Positions 1 through 54,067 are shown, numbered from the stretch's first letter. The stretch is DNA of 54,067 nt from a virus (IMGVR_UViG_3300022178_002236:1-54067); one strand, 5' to 3'. Numbers and translations are program-made. The notes: generated by a model not told the origin, from the letters alone.

Positions 1-24
1 CCATATAGCCACACTATCGGCACC

Positions 25-50
25 GGGCCGGGGGGCGGGGGACGGGGGGG
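25..50 (+). other. G-tract cluster (G-quadruplex-capable)
   Basis: GGG-CC-GGGGGG-C-GGGGG-AC-GGGGGGG. Confidence 0.6.
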
Positions 51-271
51 ACCCTATGTGTTGTGCGCGACCCGGCGGCACTACACACTAATCTGCACAA
101 ATAACCACAGAATTTTGACAGCGAAGAGGGGGGTACCCCTTTTTGGGTCCCTACGAGCTTCAATTATATTTTTGCAAAAAAATAGGGTCCACCCATTACG
201 GAGGACCCTTGAGTTTAGGAGAAACACCATGATTTTGGGGCTTCACAGGGAATCAAACTAAATCAACAACA

Positions 272-377
272 CTAGTTGTATACTAGTTTCTAGTACTAGT
301 CAAGAGCTAGTTCTAGGCTAGAGCTAGGTCTAGCCTATATTTTATATTTTAGTCTAGACTAAGCTATTCTAGGCTAG
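272..377. repeat. CTAG-dense short-repeat tract with AT-rich core
   Basis: 12 CTAG at 272,283,290,296,307,313,318,324,330,354,369,374; TATATTTTATATTTT at 336-350. Confidence 0.85.
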
Positions 378-422
378 TATAACGCTCCCAGTGCGTTCAA
401 ACTTTGTTCACATGGGGGTGAC

Positions 423-557
423 ATGGCTAAAAAAGTTGATCGGGTTCCTGTTGACCGGATAAAAAAGAAAACGACCATAGGTGCGAGTGTTCGGACTCGC
501 CCAAAGAGTCGTCAGCAGAAATTAAATTTCAAAAAGTACCGTGGTCAGGGCCGATGA
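423..557 (+). CDS. Small basic protein, 44 aa (MAKKVDRVP...NFKKYRGQGR); not in ORF track
   Basis: Hand translation; GGGGGTG RBS; stop overlaps next ATG (ATGA); KKYRGQGR ending recalled from small phage proteins. Confidence 0.75.
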   Translation: MAKKVDRVPVDRIKKKTTIGASVRTRPKSRQQKLNFKKYRGQGR

Positions 558-1087
558 GAGACATACTCATGAACACGCGGCTCCCCTTTCCTCATTTCAA
601 AATATATCGGGACCTGAAAGAGGATTTCGAGGGGGACTTTTTCCGATTTGCTGCTGAATGTCGGAACAAGGTCGTGTATCTCGCCTCTCCCTACAAATCT
701 CAACTGCCCTTCCAGCCCTCTGGGGGCGTCTCTAGGTACGTCTCTGACATTCGGGCTACCCAAGTGACCATATTCACCGACTGGCTGCTGAACGCGGGGA
801 TATGGGCGTTCTCGCCTATAGTCTATGGCCGGGGTGTAGAGAGAGTTGTACCCGAGCATCCCAAGGAATGGTGGATGAGGCGTGATGCTGAGTTTTTCAA
901 GAATGCCGATGTGATGGCAGTGGCTGCCCTTACGGGTTGGCAAGACAGTCCCGGCGTTGCTGAAGAGATAGGATGGGCCGTCACCAGCAGTAAGCCTGTC
1001 TACATTCTAGAATTGGAGGGTGAGTGGTTTGACAAAACGACAACAGCAGGTTCTGAGCTTCGTGAGAAAATTCTGGGAGAAAAATAA
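554..1087 (+). CDS. DUF1937-like / nucleoside 2-deoxyribosyltransferase-fold protein
   Basis: VYLASPY, FSPIVYG, GWQDSPGVAEEI, KPV motifs. Confidence 0.7.
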   Translation: MRDILMNTRLPFPHFKIYRDLKEDFEGDFFRFAAECRNKVVYLASPYKSQLPFQPSGGVSRYVSDIRATQVTIFTDWLLNAGIWAFSPIVYGRGVERVVPEHPKEWWMRRDAEFFKNADVMAVAALTGWQDSPGVAEEIGWAVTSSKPVYILELEGEWFDKTTTAGSELREKILGEK

Positions 1088-1256
1088 CCACTCGCCTTCG
1101 TACAGGGAGATAGCAAATGGGATGGGAACGCATCCATCTAATGCTTACAGAATTATACGTTCGCTCACAGACGATGGATTTCTCTATACCCCTCCGGGTC
1201 GTGCGAGGAGTATTTACCCGCCTGAAGTCTGGGCATCGTTAAGGGGCAAGTCTTGA
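1020..1256 (+). CDS. Stand-alone LexA-type DNA-binding (winged HTH) protein
   Basis: LTKRQQQVLSFV...SPSYREIA...L...GFL...ARSI; no peptidase domain; GTG start. Confidence 0.8.
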   Translation: MSGLTKRQQQVLSFVRKFWEKNNHSPSYREIANGMGTHPSNAYRIIRSLTDDGFLYTPPGRARSIYPPEVWASLRGKS

Positions 1257-1861
1257 GGCCCCTCTATCAGACAGATAATGATGCAAAGCATGAGGTCAAA
1301 GTTGTTGACGCCTTTCACAAACAGTTTGTTGTTTGGACGGTGGACGATAAAAGCACAGGCGAAGACGGCAAGCGTGAAAAGGGTCATGTACTATTTGATC
1401 AGACAGGGAAGACTGTTTCATATGATTTTGTAATGAAGAAGCCCCTTTTCGTGAGGCTTGATTCAGGAGGCGTTATTCGTGTGCCGGATAGCGAACCTCT
1501 TGCACTTGTCGAAGTCAAAAAAAGAAAGCCGCGATACGGTGATTATGCGACCTACAAGCTCTCGAAGATGAAGTGCGATGCTCTGATCAATCTTTCAGAG
1601 AAAAAGAATGTACCCGCATTTCTTGTAGTTGGATGGCAAGACAGGGCTGGGTGGATGTATATAAACGCTCCCAAAAGTTCCCCTGCCTACGAAAAGTATT
1701 GGCTCAGTGATGATCGTGCAGAAAAAAAGAGCTTGAAGAGCCTGATCTCCAGCGGAGAGGTGAGCACCGAAGCATGGGGGCGATACGACCGCAACGACCC
1801 TCAGGACATTGAACTCGCATACGAATGGTCTAATTCAAATTTTGTGACGTTCAACTACTGA
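1253..1861 (+). CDS. PD-(D/E)XK nuclease-like protein
   Basis: YDF...VEVKKR motif; C-terminal GRYDRNDPQDIE. Confidence 0.55.
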   Translation: MRPLYQTDNDAKHEVKVVDAFHKQFVVWTVDDKSTGEDGKREKGHVLFDQTGKTVSYDFVMKKPLFVRLDSGGVIRVPDSEPLALVEVKKRKPRYGDYATYKLSKMKCDALINLSEKKNVPAFLVVGWQDRAGWMYINAPKSSPAYEKYWLSDDRAEKKSLKSLISSGEVSTEAWGRYDRNDPQDIELAYEWSNSNFVTFNY

Positions 1862-1883
1862 TGTCTTCTTGGGTTCTTTAGCA

Positions 1884-1911
1884 TTGAATTATATCGACCT
1901 TCATATATTAT
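1884..1911 (+). promoter_or_regulatory. Candidate sigma70-type promoter
   Basis: TTGAAT-16 nt-TATTAT in an AT-rich intergenic stretch. Confidence 0.4.
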
Positions 1912-1984
1912 ATGATCGTTCCATCTTTATGGTGGGCCGGTGCCGGGGTGCCCGATACCCGTGCAAGTTCCCCTTTACGCACCG

Positions 1985-2016
1985 GGAAAGGGCGCTTCTT
2001 GCGTCCTTTCCTTTTT
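1985..2016 (+). terminator. Intrinsic terminator-like hairpin just upstream of the terL RBS
   Basis: GGAAAGGGCGC-TTCTT-GCGTCCTTTCC then TTTTT. Confidence 0.65.
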
Positions 2017-2030
2017 GAGGAGCGTAGTAG

Positions 2031-3521
2031 ATGGATGCACAGCTTCAAAACTATCTTAGTCAGGTTTCTTCACTACCGCATGAAGAACAGGCAGAGATAC
2101 TTCGCCTGTTGCAGGATTTAGACTCAGCGACAAAACGCGAGTCCGCACAAAACGAGTATCTAAAATTTGTTCGACAGATGTGGCCCGCCTTTATTGGTGG
2201 CAGCCATCATGAGATTATGGCTAAAGCATTTGAGCGTGTTTGTAATGGCGAACTAAAACGCCTGATCATCAACATGCCTCCCCGACATACCAAATCTGAA
2301 TTTGCCAGCTATCTGCTTCCGGCATGGTTCTTGGGCAGATACCCCGAGAAGAAAGTTATTCAAACTGCCCACACAGCAGAACTCGCTGTTGGCTTTGGCC
2401 GAAAAGTCCGAAACCTCGTGGGCGACGATGACTTCAAGTCAGTCTTCAAGGATGTCGCTCTGCGTCAGGATTCAAAGGCGGCGGGTCGTTGGAACACCAA
2501 CAAAGGGGGAGAGTACTTCGCTATTGGTGTTGGTGGTGCTGTGACTGGTAAAGGCGCTGATCTTCTAATCATCGACGATCCGCACAGTGAACAAGAAGCG
2601 AGATCGCCTGATGCTTCTGTGTTTGACCCTGTGTACGAGTGGTACACATCAGGACCTCGCCAGCGATTACAGCCGGGTGGCGCAATCGTAATTGTTATGA
2701 CCCGATGGCACCAAAGAGATTTGGCTGGTCAGATACTAAAAGCATCCCAGCAAAGAGACGGCAGTGATGAGTGGGAGGTCATTCAGCTTCCCGCAATCAT
2801 GCCATCTGGTAATCCTCTTTGGCCTGAGTTTTGGTCTAAGGAAGAATTAGAAAAGCTGAAAGCGGAACTTCCTTCTTCCAAGTGGTCTGCCCAGTACCAG
2901 CAAGACCCGACTGCGGAAGAGAACGCGATCATCAAGAGAGAATGGTGGAGGCCTTGGGAGCATAAGAATCCACCTAATTGTGAGTTTGTAATCCAGTCTT
3001 GGGACACGGCTTTTCTCAAACACGAACGCGCTGACTATTCAGCATGTACTACGTGGGGTGTTTTTTACGATGAGGATGATGGCGCTAACATTATTCTTTT
3101 AGACGCCTTCAAAGAAAGAATGGAGTTCCCGGAACTTAAAAGCGTAGCGTATAAGATGTACAACGAGTGGGAGCCTGACGCCTGTATCGTAGAGGCAAAA
3201 GCAGCGGGTACTCCTCTGATATTCGAGTTACGCCAAATGGGTATGCCCATTGGTGAGTTCACTCCCTCGCGTGGCAATGATAAGATTGCACGAGTAAACG
3301 CAGTAAGTGATCTTTTTGCATCTGGCGTGGTTTGGACACCTCAAACTTCTTGGGCCGAAGAAGTGATCGAAGAGTTTGCTGCTTTCCCGGTGGGCGCTCA
3401 TGATGACTTGGTTGATAGCAGCACTCAGGCTTTATTGAGGTTTAGGCAGGGGGGCTTTGTCCGAGTAGACTCCGATGAAGACGACGAGTTCATCCCGCGC
3501 ATGAAGGCAGATTACTATTGA
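2031..3521 (+). CDS. terL: Terminase large subunit
   Basis: INMPPRHTKS Walker A region, LLIIDDP Walker B, MTRWH, nuclease QSWDTA and HDDLVD; GAGGAG RBS. Confidence 0.97.
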   Translation: MDAQLQNYLSQVSSLPHEEQAEILRLLQDLDSATKRESAQNEYLKFVRQMWPAFIGGSHHEIMAKAFERVCNGELKRLIINMPPRHTKSEFASYLLPAWFLGRYPEKKVIQTAHTAELAVGFGRKVRNLVGDDDFKSVFKDVALRQDSKAAGRWNTNKGGEYFAIGVGGAVTGKGADLLIIDDPHSEQEARSPDASVFDPVYEWYTSGPRQRLQPGGAIVIVMTRWHQRDLAGQILKASQQRDGSDEWEVIQLPAIMPSGNPLWPEFWSKEELEKLKAELPSSKWSAQYQQDPTAEENAIIKREWWRPWEHKNPPNCEFVIQSWDTAFLKHERADYSACTTWGVFYDEDDGANIILLDAFKERMEFPELKSVAYKMYNEWEPDACIVEAKAAGTPLIFELRQMGMPIGEFTPSRGNDKIARVNAVSDLFASGVVWTPQTSWAEEVIEEFAAFPVGAHDDLVDSSTQALLRFRQGGFVRVDSDEDDEFIPRMKADYY

Positions 3522-3567
3522 GCAATAAATCTGCCTTAACTAGTATTGATCCCTAAAGGATAAATTT

Positions 3568-6075
3568 ATGGCTATTGAAAAAAAACTTGAAGAGAGCGAA
3601 ATCGAATTAATGGACCCTGACACCAACGCTCAAGAAGTTGAGGTTGCGATTGTCAATCCTGAAGCAGTTGCCATTTCCACCGAAGAGGGTGGCGTAATTA
3701 TTGATTTCGATCCTCAGACTGAAGACATACTACCGCAGGATCACGATTCTAACCTCGCAGAGCACATGGAGGAAGACGAGCTTCGGTCACTTGCCTCTAA
3801 TCTTATTGGAGATTTTGAATCTGACAAAGACTCGCGTTCTGATTGGGCGAAAACATATGTCGAGGGGTTAGACCTACTCGGTTTGAACATTGATGACAGG
3901 ACAACACCTTGGCCGGGTGCTTGTGGTGTGTATCATCCAATTCTTACTGAAGCGATTGTGCGCTTTCAGTCTCAGGCGATTATGGAAGTGTTTCCAGCCT
4001 CAGGTCCGGTAAAAACAAAAATTCTCGGCAAGATGACCGATGAGAAAGAAAAACAGTCCCATCGAGTGCGGGACTACATGAATTTTCTTTTGACAGACAA
4101 AATGACTGAGTACAGGCCAGAGATGGAGCAGTTACTCTTCAGCCTCCCTCTAGCCGGTTCTGCGTTCAAAAAAGTTTATTACGATGCTTCTATGGGGCGC
4201 ATATGTACGTCTTTCGTTCCCGCAGAAGATTTTGTTGTTAGCTACGGGGCGTCTGATCTTCTGACCGCAGAGCGGTACACGCACATCATGCGGAAGACAT
4301 CAAACGAGATCAGGAAGTTGCAGGTAGCGGGTCTTTACCGAGAGATGAAGATTGGCAACGCTCCTGACTTTGATACTGACATTCAGGAAAAGTACGACGA
4401 GCTAGAGGGAGAAAGCTCAACAGGAAGCTCAGATACCCGTCATCAGGTTCTTGAAATTCATGTCGATCTTGACCTTTCGGGGTATGAGGATGTTGGGGAA
4501 GATGGAGAACCAACTGAAATCGCGCTTCCTTACGTTGTAACTATTCTTCGATCAAATAATGAAATCCTGTCCATTCGCCGCAACTGGTACGAGGATGACG
4601 AGCAGAAAACCAAGCGTATGCACTTTGTGCATTATCAGTATATGCCGGGTCTTGGGTTCTACGGCTTTGGTCTAATCCATTTAATTGGAGGTATCGCAAA
4701 AAGTGCAACATCTCTCATGCGTCAGCTTATTGACGCTGGTACTCTTGCAAACCTTCCGGGCGGCCTGAAGTCTCGCGGACTCAGAATCAAAGGCGACGAT
4801 ACGCCAATTATGCCGGGTGAGTTCCGTGACGTTGACGTTCCCGGCGGTGCCATTAAGGACAACATAACTTTCCTTCCGTACAAAGAACCCAGTAATGTCC
4901 TGCACCAGATGCTTGGTGAGCTTGTCGAAGAGGGTCGCCGTTTCGCATCTCTGACCGATCTAAAGCTGGCAGACATGAAGCAAGATGCTCCTGTCGGAAC
5001 AACGCTTGCTCTTATTGAGCGGTCAATGAAAGTTATGACTGCAATTCAGGCCCGACTTCATGCTTCTATGAAGCGTGAGTTTGTGCTCATTTCTGATCTT
5101 GTTCATGACTTTGGGGCAGACCAGAACTATGAGTACGAGTCAGATGATGACGTAGTTAAAGCGGAGGATTTTGACGGTAGGTTGGACATTATTCCTGTCA
5201 GCGATCCCAACGCATCCACCATGAGCCAGAGGATTATGCAGTATCAGGCTGCGTTGCAGCTATCTCAGCAAGCGCCACAGATGTATGATCTTCCTGAGCT
5301 TCATCGCCAGATGCTTGATGTGTTGGGCATCCAAGACGCGGATTCAATTATTCCCTTGTCCGAGGATGCTACCCCGCGTGATCCAGTCTCTGAGAATATG
5401 GACGTATTGAACGGCAAACCACTTAAAGCGTTCTCTTATCAAGATCACGATTCTCATATTCAAATTCATATGAATGCAATTCAAGACCCGAAGATACAAC
5501 AGCTTGTTGGTCAAAGCCCTATGGCGGGAACGATACAGGCAGCTATGGCAGCCCACATTCAAGAGCATCTCGGCTACAAGTATCGCAGAGAAATCGAGAA
5601 AGAGCTTGGTGTAGAATTGCCGCCTGAGAACGAGCCGCTTCCAGAGGATGTTGAAGTCAAGTTGTCTCGTCTTGTGGCTGAAGCGTCTGATCGACTGTTC
5701 CGCAAAGATGTTATGGAAGAGCAAATGCGAGAGAATCAGGAAAAACTTAATGATCCTGTATTCCAGTTGCAGCAGCAAGAGCTTCAGCTTGAAGCGGCTG
5801 ATCTTGAGCGTAAGGCTCAGACCGATACAGCCCGGATGGTAGCTAAGATGAAAGAAGCTCAGATGCGTCAGGAGACGGAGCTTATCAGAATCAAGTCTCA
5901 AGAAAGAATGGAAGGTGCGCGTTTAGGCGTTCAAATAGCGCAAGAATCTCTTGAGTCTCAGCAGCGTAAGGAAGACGCCAGCAAAAAACAGGTTCTGGAT
6001 ACTGCAAAAATTCTTGCTGATGTCGGAAAAAACTTGATGGGGCCGAATAATAGCAATACAAATAACTCAGGTTAA
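3568..6075 (+). CDS. Portal protein with long coiled-coil C-terminus
   Basis: Directly after terL; PWPGACGVYHP, GSAFKKVYYD, PGLGFYGFG; 835 aa. Confidence 0.9.
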   Translation: MAIEKKLEESEIELMDPDTNAQEVEVAIVNPEAVAISTEEGGVIIDFDPQTEDILPQDHDSNLAEHMEEDELRSLASNLIGDFESDKDSRSDWAKTYVEGLDLLGLNIDDRTTPWPGACGVYHPILTEAIVRFQSQAIMEVFPASGPVKTKILGKMTDEKEKQSHRVRDYMNFLLTDKMTEYRPEMEQLLFSLPLAGSAFKKVYYDASMGRICTSFVPAEDFVVSYGASDLLTAERYTHIMRKTSNEIRKLQVAGLYREMKIGNAPDFDTDIQEKYDELEGESSTGSSDTRHQVLEIHVDLDLSGYEDVGEDGEPTEIALPYVVTILRSNNEILSIRRNWYEDDEQKTKRMHFVHYQYMPGLGFYGFGLIHLIGGIAKSATSLMRQLIDAGTLANLPGGLKSRGLRIKGDDTPIMPGEFRDVDVPGGAIKDNITFLPYKEPSNVLHQMLGELVEEGRRFASLTDLKLADMKQDAPVGTTLALIERSMKVMTAIQARLHASMKREFVLISDLVHDFGADQNYEYESDDDVVKAEDFDGRLDIIPVSDPNASTMSQRIMQYQAALQLSQQAPQMYDLPELHRQMLDVLGIQDADSIIPLSEDATPRDPVSENMDVLNGKPLKAFSYQDHDSHIQIHMNAIQDPKIQQLVGQSPMAGTIQAAMAAHIQEHLGYKYRREIEKELGVELPPENEPLPEDVEVKLSRLVAEASDRLFRKDVMEEQMRENQEKLNDPVFQLQQQELQLEAADLERKAQTDTARMVAKMKEAQMRQETELIRIKSQERMEGARLGVQIAQESLESQQRKEDASKKQVLDTAKILADVGKNLMGPNNSNTNNSG

Positions 6076-6087
6076 AAATAACCTGAG
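6066..6087. repeat. Dispersed palindrome copy 1 (CTCAGGTTA-AAAA-TAACCTGAG)
   Basis: Perfect 9-bp arms; overlaps the portal stop and the next RBS. Confidence 0.85.
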
Positions 6088-6095
6088 GGTGCGAA

Positions 6096-6302
6096 TTGGC
6101 GATCATTGAAAATGTTTATGAGGTTTTTCAAAAAAACCTTAGGTCTTCGATGAATGAGAAGGCCGACTTCTTGGCTACCGGTGGTGCGCGTAGCTTTGAA
6201 GAGTACCACAAGATTGTGGGCGTAATAGAGGGACTTGCCTTGGCAGAGAGAGAGCTTCTTGATCTGTTTGAGGCCTTGCGTAAAGGAGAAGAAGATGAGT
6301 AA
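6096..6302 (+). CDS. Hypothetical head-module protein
   Basis: TTG start with GAGGGT; YHKIVGVIEGLALAE; lies between portal and GroES-like gene. Confidence 0.7.
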   Translation: MAIIENVYEVFQKNLRSSMNEKADFLATGGARSFEEYHKIVGVIEGLALAERELLDLFEALRKGEEDE

Positions 6303-6669
6303 AGAAAAAGTTGTAGAACTGGACGAGGCCCGAAAAGCAAAGGCTTTGCCAGAGCCTGTTGGCTACAGAATTTTAATTGCGATACCAGAAAAAGAACAGA
6401 AAACCGAAGGCGGTGTTTTGTTGCCTGAAGATACGCGAAAGCGTGAAGAGGCAGCAAGCATGGTCGGGATGGTTTTGAAAATAGGGCCTGACGCTTATAA
6501 AGATACCGAAAGGTTTCCGAACGGCCCTTGGTGCAAGGAGGGTGACTTTATTCTCATGCGCTCTTACTCAGGAACACGAATAGAAATTCATGGGCAAGAG
6601 TTCAGAGTTATAAATGATGACTCCGTTGAGGCTGTTGTTGAAGACCCAAGGGGGATCAAAAAGGTATGA
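6295..6669 (+). CDS. groES: GroES/Cpn10-like co-chaperonin
   Basis: PEPVGYRILI, KTEGGVLLP mobile loop, CKEGDFIL, YSGT, INDDSVEAVV; start moved to ATG 6295 (AAGGAG). Confidence 0.88.
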   Translation: MSKEKVVELDEARKAKALPEPVGYRILIAIPEKEQKTEGGVLLPEDTRKREEAASMVGMVLKIGPDAYKDTERFPNGPWCKEGDFILMRSYSGTRIEIHGQEFRVINDDSVEAVVEDPRGIKKV

Positions 6670-7625
6670 GCGATCAAAATTTAGCGGAAGACCAAGTCGA
6701 GCAGTTAGAGGTTGATTTAGATATCGACCCAGATGCCGTTGAGGTCGAAGTAGTAGACGACACTCCTGAAGTGGATCGGAATCGTCCAGTCAGGGCGGAT
6801 GGCTCTGAAGAATCTGAAGAAGGTGATTTGGAAGAGGGTCAACTTAGTCAACGTATTCAAAAGCGTATTGGAAAGTTGCGCTATGAGTACAATGAAGAGC
6901 GGCGAGAAAAAGAACGCTTCCAGAGAGAAAACAGTGAAGCCGTTAACTACGCCAAACAAATTCAAAGCGAAAATGAGTCGTTAAAAAATCAACACTCTGA
7001 GTTAAGGCGTCTCCTGTATGATCAGGTCGCGGCCAAGACCGACAGTGAGATTGAAGGTGCTAAACGGCAATATCGAGAGGCTTATGAGACGGGGGACACG
7101 GATGCCGTTGTCACCGCCCAGTCTGAACTGAGCAGACTTCATGCAGAGAGGGTTCGCTATTCTTCTGAAGCAGATGCTTTTCAGCAGCCTGTCCCGTCTG
7201 AGGCTCAACAACAGCCACAGCCAGCACAGCAGATTCAACCTCCTGATCCTATGGCAGTTGATTGGTTAAAGAGAAATGCATGGTTTCAACAGCCCGGTCA
7301 CGAGGAGATGACTGGTTTTGCTGTTGGGCTGCATGAGAAGCTCGTTAAACAGGGGGTAGACCCTCGTAACAATCCGGGCTATTATGAACAGATAGATTCT
7401 GCCCTACAGGGGCAGTTTTCGGAATTCTTCGGGGAAGGCAGTACTCCTGCTAGTGAAACTCCGACTTCTCGAAGAACTCCGGTGGTCGCGCCGACTAAAA
7501 GGGGGTCAGGTGCATCGCCGCGCAAAGTGGAGTTGACTAGCACCCAAGTTTCTCTCGCTAAGAAATTGGGTATATCGCCTCAACAGTACGCGGTACAGCT
7601 TATGAAGGAGATGAGTAATGGCTGA
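6666..7625 (+). CDS. Probable capsid scaffolding protein
   Basis: Acidic coiled coil; C-terminal LTSTQVSLAKKLGISPQQYA; upstream of capsid genes. Confidence 0.65.
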   Translation: MSDQNLAEDQVEQLEVDLDIDPDAVEVEVVDDTPEVDRNRPVRADGSEESEEGDLEEGQLSQRIQKRIGKLRYEYNEERREKERFQRENSEAVNYAKQIQSENESLKNQHSELRRLLYDQVAAKTDSEIEGAKRQYREAYETGDTDAVVTAQSELSRLHAERVRYSSEADAFQQPVPSEAQQQPQPAQQIQPPDPMAVDWLKRNAWFQQPGHEEMTGFAVGLHEKLVKQGVDPRNNPGYYEQIDSALQGQFSEFFGEGSTPASETPTSRRTPVVAPTKRGSGASPRKVELTSTQVSLAKKLGISPQQYAVQLMKEMSNG

Positions 7626-8094
7626 CGTTAGAGGAACAGAGCGCAAACCAAGACAGGCACAGGCCCGCGAAACACAGGTGCGTGATAAAGCGTGGGAACC
7701 GCCGCAAGTTCTACCTGATCCCGAGCCGCAGGAAGGCTTCGTCTTTCGGTGGATTAGGACAGCAACTCTTGGAAACGCCGATAACGTGAATACGTCGAAG
7801 CGGTTTCGAGAGGGATGGGAGCCTGTAAAGTCAGAAGATCATCCCGAATTGATGCTACAGTCTGACCACGATAGTAAGTGGGGCGGTTCTGGAAACATCG
7901 AAGTGGGGGGTTTGCTACTTTGCAAGACTACCATCGACAATGTAGACGCACGTAATGAGTATTACGCGCAAGCGGCAGCTAGGCAGGTTGAGTCTGTTGA
8001 CAATAACTATATGCGCGAGAGTGATCCTCGAATGCCAAAGCTGAACGAATCTTCTAGTAGAGTTTCTTTTGGTAGTGGCAGGAAACCGGATTGA
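7618..8094 (+). CDS. Hypothetical head-module protein
   Basis: FRWIR, REGWEPV, GGLLLCK; AAGGAG RBS; overlaps upstream stop. Confidence 0.75.
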   Translation: MADVRGTERKPRQAQARETQVRDKAWEPPQVLPDPEPQEGFVFRWIRTATLGNADNVNTSKRFREGWEPVKSEDHPELMLQSDHDSKWGGSGNIEVGGLLLCKTTIDNVDARNEYYAQAAARQVESVDNNYMRESDPRMPKLNESSSRVSFGSGRKPD

Positions 8095-8138
8095 TCTTTT
8101 TGGTTTAATCTTTGTCTTCTTTGGAAGGAGAACACGGT

Positions 8139-8744
8139 ATGGCTACCACTGCTACACCACATGGTTTTCGTCCTGTCGGCTTACTTGGAGGTGGCACTTG
8201 GTCTGATGCAATTCGCCACATCAAAATTGCCAGCAACTACGGAACCGCCATCTTCTATGGGGACGTTGTCAAGCTCGTTAGCTCCGGTACTGTTGAAAAG
8301 GACACCGGAACGACTGCGATGACGCCTTGTGGAATCTTTGTTGGAGTTCGTTACACGGACCCCAGCACGAGCCAACTCACCTTTGCACAGCACTATCCTG
8401 CTAATACTGTGGCTGATGACATCATGGCTTATGTCTGTGATGATCCGAATGTCGTATTTCAGGCTCAGGCTGATGAGGCGATTGCTCAGACTGGACTCGG
8501 CAATAATGTTGCTGTCGTACAGACTGCTGGCTCGACTGCGATTGGAACGAGTAGGAATGCTATTGACGGCGGCAGTATCGCGGTCACTAAAACTCTTCCA
8601 GTCCGTATCATCGATTTTGTCGATGGTCCGAACTCTTCCGTTGGTGACGCCTTTACGGATGTCATTTGTAAGTTCAACTCGGGTGGTGATGCGACCGGCG
8701 ATAGCTGTGCGTCTCACCAGTACCAAGACACGACAGGAATCTAA
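8139..8744 (+). CDS. Probable capsid decoration/cement protein
   Basis: Beta-rich, directly before the major capsid gene; ATG 8139 with AAGGAG. Confidence 0.6.
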   Translation: MATTATPHGFRPVGLLGGGTWSDAIRHIKIASNYGTAIFYGDVVKLVSSGTVEKDTGTTAMTPCGIFVGVRYTDPSTSQLTFAQHYPANTVADDIMAYVCDDPNVVFQAQADEAIAQTGLGNNVAVVQTAGSTAIGTSRNAIDGGSIAVTKTLPVRIIDFVDGPNSSVGDAFTDVICKFNSGGDATGDSCASHQYQDTTGI

Positions 8745-8747
8745 GCT

Positions 8748-9656
8748 ATGGCTATTTCAAGAGCACAAATGCTTAAAGAACTCCTGCCGGGGCTTAACGC
8801 TCTTTTCGGTCTGGAGTACGCAAAATACGAGGACGAGCATACTGAAGTCTATGACACCGAGTCTTCGGATCGTAGCTTCGAGGAAGAGGTCGCACTTTCC
8901 GGCTTCGACGCTGCCCCTGTTAAAAACGAGGGTGCTTCGATCTCGTATGATGTCGCACAGGAGTCGTTTACGGCTAGGTATAACCATGAAACCATTGCGA
9001 TGGGCTTTTCGATCACGGAAGAAGCCATTGAGGATAACCTCTATGACTCACTTTCTGCTCGTTATACCAAAGCTCTCGCACGGGCAATGGCTTACACCAA
9101 GCAGGTAAAGGCTGCCGCGCCTTTGAATGACGGATTCAACACCTACCAGTCTGGTGATGGAGTTACGTTGTTCAGCACTGCTCACCCGCTTGTGAGTGGA
9201 GGCACCAACTCTAACCGTCCAGCAACAGCTTCTGACCTTAACGAGACCTCCCTTGAGGCTTCTGTTATTCAGATTGCTAAGTGGACAGACCAACGTGGTC
9301 TGCTTATTGCGGCTCGTCCGCGTAAGCTGGTTGTGCCGCCTGACCTCATGTTCGTTGCTACTCGCATTCTGGAAACAGATCAGCGGGTTGGTACTGCGGA
9401 CAATGATGTCAACGCGATCCGCAACAACGGAACGATCCCTGAGGGTTATTCTGTTAACCACTATCTCACGGACACCAATGCTTGGTTCCTCTGCACTGAT
9501 GTGCCGAACGGAATGAAGCACTTTGAACGTGCTCCGATGACGACTGGTATGGACGGAGACTTCCAGACGGGTAACGTGCGCTACAAAGCGCGTGAGCGTT
9601 ATTCTTTCGGTGTTTCCGATCCCTTGGGTATCTTCGGTTCTCCCGGAGCATCCTAA
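8748..9656 (+). CDS. Major capsid protein (HK97 fold, Mu gpT-like)
   Basis: MAISRAQMLKELLPGLNALFG, DGVTLFSTAHP, PRKLVVPPDL, RYKARERYSFG; followed by a strong terminator. Confidence 0.92.
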   Translation: MAISRAQMLKELLPGLNALFGLEYAKYEDEHTEVYDTESSDRSFEEEVALSGFDAAPVKNEGASISYDVAQESFTARYNHETIAMGFSITEEAIEDNLYDSLSARYTKALARAMAYTKQVKAAAPLNDGFNTYQSGDGVTLFSTAHPLVSGGTNSNRPATASDLNETSLEASVIQIAKWTDQRGLLIAARPRKLVVPPDLMFVATRILETDQRVGTADNDVNAIRNNGTIPEGYSVNHYLTDTNAWFLCTDVPNGMKHFERAPMTTGMDGDFQTGNVRYKARERYSFGVSDPLGIFGSPGAS

Positions 9657-9660
9657 TCGT

Positions 9661-9695
9661 GGGGGGGAGAGAATGATCTCTCCCCCCTTTATTTT
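9661..9695 (+). terminator. Rho-independent terminator
   Basis: GGGGGGAGAGA-ATGA-TCTCTCCCCCC then TTTATTTT. Confidence 0.85.
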
Positions 9696-9738
9696 GTCCA
9701 TGATGGCGCTTCGGCGTTGGTTCTAAGGAGGAACTGTT

Positions 9739-10449
9739 ATGGCGACTACTCATTTTACAAACGGCGTTTCCAACCAGACGGTTGGCAATCCCCTCTACGA
9801 CTATCCGTATCTCGATCCCTTTAAGTTTTATTCGTATGTGAATGACTTCTTCACGTATCATGCTGATGAGTGGACTATTACAACCACTGAAGCTGGTACC
9901 GGAAGTGCGACTGAAGCTCTCACTTCACAAGCCGGTGGTGCTCTTCTTATCACAAACGCGGCTGGCGATAACGATCTCGATTTCTTTAATTTGAAAGGCG
10001 AGGCGTTTAAGTTCGTTTCCACGAAGCGCATGTTCTTTAAGGCGAAGTTCAAAGTGAATGACGCTACCCAGTCTGACGTTGTTATGGGTCTCACGATCAC
10101 TGACACCACGCCGCTTGATACGACTGACGGAATCTTCTTTCAAAAAGATGATGGCGATGCCAACATCGATTTCCACATTGAGAAGAACAACTCCGCCACT
10201 TCAAACACTGCGATTGGCACTCTTGTTGATGACACGTTCATTACCGTTGCATTTGCTTACGAACCAAGTGGCAATTCAGGCTCTGGCTCGTTCAGTATCT
10301 TTATGGACGATGCGAAAGTTGGAGAACAAACCACTCTTACGAATGTCCCTGACGATGAAGAATTGACCATCGCATTCGGCATTCAGAATGGTGCAGCCGC
10401 AGCAAAAACCATGACCCTTGACTTCATTATTTGTGCAGTCGAACGGTAA
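9739..10449 (+). CDS. Putative virion beta-sandwich protein
   Basis: TAAGGAGG RBS; Thr/Asp-rich beta-strand pattern; post-capsid position. Confidence 0.65.
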   Translation: MATTHFTNGVSNQTVGNPLYDYPYLDPFKFYSYVNDFFTYHADEWTITTTEAGTGSATEALTSQAGGALLITNAAGDNDLDFFNLKGEAFKFVSTKRMFFKAKFKVNDATQSDVVMGLTITDTTPLDTTDGIFFQKDDGDANIDFHIEKNNSATSNTAIGTLVDDTFITVAFAYEPSGNSGSGSFSIFMDDAKVGEQTTLTNVPDDEELTIAFGIQNGAAAAKTMTLDFIICAVER

Positions 10450-10459
10450 TTTAAGGACT

Positions 10460-10479
10460 GGGAGGGGTTCGCCCCTCCC
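10460..10479 (+). terminator. UUCG-loop hairpin (weak terminator or mRNA stabiliser)
   Basis: GGGAGGGG-TTCG-CCCCTCCC; poor U-tract. Confidence 0.5.
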
Positions 10480-10497
10480 CACCTTTGGGAGATTGAT

Positions 10498-10902
10498 ATG
10501 GCGGATGCAGTAAATGTAACCACCATAGAGGACGGAGAGCGTCAACTTGTTGTTCAGTTAACAAACCTTTCTGACTCTACTGGTGAGAGCAAAGTAACAA
10601 AGATTGATGTGTCAGCGTTAAATTCAAGCGCAACTGGAGCGGCTTGTAACGAGGTACGCATTCAAGAGATATGGGCGCAAGTCCACGGCTTTGACGGAGT
10701 TCAGCTTTGGTACGACGCCGATACGGATGTCGTTGCCTTTAACGCTGGGGTTGGTTGGAATTATCAAGATTTCAGCAATATAGGCGGCCTGAAGATGTAC
10801 GGGACAAATGCTACCGGAGACATTCTCCTTTCTACATTAGGGACGGAAGCATCTGGGGACGCATATGAAATCGTCATCCGGGCAGTTAAGTATTACGCTT
10901 AG
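10498..10902 (+). CDS. Hypothetical virion protein
   Basis: GGGAG RBS; DSTGES.V.KIDVSAL and DFSNIGGL motifs. Confidence 0.7.
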   Translation: MADAVNVTTIEDGERQLVVQLTNLSDSTGESKVTKIDVSALNSSATGAACNEVRIQEIWAQVHGFDGVQLWYDADTDVVAFNAGVGWNYQDFSNIGGLKMYGTNATGDILLSTLGTEASGDAYEIVIRAVKYYA

Positions 10903-10913
10903 GGGTAGGGGCT

Positions 10914-11219
10914 ATGGCTTCTAAACCAAAGAAACGGCGCAGTACTGGAATGAAGGGCATGACCATCAAGGGTGGTCATAAGCGGCCCACGAAGTCTGGT
11001 GCCGGGATGACCAAGAAGGGCGTTGCTAAATATCGTCGGCAGAACCCCGGCAGCAAGCTAAAGACTGCTGTCACAGGAAAGGTCAAACCGGGCAGCAAAG
11101 CCGCGAAGAGACGCAAATCTTTTTGCGCTCGTTCCGCTGGGCAAATGAAGAAGTTTCCTAAAGCAGCCAAAAACCCTAATAGTCGTTTGCGTCAAGCCCG
11201 CAAGCGCTGGAAGTGTTGA
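10914..11219 (+). CDS. Basic protein (DUF6321-like)
   Basis: NPGSKLK, RRKSFCARS, NPNSRLRQARKRWKC. Confidence 0.75.
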   Translation: MASKPKKRRSTGMKGMTIKGGHKRPTKSGAGMTKKGVAKYRRQNPGSKLKTAVTGKVKPGSKAAKRRKSFCARSAGQMKKFPKAAKNPNSRLRQARKRWKC

Positions 11220-11225
11220 TTAGAC

Positions 11226-11432
11226 ATGGCAGTTAAAAAAACCCGAGCAAAAAAGAAGACGAAAAGCCGCGTTAACGAGGCTGGTAACTACACGAAGCCA
11301 GCTATGCGAAAGCGTCTTTTTAATTCTATCAAAGCCGGTGGCAAGGGCGGCAAGCCGGGTCAGTGGTCTGCCCGCAAAGCTCAAATGTTGGCGCAACGCT
11401 ATAAGAAAGCTGGTGGTGGGTACCGAGACTGA
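11226..11432 (+). CDS. Basic protein (DUF5872-like, N-terminal part)
   Basis: NYTKP, GGKPGQWSARKAQMLA, YKKAGGGY. Confidence 0.75.
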   Translation: MAVKKTRAKKKTKSRVNEAGNYTKPAMRKRLFNSIKAGGKGGKPGQWSARKAQMLAQRYKKAGGGYRD

Positions 11433-11683
11433 TGGCTAAGAAAAAGTCTCAGAAGAGCCTTAGTAGTTGGACTAAACAGAAGTGGAGGACAAAGTCTGGT
11501 AAGCCTTCCACTCAAGGCTCTAAGGCTACCGGAGAAAGATATTTACCGACTTCAGCGATAAAATCTTTAAGTCCTGAAGAGTACAGAAGGACTTCAGCAG
11601 CAAAGCGTCGAGGCATGAAAAAGGGCAAGCAGTACGTGAAGCAGCCTAAAAAGATTGCTAAGAAAACTAGAAAGCACAGATAG
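11432..11683 (+). CDS. Basic protein (DUF5872-like, C-terminal part)
   Basis: QKSLSSWTKQKWRT, GERYLP, GKQYVKQP; TGATG coupling. Confidence 0.75.
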   Translation: MAKKKSQKSLSSWTKQKWRTKSGKPSTQGSKATGERYLPTSAIKSLSPEEYRRTSAAKRRGMKKGKQYVKQPKKIAKKTRKHR

Positions 11684-11685
11684 TC

Positions 11686-11868
11686 ATGCCTGTTTCTCGT
11701 TCTCAGATGCGAAGCCAAATGAAAGGTAACAGGAAGATGCCGTTCTCTAAGTACACGCCAAAGCAAAAGAAACTCGCTAAGGTTGCTCCTCCGAGGAATA
11801 AAATTACCGGCGCTGATCTTAAAAAACTTAGCAAGCGCAAAAAGGCAACAAAGAAAAAAAAGAAATGA
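11686..11868 (+). CDS. Small Lys-rich protein
   Basis: KQKKLAKVAPPRNKITGADL; tightly packed in the operon; internal ATG 11737 is an alternative start. Confidence 0.6.
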   Translation: MPVSRSQMRSQMKGNRKMPFSKYTPKQKKLAKVAPPRNKITGADLKKLSKRKKATKKKKK

Positions 11869-12407
11869 ACACAAGGCATCAGCCCGTCTTTGAAGACTTG
11901 AGAAGTTGGTCTCGTGAAGTTCTTGATCTTCCAAACCCTCACCTGTCTGGGTTAAAGGCTTGCCCTTACGCTGAGAGCGCTTGGAAAGGTAAACGAGTCG
12001 ATGTCTGGGTTGGTGAAGGTCCTGTTGATCTAAAAGCCGCTATAAGAGATTTTGATCCAAAATCTTTTGACATGGCTATTTGGGTTAATTTTAACCTGAG
12101 CAGGGTCGATCTTTGGGATAGATGGGTTCAGATATGGAATAAAGAGAACTTTTCCACTGACATCTATCTTATGTTATTTCACCCAGATTTTCCGCCGTCA
12201 GAGGAGAGCGAGGCTTTTTTAACGGACAATGATTGGGAGTCTGATTTAGACGAAGATTACATGATGGTCTTCATCCAGCCCTTGAGCACATTAAACAAAG
12301 CAAGTCTAGCGCTTGAGGAGATTGGGTATTATAATCATTTTGCAGATCATCTTTATGAAACTCTGGTCTTAGATAGAAGGAGATTAAGTTATGGCAATGG
12401 GTCGTAA
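11865..12407 (+). CDS. DUF1415-like protein
   Basis: CPYA and LFHPDF motifs. Confidence 0.55.
   Translation: MNTRHQPVFEDLRSWSREVLDLPNPHLSGLKACPYAESAWKGKRVDVWVGEGPVDLKAAIRDFDPKSFDMAIWVNFNLSRVDLWDRWVQIWNKENFSTDIYLMLFHPDFPPSEESEAFLTDNDWESDLDEDYMMVFIQPLSTLNKASLALEEIGYYNHFADHLYETLVLDRRRLSYGNGS
12082..12097. repeat. Dispersed palindrome copy 2 (GGGTTA-ATTT-TAACCT)
   Basis: Inside CDS (WVNFNL). Confidence 0.8.
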
Positions 12408-12531
12408 AAACGGAAACGGTAAAAAGAAAATGATGATGCGCGGTGGCACCAAGAAAAAAATGATGATGCGCGGTGGCACTAAAAAGAAAATGATGATGCG
12501 CGGCGGCAGCAAGACAAGGAAGAAGAAGTAA
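12391..12531 (+). CDS. 46-aa basic repeat protein MAMGRKNGNG(KKKMMMRGG[TS])x3 KTRKKK; not in ORF track
   Basis: Hand translation; AAGGAG RBS at 12377; synonymous differences between repeat units. Confidence 0.8.
   Translation: MAMGRKNGNGKKKMMMRGGTKKKMMMRGGTKKKMMMRGGSKTRKKK
12421..12510 (+). repeat. 30-nt tandem repeat x3
   Basis: aaaaagaaaatgatgatgcgcggtggcacc and two variants. Confidence 0.95.
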
Positions 12532-12535
12532 CTAA

Positions 12536-13225
12536 ATGGCGACTAGCGGGACATCAGATTTTACTCTGGATATCATTGATATCTGCGAGGAGGCTTATGA
12601 ACGGGCCGGTCTTGAGATGCGTGGAGGATACGATCTCAAGACGGCTCGTCGTAGTCTTGATCTTATGTCTTTGGAGTGGATAAACCGTGGACTCAATCTG
12701 TGGACCATTGAGGAGGGGACCCAAGCCCTCACCGCTGGAACATCCACTTATCCGTTTCCCGCTGGCACCATTGATTTCCTTGAGCATCACATTCGGACAA
12801 ATGCGGGCGATACAAACACACAGGCAGATACAAGCCTTGTTAGGGTAAGCCCCTCCACCTTTCAGAACATCCCGAATAAGCTCACTCAGGGCAAGCCTCT
12901 ACAAATTTACATACAGAGAACGACATCTCCTCAATACACTCTATGGCCCGTTCCTGATGATACAGAAACGTACACGGTTGTGTTCCTGAGAGTTAAAAGA
13001 ATTCAAGATACGGGTACTGCTGGAGCGAATACCTATGATGCCCCGGATCGTTGGTTGCCAGCTTTGACATCTGGATTGGCGTATCACGTAGCAATGAAAA
13101 GACCAGAGTCATTTGATCGTGTGGGGCTGTTGAAACAGGTCTATGAAGAGCAGTTTTCCTTGTGCGCGGCTGAGGATAGGGTGAAAGCCGGTGTGCAGTT
13201 AATACCGGGAGGATATTCTTACTAA
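12536..13225 (+). CDS. Head-tail adaptor / tail tubular A-like protein
   Basis: EEAYERAG, TARRSL, EWINRGLNLWT, LWPVPD, GLAY. Confidence 0.7.
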   Translation: MATSGTSDFTLDIIDICEEAYERAGLEMRGGYDLKTARRSLDLMSLEWINRGLNLWTIEEGTQALTAGTSTYPFPAGTIDFLEHHIRTNAGDTNTQADTSLVRVSPSTFQNIPNKLTQGKPLQIYIQRTTSPQYTLWPVPDDTETYTVVFLRVKRIQDTGTAGANTYDAPDRWLPALTSGLAYHVAMKRPESFDRVGLLKQVYEEQFSLCAAEDRVKAGVQLIPGGYSY

Positions 13226-13584
13226 TGTCTTCTTTTGCAGCAGGAAAATATGCCCTCGGGATTTGTGACAGGAGCGGCTTCACGTACAAGCTGAAAGACC
13301 TTGTTTTTGAGGTCCAAGACGGAAAGCGGACTGGGCTTAGGGTAGGTAAGGACATGCTTGACCCTGACCATCCCCAAAACTTTCTTGGCAGATATCCTGT
13401 CGATGACCCTCAAGCATTGCTTGGGGCGAGGCCCGACAATAGAACTGACTCCTCTTCTAATGCCTCGGCTAACTGGAACCCGGTAGGAGACAGGAATAGC
13501 TTGGAACCTCTTTACGGCTTTTCAACACAAACAAGCCTACAGGCTTCGGGGCAAGTTGGAAGCGTTACAGTTTCGGTGTCTTAG
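13225..13584 (+). CDS. Hypothetical tail-module protein (degenerate Zn-ribbon-like)
   Basis: GICDRSGF, PDHPQ, DPQAL..ARPD; C-terminal GQVGSVTVS. Confidence 0.7.
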   Translation: MSSFAAGKYALGICDRSGFTYKLKDLVFEVQDGKRTGLRVGKDMLDPDHPQNFLGRYPVDDPQALLGARPDNRTDSSSNASANWNPVGDRNSLEPLYGFSTQTSLQASGQVGSVTVSVS

Positions 13585-13592
13585 GGGTCGTT

Positions 13593-14225
13593 ATGAATTA
13601 CTCAGAATTAAAAACAGCGCTGCAAGATTACACGCAAACGTCAGAAACTTCCTTCGTTACCAATATAGACACGTTTATTGGTCAAGCCGAAACACGCATC
13701 TTCTTTGATATTGACCTGCCAAATTTTAGAAAGGCAGCGACAGGGACGACCAGTGACGGCTCGACATACTTGTCCAAGCCCAGTGATCTTTTTTCTGTCC
13801 TGTCATTAGCTCGTATCTCATCCGGTAACGAATATACATATTTGCTGCCCAAAGATGTTTCTTTTATCAGAGAGGCTTACCCGGATACTGACGTAAAAGG
13901 CGCTCCAGAGCATTACGCTCATTTTGATGATTCGTTTTTTATTTTGGGTCCAGTGCCGGACTCTGCCTACACGATACAGATCAATTACAAATCTCGTCCC
14001 ACACAATTGTCTTCTACAAACACAACAACTTGGTTGAGTACGAATGCTGAGGCCGCTCTCTTGTATGCCTGTCTTGTTGAGGCTTACACATACTTGAAAG
14101 GGGAGCAGGACATCATGACGTTCTATGATACTCGCTACAAAGAGGCCTTGTCCTCCCTTGCAAGGTATTCGCTGCAAGATGTTAATTCTGATAATTATCG
14201 GAATGGTGTTAGGAGGTCCGCATGA
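13593..14225 (+). CDS. Second adaptor-like virion protein
   Basis: MNYSELKTALQDY, FIGQAETRI, GPVPD, ALLYACLVEA. Confidence 0.7.
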   Translation: MNYSELKTALQDYTQTSETSFVTNIDTFIGQAETRIFFDIDLPNFRKAATGTTSDGSTYLSKPSDLFSVLSLARISSGNEYTYLLPKDVSFIREAYPDTDVKGAPEHYAHFDDSFFILGPVPDSAYTIQINYKSRPTQLSSTNTTTWLSTNAEAALLYACLVEAYTYLKGEQDIMTFYDTRYKEALSSLARYSLQDVNSDNYRNGVRRSA

Positions 14226-14515
14226 TATCTGAGGCCCTTTCCACTGGCGATGTTCCCTCTGTTTTTGTAGAGACAAGTAGCAATGGAGGTCTTTCTTCTG
14301 AGCAGCTTGCAAGGCTTTGCAGCCGTAAGCTCATATATGTCAGTGACAATGCTCCGCCAGAAATAAGAGAACAGGCTAGAGCGTATAAGTTAAGTGTCGA
14401 AAGTCTTGTTTTGGGTTATATTAAAGAAGCTATGCGCTCTGAGAGGGATCGTTGTGTACAGATCGCTTTAACGGGCGGGTATAACGATCTCGCTGATTTA
14501 TTAAGGAGGGCATGA
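14222..14515 (+). CDS. Hypothetical protein
   Basis: AGGAGG RBS; ATGA overlap. Confidence 0.7.
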   Translation: MISEALSTGDVPSVFVETSSNGGLSSEQLARLCSRKLIYVSDNAPPEIREQARAYKLSVESLVLGYIKEAMRSERDRCVQIALTGGYNDLADLLRRA

Positions 14516-14949
14516 TGGCCTTTAGCGGTAATTTTATGTGTACGTCTTTCAAGAAAGAGCTTTTGGAAGGCGTTCATAATTTCAAAAACAGTGGCGGTAA
14601 CACGTTCAATCTGGCTTTGTATACGAACTCTGCGTCTTTCAACGCTGCAACAACTGCTTACACAAGCTCAAATGAAGTCTCAGGTACAGGATATTCAGCG
14701 AAGGGTGGCTCTTTAACGAGAGTGGACCCGACCACAAGTTCGACTACGGCCTTTACGGATTTTGCAGACTTAACATTTGGTTCGTCAAGCATTACCGCCC
14801 GTGGTGCCTTGATCTTTAACGACACAGCTTCAGGTGATCCTTCTGTTGTAGTTTTGGATTTTGGTTCGGACAAGTCTAGTTCTTCGGGGGATTTCACAAT
14901 TCAGTTTCCTACGGCGAACTCCTCCAGCGCGATTATTAGAATCGCTTAG
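14515..14949 (+). CDS. Tail-fibre-associated structural protein
   Basis: CTSFKKELL, LALYT, GTGY.A.G, VLDFGSDK, FTIQFP; TAAGGAGG RBS. Confidence 0.7.
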   Translation: MAFSGNFMCTSFKKELLEGVHNFKNSGGNTFNLALYTNSASFNAATTAYTSSNEVSGTGYSAKGGSLTRVDPTTSSTTAFTDFADLTFGSSSITARGALIFNDTASGDPSVVVLDFGSDKSSSSGDFTIQFPTANSSSAIIRIA

Positions 14950-14961
14950 AGGAATCTAGAC

Positions 14962-15378
14962 ATGGCTGCTGTTACAGGTTGGGGCCGCAGCACATGGGGC
15001 AGCGGTTCTTGGAACGAAGCCTTACCAGTTGAGGCAACAGGGGTTGCCGGAACTGGGGCGGTTGGCTCGGTAACAGTTGCGACTGGTGTCGGTGTTTCTG
15101 TAACAGGTCTTGCAGGAACCGGCAGCGTTGGCTCGGTTACTGTGGCCGAAGGCTCTGGGGTTACTGTTTCTGTAACAGGTTCCGAAGGCCAGAGCGCTAT
15201 TGGTTCGGTCACTGTCGCTGAAGGTAGCGGCTCAACGATTGAGGTCACAGGACTTTCTGCCACGGGTGCGGTGGGGGATGTAAATGTTTGGGATGCAATA
15301 GTACCTACTCAAAACGCGGGAAGTTACCCGGCTATAAGTCCCTCTCAGAACGCACAATGGGTAGACGTAGCGGCCTAG
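14962..15378 (+). CDS. Gly/Val/Thr repeat structural protein
   Basis: GWGRSTWG N-terminus; repeated G.VGSVTVA units. Confidence 0.7.
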   Translation: MAAVTGWGRSTWGSGSWNEALPVEATGVAGTGAVGSVTVATGVGVSVTGLAGTGSVGSVTVAEGSGVTVSVTGSEGQSAIGSVTVAEGSGSTIEVTGLSATGAVGDVNVWDAIVPTQNAGSYPAISPSQNAQWVDVAA

Positions 15379-15462
15379 AAACAAAATTGTTTCTGTAAAT
15401 ACTTATTAGGCTGCTGTATTATTAGAAAAGCTCGTTTTTTGCGGGCATTGGAGATATGAGCC

Positions 15463-16722
15463 ATGACAACAGCTTACACAAATGACCTTCGTCTTTCAGA
15501 GATGGCGACCGGCGAGAATGCTGGTACTTGGGGGTCCACGACGAATACTAATCTTGAGCTTATAGCCGAGGCTTTTGGCTACGGCACTGAGAATATGGCC
15601 TCAAATGCAAACACGACGATTACTATGGCAGATGGCGTGGCTGATGCCGTTAGGTCTATCTACCTGAAGATCACATCCACGACCCTAGACGCTACGCGCA
15701 CCGTCACACTTGCTCCCAATACGATTTCAAAAATATGGATTATTGAGAACGCAACGACTGGAGGCCAGTCGATTACGATCAAGCAAGGTAGCGGCGCTGA
15801 GATAACTATTCCCAATGGGGCGAATAAGATTGTCGTAACAGATGGCGCTGGCTCCGGGGCTGCCGTCTTCGATGCTTTAGCAGACATTGATATCGATAGC
15901 GGTACCATTGATGGAGTGGTCATTGGAGGTTCTACTCCCGCTGCTGGTAATTTTACTGCAATAGACGCGACCGGTGATATTACTGGGGCCACGTTTACGC
16001 CGGATGGTGACACTTCTGCCGGGGACGCCGCCGCTGTAGGTTACACCGCTGCGGAAGGTTTGATCCTTACCGGGCAGGGAAGCACCAACGACGTTACCAT
16101 TAAGAATGACGCGGACGCTGATGTAATCGAAATCCCTACGGGAACACAAAACGTTACAATGGCCGGTGGGTTGGATGTTGTTGGTGTAGCTACAGCCGCT
16201 ACTTTTGAACCGGATGGAGATACCGCTGCCGGAGACAACGCCGCGATTGGTTACACTGCTGCCGAAGGGCTTATCCTTACAGGCCAAGGCTCGACCAACG
16301 ATGTCACAATCAAGAACGATGCTGATGCGGATGTCATTGAGATTCCGACAGGCACCACCAATGTGACGGTTGCTGGGCAGCTTAACGGTGGCACGATTAT
16401 TCTTGCAGAGACTGACACTGATACGTCAAACACAGGCAGTGTGACGATTGACTTCTCTGCTCACCAAAACTTTGTGCTGACCCTCACGGGTAACGTGACT
16501 TTGGCTAACCCATCCACGGAATCGGTAGGTCAATCTGGTGTGTTCGTGTTCATCCAAGACGGAACGGGTTCGCGAACTCTTAGCCTTGGAACGGACTACG
16601 AAAGCCCTGCTGGAGGCGGCATTACACTTAGCACCGCAGCAAGTGCGGTTGATGTAGTCCCATACTTCGTCAAGGCGTCAGGTAGTATCCAGCTAGGCGC
16701 ACCGCAGTTGGCGTTCAGCTAA
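15463..16722 (+). CDS. Tail fibre protein
   Basis: ATGENAGTWG..TNTNL N-terminus; internal duplication; C-terminal LTGNVTLANP/QDGTGSRTL. Confidence 0.8.
   Translation: MTTAYTNDLRLSEMATGENAGTWGSTTNTNLELIAEAFGYGTENMASNANTTITMADGVADAVRSIYLKITSTTLDATRTVTLAPNTISKIWIIENATTGGQSITIKQGSGAEITIPNGANKIVVTDGAGSGAAVFDALADIDIDSGTIDGVVIGGSTPAAGNFTAIDATGDITGATFTPDGDTSAGDAAAVGYTAAEGLILTGQGSTNDVTIKNDADADVIEIPTGTQNVTMAGGLDVVGVATAATFEPDGDTAAGDNAAIGYTAAEGLILTGQGSTNDVTIKNDADADVIEIPTGTTNVTVAGQLNGGTIILAETDTDTSNTGSVTIDFSAHQNFVLTLTGNVTLANPSTESVGQSGVFVFIQDGTGSRTLSLGTDYESPAGGGITLSTAASAVDVVPYFVKASGSIQLGAPQLAFS
15988..16356 (+). repeat. Internal ~53-aa duplication, 210-nt offset
   Basis: ATF.PDGDT.AGD.AA.GYTAAEGLILTGQGSTNDVTIKNDADADVIEIPTGT at 15988-16146 and 16198-16356. 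Confidence 0.9.
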
Positions 16723-19586
16723 TGACAATGTTCGGCTCACAATGGCTGGCTAACGCTGGAGCGGACTACGAGATAAGTCAGTCTATTCGTTTTAATGACG
16801 ATGATTCTGCTTTTTTAGCCAGAACGCCTCTCGCCTCTAATCGTAAAACATGGACTTTTTCAGCTTGGGTTAAACGAGCAGACCTTTTTAACGGCTCTGT
16901 TCCCCAAATTATTTTGTCGGCTGGTGACGGTGGCAGTAACGATTTCATTATGCAGTTCGGTCAGTCGGACGACACATTGCGAATTTCCGATTATGAGGGT
17001 AGCACTCAGAGCAATCTAATTACATCGCAGCGTTTTAGAGATGTTAGTGCTTGGTATCATTTCGCTCTTGTTTACGATACCACGCAAGGAACAGAGGCTA
17101 ATCGCATCAAACTTTACGTAAACGGCTCACAGGTCACGGCGTTTGGAACTGAAACTTACCCAAGCCAAAACAATGATCTTGTAATTAACTCTGCTATTGC
17201 CCACAACATTGGGCGAGGTGCCTATAGCAGCAATGGTTATTTTAGTGGGTACATAGCTGAGATAAATTTTGTAGACGGGACAGCAAAATCTCCAACAGAT
17301 TTTGGTGAGTATAACGACGATGGTGTGTGGATTCCGAAGAAGTACAGCGGTGCTTACGGAACCAACGGCTACTACCTCACAGGTGCTGATTCTACCGCCC
17401 TCGGAGAAGACGTTAGAATCTCTGGAGATCAGGTAATTAGCTATGCCGCATCTCAGTATACTGGTGCGACAGGCAGCTACACTTACAGTAATGGTCGTCT
17501 TGAAGCGGACACAGACAACAAGGCGATAAGAACTGCTGATACGTTTACCGGAGACTTTGAATTTTCGTGGCGCTACAACAATATGGCTAACTTTGTCATT
17601 GGTGTGTACGAAACCGGCGAAGACGGAACTTTTAGTGACAGTTCATCTGCTGGCAACATGCAAAACATGACTGATAGTTGGTACATACAGACATCATCGG
17701 TATCTGCTAACAGAGATATTTTTTATGGCGGGGCTGTTCAGGTAAACGCTACGACAATCGCTGATGGCGACACTTGGAAAATGACCCGTAGCAGCGGGAC
17801 AATTAAACTTATTCGTAATGGCTCTGATGTCCATACGTTCTCTCAAACAAGCACAAACACTGTTCGTATTGCGATAGCTCAAGGGGATGCCGCAGCCGAT
17901 CTTGGTCAAGTTGTTTGGGTAGACAATTCAACACTAGGAAATAACTTTTTTAGCAGTGGCCTAGCAGCGGCGGATCAGAAGTCAGATACGCCGACTTTGA
18001 ACGCATCAACCCTCAATCCATTGTGGGCAGGGGCAGGACTGTCAGATGGCAATCTGGTCGCTACTGCAACTGGCAATTCTTATCAAAGAGCCATAAGCAC
18101 TTTTGCAATTGACGATGGTGGAAAATATGCTTGTGAGTTTCAAAAATCATCAGGAACATTTGGCCTGATTGGTATTATGCAATTAGGAAATAATACCGTT
18201 ACGAGCGGCAATTCCAATATGTATGGCTACAATGTAGGAACTGGCGAAATTTTTAAAGGCAATCCTACAGCTAGTGTACTAATTGATCTTGGGGCTGGCG
18301 CAGCTAACAGCTTAATGCGTGTTGAATATGATAGTAGTGCCGACACAATTAAGATATTTGATGACGGCGTGGAGATATTTCCCGCTGCCACAGGCGTAAG
18401 TAATACGGTTGGCCTGACGGGACAAAACTCGCTCCACTTTGGTTGTGCGCCGTATGGCTCTGGCACAGTTATTACAGCAACTTTCCAAGGCTTGAGCGGC
18501 ACACCAACGGCAGATTTTAAAGAGTTGACAAGTGCCAACCTTGCCACACCATCAATCAAAGATGGGTCCGAGTATTTTCATCCACAACTTTACACTGGCA
18601 ACGGCAGCAGCGGCCTAGCTATTACAAACGCCGCAAACGCCGGAGATTTTGAAGCGGACCTTCTCATTCTCGCACCCCGATCTAACGGTGATAATAAAGT
18701 CTGGTTTGATGATGTACGAGGCACAACCTCACGGATTTATTCCAATAAAGCTGATCCGGCAGATGTAGATGGCACCGCGCAGCTTACGTTTGAGAGTAAC
18801 GGATTTGATCTAGACACGACAGATGTAAACTTTAACGGGTCAGGTAGAACCTATGTCGCGTGGCAATGGAAAAAAGGAGCAACCCCCGGTTTTGATATTG
18901 TCCAGTACACGGGCAACAAAACCAACCGCACAATTTCGCATTCGTTAGGAGTTGCCCCAGAGTGGATTGTTATTAAAGACTATTCAAATACTGAAAGTTG
19001 GAATGTTGGTCACAATTCGATTGGCTGGACAAAAAACCTTTTTCTCAATCTGACTAACGGTGAGGCAAGCAGTTCTACGATTTGGCAAGACACTGCGCCA
19101 ACAAGTTCTGTTTTCTCAATCGGAACAAGCGACGGTGTAAACAAAGTTGGATCGCACATAGCGTACCTTTGGGCATCGGTTGCTGGATTTTCAAAGTTTG
19201 GTTCCTACACAGGAAATGGAAATGTAGACGGGCCTTTTGTTTATACCGGCTTTAAACCCCGTTGGGTTATGATAAAAAGCACTGGAACAGAAAGCTGGCC
19301 GATTTTGGACACAGCCCGAGGTAGCGGAAACTTTGGGTCTGCGGCTGGCGCAAATGGTAATAGCCCTACAGCGGGCAACGACATGAACGCAGTTCTTGTT
19401 ATGAGCACCAACAACGCAGAAGAAGATAACGCTGCTGGATCGCGCCGTGCTTCATATCTGTCTAACGGTTTCAAAGTGAGAACGACTAACAGCGCCATGA
19501 ATAGTAGTGGTCAAAAATATGTGTTCATGGCCTTCGCAGAGCATCCGTTTGGCGGTGACGGCGCAGCGCCAGCGACAGCAAGATAG
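16722..19586 (+). CDS. Receptor-binding/tail protein with LamG (ConA-like) and SPRY-like modules
   Basis: SIRFNDDDS, KTWTFSAWVKR, FRDVSAWYH, repeated YTGNG, TGFKPRWVMIK, AFAEHPF. Confidence 0.8.
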   Translation: MTMFGSQWLANAGADYEISQSIRFNDDDSAFLARTPLASNRKTWTFSAWVKRADLFNGSVPQIILSAGDGGSNDFIMQFGQSDDTLRISDYEGSTQSNLITSQRFRDVSAWYHFALVYDTTQGTEANRIKLYVNGSQVTAFGTETYPSQNNDLVINSAIAHNIGRGAYSSNGYFSGYIAEINFVDGTAKSPTDFGEYNDDGVWIPKKYSGAYGTNGYYLTGADSTALGEDVRISGDQVISYAASQYTGATGSYTYSNGRLEADTDNKAIRTADTFTGDFEFSWRYNNMANFVIGVYETGEDGTFSDSSSAGNMQNMTDSWYIQTSSVSANRDIFYGGAVQVNATTIADGDTWKMTRSSGTIKLIRNGSDVHTFSQTSTNTVRIAIAQGDAAADLGQVVWVDNSTLGNNFFSSGLAAADQKSDTPTLNASTLNPLWAGAGLSDGNLVATATGNSYQRAISTFAIDDGGKYACEFQKSSGTFGLIGIMQLGNNTVTSGNSNMYGYNVGTGEIFKGNPTASVLIDLGAGAANSLMRVEYDSSADTIKIFDDGVEIFPAATGVSNTVGLTGQNSLHFGCAPYGSGTVITATFQGLSGTPTADFKELTSANLATPSIKDGSEYFHPQLYTGNGSSGLAITNAANAGDFEADLLILAPRSNGDNKVWFDDVRGTTSRIYSNKADPADVDGTAQLTFESNGFDLDTTDVNFNGSGRTYVAWQWKKGATPGFDIVQYTGNKTNRTISHSLGVAPEWIVIKDYSNTESWNVGHNSIGWTKNLFLNLTNGEASSSTIWQDTAPTSSVFSIGTSDGVNKVGSHIAYLWASVAGFSKFGSYTGNGNVDGPFVYTGFKPRWVMIKSTGTESWPILDTARGSGNFGSAAGANGNSPTAGNDMNAVLVMSTNNAEEDNAAGSRRASYLSNGFKVRTTNSAMNSSGQKYVFMAFAEHPFGGDGAAPATAR

Positions 19587-19595
19587 GATAAGGTT

Positions 19596-20156
19596 ATGTG
19601 GAAATACTCCGGCAGAACTATTAAGGAACACAAAGCGTGGACCGATGACAACGGCATTACGCACCCTAAGAACTGGCACATCTGGTCGCCCAGTGACAAA
19701 GCCGCTGCTGGTTTAACTGAGGTAACACCGGAGACGCCGCCGGATAGCCGCCTTTACACATGGGGTTATCAGGCTGATGGTGTGACGATCTCTAAGACAG
19801 CGAAAAGTCTGACCGATGTGGGTTTGGTGGATAGCGACGGGAATGCGGTAAACGATGATGATGGCAACCAGATTATGGAACCGGGCGTCCGCTCCCAGCT
19901 AAAGGCTGAAGTAAAGGCGCAACAGGCATCTCTTCTGGCTGAGACAGATTGGGCCATCGTTCGTAAGGCTGATAACAATACCGCTGTTCCAGCTAACATC
20001 CAGACCTATCGCGATGCGATTCGCACCAAAGCAACTGCAATGGAAAGCGCAATTGACGGTGCGGCAAACACTGATGCTGTAGCGGCGCTGTTTGTTACGT
20101 TTGATTCAGAAGGAAATAAGTCTGGTATCCTTTATGATTGGCCGGAGCTTGGCTAA
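19596..20156 (+). CDS. Tail fibre assembly chaperone-like protein
   Basis: LLAETDWAIVR...YRDAIR...WP. Confidence 0.7.
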   Translation: MWKYSGRTIKEHKAWTDDNGITHPKNWHIWSPSDKAAAGLTEVTPETPPDSRLYTWGYQADGVTISKTAKSLTDVGLVDSDGNAVNDDDGNQIMEPGVRSQLKAEVKAQQASLLAETDWAIVRKADNNTAVPANIQTYRDAIRTKATAMESAIDGAANTDAVAALFVTFDSEGNKSGILYDWPELG

Positions 20157-20320
20157 TGGCAACTGTTAAGGATGTTGAAGCCAAATTAAACACACACGAA
20201 GCAGTGTGTGCGGAGAGGTGGAAAGAGACAATCGAGCGGATTAAACGGCTGGAGCTTATTATGATTAGCGCAGCCGGTGCCGTCATCCTGATGATGGCTG
20301 GAATGCTGTGGAAAATGTAG
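20156..20320 (+). CDS. Small coiled-coil protein with C-terminal TM segment
   Basis: HEAVCAERW motif; hydrophobic tail; TAATG coupling. Confidence 0.7.
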   Translation: MATVKDVEAKLNTHEAVCAERWKETIERIKRLELIMISAAGAVILMMAGMLWKM

Positions 20321-20878
20321 ATGTCTGCCCGGTTGATTGCAGCTTTTATACTGGTTGTCGTCTTTGTGGATTTCCTGTTCAGTCTCCCAACCTATGCGGC
20401 TGATACAGTAACGTCAGCCACAGTAAGTAGTTCAACAGTAGTTGATAAAACACCACCTACAGCGTCTAGTCCTTCTATAGTCGTTAACAACAACGACATC
20501 TGTCAGGTCGGAACCAGCGGTGCTCTGCAAACTGGTCTTTTTGGCGTTTCCGGTGGCACAACGACTCGTGACTTAAACTGCGAGAGAATAAAGCTGGCGC
20601 GGTCAGTATTTGGTATGGGGCTGAAAGTCGCGGGCATTAGCATTCTTTGCCAAGAGGTTCGAGTATTTGACGGTCTTTGGATGGCTGGGACACCCTGCCC
20701 GTTTATGGGCAAGATTGGGGACGCGGCGAAACAGGAGTGGGTCAAGAATCCAGAACAGGCACCGGAAGGTTCTATTGTGCGATTGCAGGTAAAAGCGGAA
20801 ACGGCATCTTCGCAGCCTCAACAAGATTCCGAGCACGTTAATTTTCCTGACCAAGAAGAATGGTACGGAGGCGATTGA
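20321..20878 (+). CDS. Cys-containing exported protein of unknown function
   Basis: Signal-peptide-like N-terminus (..TYA/AD); CERIKLAR, ILCQE, MAGTPCP. Confidence 0.75.
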   Translation: MSARLIAAFILVVVFVDFLFSLPTYAADTVTSATVSSSTVVDKTPPTASSPSIVVNNNDICQVGTSGALQTGLFGVSGGTTTRDLNCERIKLARSVFGMGLKVAGISILCQEVRVFDGLWMAGTPCPFMGKIGDAAKQEWVKNPEQAPEGSIVRLQVKAETASSQPQQDSEHVNFPDQEEWYGGD

Positions 20879-22233
20879 TGCGTTGGCTGATTGCATTTCT
20901 GCTTATGTCGTCTTCTGCGTTGGCGGAAACTGTAACGACGACCAATGTCCTTCCTAATATGTCCGCGTTTACGACGAGTGGGTCAACGACATCTGATGGT
21001 TCTGCAAGAGGCTGTTCTGCCGGGGAGTTTTGCACAGGTAACGCTACGGCGGGTGGCGGCACTTATACGAGCACGTTTGACGTTCCATTGACCGAGGACG
21101 AGGTTCGCAGAGGCTTTACCCTCAACAGCGCGGTTACCGTGGACAGTCATCCTAGCAACGCCACGCTATCCACTTGTACCAGCATCACGCAGGGCGGCGA
21201 TTGCCGCGATATTTTTAACCTAACGGTAGCGTTGTTTGATGTCACAAATACAGTAGTTGAGAAGTTTGAGCGTCAGGTTGAATTAGATTTTAGTGGTCTT
21301 CGCACATTTGATTTCACGGATACCGTTCAAGAAAACAGCTTCAGCATACTTACGGGGGAGTTTGAGCTATTCGGCGTGGATGCCGGGTTTCACTCTGGAT
21401 TTTTCGGACCTAAATTCTCGCAGCCTTCGCTTACGTTTACGCATGAACAGGTAGTAGAGCAGCAAATTTTAGACCAGATTGTGCAGAACGATGTAATAGC
21501 GTCTGCGCCTCCGGTTCAGATTAACGTGCCTCCTCCTCCAGTTGACTTGCCGCCACCGCCAGCAGCGGCCCCAATCGCTGTTGCCGTTGCGCCGCAAGCT
21601 CCATCTGCGCCACCTCCCCCTCCAGAGATAGCGCCCATTCAAATTGATCTGCCGCCACCTCCTATGGAACAGCAGCAACAGGAATCACGGGCAGAGGCGA
21701 CTATTGAAGCTCAAATAGAGCAGGATATAGCGCCTCCCCCTGTAGAACAGCCTCGCGCACGAGAGCCGGAACCTGAGCCGGAACCGGAACCCGAGCAACC
21801 GCAGCAGTCTTCTGAACGGGAGCCGGAACCAGAGGGACAGTCAGCAGAAGCGCAGCCAGAGCCTCGACCCTCTGAGACTGAACCAGAACCGGAGCCTTCG
21901 GTAGAACCCCCGGCAGAGACTAGAGAGGCGCAAGCTCCTCCAAAGCCCAAGAGCCGACAGGAAAAGGTTAAAGCGGCGGCTGAAAAGGCGGTTGCAAAGA
22001 TAGCTCCGTCGCAGAGATACTCAGCAGCATCACAAACCACCACTATGGTGGCTATGGGTATGATATCACCTAAGATTGCAGCACCATTAGCATTGGTTGA
22101 TACACCCGGTTTCTTTACAGGTGCAAAAGTTCCTGATGGGCCTTCTTTGGTAGACAGGATGCAGAATTACACCTTGTTCGGCAAATCAAACGGGTCGCAC
22201 AACGCTCTCGTAGAGCTTGATTGGAAACGCTGA
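20878..22233 (+). CDS. Exported protein with Pro/Glu-rich extended linker
   Basis: MRWLIAFLLMSSSALA signal peptide; beta domain with 4 Cys; (EP)n/Pro tract; TGATG coupling. Confidence 0.75.
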   Translation: MRWLIAFLLMSSSALAETVTTTNVLPNMSAFTTSGSTTSDGSARGCSAGEFCTGNATAGGGTYTSTFDVPLTEDEVRRGFTLNSAVTVDSHPSNATLSTCTSITQGGDCRDIFNLTVALFDVTNTVVEKFERQVELDFSGLRTFDFTDTVQENSFSILTGEFELFGVDAGFHSGFFGPKFSQPSLTFTHEQVVEQQILDQIVQNDVIASAPPVQINVPPPPVDLPPPPAAAPIAVAVAPQAPSAPPPPPEIAPIQIDLPPPPMEQQQQESRAEATIEAQIEQDIAPPPVEQPRAREPEPEPEPEPEQPQQSSEREPEPEGQSAEAQPEPRPSETEPEPEPSVEPPAETREAQAPPKPKSRQEKVKAAAEKAVAKIAPSQRYSAASQTTTMVAMGMISPKIAAPLALVDTPGFFTGAKVPDGPSLVDRMQNYTLFGKSNGSHNALVELDWKR

Positions 22234-22234
22234 C

Positions 22235-22771
22235 ATGGCTGAAGTTGAATTTGCAGGTGTTAAGTTTAAAGGCGGCAAGATGGTGGCCGTATTTCTTGCG
22301 TTATCTACGCTGGTTGGTGGCTTATATGGCGCGTTTGAAGTGTACAAAGACTACGAAAGCATGAAGAAAAAAATAGCCAGCTATTCGGCTCCTGATCTTT
22401 CAGGCATACGACAAGAGTTAGCGGTGCAAAACGAAACCGTTGAAGCAGTAAGAAAGGAGATGGCGTCGGTTCGGCTTCGTGTTAGCGAGATACAAGAAAT
22501 TGCCCGAGATTTAAGGGAAGACCAGCGCAGCGATAGCAGTAAAGTGTACGGGGCTATTAGTGCTGTAGACAGACGTTCTCGCGATGCTGACGCTGATACA
22601 CGCTCGGCAATGAGGCAAGCAGAGAAGACCCTGCGCGATATAACATCCTCTGCTTCCGATAGATTTGACGGCAAAATCAACAGCGTTGATGCTAAACTCG
22701 ACGCCTTAGAAGATCGATTAAACAAGACGCTTCAGAGGGCGTTGGACAATCCGTTATTAAAAGGAAAATAA
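22235..22771 (+). CDS. Membrane-anchored coiled-coil protein
   Basis: N-terminal TM segment, long heptad region, C-terminal ALDNPL. Confidence 0.75.
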   Translation: MAEVEFAGVKFKGGKMVAVFLALSTLVGGLYGAFEVYKDYESMKKKIASYSAPDLSGIRQELAVQNETVEAVRKEMASVRLRVSEIQEIARDLREDQRSDSSKVYGAISAVDRRSRDADADTRSAMRQAEKTLRDITSSASDRFDGKINSVDAKLDALEDRLNKTLQRALDNPLLKGK

Positions 22772-22772
22772 A

Positions 22773-22997
22773 ATGGCTGACGAGAAAGTAGACAACATTC
22801 CAGATAAGGAAGCATACCAGATTAATCGCCGACTTATGTGTTGGGCTGCGCTTGCGTTAATGGGTGTTACTGTAGGTTTTGTCCTAATAAATCCATCGTC
22901 GTATAGTAATGCTCCAATAGGTCCAATCTTTTATGGGCTATCTGGATTAGTCGCGGTATATTTTGGTGCCACTAGTTTCACTCAAGCAAAGAAGTGA
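22773..22997 (+). CDS. Two-TM membrane protein (holin-like)
   Basis: RRLMCWAAL and GLVAVYFGAT hydrophobic segments. Confidence 0.6.
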   Translation: MADEKVDNIPDKEAYQINRRLMCWAALALMGVTVGFVLINPSSYSNAPIGPIFYGLSGLVAVYFGATSFTQAKK

Positions 22998-23013
22998 TGT
23001 TTCACGTGAAACA
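22998..23013. promoter_or_regulatory. parS: parS centromere-like site
   Basis: TGTTTCACGTGAAACA, exact canonical chromosomal parS palindrome, intergenic. Confidence 0.85.
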
Positions 23014-23027
23014 TTTTTAGGTGCTAG

Positions 23028-25352
23028 ATGCTACAGAAATTGACCTTCAAGCCCGGAATAAATAAAGACCTTACCCGATACGCTGGTGAGGGCAGTTGGT
23101 TTGACTGTGATAAAGTTAGATTTGTAAATGGACTACCTCAAAAAATGGGTGGTTGGGTTAAAATTAACTCGACAGCATTTTCTGGGGTTTGTCGCTCTCT
23201 GTTTAACTGGTCAACTCTTAGCGGCCAAGACTTAATGGGTATAGGAACCTCGAAAAAGTTAATACTTGAAGAGGGTGGCGGAATACATAATGTGACGCCT
23301 TTGAGAATATCAAATTTCACCCTTGGCTCTAACCCATTCCAGACCTTAACTTCTGGCACAGGAACTTTGAATGTTACTCATACTGGGCATGGCGCTGCGG
23401 TAGGAGACACTGTAATTTTTGCTGCGGCTGCCACTTTTGATGGAATTACGGCTGCTCAAATAAATACTGCTCATGTCATTACGCAAATAATTGACTCAAA
23501 CAATTATTACATAGTGACAACCGGTTCGTCGTCTTCTGGCTCTACGGCTGGGGGTGGCTCGTCTGTTTTAGCTTCTTACGAAATTACGGTTGGCGCGGCG
23601 ACGAGTGATTCAGGAGGTCTTGGTTGGGGCGCAGGTCTTTTTGGCGGTACTGTTTCTGGTAAAACAACAACAACGCTCTCTGGTGGTATTAACGATTCAG
23701 CCACAACTATTCCTCTGACAAGCGCTACGGGCTTTGACACGGCTTCGACAACGCTATCAGCGATCTTGCAAATCGGTGACGGGGAAATGAGTGTTGCGTC
23801 GGTCTCCGGCCTTCCTTGGATTGGTATAGTAAAGATTGGTACTGAGCAGATTAAGTACGAGAACGTAGATACCACTAACAATAAAATTTCTTCTTTAACT
23901 CGTGGTTTTAACGGGACAACGGAGGCAGCGCATTCTTCAAGCGCTTCGGTTACTTATGTCGGAACCATCGTGATTGACAACGAGATTATTACATACACTG
24001 GCGTCTCGACTAATGACCTGACAAGTGCTGTGCGCGGTCAGCTTGGCACTGATAATGTTGCTCACGATTCCGGTGCAACAGTTGTCGAATCAAACGAGTT
24101 TGTTGGTTGGGGTTCGGGGGTGCCGGTGGAGACAGGCACAACCGAGACTATAACCGTTCGTCTATGGCGTCAGGACAACTTTGGTGAAGATTTGTTAGCC
24201 AACATTTACGGTGGCGGTATTTATTACTGGGACGCAAGCTCGGGTTTCGGTAACAGGGCAGTGGAGCTTTCTAGTCTTTCCGGTTCCTCCGGTTGCCCTA
24301 CAGCAGCGCGTGTTATCCTTGTTTCAGACAATGACAGGCATGTTGTTGCCCTTGGCACCACCGATCTATCGAGTGGAGGATTTGATCCTCTTTTAATACG
24401 TTGGGGTGATCAGGAGTCCTTAACTCAGTGGACCCCCTCGACGACAAATACAGCCGGTGATCTTAGAATCAATAATGGCTCAGAGATTATTACTGCGCTT
24501 GAGAACAGACAAGAAATACTCGTTTGGACAGACAGAAGCCTTCATTCTCTAAGATTTGTAGGCTCACCCTTTATTTTTGGTCAAACCCTTCTTTCTCAAA
24601 ATGTCACAATTATAGGCCCAAATGCCCATGTGGCAGTCGGGGATACGGCGTTTTGGATGGGTACAAATAATTTCTATGCATACGATGGTCGTGTAACGTC
24701 AATACCGTGCTCTGTACGCAATTTTGTTTTCCAAAACATGAATTTCGGTCAACGCAATAAGTTCTTTGCGGGCAGCAATTACGAGTTTGGGGAAGTTATA
24801 TGGTTCTACGTTTCGAGTGACGCGACAGAAATTGATAAGTACGTCATATACAATTTTGTTGAAAAGGCTTGGTATACAGGTTCTCTTGAAAGAACAGCTT
24901 GGATAGATCGAAGCCAGCGAGAGTTTCCGAATGCCGCAAGCTCTGATGGATTCTTGTACTCGCACGATAATGGATTTGATGATGGGAGTCAGAATCCTCC
25001 AGCACCCATAACAGCTTTTATAGAAAGTTCTGATTTTGAAATTGGAGACGGGGATAGGCTTCAGTTTGCCTCTAGAGTAATTCCCGATTTGAGCTTTAAC
25101 GGATCGTCTGCTTCGGCCCCTGCCGCAACCTTTTCTTTTCTCCCGCGTAATTTTCCCGGCCAATCTTTCGGCACATCGTCGTCATCTACGGTAACCGCTA
25201 GTCAGACTGTTGATGTAGAGCAGTTTACAGAACAGGCATTTATAAGACTCAGAGGCAGAGAGATGTCGGTTAAAGTGCAGTCAACCGAAGAGGGCGTGTT
25301 TTGGCGCTTGGGTGCTCCGCGCATAGATATTCGACCTGATGGGAGAAGATAG
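23028..25352 (+). CDS. Tail nozzle / DNA stabilisation protein (P22 gp10 / T7 gp12-like)
   Basis: KPGINKD, DKVRF, W.QDNFGEDL, IRWGDQE, WRLGAPRIDIRPDGRR. Confidence 0.8.
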   Translation: MLQKLTFKPGINKDLTRYAGEGSWFDCDKVRFVNGLPQKMGGWVKINSTAFSGVCRSLFNWSTLSGQDLMGIGTSKKLILEEGGGIHNVTPLRISNFTLGSNPFQTLTSGTGTLNVTHTGHGAAVGDTVIFAAAATFDGITAAQINTAHVITQIIDSNNYYIVTTGSSSSGSTAGGGSSVLASYEITVGAATSDSGGLGWGAGLFGGTVSGKTTTTLSGGINDSATTIPLTSATGFDTASTTLSAILQIGDGEMSVASVSGLPWIGIVKIGTEQIKYENVDTTNNKISSLTRGFNGTTEAAHSSSASVTYVGTIVIDNEIITYTGVSTNDLTSAVRGQLGTDNVAHDSGATVVESNEFVGWGSGVPVETGTTETITVRLWRQDNFGEDLLANIYGGGIYYWDASSGFGNRAVELSSLSGSSGCPTAARVILVSDNDRHVVALGTTDLSSGGFDPLLIRWGDQESLTQWTPSTTNTAGDLRINNGSEIITALENRQEILVWTDRSLHSLRFVGSPFIFGQTLLSQNVTIIGPNAHVAVGDTAFWMGTNNFYAYDGRVTSIPCSVRNFVFQNMNFGQRNKFFAGSNYEFGEVIWFYVSSDATEIDKYVIYNFVEKAWYTGSLERTAWIDRSQREFPNAASSDGFLYSHDNGFDDGSQNPPAPITAFIESSDFEIGDGDRLQFASRVIPDLSFNGSSASAPAATFSFLPRNFPGQSFGTSSSSTVTASQTVDVEQFTEQAFIRLRGREMSVKVQSTEEGVFWRLGAPRIDIRPDGRR
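23155..23170. repeat. Dispersed palindrome copy 3 (GGGTTA-AAAT-TAACTC, 1 mismatch)
   Basis: Inside CDS (WVKINS). Confidence 0.6.
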
Positions 25353-25660
25353 TGGCGTCTTCTGTTCAAAGGAGTCAGATACAATCGTTTACCCTGCCTA
25401 CACCTACGTCTGGGTATTCCACTGAATACATGAACTCTTTGGTTAGAACCTTAGAGATTTTCTTTCAAAGGGAGCAAGAAACAGGTAACATTAGGGGGTC
25501 AACGCTTATATTGACATCTCTGCCGACTGAAGTTGCAGACCTTAGGGTCGGTGATGTTTATGTTGATGAGGACGGCTTTTTGAAAGTCGCCCGGTCTGAA
25601 GACAATTTTACTTCCGCCTTGGCGGGTGCTGTTGGCTCGGTAACGGTAAGTACTTCTTAG
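25352..25660 (+). CDS. Hypothetical tail protein
   Basis: LPTP..GY, LVRTLEIFF, GDVY...GFLKV; C-terminal GAVGSVTVS; GTG start. Confidence 0.7.
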   Translation: MASSVQRSQIQSFTLPTPTSGYSTEYMNSLVRTLEIFFQREQETGNIRGSTLILTSLPTEVADLRVGDVYVDEDGFLKVARSEDNFTSALAGAVGSVTVSTS

Positions 25661-25670
25661 GAGTTTTTTG

Positions 25671-27854
25671 ATGGCTGTCATATATCCTCAAGTCGATCAA
25701 GCATCTAATCCGCCAATTACCATCACCTCTCAGAAAATGGTGGGGACCACGCCTGACGGCTCAGAGTACACCCGTGCTGGGCTTGAAAGTTTTTTTGATG
25801 CTGCCGAAAAACAAGGCGGCATCGGGGGAACTCTTTTGAGTATGCCCTCGGTCCAACAACAAATGACAGATCAAATTTTTGGTCCCGAAGAATTAGTAGA
25901 ATACAACCCCACCCCCCGCGTCCCCATTACGCCACCATCAAGCTATGAGCCGGGAATGGACCCGATGTTCAATTACTTTGAGGGGCAGAAAGCGCCAGAT
26001 GCGGTTTTAATGGAAGGTGGCGGCCTTGTGGGTGAGGCCAAGCGCGTACAGCAGCAGGGTCGTAACGGCGACAGTATGCTCGTTCACATGAATCCTGATG
26101 AATTTAACGCTATGACAGCCATCGGCGGTCTTGGCGGCTTAGTTGAGAACGGCGCAACCATCAACCCGGAAACGGGCTTGCCTGAGATGTTCAACTTTAA
26201 GGACATCCTTCCGACTGTTATTGGTGTCGCTGGCGCTGCATTTGGTCTTCCGACTTGGGCAGTTGCCTTGGGTACCGGGGCGACAACGGCTATTACCACG
26301 GGCGACATTGGTAAGGGTATCCTTGCTGGTCTTGGCTCTTACGCCTTAGGCAGCTTGTTTGAAGGCGTTGGCGCTAGTGGTGTCGCTGATCCCAGTGTGG
26401 CGGCGGCTGGGGCTGATCCGGGCGGAAGTCTTTTGGCTAGTCAGCCCGCCATGAATGCTGCCTCCTCTACAGCTAACCTTCCAAATGCGCCTGACCTTAT
26501 TGCTGGTGGAATGCCTGTCTCTGACGCTTCTATCATCAATGCCCCTAGCATTTACGAAAGAGCGGCAGCAGCTAAGGGCTTTACCCCTCAGGCTGTTTCC
26601 CCAATCACACCCCCGGCCCCGTCCGGCCCCATTAACTTTACTGGTACCGGAGGGTTTCCCTCTACAAACTTCCCGGCACGTGGTTTTACTGGTGACATTT
26701 CGGCGATACAGGCAGGAAATGAGGCGGCTTTTGGTCTAGGTAGCGGGGCAACAGGTGCGGCTCAAAATGCTGCTTTTTCGAGCGCTTACAAGGATGCTGC
26801 TTTCGGAAACGCACCTTTTACCACGGCTTTCGATTCCGCTGCTACCGGCCCCAGTAAACTAGAATTGTTTGGTGAGGGGATATCCCAAATAGGGCAGCCC
26901 GGTGGTGTTAGTTATCTTGACGCAGCCACAAAAGGTTTGGGTGGCCTTGGTGCTACGGCTGCCGGTGCAGGTCTCTTTGATGAAGAGCCTTACAACTACG
27001 CTGGTTTTAGTGGTTCTAGGCGCAGATATAACACTGAGCCTATGGCTCCTCTCAGTCGCACACGCTTAACCCCCGGTGCTGACTACCGCCCCGGATTTGA
27101 CCCTGCCTTTAGCTACTTCGCACAGGATGGGAAGCGTGGTGAGCTAGACCCGTCAATGGGTGGCGTTATGAGTAATCCTGCTAGAAATGCTGTTATGCAG
27201 AGCGCACAGGAAATTGCATCTAATGCGACACCTCAGCCTCAAATGATGGCTCCGAGACCCGCAATGTACAGCCCTAACGCAGCGGCGAGGGCAGTGCTTC
27301 CGATGACGAGAATGGCTAATGGTGGGGTTCCTGAAGAGCAGGTGATGGCAGGTTTAATGGATGTAGCCTCCGAAGAGGTTAAAAATAACCTAGACGAGCG
27401 TATGTCCGTGCCAGCCCAAGATTCAGAGCCTCAAAGTCCAGAAGAGCGCATTGTCTACGATAATGCGATGCTTGCTGTTCAGGGTGTCCTTGAAGATGAG
27501 GCCGCTCAAGATGCGGTGTCAGAATTTATTGAGACCTTTGGTTTCGAGGCATATCAAGCTCTTGTTGATGCAGTGAATACTCCTCGTGAAGAGGGCGGCG
27601 TTATAAAGCCCGCTGATGGTCAAAGTTCTGTAAAGGATGGGGCTATCCAAGGCGAGGACGTTATCGCTGGGATGATTGTTGACCCGGAAACCGGCGAAGA
27701 AAGTGCCAATCTGCGTATTGGTGAGAATGAGTATGTGGAACCTGCGGAAAGCCTTACGCGACGGGCTATGGCAGCGGGTCTGCCGCCTACGCCGAAAAAT
27801 GGCGCAATGGTAAGAAGTGCTGAGGAGGATCAGCTTCGGATGGCTTATGGCTGA
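25671..27854 (+). CDS. Internal virion / ejection protein
   Basis: GRNGDSMLVHMNPDE...INPETGLPE motif; Gly/Ala-rich hydrophobic segments; AGGAG RBS. Confidence 0.65.
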   Translation: MAVIYPQVDQASNPPITITSQKMVGTTPDGSEYTRAGLESFFDAAEKQGGIGGTLLSMPSVQQQMTDQIFGPEELVEYNPTPRVPITPPSSYEPGMDPMFNYFEGQKAPDAVLMEGGGLVGEAKRVQQQGRNGDSMLVHMNPDEFNAMTAIGGLGGLVENGATINPETGLPEMFNFKDILPTVIGVAGAAFGLPTWAVALGTGATTAITTGDIGKGILAGLGSYALGSLFEGVGASGVADPSVAAAGADPGGSLLASQPAMNAASSTANLPNAPDLIAGGMPVSDASIINAPSIYERAAAAKGFTPQAVSPITPPAPSGPINFTGTGGFPSTNFPARGFTGDISAIQAGNEAAFGLGSGATGAAQNAAFSSAYKDAAFGNAPFTTAFDSAATGPSKLELFGEGISQIGQPGGVSYLDAATKGLGGLGATAAGAGLFDEEPYNYAGFSGSRRRYNTEPMAPLSRTRLTPGADYRPGFDPAFSYFAQDGKRGELDPSMGGVMSNPARNAVMQSAQEIASNATPQPQMMAPRPAMYSPNAAARAVLPMTRMANGGVPEEQVMAGLMDVASEEVKNNLDERMSVPAQDSEPQSPEERIVYDNAMLAVQGVLEDEAAQDAVSEFIETFGFEAYQALVDAVNTPREEGGVIKPADGQSSVKDGAIQGEDVIAGMIVDPETGEESANLRIGENEYVEPAESLTRRAMAAGLPPTPKNGAMVRSAEEDQLRMAYG
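27376..27391. repeat. Dispersed palindrome copy 4 (AGGTTA-AAAA-TAACCT)
   Basis: Inside CDS (EVKNNL). Confidence 0.85.
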
Positions 27855-28287
27855 TCTTGAGGTTTCTCTGGTTGACCCTAATTATGTCAGCCGTGTTTGG
27901 TCAGAGGTTGAGCCTATACTAGGCAAGTCTATAGGCTCTGCTCACGGTAGATACGACATGAAGGATATTTTGGCAGAAATTGTTAATTTTGAGCAGCATT
28001 TGTGGGTAGTGTTTGACGAGAAAAGTAAGATTATTGCGGCTTTGACAACGAGGTTTGTTAGCTACCCGAAGAAGAAAGTATTAGCCGGTCAGTTTTTAGG
28101 CGGCACAAAAATAATGAGATGGCGTGATCCCATGTTAAACACATTAGAGAATTGGGCAAAAGACAATAGCTGTGATGGTCTTGAAATGACTGGCCGCAAT
28201 GGCTTTGAAAAAGTTCTCGGACCATATGGTTGGACGCCTGAGTATGTGGTGTTCGAGAAAATGTTTGAGGAGAAAGTAGATGGGTAA
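27847..28287 (+). CDS. GNAT-like virion-assembly protein (T7 gp13 / P22 gp14 position)
   Basis: HLWVV, YPKKK, LGG, WAKDNSC, GRNGFEKVL; precedes ejection protein. Confidence 0.65.
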   Translation: MADLEVSLVDPNYVSRVWSEVEPILGKSIGSAHGRYDMKDILAEIVNFEQHLWVVFDEKSKIIAALTTRFVSYPKKKVLAGQFLGGTKIMRWRDPMLNTLENWAKDNSCDGLEMTGRNGFEKVLGPYGWTPEYVVFEKMFEEKVDG

Positions 28288-29275
28288 AGGAGGAGGCGGC
28301 GCACCGCCGCCAGCACAGCCGCAGAATGTCACCACTACGACCAGTAATCTGCCCGAATACGCTGAACCCTTTTTCACGCGCTTGATGCAGCGTGGCGAGG
28401 CTATTTCGCAAGAAGATTATATTCCAATCGAACAGCAGCGACTGGCTGGCTTTGACCCCTTGCAAGAGCAATCCTTTCAGCAGGCAGAGGCTATAGCGGG
28501 GGCAGGTACGCCTGAAGAATTCGGCGCGGCTAGAGGTCGTTATCAGGAAGCATTGGATTTTCAACCGGGCTACACTCCCGGAGCCATTGACGCGGGAAGG
28601 TTTACCGATGCTGGTGTAGCTCAAAGCTACATGAATCCTTTTGTTGAGAACGTCATCGACGTACAACAGGCCCGCGCTCGTCGTCAGTTTGAAGAGGATC
28701 AGGGTCAGAGAGTTTCAGACGCGGCAGTTAGAGCAGGTGCTTTCGGCGGCTCTCGTGAGGGCCTTGCTAATCAGCTTGCCCGCTCAAGGTTTGAAGACAG
28801 GCTTTCTGATATGGAAGCTACGCAAAGAGCACAGGCGTTTGATCAAGGCCAGAGAGCATTTACGGCAGATCAGACCGCTGGCCTCCGAGCAGCGGCTTTG
28901 AGAGAAGAGGCTGGGCAACAAGCTGGCCGTCTTGGGCTGGCCGGTGAGCAGATTGGTCTCGATGCTGCGCGTCAGGTCGCTGCTCTTGGAGAGGGAGAGC
29001 TTGGTCTTGGTCTTCGTCAAGCTGATGTTCTTCGCCAAATTGGTGAGCAACGTCAGGCCTTGGATCAGCAACAGCTTGATATCGGAGTTTCCGATTTTAT
29101 CTCTCAACGAGATTTTCCCCGTCAACAGCTTGCCTTCCAAAGCGGTATTTTGCGTGGTGTCCCTGTTAGTCCAGTTAGCGAGACCGCACAGTTCCAAGCA
29201 CAGCCTAGTAACGCGCAGCAGCTTTTAGGCTTTGGCCTTGGTGGTCTTGGTTTGGCAAGAAGTGTTTTTGGGTAG
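28280..29275 (+). CDS. DNA ejection / pilot protein
   Basis: MGKGGGG start, LPEYAEP, YMNPF, AGAFGGSR, Gln/Ala-rich, C-terminal GFGLGGLG. Confidence 0.7.
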   Translation: MGKGGGGAPPPAQPQNVTTTTSNLPEYAEPFFTRLMQRGEAISQEDYIPIEQQRLAGFDPLQEQSFQQAEAIAGAGTPEEFGAARGRYQEALDFQPGYTPGAIDAGRFTDAGVAQSYMNPFVENVIDVQQARARRQFEEDQGQRVSDAAVRAGAFGGSREGLANQLARSRFEDRLSDMEATQRAQAFDQGQRAFTADQTAGLRAAALREEAGQQAGRLGLAGEQIGLDAARQVAALGEGELGLGLRQADVLRQIGEQRQALDQQQLDIGVSDFISQRDFPRQQLAFQSGILRGVPVSPVSETAQFQAQPSNAQQLLGFGLGGLGLARSVFG

Positions 29276-29284
29276 GATATAATC

Positions 29285-31702
29285 ATGGCCGTCACAAATA
29301 TGTCGATCATTGAAAAAGATGATTTGATTAAAAAAATGCCACGGGATTCTCTTAAAGAGGAATTGAAGAACCCATCTGGTAATTTCCCACTGTTCTTGGT
29401 CGCAGCCCGCCTCAAAGAAGTTGAGGAGATGGAGCGCGATGTAATGGCTCGTCAGGCGGCACAGCAGTCTTCTCAGGACGCGGAGTCGGTCGCTGCGCGT
29501 TTAGCGCAACAGGCTATGCCACAGTCCCCGATGTCAGCAGTTGCGGCTAACCCGGCACCCCAGCCTCGGCCTGACCCCCAAGGTATTATGGCTCAACAAA
29601 TGGCTGGCCCCACTCAACCGTTGCCCACGGTAATGGCTCAGACTGGATTACGGGGGAAGTATCCGGGTCAAGCGTCAGAGATCAATCAAGAAATAATTGC
29701 TGCTGCGGCTCGTGCTCGTCAGGCCAAAGGAACTCCGCGTCTATATAATCAAGCCAGACAGGCTGGTTTTGAGAAAGCTGGCAGGAAAGGCGCAGCCCCA
29801 GCGAGTCAAATACCTGCACTCCTTGGCCTTGCCTCCGCTTTAGCAAAAACCGAAGAGCGGGCTTATGGCGGCATGGAGACATTGCCACCGTTTCAGGTTC
29901 AGTCGAGTACAATGCCAATGAGTGGTAAGGGCTTCACGGCCCCTGCACGTTCTCTCGCGTCAAGAATGCCTAAGGAAGAAGACGGTCTTGCTTATGTCTC
30001 TCAACTCTTAAAGTCTATGGGAGGCTCTTCAGGTGACAAGCCTACTGTATTCGCTGAGAACGGTTTTGGCAGTCAACCCGGTATGGGGTATGACCCAGTT
30101 CTACAGAGAGATTTAGAAACCTTTGGTCTTAGTGACCAGCAATTTTCGCGTCTTGATCCTCAATCTCAACAATTAATTATGGATTCTGGCGAACGCTACG
30201 CCGATCCCTCGGCATATGAACGCGCCGCTGGCATTCCTAGAGTTCGCCGCGATGCCATAAGAACAACCCTTGAACGCGCTCAAAGAAAAAACCCCGATAG
30301 TCTGCCGTTTGGGACCGGTATTAGAAGTTACTTCGCTCCTGAATCTGAAGTTCCGCGCATCAGAGCAGAACAAGATGCGTTTGAAACGAGTATGGCTCAA
30401 CTTAGGAATGTTCTTCAACCTCCTGCGCCACCTAGTCCTCCTAGTGGATCAGCCCAAGCGGCTCCTCCCGTGAAGCCTCCCGCGAAGCCTCCCGTGAGTG
30501 AAGGGCCAGTCGTAAAAAAATTAAGCAGTCCTATTGACCCTGCGACAGTGAAGGGAGATACGTCTGCTGTACCGGGAGAGAAGACTCCCGTGGTTCCTCC
30601 CGTGGTTCCTCCCGTGGTTCCTCCTGTGGTTTCCCCCGTGGTTCCCGATGCCACTAAATCTGATGATACCGCTCCCAATGTAAATCTCGAAGCTACGAAA
30701 ATAGGCGAAGTTGACACGTTGAGCAGCATTGGGGAAAAATACGGCGATCTTATTTCGGACCCGAACGAACAGTTCAAGCCTATAATTGAAGCGTACACCA
30801 CTCAACTTAAAAAGGTTGAGGCCAATGAGCCTGTCCCTCAAAGCATGAAGGACATGAAAGACCGTTATCAAAATCGTTTGGATTCTCTTGAGAAAAGCCC
30901 GCTTCCGTTTATGACTGCCGCCGCTGCCGTAATAAAGGGTAACCAGCCAATTCTTGTTGCGATGACCAATGCTATGATTGGTTACACTGCTGGTGATGAA
31001 AAGGTCAAAAACCAAGGTCTCAAGATTATGGGCGAGATGGTTGATTTGGATGTCAACATCAAGACTCTGGAGGCAAAGCAGCAAGAGTCAGAGATGAAAG
31101 CTAGAAACGCAATGCTTGGCGCTCGTGAAGCGGCGATGAAGGGACAAAGAGAACGCGAAGCTCAACTCCTCTCGCTTGCGACCAGAGAACAACAGTCCCT
31201 TAGAACGGCAGCAGCGGATCAGGCAAAACTAGAGGACGCTGCGAAGAATAGAGCCGTCCAGCTTAGAATAGGGACGTTTAAGACTCAGGCAGAAAAGGAT
31301 TTATTTGACAGAGCCTATAATGCCTTCAAGAAGGACAACCCCGGCGCTTCTGAATTTGAAGCGATAGGTGCGGCTATGGCGCTCGTTAAACCCAAGGCAA
31401 CAAACTTTGGTCAGAGTAATTATGAAATAAAACTAGATGGTATGGTAGATGACTTTTTTACCAAGGGAAAAGAAGGCATTCGTAAACTCATAAGTCAATA
31501 TAATGCAAAAAACCCAAACGATAGAGTTGATACAGTAAACACTTCGCCTCAAGACATTGCAAAAGTCATTAGGTCTATCGGCGTTGATAAACTTCCGTCC
31601 AATGACGACGTTAGGCGTCGAATCCTCCAAGACCCAAGATCAGGCATGGGTCGTGGCGCTAGTGGAACTGGAACGGTTCCGTTTAGCAGTCTAGCTAGAT
31701 AG
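29285..31702 (+). CDS. Internal virion protein (Pro-rich linker plus coiled coil)
   Basis: Between pilot and giant protein; low complexity. Confidence 0.65.
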   Translation: MAVTNMSIIEKDDLIKKMPRDSLKEELKNPSGNFPLFLVAARLKEVEEMERDVMARQAAQQSSQDAESVAARLAQQAMPQSPMSAVAANPAPQPRPDPQGIMAQQMAGPTQPLPTVMAQTGLRGKYPGQASEINQEIIAAAARARQAKGTPRLYNQARQAGFEKAGRKGAAPASQIPALLGLASALAKTEERAYGGMETLPPFQVQSSTMPMSGKGFTAPARSLASRMPKEEDGLAYVSQLLKSMGGSSGDKPTVFAENGFGSQPGMGYDPVLQRDLETFGLSDQQFSRLDPQSQQLIMDSGERYADPSAYERAAGIPRVRRDAIRTTLERAQRKNPDSLPFGTGIRSYFAPESEVPRIRAEQDAFETSMAQLRNVLQPPAPPSPPSGSAQAAPPVKPPAKPPVSEGPVVKKLSSPIDPATVKGDTSAVPGEKTPVVPPVVPPVVPPVVSPVVPDATKSDDTAPNVNLEATKIGEVDTLSSIGEKYGDLISDPNEQFKPIIEAYTTQLKKVEANEPVPQSMKDMKDRYQNRLDSLEKSPLPFMTAAAAVIKGNQPILVAMTNAMIGYTAGDEKVKNQGLKIMGEMVDLDVNIKTLEAKQQESEMKARNAMLGAREAAMKGQREREAQLLSLATREQQSLRTAAADQAKLEDAAKNRAVQLRIGTFKTQAEKDLFDRAYNAFKKDNPGASEFEAIGAAMALVKPKATNFGQSNYEIKLDGMVDDFFTKGKEGIRKLISQYNAKNPNDRVDTVNTSPQDIAKVIRSIGVDKLPSNDDVRRRILQDPRSGMGRGASGTGTVPFSSLAR
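30585..30646 (+). repeat. 12-nt tandem repeat (about 5 copies) encoding PVVP
   Basis: cccgtggttcct units. Confidence 0.9.
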
Positions 31703-31712
31703 GTTCTAATTT

Positions 31713-34700
31713 ATGGATGTAACGCTTCCAAACGGGCGTGTTATTAGCGGCGTCCCTGACGGCATGACTCAGGATAGTCTTCGGGAAATTGCGATCAAAA
31801 ATGGCCTCGCTACCGCCGAAGACTTTGCCTCCGTACAGCCAGCCCAGCCCGCAGGACAGCCAACGGCTGCTCAGTCTGAAGAGTTTGAGGGCAACTACTT
31901 CCTTACTGGTATAGGGCGCGGCGTTGATGTTCTACAGGAAGGTTATGGCTCTGCCATAGAGGGCTTTGGTGGTGTTTTTGACCTTCCGGGTGTTGAGCAA
32001 TATGGCGCTGATGTTGTTGCTGCTCAGAAAAAACAGTTAGAGGAAACCTCTGCTGGTGCTTTGCAGACTAAAGATATTAAGGAGAAGGGCCTCCTTAGCT
32101 ATATATCGGCGACTTTGGGCGCTCAGGTTCCGCAGCTTGGTAGCACTCTTGGCGGTGCCTATCTTGGCGGCAAGGTCGGCGGAGGGATCGGCGCTGCGTT
32201 TGGCGGCGTTGGCGCTATTCCCGGAGCACTTATTGGCAGCGTTGTCGGCGGTATAGCGGCCAACCTTCCGTTTTTCTACGGATCAAACCGAGAAGCTCAG
32301 AAGCAGGAGATTGCTAAGGGTAACCGCGTGGAAGTAAGCGAGAGCGCAGCTATTTTAGCAGCGGGTCCCCAAGCCCTTCTTGATTATATAGCAGACCGAT
32401 TCCTTATTGGCGGACTAACTCCGAAGGCCATCAGGCAGGGTGGTCTCTTTACAAGAGGCATAAAGGGGGGAACCGCTGGCGTAGTGACTGAAGTTCCAAC
32501 TGAAATTGGGCAGCAAGTTCTTCAGCGCCTTCAAGCTGGGCAGGACCTTACTAGCGATGAGGCTATGGATGAGTATTTTGAGGTCGCGGTTGCCGCTGGT
32601 CTCGTCGGTGGCACAGTCAGAGGAGGAACAAGTATATTTCAAGGCCGCGTAGAGGATGATGCTCCGCCGCCACCTAAAACTGAAGATGAGCTTGCAGCCG
32701 ATGCTGCTGCCGTTTTCAACGAAGATACTGAGCCTCTTGCGCTTCCTGCGCCCGAAGAAACCCCTCTTCTTCCTGATTTCTCCAACGAAGGGGTCCCGAT
32801 TGTCGATCCAGATGTTGATATTGGAAGTCTTGTTGATGGCGTTGTTTCTAATTTCTCTTCTGACCTGCCTCTTTCTTTTAATAAAGGGAAGGTCGTCGTA
32901 ACTGACGATGTTGGAACACCAGCCTCTTACGAGGTCGCATCTAGCTCTGATGGTATATTTGTTGTTTCTAAACAGGGTGTCCGGGTTTCCCCCAATTTCT
33001 CTTCTACGGAACAGGCGGCTGAATTTCGTGACCGGCTGAATGTGTCCGTTAACGAGATGATGGCTGTTCAGGATGAAGTCGAAACACAGAGACAGGCTAC
33101 AGAGGCTGTAAAGCGGGCCAAACTTGAGGAAACGGGCGCAACACTGGAAGCGGCGAGAGCAACCCTATCCTCGCCTTCTATTGATTTCTCCTCTATTCCG
33201 GGGGACGCAGCCCAAGCGATAAATGTTAAGAGGACCCAGACTGGGCGCAGTACACTTGGCGCTCAAGACACAGTAACCCTTGAGGAACTCAGTGATAACA
33301 ATGTCTCTCAGGAGGTAATCGACGGTCTGTTACCCTCCTCCGAAGCGGCCACCGTCGAAGATGTGCGTTCTGCTGCCGCGTCTAAAAACATTTTGGTTGA
33401 AGACGCTGGCTTTGAGCGCTTTGCCCGCAGAAATACTGGCTCCGCAAACATAGAGAGAATGTCGCCTACTCAGCTTGGCTACATGATCGACGCTATCGAG
33501 GGGCTGCCAGCGATACCCGGTGAAACCGCACAGGCACTGCCTGTTATCCAAACACCCGAATTTACAGGCCCTCAGTACAGCGCAACCATATCTCTTGCTA
33601 AACGCAAGGGCGAGGAAGGTGTTCTAAAGTCTGAGGTTTCCAAGAACATCGATATGAAACGCGGTGCTCCCACGCAATCCCTGATACAGGCTGGCTTGGA
33701 TCGTGGCGATCTTGTGCCGCATCCCACAAAAAAGAATAGGTGGGTCAGTAGGCAGTTCTACGAAGAGAGACTTAATAGACCCCGTACACCTCTAGAGAGA
33801 GGCGAACAGGTAGAGGCAGAGGCCCGCGCAAGGGAAGAGCAAGCGCAGCCAGAAATGCCAGCCCGTGAGACCCTTGGCCCCGGCATTATCGTAGAAACCA
33901 CGCGGGAAGAGGGTGATACGCGCTCTATCCCTGAACGTAGCAGGGAATTCCAAGAACGTCTTGGAGAGACCACGCCCACGCCCGAGGCCCTATCCAGACG
34001 CGAGGAGATACAGCAATCCCTCACTGATGAGCTTAACAGGTTTGCTGCTAGTCCCGCTGGTAGGGCGGCAAAACTGGATGCCAGCAAGATCGGCGTTGAG
34101 ATTGTTGATTCAGTAACGACTGGGGCGGGGACAAGGGCAGAGGGCCAGCTACTCGCTGACGCTGACAGCGGTAAGGTAATTATTCAACTAGCTTTGGACA
34201 CGGCTCAAGAGGGCGCAGCAACTGACGCACAAGTTAAAAATAACCTCAGAGATGTCTTCAATCACGAAGTGGTGCACGCTCTAAAAGCGCTAGGCGTTAT
34301 CAACGAAGCTGATATGGCATCACTCGTTAAGTACTCAAAGAACGCCCGTATAAAAGGCTCGAAGAAAACGATTTATCAAGAGATCGTAGAGAACTATACG
34401 GAAAAGAATGTCGGACGCCAACTCTCTAAAGAAGAGCTTGAAGAAGAGGCGGTTGCCGATGCTTTCCGTTACTGGGCTGCTGGTCAACTCAAGGTCACCG
34501 GCAAGCCTAAGAGCATATTCGACCGCATTGTGCGCTTCTTCCGCAGCATTGGTTCCGGCCTAAGCAACGCTGAAATAACATCTGCCGAGCAAATCTTTAA
34601 TAATCTACGCGCACCGATTGGTGCACGGTCTGCTCCCGTTGCTCCTGCTAACAGAGAAGCCGCAAGACAGGCAGAGGCGGCTGCTGCTGCCGAAGGCATG

Positions 34701-37700
34701 GATGTGCCAGATGCGCCAATAGATGCGTATGAGGGGAAGTATTCTCTATACCCCGCACAGTTGGATGGTCTGGCGCAAAAAATTATGGGCGTCGAGACTG
34801 TGCGAGAAGGGAATATTGTTCGCCGCTTCAGGGCTACCGATCTCCCCGCCGCAGTGAAGCAAAGGCTGCGCTTAAACAAAGAGCAGAAGAAGGCTCTAGA
34901 TCGACAAAAAGCAGCTATAGACGGCAAGTATTCTTTGGCAAGAAAGCCTATTGATCCAAAAGACCCGGTCTTTTCTTCGCGTGACTCAAAACATGATAAC
35001 GCAGAAGTAGCGGGTAAAGCGCTACCTCCACGAGGTAAGGCGCGTCGTCTGTCTGTCCTCGACCTCCTGTACAATGACAATCTCCTGCCCCGAACTGGAA
35101 GCAGCACTGGGTACGTTGCCCGACTGTTGCAGGAAAGGTCGAGAAAGGTTTTGAGCGGCAAGCCGGTGGCTATCGAATCGGACACAAGCAAGGACGGACT
35201 GCTTTCTGATGTGTTCGCTGCTGAGGCTATTGCCGCTCTTGAAGAGACAGGCAACGCGGCGACTTGGTACAGCGAGAAAGTTACGGAAGCCATTGAGGTG
35301 GCGTCTCAGTTGTACCCTGAGATAGCGACTGATGCTGATGCCCGTTTTGCTTTTCTGGCAGCCCTCTCGGTAACAAGCCAGAACACTCCGGTTATGGAGA
35401 ACTCGGTCTATACGTCAGAGGTGTATGAGTATTTCCGTGAGAACCAGCGCTTCCCTGAGGACTTCTCAAAAGGCAAGCACGGCAAGTCTATGGCGAGTAA
35501 TTTCGCTCTTTTGAACGATCTGTTGGACACTATGGGTCCGCAAGGTGTTCGAGCCTTCTTTGATAAACAGTTTACAGTTAAGCAGTTAAAGGATGCTGGT
35601 TTTAAGCCGCCGAGTGGTGAGAACGTAGACACCGTTGTTTACGGGTCTTTTCTGCTTGGCCCCAAAATCGGTCAGGGTTTTTATCAAAACCTGAACGGGA
35701 ACTTCTCTCCGGTCACTATCGATATGTGGCTGATGCGGACTGTTGGTCGGGCAACTGGTCGATTAATCGGCAAACCTGAAATTGTTGAAAAACAAGCAGA
35801 CAGGCTGCTAAAGGGGCTTAACGCCGATCCAGAAAAGAGCCGCAACAATTTCTTGATAGCCTCCATTCGGGATGCACAGATTGATGGCGACCTTGACGCT
35901 TTGGTCGAGGTAGCTGATGAGCTTCGTCTGGAGCATGACCGTCTCTTTCTGACACCTGAGGTACAAGCACTATTCCGTCAGAAAAAATACAATAAGCCCG
36001 AGTGGGCAAAGGCTGCTGAAGCAATCATAACGCAGCAAAACAAGCCTCAGGATGCCCCATCCGGGGGCAACTTCCGAAATGCTGTTCGCCGCATTATGGA
36101 CAAGACGCGCCAAAAGATGGCCGACAGTGGGTATGACGTAACCAACGCGGACCTTCAGGCTATTCTTTGGTATCCAGAGAAGAATCTGTACAAGAAGTTG
36201 GGCGTTCGCACGAAAGATAACCTGAACATTGATTACGCTCAGGCGTTTGAAAGAATTTTAGAAGGAAGGACTGAGTTAGATGCCGAAGGAAATGTTTTAC
36301 AGCCCGTGGGGAGAGGGGTCGGAACAGAAACCGCCGATGTCACGGGAAGAGCAGAAGAAGATGGTCTCGAACTTGATGAAATTACGTCCGGTGAAGGGGC
36401 CGGATCAGACCCCGGAAGACCAAAGTTCTCGTTAGCTCCTCAACGTGAAACCCCGGAGAACACTCTTCTTAACTTTATCAAGCAGAACCCTGAAGGCTTT
36501 ACCGTCACGATTGACGGTCAGCCCGCCCCTGCTGGCTACGTTGTCGCTCCCGTAAAGGCTGCCGAGATAACTGTTAAGGCTGATGAGCTTAACGCTGACT
36601 CGGTGCGCGAATACGCAGAAATCTTGAAGGATGTTGCGGACTCGACAAATCGCGAGACCTACGCTGGTGGGTGGCTAAACTCCGAAGATGGCCTGTACTA
36701 CCTTGATGCAGTCCATATTTACGATGAGCTTGACACCGCACTCTATATTGCTGATAGTGCAGAACAGCTTGCTATATTTGACCTAAGGACATTCGATGAA
36801 GTCAGAACCCCAGAAGGTATCGAACAACTCAAATCGGCTGGAACTTACAGCGATCAAGCCCGGAATGAGCGTGGAAGAGATTCAGACCAAGCTGCTCGAA
36901 AGTATGCGGAAATCCGCGCAGACAGAGGTCCGAAATTCAGTCTCTCAAGAGAGCAGTTAACAGAGAGAGACAGCTTCTCTCGGTACAACGAACAGTTCAG
37001 TGTACCGATTGATGCCTACGAGGCATCGAGCTTATCTAGAGTAACATCTCCAAGTCCTCACTCCGAGAACGGCTCTCATAGGATTTTGTTTGGCAACAAA
37101 GCCTTGACCGTCTTTGTGCCGAAGGGCTTTGACAAGTTTAGTCGTAATCGTGACAAGACCTTTGGTTTCGGCCAAAGGCATATGGTGAAGCACGATGTAG
37201 AGGCCTCCAAGCGAACAGGGGGTACCTATAACAGCATAGCTGATCTTGCCACAGCCGCCTTAAATGCATATTGGCCGCTCAGGAATAACTTAGGGGGAAG
37301 CCCGTTTAAGGTAACTGAGGTGCAAGGCGCGACGGGCAGTCCTCAGATGAGGATGGAGTGGAAGAACGAAAGCTCTGGATACCCTGCCGTATTTATTTTT
37401 GAGCCGTTCTACGTCTCGACCGTTATGCCGGGTGTCGCTCAAAAGAATCCGAATTTAGCAAACACACAGGTCATGTACCTGAAGAACGGTTTTGTTGGCG
37501 CTTCTGATGGTAAGAGCAGCAGCCCCGTACCTCAGCCAGCTATTCGAGTAAAAGACCGCACTCGTGAGATGGAAGTTTCTATCCAGCGGGGAATGGCTAA
37601 CGCTGTCTCCGCACAAGAGAGCGCAAAAGTTGAACGCGAGGTTCTTACACTCAAAAGAAAATATAGCCTGAAGCGCAGTGAGGACAATCTCTCTCCTGAC

Positions 37701-40607
37701 GCTAGAAAGATTTATCAGGATCGTATTTCTACACCAGAAGATCAGACATTCTTTCAGCGGATAATGTCTTCTTTTGATATGAGTGACCCAAGCAAGCGCT
37801 CTGTGATGCTCAAGATCAGGCGTAACATAGCTGATAACTATGCTGGTGCTCGTGCGATGGGCAAGAGGGCGCAAGAAATTGCCGATATCAATGCTGAGGC
37901 TCAAGTCAATTCAGCAATCGGTCAGCTTGAGAGAAAGCGCGGAGTTGTTGCCGCTGGTTTGAATATAGGCCCGCTTGTAAGGTTTGGCGGTCAAGTCACT
38001 GCCATCAATGAGAACATTGTTGAGAACCTTGAGAACGATCAAGCCCGTGCAAAATTCCAAGCTGCGTTTGATCGTTTACAGCAAGAGACGCAGTACATAG
38101 AAACTGACCCCGTGACTGGGGAGCAGACTGTTGTTCGCTACGAAAGCACCGCAGACCTCAAAGGTTTAGCGAAAATTTTTGAAGAAATTGAACAAGAAGG
38201 TCTTTGGGCTGGTTTTAACTTGTACGCTGCGGCTAAAAGAGCCAACAGGCTCATGACAGAGGGGCGTGAAAAAACCTTTACTCAGGAAGAGATCAATCTC
38301 TCACTTGAAGAGGGGGCCAAAAACCCGGCGATTGTGCGGGCGTATCGAAACTACCAGCTTTGGAATAATGCTTTCGTTGGGGTTATGGAAAACTCCGGTG
38401 TGATCTCAGGCGAAGCGGCGCAACTGTGGAAAGACAATTCGGACTATCTTCCGTTCTATCGTCAAGCCTTTGAGAATGAAGGTGCCATTTATGACATACC
38501 GACCGCTCAGGAAACGGCAAGCGGAGATGTTATCTTCACTCCCGATGGGGCGTCTCCTAACAACAGTGTGCTGCAAAATGTTTATAACATTAAGGCTCCT
38601 AAAGAACTGAAGGGTGGCAAGCCGTTTTACTTTGTGATGGTGAATAACGTATCTGACAGTAAGTCCTATACGAACGCCGAGGACGCTGCCACTCGGTTAA
38701 ACGAACTAAGGAAAATGAACCCGAGGGCAAAGGTTGGTCTAGCAAAGAGCAATCAGCGCATTGACAACCCAATCAACAACATACTCAGAAACTTCGACGC
38801 TGGTGTAACATCTGTTCTGACTAACGTGGTCGCGTCACGCGCTGTTCGAGACCTTCAACGTCTTGGTCTTGCCCAGAGAATTCCCACTCCCAATAGAGTG
38901 GAGCCGACGCCTGATGTCGTAGGCATTCGTGTTAACGGAGAGACAAAGTACTACAGGGTGCAGGACGAGCTTCTTCTTGCTTCGTTGGGAGCCACTGGCG
39001 ACTTCCAGATGCCGGGTCTCGACCTCATGGCTGCACCAGCAAACCTCCTTCGTGAATTGATCACGAAAGACCCCGGATTTATGGCAGCAAACATGCTGCG
39101 TGACTCTGTGTCCGCTTGGACAACTTCGGGAGTCACCAAGATACCGGGACCCAGCACAGTTGCCGGGTTTGTCAAAACAATTGCAAAAGATGCCAGCGCT
39201 GAGGCTTTGGAGGCCTCTGGGGTGGTTGGTGGCTACGATGCAAAGCAGGACAAAGAAGCTGTAAAGCTGTTCAAAAAAATCAACAGGCAGCGAGGACGCG
39301 GTGGACTCAGTCCTATAGCTTGGTGGGATAAGTGGGACAAGTTGTCCTTGGCCTCAGACACCGCAACCAGAGTCGCTGTCTACAATCAAATCTTAAAAGA
39401 CACGGGTGGCAATATAGCCGCAGCCAATACCGAAGCTCTAGATGTTATCAACTTTAGCCGCAAAGGCTCTTCTCATGGCATCCGCTTCTTCTCTGCCGTT
39501 GTCCCATTCTTGAACGCTCGTATTCAGGGCCTTGACGTTCTTTATCGTAGTGGGGCGCGAGGCGATGTGGGAACTACATCATCTATGACCAAAGCGCAAA
39601 GGCAACGGCGCTTCTTCATGAGGGCATTGGCAATCATATCTATGTCCACCGCGTATGCTATGGCGTCTATGGATGACGAGGACAACGAGTGGTACCAAAA
39701 CGCTACTGAAGTAGACAAGGATAACTACTGGATTATTCCGCCTACGTGGCTTGGTCTCGACACAACTCCTGACACCCCGGCCCTCAAGATACCCATTCCT
39801 TTTGAGGTTGGTGTTCTCTTCAAGGTTGTCCCGGAAAGGATCGTGCGTACCGTTCGTGACGACACGGGAATGTCAGGGAACTGGGGCGCTTTTCAACGCC
39901 ACTTTATGGGGACATTCGCTATTAACCCGGTTCCTCAATTTATGCTGCCAATCGCAGAAACAGTGGCTAACTTTGATTCCTTCACGGGCAGACCTGTCGT
40001 CACCTATTGGGATGAAAAGAGAGAGCCTTATTTATCTAATCCTGATTACGTCTCACCTTTAGCCATTGAGACTTCTAAAGGAATTTCCGAGAAGTTTAAC
40101 ATTCGCGTTCCCGCAGAGAATATCGATCATTTGGTTCGTGGATACACCGGAACCTTAGGCAGCTATGCCCTTATGGCAGCAGATGGCATCATGAGGTCTG
40201 CCGCTGGTATGCCTGATAGGCCCGCGAGAAGGCTGGATCAGTATCCTGTCCTCAGCCGTTTCCTACAGGAAGGTCAGGGAACTGGGCCTGTGGAGTCTTT
40301 CTTTGATATTTACCAAGAAGTGATGCTTTTCTCTAGTTCAGTTAGCGAATATGAAAATACGGGTAGGCTTGAAGAATTAGATAAATACATTGGACAGAGA
40401 CAGAATGTGGCTCTCGAAGCAGATTACATCAAGAGTTTGGCTGAATCGTTGAAAGAACTCCGACGCTTTAGAAAACAGGTTTCCACTGACCCTGTGATGA
40501 GCGCGGATGACAAAGCGGACTACTTCAAAGAAATACAGACCCAGATGAATGAGATTGTCTCTGAAATAACCAAAGACAAAGAGAGAATAATTCGGAGGAC
40601 TGACTAA
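31713..40607 (+). CDS. Giant polyvalent internal virion protein (zincin HExxH, HhH-glycosylase-like, BECR-like, C-terminal LPD38-like)
   Basis: 2964 aa; NHEVVH...EEEAVADAF; WY...GPKIG..FYQNL...TIDMW...LQAILWY; GFGQRHMVKH; C-terminal INFSRKG/PFLNARIQG/IPIPFEVG/DHLVRGYTG. Confidence 0.8.
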   Translation: MDVTLPNGRVISGVPDGMTQDSLREIAIKNGLATAEDFASVQPAQPAGQPTAAQSEEFEGNYFLTGIGRGVDVLQEGYGSAIEGFGGVFDLPGVEQYGADVVAAQKKQLEETSAGALQTKDIKEKGLLSYISATLGAQVPQLGSTLGGAYLGGKVGGGIGAAFGGVGAIPGALIGSVVGGIAANLPFFYGSNREAQKQEIAKGNRVEVSESAAILAAGPQALLDYIADRFLIGGLTPKAIRQGGLFTRGIKGGTAGVVTEVPTEIGQQVLQRLQAGQDLTSDEAMDEYFEVAVAAGLVGGTVRGGTSIFQGRVEDDAPPPPKTEDELAADAAAVFNEDTEPLALPAPEETPLLPDFSNEGVPIVDPDVDIGSLVDGVVSNFSSDLPLSFNKGKVVVTDDVGTPASYEVASSSDGIFVVSKQGVRVSPNFSSTEQAAEFRDRLNVSVNEMMAVQDEVETQRQATEAVKRAKLEETGATLEAARATLSSPSIDFSSIPGDAAQAINVKRTQTGRSTLGAQDTVTLEELSDNNVSQEVIDGLLPSSEAATVEDVRSAAASKNILVEDAGFERFARRNTGSANIERMSPTQLGYMIDAIEGLPAIPGETAQALPVIQTPEFTGPQYSATISLAKRKGEEGVLKSEVSKNIDMKRGAPTQSLIQAGLDRGDLVPHPTKKNRWVSRQFYEERLNRPRTPLERGEQVEAEARAREEQAQPEMPARETLGPGIIVETTREEGDTRSIPERSREFQERLGETTPTPEALSRREEIQQSLTDELNRFAASPAGRAAKLDASKIGVEIVDSVTTGAGTRAEGQLLADADSGKVIIQLALDTAQEGAATDAQVKNNLRDVFNHEVVHALKALGVINEADMASLVKYSKNARIKGSKKTIYQEIVENYTEKNVGRQLSKEELEEEAVADAFRYWAAGQLKVTGKPKSIFDRIVRFFRSIGSGLSNAEITSAEQIFNNLRAPIGARSAPVAPANREAARQAEAAAAAEGMDVPDAPIDAYEGKYSLYPAQLDGLAQKIMGVETVREGNIVRRFRATDLPAAVKQRLRLNKEQKKALDRQKAAIDGKYSLARKPIDPKDPVFSSRDSKHDNAEVAGKALPPRGKARRLSVLDLLYNDNLLPRTGSSTGYVARLLQERSRKVLSGKPVAIESDTSKDGLLSDVFAAEAIAALEETGNAATWYSEKVTEAIEVASQLYPEIATDADARFAFLAALSVTSQNTPVMENSVYTSEVYEYFRENQRFPEDFSKGKHGKSMASNFALLNDLLDTMGPQGVRAFFDKQFTVKQLKDAGFKPPSGENVDTVVYGSFLLGPKIGQGFYQNLNGNFSPVTIDMWLMRTVGRATGRLIGKPEIVEKQADRLLKGLNADPEKSRNNFLIASIRDAQIDGDLDALVEVADELRLEHDRLFLTPEVQALFRQKKYNKPEWAKAAEAIITQQNKPQDAPSGGNFRNAVRRIMDKTRQKMADSGYDVTNADLQAILWYPEKNLYKKLGVRTKDNLNIDYAQAFERILEGRTELDAEGNVLQPVGRGVGTETADVTGRAEEDGLELDEITSGEGAGSDPGRPKFSLAPQRETPENTLLNFIKQNPEGFTVTIDGQPAPAGYVVAPVKAAEITVKADELNADSVREYAEILKDVADSTNRETYAGGWLNSEDGLYYLDAVHIYDELDTALYIADSAEQLAIFDLRTFDEVRTPEGIEQLKSAGTYSDQARNERGRDSDQAARKYAEIRADRGPKFSLSREQLTERDSFSRYNEQFSVPIDAYEASSLSRVTSPSPHSENGSHRILFGNKALTVFVPKGFDKFSRNRDKTFGFGQRHMVKHDVEASKRTGGTYNSIADLATAALNAYWPLRNNLGGSPFKVTEVQGATGSPQMRMEWKNESSGYPAVFIFEPFYVSTVMPGVAQKNPNLANTQVMYLKNGFVGASDGKSSSPVPQPAIRVKDRTREMEVSIQRGMANAVSAQESAKVEREVLTLKRKYSLKRSEDNLSPDARKIYQDRISTPEDQTFFQRIMSSFDMSDPSKRSVMLKIRRNIADNYAGARAMGKRAQEIADINAEAQVNSAIGQLERKRGVVAAGLNIGPLVRFGGQVTAINENIVENLENDQARAKFQAAFDRLQQETQYIETDPVTGEQTVVRYESTADLKGLAKIFEEIEQEGLWAGFNLYAAAKRANRLMTEGREKTFTQEEINLSLEEGAKNPAIVRAYRNYQLWNNAFVGVMENSGVISGEAAQLWKDNSDYLPFYRQAFENEGAIYDIPTAQETASGDVIFTPDGASPNNSVLQNVYNIKAPKELKGGKPFYFVMVNNVSDSKSYTNAEDAATRLNELRKMNPRAKVGLAKSNQRIDNPINNILRNFDAGVTSVLTNVVASRAVRDLQRLGLAQRIPTPNRVEPTPDVVGIRVNGETKYYRVQDELLLASLGATGDFQMPGLDLMAAPANLLRELITKDPGFMAANMLRDSVSAWTTSGVTKIPGPSTVAGFVKTIAKDASAEALEASGVVGGYDAKQDKEAVKLFKKINRQRGRGGLSPIAWWDKWDKLSLASDTATRVAVYNQILKDTGGNIAAANTEALDVINFSRKGSSHGIRFFSAVVPFLNARIQGLDVLYRSGARGDVGTTSSMTKAQRQRRFFMRALAIISMSTAYAMASMDDEDNEWYQNATEVDKDNYWIIPPTWLGLDTTPDTPALKIPIPFEVGVLFKVVPERIVRTVRDDTGMSGNWGAFQRHFMGTFAINPVPQFMLPIAETVANFDSFTGRPVVTYWDEKREPYLSNPDYVSPLAIETSKGISEKFNIRVPAENIDHLVRGYTGTLGSYALMAADGIMRSAAGMPDRPARRLDQYPVLSRFLQEGQGTGPVESFFDIYQEVMLFSSSVSEYENTGRLEELDKYIGQRQNVALEADYIKSLAESLKELRRFRKQVSTDPVMSADDKADYFKEIQTQMNEIVSEITKDKERIIRRTD
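34231..34246. repeat. Dispersed palindrome copy 5 (AAGTTA-AAAA-TAACCT, 1 mismatch)
   Basis: Inside CDS (QVKNNL). Confidence 0.65.
36280..36435 (+). CDS. Candidate nested +1-frame ORF, 51 aa
   Basis: GAAGGAAGGA 9 nt upstream; MPKEMFYSPWGEGSEQKPPMSREEQKKMVSNLMKLRPVKGPDQTPEDQSSR. Confidence 0.5.
   Translation: MPKEMFYSPWGEGSEQKPPMSREEQKKMVSNLMKLRPVKGPDQTPEDQSSR
36796..36960 (+). CDS. Candidate nested +1-frame ORF, 54 aa
   Basis: TAAGGA 6 nt upstream; MKSEPQKVSNNSNRLELTAIKPGMSVEEIQTKLLESMRKSAQTEVRNSVSQESS. Confidence 0.5.
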   Translation: MKSEPQKVSNNSNRLELTAIKPGMSVEEIQTKLLESMRKSAQTEVRNSVSQESS

Positions 40608-41047
40608 TGGACATTGAAGAGTTAAGGGTTGAACTCGAAGAAGATGAGGGAATAAAATACGAAATATATAACGATCACCTTGGTTACCCCACTTTTGGCG
40701 TAGGCCATCTGGTTAAAGACGACGACCCGGAGCATGGTATGCCGGTTGGCACTCCAGTAGACGAGGGAAGGGTTGCTGAGGCGTTCGAGCAAGACATAGA
40801 GACAGTATTGGAAGATTGTTGTAGGCTGTACTCTGATTTTGACGACCTCCCCGAAGAGGTGCAAAAAATCGTAGCCAATATGATGTTTAACCTTGGCTAC
40901 CCAAGGCTTAGTGCATTTCGGGGAATGAAGGCTGGCGTTGATGCCAGAGATTGGCATAGGGCTGCTAACGAGATGGTAGATAGTCGCTGGTACAATCAAG
41001 TTCCTAATCGCGCAAAGCGGTTAGTAAACAGAATGAGGAGTGTCTGA
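40607..41047 (+). CDS. Endolysin, T4-type lysozyme (GH24)
   Basis: DEG...YNDHLGYPTFGVGHL, NMMFNLG, SRWYNQVPNRA. Confidence 0.92.
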   Translation: MDIEELRVELEEDEGIKYEIYNDHLGYPTFGVGHLVKDDDPEHGMPVGTPVDEGRVAEAFEQDIETVLEDCCRLYSDFDDLPEEVQKIVANMMFNLGYPRLSAFRGMKAGVDARDWHRAANEMVDSRWYNQVPNRAKRLVNRMRSV

Positions 41048-41048
41048 T

Positions 41049-41228
41049 ATGAAGTTCGTAAGAAAAATTCGTTCTTGGATCATTAACCGCGTCTTAGAGA
41101 TCACAACGTGGGGCGGTATCGGATTGGTTCTGGTCTCCGTTGCCGTAATTATGGATTCATCATTTATTCTGGCAGCATTGGCCGCCGCGTGTGGTGTAAT
41201 CTCCATCATCGGGCGCGAGAATAAATAG
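41049..41228 (+). CDS. Small two-TM holin-like protein
   Basis: GAGGAG 8 nt before ATG 41049; RVLEITTWGG then hydrophobic helices. Confidence 0.6.
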   Translation: MKFVRKIRSWIINRVLEITTWGGIGLVLVSVAVIMDSSFILAALAAACGVISIIGRENK

Positions 41229-41246
41229 CCAAAATAGGAGGGGAAT

Positions 41247-41333
41247 ATGCCTTTCGCTATGAGTTTGACAGGCGGAGAGGTGGTTATTATTTCTCTGCTA
41301 CTGCTAACCTTGTTTGCATTGTTTAGAAAATGA
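41247..41333 (+). CDS. 28-aa single-TM microprotein; not in ORF track
   Basis: AGGAGG RBS; MPFAMSLTGGEVVIISLLLLTLFALFRK; ATGA overlap with holin. Confidence 0.65.
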   Translation: MPFAMSLTGGEVVIISLLLLTLFALFRK

Positions 41334-41734
41334 TTGGTTTAATCAGCGCTGTCCTTCCCTCTGTCATGGATGTGGCGGGGAGATTTCTCCCAGAGGACAA
41401 AGAAAAACGAGCAGCGGCGGAGCGAGAAATTGAGGCACAGCTAACAACTCACCTCGCAAAGATCGACCTCGCTCAGTTGGACATCAACAAGACGGAGGCG
41501 GCTCACCGTTCAATTTTCGTGGCCGGTTGGCGACCATTCATCGGTTGGTCATGCGGTCTGGCGATGTGCCTTAATTTCCTCATATTTCCGCTTGCCTCCT
41601 TTGTTCTCGCGCAAACTGGTCATCTGGTGGAATTACCTAATTTAGACATGACCCAGATGATGCCTGTTTTGATGGGAATGCTCGGGTTGGGGGGCCTCAG
41701 AACCGTGGAAAAGATTAAAAAAATTACTAAATAG
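41330..41734 (+). CDS. 3TM holin (GTA-holin-like)
   Basis: EAAHRSIFVAGWRPFIGWSCG, GMLGLGGLRTVEK. Confidence 0.85.
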   Translation: MIGLISAVLPSVMDVAGRFLPEDKEKRAAAEREIEAQLTTHLAKIDLAQLDINKTEAAHRSIFVAGWRPFIGWSCGLAMCLNFLIFPLASFVLAQTGHLVELPNLDMTQMMPVLMGMLGLGGLRTVEKIKKITK

Positions 41735-41736
41735 TC

Positions 41737-41752
41737 AGGTTAAAAATAACCT
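41737..41752. repeat. Dispersed palindrome copy 6 (AGGTTA-AAAA-TAACCT)
   Basis: Fills the intergenic gap and abuts ATG 41753. Confidence 0.85.
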
Positions 41753-42451
41753 ATGAGCGCTCTATTTATCGAACGGCTGTTGCAGCCTTTGTACAGACGG
41801 TTCTCGCTGTGGGGAGATTTCGCAACTCAGCCGACGCATCTCTATCGTGGGACGAAGGACCTCGAAAATAATTTCGATGTCATCCGCGCTGAGTATGACC
41901 AGATAATCAAGCGATATGATGATTTCGCGCCGTTTCAAGAAATATCCCCTCACCAGACGTACATATCTAATGACGACAAATGGCGTCTATTCTTTTTGAA
42001 GGGGGCGGGGCTTTGGTTTCCTAGAAACTGCGAACAGATGCCCAATACGGCTAAGATAATTAAACGCAATAAAGAGATCGTAAGCGCTTACATATCTGTT
42101 CTGGGACCGCGAAAGAAGCTAGAGCCTCATGCTGGACCGTATTCCGGTGTGCTTAGGCTTCATCTTGCGCTTGATATACCGCACCAACAGAGGTGCTATA
42201 TCGATGTGAAAGACGAGAGGCTTCACTGGAGCGAGGGAAAGTGCATCATGTTCGATGACACATATATACATTCAGCAGTCAATAATACTGACAAGCTCAG
42301 GTCTGTTTTGTTCATCGATATAGTGCGGCCTCTACCATTTCCATTGCATGTGATAAACTTGGCAGTGATCAGAATGGCTCGTTTGTTTTCGTATGTGCGG
42401 ATACCCTTAGCGAACCACAAGAAGTGGCAGAAAGTCTTTTACGATGGCTAG
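41753..42451 (+). CDS. Aspartyl/asparaginyl beta-hydroxylase family (AspH/LpxO-like) 2OG-Fe(II) dioxygenase
   Basis: PHAGPYSGVLRLHLAL, WSEG...FDDTYIH, RSVLFIDIVRP. Confidence 0.88.
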   Translation: MSALFIERLLQPLYRRFSLWGDFATQPTHLYRGTKDLENNFDVIRAEYDQIIKRYDDFAPFQEISPHQTYISNDDKWRLFFLKGAGLWFPRNCEQMPNTAKIIKRNKEIVSAYISVLGPRKKLEPHAGPYSGVLRLHLALDIPHQQRCYIDVKDERLHWSEGKCIMFDDTYIHSAVNNTDKLRSVLFIDIVRPLPFPLHVINLAVIRMARLFSYVRIPLANHKKWQKVFYDG

Positions 42452-42668
42452 AAATTACAAGAAAGAATACAAGAAGTATCACTCTAAGCCCGACCAGAGA
42501 GCCAACCGAAGTTCTCGAAACAAAGCTCGTCGGAAGATGGTTAGCTCTGGCCGGATTAAAAAGAGCGATAAGCGAGATGTCGATCACAGGGACGGCAACC
42601 CGCGCAATAATTCATTGAAAAACTTGCGCGCCCGTCCGAAGAAAACGAACAGGTCACGCAAGAAATAG
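42444..42668 (+). CDS. Small basic HNH endonuclease-like protein
   Basis: RNYKKEY, DVDHRDGNPRNN...NL...NRS. Confidence 0.8.
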   Translation: MARNYKKEYKKYHSKPDQRANRSSRNKARRKMVSSGRIKKSDKRDVDHRDGNPRNNSLKNLRARPKKTNRSRKK

Positions 42669-43505
42669 TCAGGCGGCTATCGTGAGTTTTGACACAGCGT
42701 TGTTTAGGTAGTCGGGCGAGAACTTAGCGTAGACCTTTTCCGTTATCCGACTGTCTTTGTGACCCAGCAGCTTTGCCACCTCAATAATTGGTACCCCATC
42801 GCGCACAAGGTTCGTCGCAACAGAATGACGAAGAACGTGTGGGGTCACGCCTTCCAAGCCGCAATCCTCAAGAATGTTCGCCCACGCCTTTCGCATATCA
42901 CGAATGCGTCTGCCGTTGTTGGAGATGACATACATACTATCACGGTCTATCCCCGACAGGAGCGTATGCATCTCTGACGAAATCGGTATCACTGCGCGGT
43001 TCTTGCGTCTGTTTCTACGGTCGTGCTTGTCCCTGAAGTCGATCACCCCTTCCTTCCAGATCACTTGAGGCCACTGAAGAGACAGGATTGCCTCCTTGCG
43101 CTGCCCGGTGAGCAGGGCGATAGCGACAAAAAGAAAGACATGCGGGTACCTTTTTGAGGCTTCTAGGAATCGAAGACACTCCTCCTTATCAAGCCACATC
43201 TTCCTTGGCTCAGGCTCAGGTAGTCTTTTGATAACAATTACGCGGTCAATTATTCCTTCCGCGTTTGCCCATCTCAGTGCTGCGCTCAATACACCCAACT
43301 CTCGATTGACTGTACCGGCACTGGCGTCTCTCTTCTTGGTGTAAGCGGAGACATGCTTGCCGCTTAATTTGTGGATTGGAATGTCTCCGAAGTGAGGGGC
43401 TAACCTCTTCCAAGCGATAGATGCTCGTTTGTGGTCGATAGCTACATGATCAACATGATCAGAAATATACCTATTTACGACCTGCTCCACTGATGTTATT
43501 TTCAT
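42669..43505 (-). CDS. Tyrosine recombinase / integrase
   Basis: TGQR, TPHVLRH, LLGH, VY catalytic motifs. Confidence 0.92.
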   Translation of the reverse strand: MKITSVEQVVNRYISDHVDHVAIDHKRASIAWKRLAPHFGDIPIHKLSGKHVSAYTKKRDASAGTVNRELGVLSAALRWANAEGIIDRVIVIKRLPEPEPRKMWLDKEECLRFLEASKRYPHVFLFVAIALLTGQRKEAILSLQWPQVIWKEGVIDFRDKHDRRNRRKNRAVIPISSEMHTLLSGIDRDSMYVISNNGRRIRDMRKAWANILEDCGLEGVTPHVLRHSVATNLVRDGVPIIEVAKLLGHKDSRITEKVYAKFSPDYLNNAVSKLTIAA

Positions 43506-43562
43506 GTCGTGCGATTTCCTTTCAAATCGTATGTCACCTCATGACTTTGGGGAGGCGTCTAG

Positions 43563-43775
43563 TCAACGCCTCCCCTTTATCTTGTGAACGTCGATCTCAT
43601 ATCCCAGTTCACTGAACCATTTTTCGACTGTGCTAAAGGCAACATTCGTCTTGCCATTTTCAAAATTAGCTATTGTGCTGGCGCTAGTGCCTGTAAGAGA
43701 AGCAAGAACCTCTCTCGACAAAGGGGCTTCTTTTCGCAGAACCTGAAGTTCTGTGCAAAGCCAGTGGATGTTCAT
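43563..43775 (-). CDS. XRE-family HTH regulator
   Basis: LSREVLA...TIANFENG...LGY. Confidence 0.8.
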   Translation of the reverse strand: MNIHWLCTELQVLRKEAPLSREVLASLTGTSASTIANFENGKTNVAFSTVEKWFSELGYEIDVHKIKGRR

Positions 43776-43957
43776 TTCTTTTCGCTTTCTTCTTCTTCAA
43801 CGTAACGCTCTGCTGCCTCCCTCACCACAGAGGCTGCTGTAACATTTTGCTTGGAGGCGATATCCCTAATCCGATTTATGAGACGGAAGGGAAAAACAAT
43901 GTTCCAAGTCTTACTTGGTTCCGTCATTCGACGAGGTCGGTTCAGTTGTCCCGCCAT
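43772..43957 (-). CDS. Ribbon-helix-helix (CopG-like) regulator
   Basis: KTWNIVFP...A...VTAASVVREAAERYV; ATG 43957 with GGAGG. Confidence 0.7.
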   Translation of the reverse strand: MAGQLNRPRRMTEPSKTWNIVFPFRLINRIRDIASKQNVTAASVVREAAERYVEEEESEKK

Positions 43958-44255
43958 TGTCTGCCTCCATAATCTTTTCATATATGTCCTCAGCTACTGC
44001 TGCATACCCAGCTATATCAATGTGTGAGTCAAGTTTGGGTCTATTCATGCACCGGGCAACTTTTACCAAGCCCATCATCATTGCAACATCGTAGGCAGTT
44101 AGAGGTTTGCCAGACCACTCTCTTCCGGTAATCCATGTATTCCACAGATTAGCTATGCGGGTATGATTAACGAGGGAATCCCCGTAATCTTTGTGCCTGT
44201 CTCCGCATACGTTTTCTATTGCGCCCTCAAGCACATCTAATTTCTTTTCATGCAT
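43911..44255 (-). CDS. DUF6378-like protein
   Basis: DR..DYG...N..RIA.LW, VAMMMGLVKVAR, DSHIDIAGYAA. Confidence 0.8.
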   Translation of the reverse strand: MHEKKLDVLEGAIENVCGDRHKDYGDSLVNHTRIANLWNTWITGREWSGKPLTAYDVAMMMGLVKVARCMNRPKLDSHIDIAGYAAVAEDIYEKIMEADNGGTTEPTSSNDGTK

Positions 44256-44688
44256 AGTTACCTCTGCTTTCAAATTCACCGAGAAGTTCTGTCCATAATT
44301 TCTGTGCGGTTTTGTTAGACGAAAGTTCTATGCGACTGTGTATGCCGCAATGTTGACGCACAGCCATTGCAGCGGCCTCTTCGTTTTTCTCAAAAATCAA
44401 ACCTTGATCAAACAACCAATCTTGGAATGAATCCTCCCGGCAAAGCATACCGGCTTGATTGACGATCTTGTTAGCCTCTCGCACACTGGGTGGCGTGATG
44501 ATTGTATCGTCGTCGTCCAGTCGCGCCATGCCAACCATATACCGAGAACCAATCGGATCAGACATGAGGTCTGGGGGAACATCGTTTGGGTGAACAACAA
44601 GCGTTATAGCTATGCCGTCTTTGGTTTGGCGAAGAGCGGTCTTTATGGCTTCAAGTCCGTAGCTTCGCTCTTGAATTGTTTTATCCAT
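44248..44688 (-). CDS. Hypothetical protein
   Basis: QAGMLC...FQDWL, HCGIHSRIEL; coupled to neighbours. Confidence 0.7.
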   Translation of the reverse strand: MDKTIQERSYGLEAIKTALRQTKDGIAITLVVHPNDVPPDLMSDPIGSRYMVGMARLDDDDTIITPPSVREANKIVNQAGMLCREDSFQDWLFDQGLIFEKNEEAAAMAVRQHCGIHSRIELSSNKTAQKLWTELLGEFESRGNYA

Positions 44689-44930
44689 TCTTCTGGGTCA
44701 ACTCCTTGCAAAGCCCACCACCTTTTCTCGTTGCCGTGCATGTGAAGTTCTTTGTGGTGCATATCGCACAGAGGAACAGTCATATCGTCAGGCACTTTTA
44801 GAGACATCGCGGCGGGCGCTGTGAAGGTTACGTGATGAGCGACAGTGTAGGGAGAGCCACACACTAAGCATGGTCTCTCCCTGACTGAGGCCAGCCATTT
44901 CTTAGAACGGAATCTCGTCGTCGAGATCAT
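44643..44930 (-). CDS. DUF968-like HNH/Zn-binding nuclease
   Basis: PCLVCG, AHH, KVPDDMTVPLCDMHHKELH; start moved to ATG 44930 (GGAGG). Confidence 0.75.
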   Translation of the reverse strand: MISTTRFRSKKWLASVRERPCLVCGSPYTVAHHVTFTAPAAMSLKVPDDMTVPLCDMHHKELHMHGNEKRWWALQGVDPEEWIKQFKSEATDLKP

Positions 44931-45264
44931 CGTTTTGAACCTCCGGTTCAGGCGTTGGTTTCTTGTACGGCTCCTGTAGCCAGACCGAAAGATACTGACC
45001 GCTTTTGCCCTGCCAGACCTTCCCGGCAATCTCAAGTTTCGCAACCTGCTGACCTTCTGTTTGCCTTCTTTTAGACATCCCTGTCTCTTTGTTTTTGAAG
45101 GCCTCAACGAGGTACCGTGCCGCATCTTTGGTGATCTCAATATCACCGCTGATATCAGGCTGCTTCTCGTTGTGGTTGTCAGCGTGGCTGATGTTGATCG
45201 ACATGGAGTCGATTTTGCGTTGATTGCGGAAGATATTACCGCCGCCGAAATTAGACTTCGCCAT
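44902..45264 (-). CDS. ssb: Single-stranded DNA-binding protein (phage type)
   Basis: QPDISG, YLSV, acidic DDLDDEIPF tail; next to sak. Confidence 0.7.
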   Translation of the reverse strand: MAKSNFGGGNIFRNQRKIDSMSINISHADNHNEKQPDISGDIEITKDAARYLVEAFKNKETGMSKRRQTEGQQVAKLEIAGKVWQGKSGQYLSVWLQEPYKKPTPEPEVQNDDLDDEIPF

Positions 45265-46157
45265 TAATTTTCTCCTTCTTCGTATGAATATACCTCACCG
45301 CTCTGCGCGGCTTTCTTTGCTTCCTTAAAGAACCCCATAACTCGCTTGTGAATTTCTGGAGCACTCTCTGCGATCATTCCAATCGCGTCCTTGTTGTGCT
45401 TGTAGAAGGCCTCGACGGCTTTAACGCACTCGTCGTTAGTGTCGTAGACAGGCTCACCGGAGAAACCTTCCTCGGGATTAGCACCGGCCCGATCACCAAG
45501 TGACGGCATGAACGTCGAGAAAACCTTCTCAACAATGTCGAACGCATCGCTATCGCCGTTGATCGTGGCGAACTGTTCGCCCTCCTCCATCTCAACAATA
45601 TCAGCATGATGGTCGAGCATCTTTCCTCGGAAACCATCTGTTGATGGGTTAATTTTAACCTCTGGCTCCTCTTTCTTAACCTTCTTCGGTTTAGCCTTGG
45701 GCTTCTCTTCGATCTTCTCTTCGATCTCTTCCGGCTCTTCCTCAGCAATCAACTCGTCGGCTGCGCCTTCGTAAAGGAGCAAACCAAACCCGTGGTAAGC
45801 AATCGTTTTCACAAGCCCTCTCTGTAAGGCTGTGTTGACTGCCATCGGATCGGGTGTCTGCACCGCCTTGTTGCGGTAATCTAGAACCGGAAAGGTCTCG
45901 GTTATTGAATCGCCATCAATCGTGACGGTGACCTTAACGTATGCAAAACCCTTCTTGTCCATCGCGTAGGGTATGGAATAACTCGGCTCCCCCACTGTAA
46001 ACCAATGCTTTTCAAAAGAAGCATCTGGGTGCCTCTTTTTGATCTGGGACCAAGCATATGACCACTTTAAATAGTCAAACCCATTCTTCTTTTCGATCTT
46101 GTCCGCAGGGATTTTAGCCTCAAAGAGGCTCTCAAAATTACCCTTCTTGGTTGTCAT
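45264..46157 (-). CDS. sak: Sak / Rad52-like ssDNA annealing protein (DUF1071)
   Basis: IEKKNGFDYLKWSYAW, PVLDYRNK, NTALQRGLVKTIA.HGFG. Confidence 0.85.
   Translation of the reverse strand: MTTKKGNFESLFEAKIPADKIEKKNGFDYLKWSYAWSQIKKRHPDASFEKHWFTVGEPSYSIPYAMDKKGFAYVKVTVTIDGDSITETFPVLDYRNKAVQTPDPMAVNTALQRGLVKTIAYHGFGLLLYEGAADELIAEEEPEEIEEKIEEKPKAKPKKVKKEEPEVKINPSTDGFRGKMLDHHADIVEMEEGEQFATINGDSDAFDIVEKVFSTFMPSLGDRAGANPEEGFSGEPVYDTNDECVKAVEAFYKHNKDAIGMIAESAPEIHKRVMGFFKEAKKAAQSGEVYSYEEGEN
45646..45661. repeat. Dispersed palindrome copy 7 (GGGTTA-ATTT-TAACCT)
   Basis: Inside sak linker (EVKINP). Confidence 0.8.
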
Positions 46158-47019
46158 CTTTTACCTCATGCCATTGGTTGCACCATTGATTGACCCGGCA
46201 ATAGTTGTTCGCACATCTGGTGAACTCACCGGGCCTCTTTTCCACTCGCCGGGTGTCATCCTCGGCGGCGAAACTCTGGGCGTCGTCTTCATTATCGAAG
46301 ACCCGCAACGCCCTTTTATTCTTACCTTTGTGGACTGCCCATTTGGTGGGACGCGCCCATCTCTCTGCATCAGAGCAGTCGGGCAGCCCGTTGAACTCTT
46401 TCTCAAGTTCTGCTCTCGAATGCTCACGAACCCGACCTTGAACGTAGGCGTCCTGTTCAGGCTCTGACCATAAAGGAACATCGATCTCGACAATCGGTGC
46501 AGCAGGATAATCTTCTCGCCTGTCGGCGTCGGCTTTGCGCCAGTCTCGTAATACCCCGATAACTGACGCAGAACGAACGCGCAGACCCTTGGCGTGGCGA
46601 ACCAGATAGGCATAGACGTTTAGCTGCCGCTCCCAATCTGAGTGGTCCGACATCATCGCCTTGTATACGGAGGTGGATTTGAAATCTTTGAGATCGACCT
46701 CGTCGTCGTCTTCGTACTGGAGATCAATCTGCCCGGAGATCAAGGTGCCATCTACGTCGTGCTCAAGTCTCTCCTCTGCGACGTAGCTGTTGCTGGCAGC
46801 GTTCTCGAACACGGTGTGGATAGCAGTACCCATCACGCGGTAGACGAGTTCCGATACGTCCTCGGTTATTTCGTGTCCGTGCTCTTGCCGCAGTTGTGAA
46901 ATTCTGGGAGAATCGATCAGCGTCGTGACACGGGTGCCTTCGACTACCTCTCCTTTTTCAAACTCAGTGAGCGCTTTCACCACTGGGTCTGGTAAACCAG
47001 TCTTATTTGTGTACCTCAT
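46138..47019 (-). CDS. PD-(D/E)XK (RecB/Cas4-like) exonuclease
   Basis: GTAIH, EER, SGQIDL, DFKST, QLNVY, C-terminal RC..YC....WC; start moved to ATG 47019. Confidence 0.85.
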   Translation of the reverse strand: MRYTNKTGLPDPVVKALTEFEKGEVVEGTRVTTLIDSPRISQLRQEHGHEITEDVSELVYRVMGTAIHTVFENAASNSYVAEERLEHDVDGTLISGQIDLQYEDDDEVDLKDFKSTSVYKAMMSDHSDWERQLNVYAYLVRHAKGLRVRSASVIGVLRDWRKADADRREDYPAAPIVEIDVPLWSEPEQDAYVQGRVREHSRAELEKEFNGLPDCSDAERWARPTKWAVHKGKNKRALRVFDNEDDAQSFAAEDDTRRVEKRPGEFTRCANNYCRVNQWCNQWHEVKDDNQEG

Positions 47020-47026
47020 GTGAGCG

Positions 47027-47055
47027 AACATACAGAGGGAAATAACTAATGGCAA
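47027..47055 (-). promoter_or_regulatory. Candidate promoter giving a leaderless exonuclease mRNA
   Basis: TTGCCA-17 nt-TATGTT ending 7 nt before the ATG; no SD. Confidence 0.45.
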
Positions 47056-47447
47056 TAGATTTATTAGATACCGATAAATTGTGGCTCACGGATTGGTTAT
47101 TTAGTTGTGAGATTTTAGGTGAGCCAGCCAGTAAGGCTAACTCCCGCAAGATTGTTAAGTTTGGAAACAGGCCAGCTTCGATCAAGTCTGACAAGGCGAG
47201 GGCCTACGAGAAAACATTTGCCAGTCAATGCAGGGTTCTAGATGAATTGATCGAAGATGATGTCTTGCTCTGGTGCAAAATTTGGTACGCCTCCCGCCGA
47301 CCTGATCTTGATGAAAGCCTGATCATGGATTTGTTGCAGGACCGCGCAATCAAGAACGACCGGCAGATTAAAGCGAAGGTTGTTTTACATGCTCTGGACA
47401 AGGAAAACCCACGAGCAGAAATAAGGTTGGCGAAAATTCCTGTTTGA
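47049..47447 (+). CDS. rusA: RusA-like Holliday junction resolvase
   Basis: GEPASKANSR, RPDLDE, DLLQ, NDRQI, ENPRAEI. Confidence 0.88.
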   Translation: MAIDLLDTDKLWLTDWLFSCEILGEPASKANSRKIVKFGNRPASIKSDKARAYEKTFASQCRVLDELIEDDVLLWCKIWYASRRPDLDESLIMDLLQDRAIKNDRQIKAKVVLHALDKENPRAEIRLAKIPV

Positions 47448-47490
47448 CGATTTGTTAAACCACCACTATGACAGAAGTGGAGGTGACAAA

Positions 47491-49212
47491 ATGACTGACT
47501 TACAAGACACACTGCGCGGTAGATACGCGCATCGATCTATCGGGCAATACAGAGACACCTGTCCTGTCTGCTCACACACCCGAAGAAAATCCAATCAAAA
47601 GCAAAAAGTCTTGTCCATCAAGGTGACAGAGGACGGCGTCCGCTGGCTCTGCCACCATTGTGGTGAGAACGGAGGAACAGACAGAGTGGAAAAAACAGCA
47701 GAGATTAAAAAGTTTACGCCGCCAAAACAGAAAATAGAGGATGACGCCGTTGACTACCTTAGGTCACGCGGACTGTCTGACAAGGTAATCGCCTCGGGGC
47801 GAGTTGTCTCTGCCACGAAGTGGTTACGCAAAGCGAACGCAGAGGTGCCGGTGGTTGGCTTCCCATACGTTGATCCAAATACCGATAACATTTACGCGGT
47901 CAAATATCGTGGGATCGATATCAAGGATCACATTCAAGAGGGCAGCGCGACCAGCTTCTATGGCGTCGAGCGTATCGTTGATGAAGAGCCGATAGTTATC
48001 GTGGAGGGGGAGATTGATTGCCTCAGCGCGAGAGAGGCTGGGGTGCGGAACGCAATTAGCGTCCCGAATGGCGCTCCCGTCAAGGTCAGTGACGGGACAG
48101 TCGATCCATCGGAGGACCGGAAGTTCAACTACGTGTGGCAAGCACATGAGAAGTTGAAGAAGGCTGAGAAGATCGTCATCGCTGTAGATGGTGATGCTCC
48201 GGGCAAGGCCCTCGCGGAAGAACTGGCGAGACGCATAGGCAAGTCCAAGTGCTGGACCGTCGAGTTTCCTGACGATTGCAAAGACGCTAACGATGTTCTG
48301 CTGCGGCACGGCAAGGCAGAACTCCGCAACATGATTGATGCGGCAACTCCTTGGCCGATAGCCGGACTGTATGACACCGACCACTACGCTGATGCGGTGA
48401 AACATCTCTACCAGAACGGTGCTGGCAAGGGACTGACCACTGGCTTCGCTTGTGTAGATGAACTTTTCACGATTAAGAGCGGGATGCTTCACATCGTGAC
48501 CGGTGTTCCGTCGATGGGTAAATCAGAGTTTGTTGATCAAATCTTATTCAACCTCGCTGCAACCTACGATTGGAAACACGCAATTTGCAGCTTTGAAAAC
48601 CCGCCGCACATGCACATCGCTAAATTTCTTGAGAAGAAGCTGCGGAAGCCATTTCACATTGGGCCGACGCAGCGCATGTCAGAGGACGAGATGGAAGACG
48701 CGATGGATTGGCTTCGGGATCACTTCATCTTCATGGAGCAGAGCGACGGCACTTCGGCAACCATCGATGATATTCTGGAGCGGGCATCGGCAGCGGTAGC
48801 CCGCATGGGTGTTCGCACATTAACTATTGATCCGTACAATTATATGGAGATGGGGCTGGGGTCTAAGAGCGAGACAAACCTGATCAGCGAGATGCTGACA
48901 AAGGTTCGGAACTGGGCGGCGGCCCACGATGTCGCCGTGTTCTTTGTCGCTCATCCGTCGAAATTGTATCGACAGAACGATGGGAACTATCCGGTTCCCA
49001 AGGGATACGACATTTCATCCTCAGCAAGTTGGTTTGCAAAGGCGGATGTCGGTTTGACGGTTCACCGGAACTTTGACCGGGAGACCGTGGAGGTTCATGT
49101 GTGGAAGGTTCGCTTCAAGCACCTTGGAAAGCAGGGGGTGTCTGAACTGACATATGATGTCATCACGGGGACCTACCAAGAAGTCCACGAGGATTGGGAC
49201 GTTGAAATTTAG
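47491..49212 (+). CDS. Primase-helicase (T7 gp4/Twinkle-like: Zn finger, TOPRIM, SF4 helicase)
   Basis: CPVC/CHHC, VEGEID, SVPNGA, DGDAPG, KDAN, GVPSMGKS, IDPYN, VAHP; GGAGGT RBS. Confidence 0.95.
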   Translation: MTDLQDTLRGRYAHRSIGQYRDTCPVCSHTRRKSNQKQKVLSIKVTEDGVRWLCHHCGENGGTDRVEKTAEIKKFTPPKQKIEDDAVDYLRSRGLSDKVIASGRVVSATKWLRKANAEVPVVGFPYVDPNTDNIYAVKYRGIDIKDHIQEGSATSFYGVERIVDEEPIVIVEGEIDCLSAREAGVRNAISVPNGAPVKVSDGTVDPSEDRKFNYVWQAHEKLKKAEKIVIAVDGDAPGKALAEELARRIGKSKCWTVEFPDDCKDANDVLLRHGKAELRNMIDAATPWPIAGLYDTDHYADAVKHLYQNGAGKGLTTGFACVDELFTIKSGMLHIVTGVPSMGKSEFVDQILFNLAATYDWKHAICSFENPPHMHIAKFLEKKLRKPFHIGPTQRMSEDEMEDAMDWLRDHFIFMEQSDGTSATIDDILERASAAVARMGVRTLTIDPYNYMEMGLGSKSETNLISEMLTKVRNWAAAHDVAVFFVAHPSKLYRQNDGNYPVPKGYDISSSASWFAKADVGLTVHRNFDRETVEVHVWKVRFKHLGKQGVSELTYDVITGTYQEVHEDWDVEI

Positions 49213-49233
49213 GAGGGGGATTGCTCCCCCTCC
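49212..49233. terminator. Hairpin between convergent genes
   Basis: GGAGGGGGA-TTGC-TCCCCCTCC (GCAA loop on minus strand). Confidence 0.7.
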
Positions 49234-49239
49234 CTTCGA

Positions 49240-49431
49240 TTAGTTGTCAGGCTTCGCTTCTGCTGGGATGCAATTTGCGTCCTGATGCATCGGCACATGG
49301 TTCACCTCGCCAGTGACGTTATTGACCAACGCTTTGGCTTTGTATGACCTACCGTTCTCGTCAATCAAGGTGATCGGGACTTCAACGATCATCTTGCTTT
49401 GGCTCCGGGGCTGTTCCATTAGAACCTCCAT
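49240..49431 (-). CDS. Hypothetical protein
   Basis: ORF track; internal ATG 49419 has GGAGG and may be the true start. Confidence 0.55.
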   Translation of the reverse strand: MEVLMEQPRSQSKMIVEVPITLIDENGRSYKAKALVNNVTGEVNHVPMHQDANCIPAEAKPDN

Positions 49432-49558
49432 TAGATCGGATGTGCGCCTGTTTGATCAGAAACTGAATCTGAGACGATACGTTCCTGACCTCTTTGTCGC
49501 ACATATCCCTCAGAATTCCGTGAAGATCATCGGGAAGATTGATGTGTAGTCTCTGCAT
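49382..49558 (-). CDS. Arc-like ribbon-helix-helix protein, 58 aa; not in ORF track
   Basis: MQRLHINLPDDLHGILRDMCDKEVRNVSSQIQFLIKQ; AAGGAG RBS. Confidence 0.7.
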   Translation of the reverse strand: MQRLHINLPDDLHGILRDMCDKEVRNVSSQIQFLIKQAHIRSNGGSNGTAPEPKQDDR

Positions 49559-49694
49559 TTAAGTTCTCCTTTCTACGGGCCACCTCAGCGACCTTTTGTT
49601 TCCAGATGTTTTTAACCTCTGGGTCTGTTGCTTCAGCCTGTGCGCGGCATAAGCTCTCGATTACTTCGTCAGCGATAACTCCAATTCTCTTCAT
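49527..49694 (-). CDS. Hypothetical protein, 55 aa; not in ORF track
   Basis: MKRIGVIADEVIESLCRAQAEATDPEVKNIWKQK; TGATG coupling. Confidence 0.6.
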   Translation of the reverse strand: MKRIGVIADEVIESLCRAQAEATDPEVKNIWKQKVAEVARRKENLNAETTHQSSR

Positions 49695-49882
49695 CAGTTA
49701 GTTCCCCAAAAAAGTGTCGTTGCGATAACGATACCAACCACTGGTAAGGTTAAAGTTAACCCGACAATGGTTGTGACAACTTCGCCTTTAGTGTCTAAGT
49801 TGCTGGTTGATGTCCCAACAAAAAAGACAAAAAGACTAAGTGTCACAATCGCGCCCAACAAATAACATAGGTGCCATGTCAT
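49694..49882 (-). CDS. Small two-TM membrane protein
   Basis: Two hydrophobic segments; GGGAGAG RBS. Confidence 0.6.
   Translation of the reverse strand: MTWHLCYLLGAIVTLSLFVFFVGTSTSNLDTKGEVVTTIVGLTLTLPVVGIVIATTLFWGTN
49747..49762. repeat. Dispersed palindrome copy 8 (AGGTTA-AAGT-TAACCC)
   Basis: Inside CDS (GLTLTL). Confidence 0.75.
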
Positions 49883-49883
49883 G

Positions 49884-50051
49884 TCACTCTCCCATTCTGT
49901 CTATGGCCCGTGTCTCGGGCGTTTCTAGATCAACGGCTTTCACCGCTCTTTCGGTTTTGCAGTCGTCGCAATACCAAAAGTCTGTTGTGTCTTGAGTCAT
50001 GATGTACTCGTCAAGACCGCCGCATTTGCGGCATCTTTTGAATTTCTCCAT
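49884..50051 (-). CDS. Zn-ribbon protein, 55 aa; not in ORF track
   Basis: CRKC...WYCDDC; AGGAGGTGA RBS. Confidence 0.7.
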   Translation of the reverse strand: MEKFKRCRKCGGLDEYIMTQDTTDFWYCDDCKTERAVKAVDLETPETRAIDRMGE

Positions 50052-50054
50052 ATG

Positions 50055-51254
50055 TCACCTCCTGTGAGTTAGCGTGTAGTCTTTCGTAATGACGCCCAGT
50101 TTGGGGTCGCCTCGCAGATGGGAAGAAACCCAAACGCGCTTTCCGCTCTTTCGGTAACGCCGCCAGTGACCGCGCACACTGTGTTGACGGCGACTGCTCT
50201 CATTCATGCCACCAAAACCATTTGGCATGACCGTGACCCCATGAAATTTTGGCAGGTCAATGGATACTTCAATGTGAGAATTGCCACGATGGAACTTGCC
50301 ATGACGGTAGCGGCGCTTGCTGCCAGCTTCTTTCTGCTCCTTTACAATCCAGTCGTAGTTCAGCATCGCAAAAACGGTGATCAAAAACCGGGAGTCACCG
50401 TTGGTCATGTCAGACCCAACAGCCCTTAATGACTTGGCAACTTCTGAGTCCCACTGACCGCTTTGTGTATTAACAAAAAGGTCAACGCCCGGACCTTGAA
50501 TAAGGCGAAGATGGTTGCATAGCGTATTGAGCGCGTGGTCTGTTTCGGTAGGCAGAGAGTTCAGATTCCTCCTGCACCACCAGTCCCCAAGCGACTCAAT
50601 TACGGCGGCGCAGTCTGCTTTTCGAGTTAACTCGACTTGCTCGTCAGACAGTTTAGCTGGCGACAAGGAGAAAAAATCAGCCAGAAAATCTCTGTGATTT
50701 TCTAAAGAGAACCCAGACCCTTTCTCCTCGTCGAACTTCGCGAAATAAAGCGCAAGAGGCGACGTAAATACTTTGCCGCTAAGTCCCCCGTGCAGATCAT
50801 CAAAGTTAGCAAACGGCGTCCCTATGAAGGCCTCGCCTTCATAGCCCGTGTGAGGGGCCTCTTCAAAAAGGTAGCCTACGCTCGGAGGAATGTTGTGCCA
50901 ATCAACCTTCGATGTCTCACCAATCTCAGGACAAACCCTTTCGAGCGTCTTCTGTCGAGCAACTTCGTTCCATTCGATCCACATGAGATCGTTGGGGGGG
51001 GACATGAACTTGTATTGATCAACTAATTCTTCCCCGTCAGCCCGCATCGACGCCTCCATTGCGAAGTCCACAAAATCGTCGTCGAGAACGTAACGGGTAG
51101 CCAGCCTCATATCTTTACGCATACTGGAGATTCTTTGTTGGCGCTGCCGCCTGAACTGGGTAGTCTCCGGCGAGAGGCCTTTCATATAAAAACCGCGCTT
51201 AGGATTATTAAGCGCGGCGATAACATCGTCAGCAAAACTATATCGCTCAGTCAT
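50055..51254 (-). CDS. Hypothetical early protein with C-terminal HxVRGHWR motif
   Basis: RRQHSVRGHWRR...VWVSSHLRGDPKLG; AAGGAG RBS. Confidence 0.75.
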   Translation of the reverse strand: MTERYSFADDVIAALNNPKRGFYMKGLSPETTQFRRQRQQRISSMRKDMRLATRYVLDDDFVDFAMEASMRADGEELVDQYKFMSPPNDLMWIEWNEVARQKTLERVCPEIGETSKVDWHNIPPSVGYLFEEAPHTGYEGEAFIGTPFANFDDLHGGLSGKVFTSPLALYFAKFDEEKGSGFSLENHRDFLADFFSLSPAKLSDEQVELTRKADCAAVIESLGDWWCRRNLNSLPTETDHALNTLCNHLRLIQGPGVDLFVNTQSGQWDSEVAKSLRAVGSDMTNGDSRFLITVFAMLNYDWIVKEQKEAGSKRRYRHGKFHRGNSHIEVSIDLPKFHGVTVMPNGFGGMNESSRRQHSVRGHWRRYRKSGKRVWVSSHLRGDPKLGVITKDYTLTHRR

Positions 51255-51274
51255 AGCGATCTCCTTTCATTTTG

Positions 51275-51658
51275 TTAGGCAGGTTCGTCGTCACACCCTT
51301 CGTCTATTTCGCCCTCAGTTAACGGAACATAAAATTCACCATCACAAAGTTCTTCTAGACGTATCTCTCTTATGTCGGCCTCTGTGACCCAATCTTCTTG
51401 AGCAACGTCAGAAGAGCAACCCGGACAGGTCAGCATTGACCAGTCAAGATGGTACACCTCGATCTCTACTTCGAGGCACTCAGGACAATGCAATATGTGA
51501 ATGTCACGTTCGTCACCGGCATTGATATACACGGCACAGATCGGGCTACCTGATTTTGTCTCACCGGCTGGCTTCACTTTCCAGCCGCGCTTGCACAAGT
51601 CATTGACAACATCAACGCTGTCGGCGTCGAAGAATTTCAAGTACGTTAGATTGCCCAT
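51275..51658 (-). CDS. Hypothetical protein with Zn ribbon
   Basis: HCPEC...TCPGC; AAGGAG RBS. Confidence 0.7.
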   Translation of the reverse strand: MGNLTYLKFFDADSVDVVNDLCKRGWKVKPAGETKSGSPICAVYINAGDERDIHILHCPECLEVEIEVYHLDWSMLTCPGCSSDVAQEDWVTEADIREIRLEELCDGEFYVPLTEGEIDEGCDDEPA

Positions 51659-51802
51659 CTTTTATCTCCTTTCTAATTTCTCCAGATGATTTGCATTCAT
51701 CGCATTGGACAATTTGCTTGCGAAATTTGTCACGCAAAAATCCATTTCCCTTGCAGACTGGGCATACGATACTATCACGCATCTACTTCTCCAAACATTG
51801 AC

Positions 51803-51818
51803 GGGTTAATTTTAACCC
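51803..51818. repeat. Dispersed palindrome copy 9 (GGGTTA-ATTT-TAACCC)
   Basis: Intergenic, perfect 6-bp arms. Confidence 0.85.
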
Positions 51819-51828
51819 CAAGCGGGGA

Positions 51829-51848
51829 TGCAGGGGTTGCCCCCTACA
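51829..51848 (-). terminator. GCAA-loop hairpin at the stop of the VWA gene
   Basis: Minus strand TGTAGGGG-GCAA-CCCCTGCA; no U-tract. Confidence 0.45.
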
Positions 51849-53112
51849 TCTCCACCTTGAGGAACGTGCCGAAAGGCTCCTGCCCCTCGAACGGATCAAC
51901 ACCAGTCGATGCCCACAACACCGGGAAGTGCGTCTCGTCCTGCACCTCCTTGGAAAGGCTGGCGTACCCATCCGTGAAGTAGATCAGTGCCGTGGGATCG
52001 ATACCCTCCTGCTGTAGCAGCTTGAAGGGTGGCTCGAACCGTGTGCCACCGCCCGACTTGTTCTCGACCACGATGTCGCTGTAGTCGTCGAACTCGTCGT
52101 ACATCTCACCGCCAACGGTGCGCTGGATCGACCAGTCGCAGTAGATCACGACCACTCGGTCAGGCTTGATCACATCGCGCAGACTATCGATCTCGTCCGC
52201 GAAACGCTGCGCCTCTTTGGCAGAGACGCTGCCGCTGGTGTCGATGGCGAAGACAAGGTCGCCACCGCTGACACCCTCGGTCGAGGGGAAGTACTGGCCC
52301 CCGCCAATGAAGCGGCGGTTGGGACGAGCCAGCGTTGCCTCCTCACCGAAGCTGCTGGACAGGAAGTCGGCGAGAGCCTCTCGCCAGTCCACGGTAGCAG
52401 CCTTGGCAGCATCCAGCACACCATCGCTGATGTTGACGCTGCCGGAGCCGGTGACCTTCTCGACCTCAGCGGCCACGATGATGTTCCTGCGAACTTCCTC
52501 GAAAGCCTCTTCAAGATCGTCGCCGGTCAGGCGGTTGCCACCATCGTCGGTCTGATCCCAGACCTCACCGGCATGAGACGGAGCCTTGGGAGCACCAGAA
52601 GGCGCACCCTGATCGCCATCGCCACCGCTGGGGGCATCGCCACCCTCGGACGGCTCACCCTCACCACCAGCGCTCTGAGGGGTACTCTGGGGCTGTTCTG
52701 AACCGGACAGAGCCTTGGTGATCTGCTTGGCAGACATGCCCCGGAATTTATGGGCGAGCAGCGCCCCCTCCGGCAGTGCGAGACCAGCGTCGAAGACCAC
52801 AAGATTGACGGCATAATCACACGCCTGATTCCACAGGTCAGGGTCGATGTCGCCACGCAACAGGGGATGCATGAACGTGACATGCAGCCCCTCATGCAGG
52901 ACGACCGCCTCCAGTTCTGCGTCGGTGGTGTTCTGCACGAACGTGCGGTTCCAGAACATGGACTTGCCATCGGTCGCCATCGTGTCGGTGCGGGTGGTCT
53001 CGACCAACGGAAGGCCGAAGACCTGAGCAGCGTAGCCGGGAGCCTTGCTGCCCAGTCGAGAACGGGCGCGTACCAAGCGCCCGAACTCGGGATCAATGAT
53101 TGACTTGTACAT
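51844..53112 (-). CDS. Metallopeptidase plus VWA domain protein (DUF2201-like)
   Basis: TMATDG, HEGLH, WNQACDYAVN, AIDTSGS (MIDAS), GGGT.F, YFTDG. Confidence 0.88.
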   Translation of the reverse strand: MYKSIIDPEFGRLVRARSRLGSKAPGYAAQVFGLPLVETTRTDTMATDGKSMFWNRTFVQNTTDAELEAVVLHEGLHVTFMHPLLRGDIDPDLWNQACDYAVNLVVFDAGLALPEGALLAHKFRGMSAKQITKALSGSEQPQSTPQSAGGEGEPSEGGDAPSGGDGDQGAPSGAPKAPSHAGEVWDQTDDGGNRLTGDDLEEAFEEVRRNIIVAAEVEKVTGSGSVNISDGVLDAAKAATVDWREALADFLSSSFGEEATLARPNRRFIGGGQYFPSTEGVSGGDLVFAIDTSGSVSAKEAQRFADEIDSLRDVIKPDRVVVIYCDWSIQRTVGGEMYDEFDDYSDIVVENKSGGGTRFEPPFKLLQQEGIDPTALIYFTDGYASLSKEVQDETHFPVLWASTGVDPFEGQEPFGTFLKVEM

Positions 53113-53123
53113 AGTTATTCCTC

Positions 53124-54053
53124 CTAGTTGAAGACAGAAGAGAGATTGTCGGCCAGCTTGGTGGCCTTGGCGGCAACGACCGCCCGGTCTTCGTCATCCT
53201 CGCGCAGGGTCTCACCCGTGCGATTACCGATCACCGCCATTATGTCGCTGGCAGCCTGATCCAGCCGTGCGTCACCCTCGACGTTGAGAGCGCGAACCAC
53301 CGGCACCAACTCACGCAGCCGGTTGACCGTGCTGTCACGGAACGCCGTCGCCCGTTTGTTCTCCGGGTCATACTCAGAGAGACTGTCGGCAAAGTGGCGC
53401 AGCGTGGTCAGCACTGTGTCGCGGGTGTGCGTGGCGACCTCTTCGAGGCGCTTGTTTGCACGGCCCTCGACCTCCGCCTTGAGTGCATCCACAAATTCCT
53501 TGGATGCTGACACGCGGATGTCGTCGCTGTCCGGTATCACATCAAGCTCACGGTCGAACGAATACCGCTCGGCCACGATGATTGCAGCGTTTGCGTCATC
53601 GTCGTTTCCTCCGGCGTAGTCGTCAGCCGACCACAGGTTGGGGTTCTCATCACGCGCACGCTCGATGGCGGCGGGTAGTTCATCCCGCAAATCCTCCAGC
53701 GCAGCGTCGAACCGAGACCGGAACTCCCCAAGATTGCGGAGAACCTTCTCGTTCAGCGCGTTGGGCAGGATGTACCAGCCCTTGTCGTCCCACGTTGGGA
53801 GACCACCCGTGATGAACTCGCCATCGATAGGGCCAGCGCTGTCACCACGCAGATAGTTACGCGCAGCGCCCAGTATCTTCTTGGGAGCCTTGAGAACCTC
53901 GGGATCGACCAGCCGCTTGGACCCGGAGACCCAGTCGGATGTGGTGTCGAAGTGTGAAGCCGCACCCTCGGCGATTGCCTTGTCGGTGCGGATACCTCGC
54001 CATGTGGAACCAACCACGCGAACGAGAACGGCTTTTTCAGATAGTGCAGTCAT
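53124..54053 (-). CDS. Helical hypothetical protein (DUF3150-like) partnered with the VWA gene
   Basis: LSEKAVLV, LPTWDDKG, FRDSTV, LNV.GD; ATG 54053 with GAGGT (54065 also possible). Confidence 0.6.
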   Translation of the reverse strand: MTALSEKAVLVRVVGSTWRGIRTDKAIAEGAASHFDTTSDWVSGSKRLVDPEVLKAPKKILGAARNYLRGDSAGPIDGEFITGGLPTWDDKGWYILPNALNEKVLRNLGEFRSRFDAALEDLRDELPAAIERARDENPNLWSADDYAGGNDDDANAAIIVAERYSFDRELDVIPDSDDIRVSASKEFVDALKAEVEGRANKRLEEVATHTRDTVLTTLRHFADSLSEYDPENKRATAFRDSTVNRLRELVPVVRALNVEGDARLDQAASDIMAVIGNRTGETLREDDEDRAVVAAKATKLADNLSSVFN

Positions 54054-54067
54054 GTCATACCTCATAT

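Follow-up and report, generated by a model that had tools for sequence, protein, structure and literature searches.

A lineage-specific palindrome dispersed over a marine phage genome probably marks the binding sites of a phage regulator

The 54,067-nt marine phage contig analysed here (the window) contains repeated copies of the palindrome GGTTA-N4-TAACC, raising the question of what maintains one short sequence at so many places and what reads it. The original prediction described nine dispersed copies with A/T-rich spacers, six of them in coding sequences (CDSs) and 2–11 kb apart, as a site network for a dimeric DNA-binding protein. Seven exact cores are present (Table 1; coordinates give the first base of GGTTA, the earlier ones having been counted from R, one base upstream), compared with a mean of 0.01 in dinucleotide-preserving shuffles, none of 100 of which contained seven or more. 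Ten matches are found in the window when up to one mismatch is allowed. In two of these, 23156 and 34232, the sole deviation is the outermost base, while a third, 8972 (GGCTAGGTATAACC), is treated as chance as its mismatch is internal and its spacer is not A/T-rich. The relaxed core GTTAWWWWTAAC gave eight matches against 0.01 expected. When every 5-mer arm was tried de novo with spacers of 0–12, GGTTA/N4 ranked first (7 copies, 134-fold over composition) and was the sole enriched 5-Nx-5 palindrome, the unrelated runners-up having three copies each. Permutation of synonymous codons within genes attained seven copies in 0 of 1000 shuffles, with counts of 2–6 and a mean of 2.8, a floor set by the sites that codon shuffling leaves untouched. 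The nine copies are thus upheld as seven exact sites and two outermost-base variants, and the A/T-rich spacers are borne out, that of 49748 containing one G.

The full consensus, TCR-GGTTAA-WW-TTAACC-YGA, is a perfect palindrome of 14–20 bp with symmetric flank preferences and a 7-2-7 design, in which the centres of the half-sites GGTTA and TAACC are 9 bp apart. The ORF map returned the same count of six sites within CDSs, with three at gene boundaries (Table 1). Copies occur in every operon, neighbouring sites being 2–11 kb apart as predicted (minimum gap 2056), and the spacing is slightly more even than random (P ~0.04, one-sided). The peptide contexts had been called diverse and the peptides do differ, but all five in-CDS sites whose codons were read share one frame, x-Val-x-x-Asn-x, and the contexts are therefore less diverse than claimed.

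Table 1. Palindrome sites, candidate binding proteins and contig end in the window
Feature	Coordinates	Strand	Description
Site 1	6070..6083	.	Gene boundary; exact; first TAA is the portal stop codon; next gene (6096) 12 nt on
Site 2	12083..12096	.	In CDS; exact; 180-aa structural gene 11865-12407; peptide W-V-N-F-N-L
Near-site	23156..23169	.	In CDS; TAACT; near 5' start of virion protein gene 23028-25352; status uncertain
Site 3	27377..27390	.	In CDS; exact; gene 25668-27854; peptide E-V-K-N-N-L
Site 4	34232..34245	.	In CDS; AGTTA variant; 2964-aa gene 31713-40607
Site 5	41738..41751	.	Gene boundary; exact; between holin stop (41734) and Asp/Asn beta-hydroxylase ATG (41753)
Site 6	45647..45660	.	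In CDS; exact; Sak single-strand annealing protein gene (45264-46157, minus), linker after Sak domain
Site 7	49748..49761	.	In CDS (putative ORF 49694-49882); exact; between zinc-ribbon gene (49884-50051) and RHH gene (49382-49558)
Site 8	51804..51817	.	Gene boundary; exact; between DUF2201 gene stop (51844) and next minus-strand gene start (51782)
LexA-N-terminal-domain-like wHTH (winged helix-turn-helix), 78 aa	1020..1256	+	Pfam LexA_DNA_bind, E 7e-13
Tyrosine recombinase	42669..43505	-	Pfam
XRE HTH protein	43563..43775	-	Pfam
Second RHH-like protein	43772..43981	-	Weak PHROG Arc-like match
RHH (ribbon-helix-helix) protein, 58 aa	49382..49558	-	Pfam RHH_5, E 3.7e-8, above cut-off; leading phage-encoded candidate
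Contig end	54060..54067	.	~4.9 kb of closest relative falls between 54067 and base 1

The palindrome is lineage-specific. Among related phage records (G and L numbers), 13 of the 15 loci with a portal identity of at least 82% carry sites, 33 in all, and none is found at 67–76% identity (18 loci, 156 kb) or at 63% or less (47 loci, 451 kb), the two distant groups together comprising 65 loci and 607 kb. Neither the complete 58,094-bp relative G011 nor the early-region relatives L335–L338 (27 kb) contain a GGTTA-N4-TAACC site, even with one mismatch. Whole related records have 1–9 sites each, compared with 0–1 for a reversed-pattern control. Seven of the nine sites (sites 1–7) are orthologous in relatives of 65–82% nt identity. 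Site 1 is exact in L119, G005, G004 and L121–L123, its spacer flipping there between AAAA and ATTT, and both it and site 2 take the one-mismatch form TAACT in G001–G003. The site 2 codons GTT AAT TTT AAC are identical in all 10 orthologues compared, with variation in the neighbouring codons. Site 3 is exact in G001, G002, G003 and G004, and in G001 and G002 the position of site 4 is occupied by an exact copy, despite a differing preceding amino acid (Q/E/A). An exact site directly 5' of the hydroxylase start, which site 5 precedes by one base, also occurs in G001, G008, L331, L333 and L334, with none at this position in the motif-less L336 and L337. Site 6, exact in G001 and present by position in G009, G008/L227, L330 and L346, forms an island of identity within an indel-rich stretch. 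The zinc-ribbon/RHH interval of site 7 carries a site in L332 (1733) and L334 (1766) and none in L227/L228. The 23156 near-site is not kept in G004, G001, G002 or G003. Where the amino acid is unchanged, codons overlapping the core keep the window's codon in 75 of 90 comparisons; for the 40 codons to either side the figure is 391 of 901, giving an odds ratio of 6.5 for which the P value is only indicative because the sequences compared are related. Retention of orthologous positions in diverged relatives, together with these frozen synonymous positions, agrees with the predicted constraint on DNA.

Co-variation was never seen among relatives in the core arms, of 53 distinct contexts 25 have a Watson-Crick pair at positions -1/+14, where independent halves would give 27.7, and spacer orientation reverses between orthologous sites. 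As the two flanks vary independently, the element looks like a duplex site of a symmetric DNA-binding protein, not a hairpin. These observations render very unlikely an RNA element in which a GGUUA-loop-UAACC hairpin before start codons is read by a translational repressor, nuclease or stabilising factor, as the arms are invariant without compensatory changes and the loop is A-rich in some orthologues of a site and U-rich in others. Such a hairpin would suit the roughly one site in two, across the window and relatives, that is intercistronic and lies 1–44 nt 5' of a start codon, frequently with TGA and a purine-rich stretch behind it, but conserved sites deep in long genes are ill-suited to initiation control. 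Three of seven window sites outperform all 200 shuffles in folding, the hairpins of the other four are ordinary, and one of the seven is outside the minimum-energy fold; energies are uneven and weak, from -4.8 to -17.7 kcal/mol, and Rfam gave no matches for the element.

Edges of nucleotide homology coincide with some sites: against the G001 type at 27377, where BLASTN homology starts 20 nt upstream of the site, and at 45647, and also at the holin/hydroxylase junction (41738), the hydroxylase gene being located elsewhere in the genome in the G004 type. Such edges are what would be expected if the palindromes were short module-boundary linkers aiding gene shuffling by phage Sak/exonuclease recombination, for which the PeSL cassettes of T4-type phages are comparable shared linkers. 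We nevertheless consider this highly improbable, as 6070 and 12083 sit inside long collinear homology, 14–20 bp offer little length for exchange by annealing and selection on each phage for intragenic linkers is hard to justify. In contigs of four runs no joints were found at any site, the single joint seen (39824–40227) lying between unrelated direct repeats.

The densest sites of relatives are in a region missing from the window contig. G006 (82–88% nt identity) links window positions 52479–54067 to 6–559 via 4.9 kb which encode a MoxR-like ATPase, two unknown genes and the small terminase (TerS), and which contain one exact site and four near-sites (three with one mismatch, one with two). 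The window ends have no repeat in common, one contig of run X1 continues 1101 nt beyond 54067, and a search of the window turned up no TerS homologue; the original prediction did not include TerS because the contig is without that region. The TerS assignment is supported by PDB small terminases (Pam5, E 2e-4) and by a Pfam Terminase_2 match (E 0.001) that does not reach the family cut-off. In every lineage sampled (G004, G005, G003/L227, G007, L119 and G006 types) terS is bracketed, one site lying 1–44 nt 5' of the start and another overlapping or just past the stop, some of these being one-mismatch forms. The pre-TerS site is exact in three types, has one mismatch in G006 and two in G003, and is preceded by 5–6 nt in five of five lineage types by a conserved element, TTGCnT-17-TAC(A/G)TT, which appears promoter-like in the alignment. 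Sigma-70-like promoter matches in 41000–54067 numbered 11 against 10.0 in shuffles, with no excess. Phages of the G011 type, a sister clade, carry another palindrome, GAGTCAC-YR-GTGACTC, which has the same 7-2-7 design and shares with the GGTTAA palindrome G-T and A inside the half-site. It has two copies only, at the TerS stop and the MoxR/g53124 junction, both of which hold a GGTTAA site in the window's clade. As judged by sequence comparison, the palindrome turned over at fixed positions between clades. Combined, half-site independence and the sister-clade palindrome at the same positions favour the predicted site network, read by a symmetric DNA-binding protein, and the set probably represents binding sites of a phage regulator.

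The DNA-binding proteins named by Pfam and PHROG scans of the window were wHTH, XRE and RHH proteins only, most late structural ORFs having been covered by PHROGs alone or by neither scan. Of the five binders originally proposed, four are disfavoured. The recognition helix of the LexA-like wHTH varies among motif-bearing lineages, and its gene is broken in L119 and absent beside TerL (large terminase gene) in the G004 type. Co-occurrence argues against the XRE protein and the tyrosine recombinase, both missing in the motif-bearing G001, L332, L333 and L334 types, with recombinase homologues being present in the motif-less L335–L337. The strand KTWNIVFP of the RHH-like protein 43772–43981 is unchanged in the motif-less L335–L338. 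The RHH protein 49382–49558 survives. Its N-terminal strand R-x-H-x-N is kept in four motif-bearing types (window, L227/L228, L332/L334 and L346) and is R-x-H-x-I in the G011 clade, bearer of the other palindrome, a correlation that amounts to one phylogenetic split across which TerS changes as well. This protein had no match among PDB sequences, and no site occurs near its gene in the G001/G008 type or G011; the G004, G005 and G007 contigs end short of that region. The candidates that remain for the binder are RHH 49382–49558 and TerS.

It is unlikely that the palindrome is the TerS recognition site, with the terS-bracketing pair serving as packaging initiation region and the dispersed copies as extra terminase-loading sites. 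Besides the flanking sites, the N-terminal HTH region of TerS hardly varies within the motif clade, motif-less clades departing from it at several positions, and the G011 clade likewise has its own palindrome on the terS stop; the covariation, however, is a single phylogenetic event common to RHH. Copies lie in every operon and not in one recognition region per genome, whereas lambda, SPP1 and P22 each have their pac or cos recognition region at one locus. A perfect palindrome would also be unusual for ring-forming TerS proteins of this family, which mostly recognise phased direct repeats, and we know of no packaging role for sites kept inside distant structural genes. That TerS recognises a dozen or more selectively maintained loading sites instead of a single pac is quite unlikely. 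If TerS were the reader, this would imply multi-site headful packaging initiation or a second regulatory job for TerS, with some loading sites written into structural genes via synonymous codons and the sister clade representing an ancestral two-site state of different specificity.

A host protein, either nucleoid-associated or a global regulator, could also bind the sites, which would then have been gained on adaptation to a particular host. The motif arises abruptly in one clade, as a host switch could produce, and most of the earlier phage candidates are disfavoured, but the related palindrome of the same architecture at the same two positions in the sister clade makes a co-evolving phage-encoded pair the simpler account. 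In addition, a scan of 185,579 species genomes for CAGGTTAAWWTTAACCTG yielded 81 single matches in many phyla, near hand-estimated chance, with multiple copies in none of these genomes. Those inspected, three in Psychrobacter and two in Psychromonas, are within larger hairpins, the three from Psychrobacter being flanked by A/T runs in a terminator-like manner. A prophage relative of the window phage was searched for and not found. Binding by a host protein is thus rather improbable.

Known systems offer partial parallels. In Cluster A mycobacteriophages, stoperators, many short sites for the L5 gp71-type repressor over a ~50-kb genome, are described at promoters and far off, with gene boundaries a frequent location, and a role in halting RNA polymerase during elongation has been proposed (PMC9283540, PMC6550527); they are asymmetric and read by a monomeric two-domain repressor (PMC9283540). 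The present set is similar in that one site is dispersed beyond promoters, with 9 in 54 kb and 1–9 per related record. Stoperators are oriented with transcription; unlike them, the phage palindrome is perfect, its spacer orientation flips at orthologues and several copies are kept in CDSs; no gp71-like repressor is among the proteins named by the Pfam and PHROG scans. KorB (OB) and KorA (OA) of the IncP plasmid RK2 have palindromic operators giving global silencing, some of them at promoters and others kb away (PMC11790492). A dispersed palindrome with about ten or more copies on one replicon is common to both, but the RK2 binder KorB is a ParB-family CTPase clamp on a plasmid and the replicon here is a phage. 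RK2 has about a dozen copies of a ~13-bp palindrome over a ~60-kb replicon. No ParB-like Pfam domain was found in the 20 ORFs of 42669–54065, 10 further window ORFs or 10 G005 gap-region ORFs. The linear plasmid-prophage N15 likewise has palindromes scattered over a phage genome, several dispersed centromeres, including ones in late-gene regions, serving SopA/SopB partition; in contrast, no ParA/ParB-type genes and no sign of a plasmid lifestyle were seen here, and the earlier suggestion of partition sites is without support in the Pfam-scanned ORFs. The 7-bp half-site AGGTTAA is identical to that in the palindrome of the Pseudomonas putida antitoxin MqsA, 5'-TTAACCT-N3-AGGTTAA-3' with a critical core ACCT/AGGT (PMC5422877), but the MqsA half-sites are everted and 3 nt apart. 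In the PDB, the sole XRE protein of the window gave generic XRE matches and no MqsA, and this protein is absent in motif-bearing G001-type phages; we take the likeness as coincidental. RHH repressors (P22 Arc/Mnt, CopG, MetJ) control one or few promoters. The encoding of a small RHH protein nearby, and inverted half-sites approximately one helical turn apart, suited to a dimer of dimers, correspond to such systems; to our knowledge an RHH set of 9–14 sites including intragenic ones is not described.

The explanation we favour, to which as a whole we give a little less than even weight, is that the palindrome is an operator on duplex DNA for a symmetric phage-encoded protein with which it co-evolved, the action being transcriptional and RHH 49382–49558 the best candidate, which would bind as a dimer of dimers on two GGTTAA half-sites. 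We infer protein binding, the identity of the binder and the transcriptional effect each from sequence, and likewise infer the reason for keeping sites in structural genes. One site would lie at the start point of the promoter-like element ahead of the small-terminase/late operon, and at intercistronic and long-gene sites the bound protein may block or pause RNA polymerase or loop to other sites, an arrangement reminiscent of stoperators or of RK2's KorB/KorA operators. Some motif-bearing lineages are without integrase, so lysogeny-type silencing is not the general role. An estimated ~5 further sites would lie in the 4.9 kb that the contig lacks, beside the 9 in the window. In the window's clade, the sites would have spread from few intercistronic positions to a genome-wide set.

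The palindrome GGTTA-N4-TAACC constitutes, judged from sequence comparison, a real, lineage-specific, DNA-level network of putative binding sites. Seven exact copies are present in the window vs 0.01 in dinucleotide shuffles, and ten matches are detected when one mismatch is allowed. The copies at 23156 and 34232 (sites are named by their start) deviate at the outermost base only, while the match at 8972, whose mismatch is internal and whose spacer is G-rich, is treated as chance. GTTAWWWWTAAC is matched eight times against 0.01 expected. When every 5-mer arm was scanned blind at spacers of 0–12, the GGTTA/N4 palindrome came first with seven copies, unrelated palindromes reaching a maximum of three. 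The original prediction of a dispersed palindrome, including the two one-mismatch copies, is borne out by these counts, and in the codon-preserving shuffle proposed with it, synonymous codons being permuted within genes, seven copies were reached in 0 of 1000 trials, the floor of 2–3 copies being set by sites outside the shuffled codons. Across all exact sites of the window and its relatives the consensus is T-C-R-GGTTAA-WW-TTAACC-Y-G-A, position -1 always being A or G and never C or T. The palindrome is described nowhere in the main-text literature searched (full text on the motif or palindrome and HTVC023P-type papers), and the main text of PMC9599517 makes no mention of palindromes, inverted repeats, promoters, LexA, a small terminase or a methyltransferase.

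The window is the complete record for this genome, a single contig in a virus record of a tailed phage. No DNA-level match to known phages was obtained by megablast of 24 kb of the window against 50,697 phage records, and a portal search of 185,579 species genomes revealed no prophage or host relative. The TerL protein, 54–60% identical to those of DSL-LC04, Pelagibacter phages HTVC027P/023P and phage 023Pt_psg01, is the only link to HTVC023P/027P-type and DSL-LC04 phages. The Asp/Asn beta-hydroxylase gene follows the holin in the window and in the related G001 type and lies just upstream of TerL in the G004 type (G004 2536-3246); because its genome place differs in G004-type phages, it looks like a relocated cargo gene. 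Between genes 11865-12407 and 12536-13225 the gap is filled by three tandem 30-nt repeats (12420-12526; 85–100% alike), which would give a K/M/R/G-rich peptide if translated, and five tandem 12-nt units (CTCCCGTGGTTC-like) occur at 30585-30644 inside the 805-aa gene 29285-31702. In contigs of 17 sequencing runs (X1-X17; 2012–2018), drawn from 12 or more studies with marine, freshwater or aquatic labels, 99–100% of sampled words of 44068-54067 are present. Such a spread is uncommonly broad for a single near-identical phage sequence, and the runs may share one campaign or include the source sample. Contigs of RNA runs X18 and X19 cover parts of 34068-54067.

Features of the window and of related phages (coordinates without a handle refer to the window; G, related phage record or type; L, related locus)
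Feature	Coordinates	Strand	Remarks
TerL, large terminase	2031-3521	+	late arm
Portal	3568-6075	+	late arm
GroES-like gene		+	late arm
Major capsid	8748-9656	+	late arm
Virion and tail proteins		+	late arm
2964-aa protein	31713-40607	+	late arm
Lysozyme, holin		+	late arm
Asp/Asn beta-hydroxylase	41753-42451	+	Pfam E 2e-44
Tyrosine recombinase, XRE, RHH-like protein, Sak annealing protein, PD-(D/E)XK nuclease, RusA			early genes
Primase-helicase, second RHH, 399-aa protein of no named function, DUF2201 protein			early genes
Methyltransferase-like gene	L218 5363-5887 (G005); G004 1385-1942; G001 46066-46590		G003 type too
GAGTCAC-YR-GTGACTC	L340 (G011) 631-646 and 4886-4901; L188 3179 and 6885		

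The constraint was originally attributed to DNA rather than protein, and comparison with relatives upholds this reading. The relatives are 65–82% identical in nucleotide sequence, yet orthologous sites are retained at 6070, 12083, 27377, 34232, 41738, 45647 and 49748; site 23156 is conserved in 0 of 4 lineages. At 12083, the codons GTT AAT TTT AAC are the same in 10 of the 10 orthologues shown, with adjoining codons varying freely. At 34232, the preceding amino acid differs (Q, E or A), and G001 and G002 both have the G required by the site. When the four sites within coding sequences are pooled, codons overlapping the core equal the window codon in 75/90 same-amino-acid comparisons vs 391/901 for the 40 codons flanking it to the left and to the right, the P value being only indicative because the sequences are related; the protein alignment at 45647 is unreliable because of indels.

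RNA folding of the seven exact sites gave -4.8 to -17.7 kcal/mol, three of the seven beating all 200 shuffles and one having no hairpin. An Rfam search produced no match, and compensatory change in the motif arms was never seen. Among 53 distinct contexts, flank bases -1/+14 are complementary in 25, vs 27.7 expected under independent halves, offsets 2–4 behaving likewise, and the spacer of the site at the portal stop switches between AAAA and ATTT from one lineage to another. By these comparisons the motif is a putative duplex-DNA site, not a hairpin. About half of the sites in the window and its relatives are located at gene boundaries, either on a stop codon or 1–44 nt before a start codon, the TAA of the motif serving as the stop codon of the portal and TerS (small terminase) genes. 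The remaining sites are intragenic and occur in the Val-x-x-Asn frame in every case where codons were read.

Distribution of the motif follows lineage. A portal search of IMG/VR yielded 80 loci, in which all 33 exact sites are confined to 13 of the 15 loci with portals at least 82% identical; no exact site was found in 18 loci (156 kb) with portals 67–76% identical or in 47 loci (451 kb) at 63% or less. The possibility that another palindrome takes its place in the 67–76% clade was rejected, as the sole repeated one traces to one orthologous position within the portal coding sequence. Ten whole related records, some representing the same phage type sampled twice, contain 6, 3, 4, 6, 6, 1, 9, 4, 1 and 2 sites in 5–47 kb, with 0–1 for the reversed-pattern control. 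Early-region relatives recovered via the RHH-like gene (L330-L334) carry 1–3 sites each, and the more distant L335-L338 (27 kb) carry none, one mismatch included. G011 (58,094 bp), syntenic and judged complete, has no site at one mismatch or fewer. Searches through the 399-aa protein, primase or RHH alone yielded few or no new lineages, and one 14-mer variant searched across the viral collection gave at least 116 single, unrelated matches.

The closest relative, G006, connects window 52479-54067 to window 6-559 via ~4.9 kb absent from the window (G006/L245), so that the genome is incomplete and not circularly closed. No repeat links the window ends, and a contig of run X1 continues 1101 nt beyond 54067. 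The G006 stretch encodes a MoxR-like ATPase, two genes of no named function and TerS, assigned by matches to Pfam Terminase_2 (E 0.001) and, in the PDB, to the small terminase of Pam5 (E 2e-4); no TerS homologue was found in the window. One exact site and four near-sites are present in this stretch, three of the latter with the outermost base changed and one with two mismatched bases, and the same stretch is the most site-dense region in other lineages, with a maximum of six sites in 5.7 kb at locus L229. Every sampled lineage has one site ahead of the TerS start and another on its stop or just after it. An element, TTGCnT-17-TAC(A/G)TT, is conserved 5–6 nt before the upstream TerS site in 5/5 lineage types and, from reading of the alignment, is a putative promoter. 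The motif itself was rejected as a promoter, promoter-like matches not exceeding shuffles. Two or three CACATT-containing copies are situated just upstream of the terS promoter-like element (L218 ~4540-4600, with equivalents in L119, G004, G003 and G006) and may be the site of a second regulator. In several relatives terS is adjoined by a small methyltransferase-like gene (174–185 aa; CAGNGA and NPPW motifs by eye; no Pfam match). A methyltransferase reading was discarded, as this gene is without a homologue in the window and L119 has no room for it.

G011-type phages, a sister clade, carry a related palindrome, GAGTCAC-YR-GTGACTC, of 16 bp with the 7-2-7 layout of the motif and a half-site sharing G-T and A. 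There are precisely two copies, one on the TerS stop and the other at the MoxR/g53124 gene junction, and in the motif clade a GGTTAA site occupies each of these positions. Positions remained fixed while the palindrome sequence changed, the pattern expected of a co-evolving protein/site pair. In addition, TTGAC-N2-GTCAA is present in four copies in motif-less G011 (L340-L342; 26826, 34427, 41093 and 52314), ~65-fold over composition, and may be a dispersed palindrome of its own.

A host regulon and site-specific recombination were considered as alternative explanations of the sites. The 18-mer consensus has 81 scattered single matches over diverse phyla among 185,579 species genomes, near the chance number estimated by hand, which argues against a host regulon. 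The Psychrobacter and two Psychromonas matches sit within larger hairpins, and the three in Psychrobacter resemble intrinsic terminators in their flanking A/T runs. Recombination at the sites is disfavoured, as contigs of four runs show 0 joints at any site and the tyrosine recombinase is distributed differently from the motif. One X11 contig provides the sole joint, at which 402 nt of the 2964-aa gene (39824-40227) are skipped between direct repeats, a 22-nt pair lying nearby at 39864 and 40265; this points to size variation in the giant protein.

Among known systems, the motif comes nearest in function to stoperators (PMC9283540 and PMC6550527) and to the KorB/KorA operators of RK2 (PMC11790492). 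Membership in the former fails on asymmetry, the window motif being symmetric, and in the latter because a ParB-family binder was not found here; no ParB-like protein was detected in the ORFs scanned. The MqsA palindrome (PMC5422877) has the half-site AGGTTAA in common with the motif but in the opposite arrangement, and the likeness was set aside on this arrangement and since no MqsA-like protein is present. CapS palindromes, as far as given in excerpts of PMC13373217, are unrelated in sequence. The motif agrees in overall form with an RHH operator, but at an unusual scale.

The network most likely serves a phage-encoded symmetric regulator, and we infer both this function and the identity of the binder. 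Of the regulators originally listed as candidate binders, only RHH 49382-49558 was retained. The LexA-like wHTH (1020-1256) is disfavoured since its recognition helix differs among motif-bearing lineages, it is absent beside TerL in the G004 type, and it has a stop codon and truncation in L119. In the latter (L119 7273-7368) the stop is in frame and similarity is lost after ~32 residues, indicating either a pseudogene or an assembly error. XRE and the recombinase are both missing from the motif-bearing G001, L332, L333 and L334 types, the recombinase also having homologues in motif-less L335-L337, and the RHH-like protein at 43772 keeps its strand, KTWNIVFP, in motif-less relatives. In RHH proteins, alternate polar strand residues face DNA. 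In four motif-bearing lineage types the strand of RHH 49382-49558 is R-x-H-x-N, as against R-x-H-x-I in G011-clade phages. TerS also changes across the split between the motif clade and G011, and the RHH and TerS correlations with the motif both rest on one and the same evolutionary event. We rank RHH 49382 first and TerS second as candidate binders.

To our knowledge, dispersed operator networks are known from few replicons, e.g. Cluster A mycobacteriophages and IncP plasmids, to which this uncultivated marine phage clade adds a symmetric version. For annotators this is a caution: such motifs limit the choice of codons in structural genes of phages, and the window contig is without the TerS region. 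Three features are unusual: selection on synonymous positions keeps sites inside protein-coding genes, a before/after pair is available in the sister clade with two sites of a related palindrome vs ~14 here (including an estimate for the ~4.9 kb not in the contig), and there are few candidate binders. Combined, these features make the origin and expansion of a genome-wide set of regulatory or DNA-handling sites directly testable.
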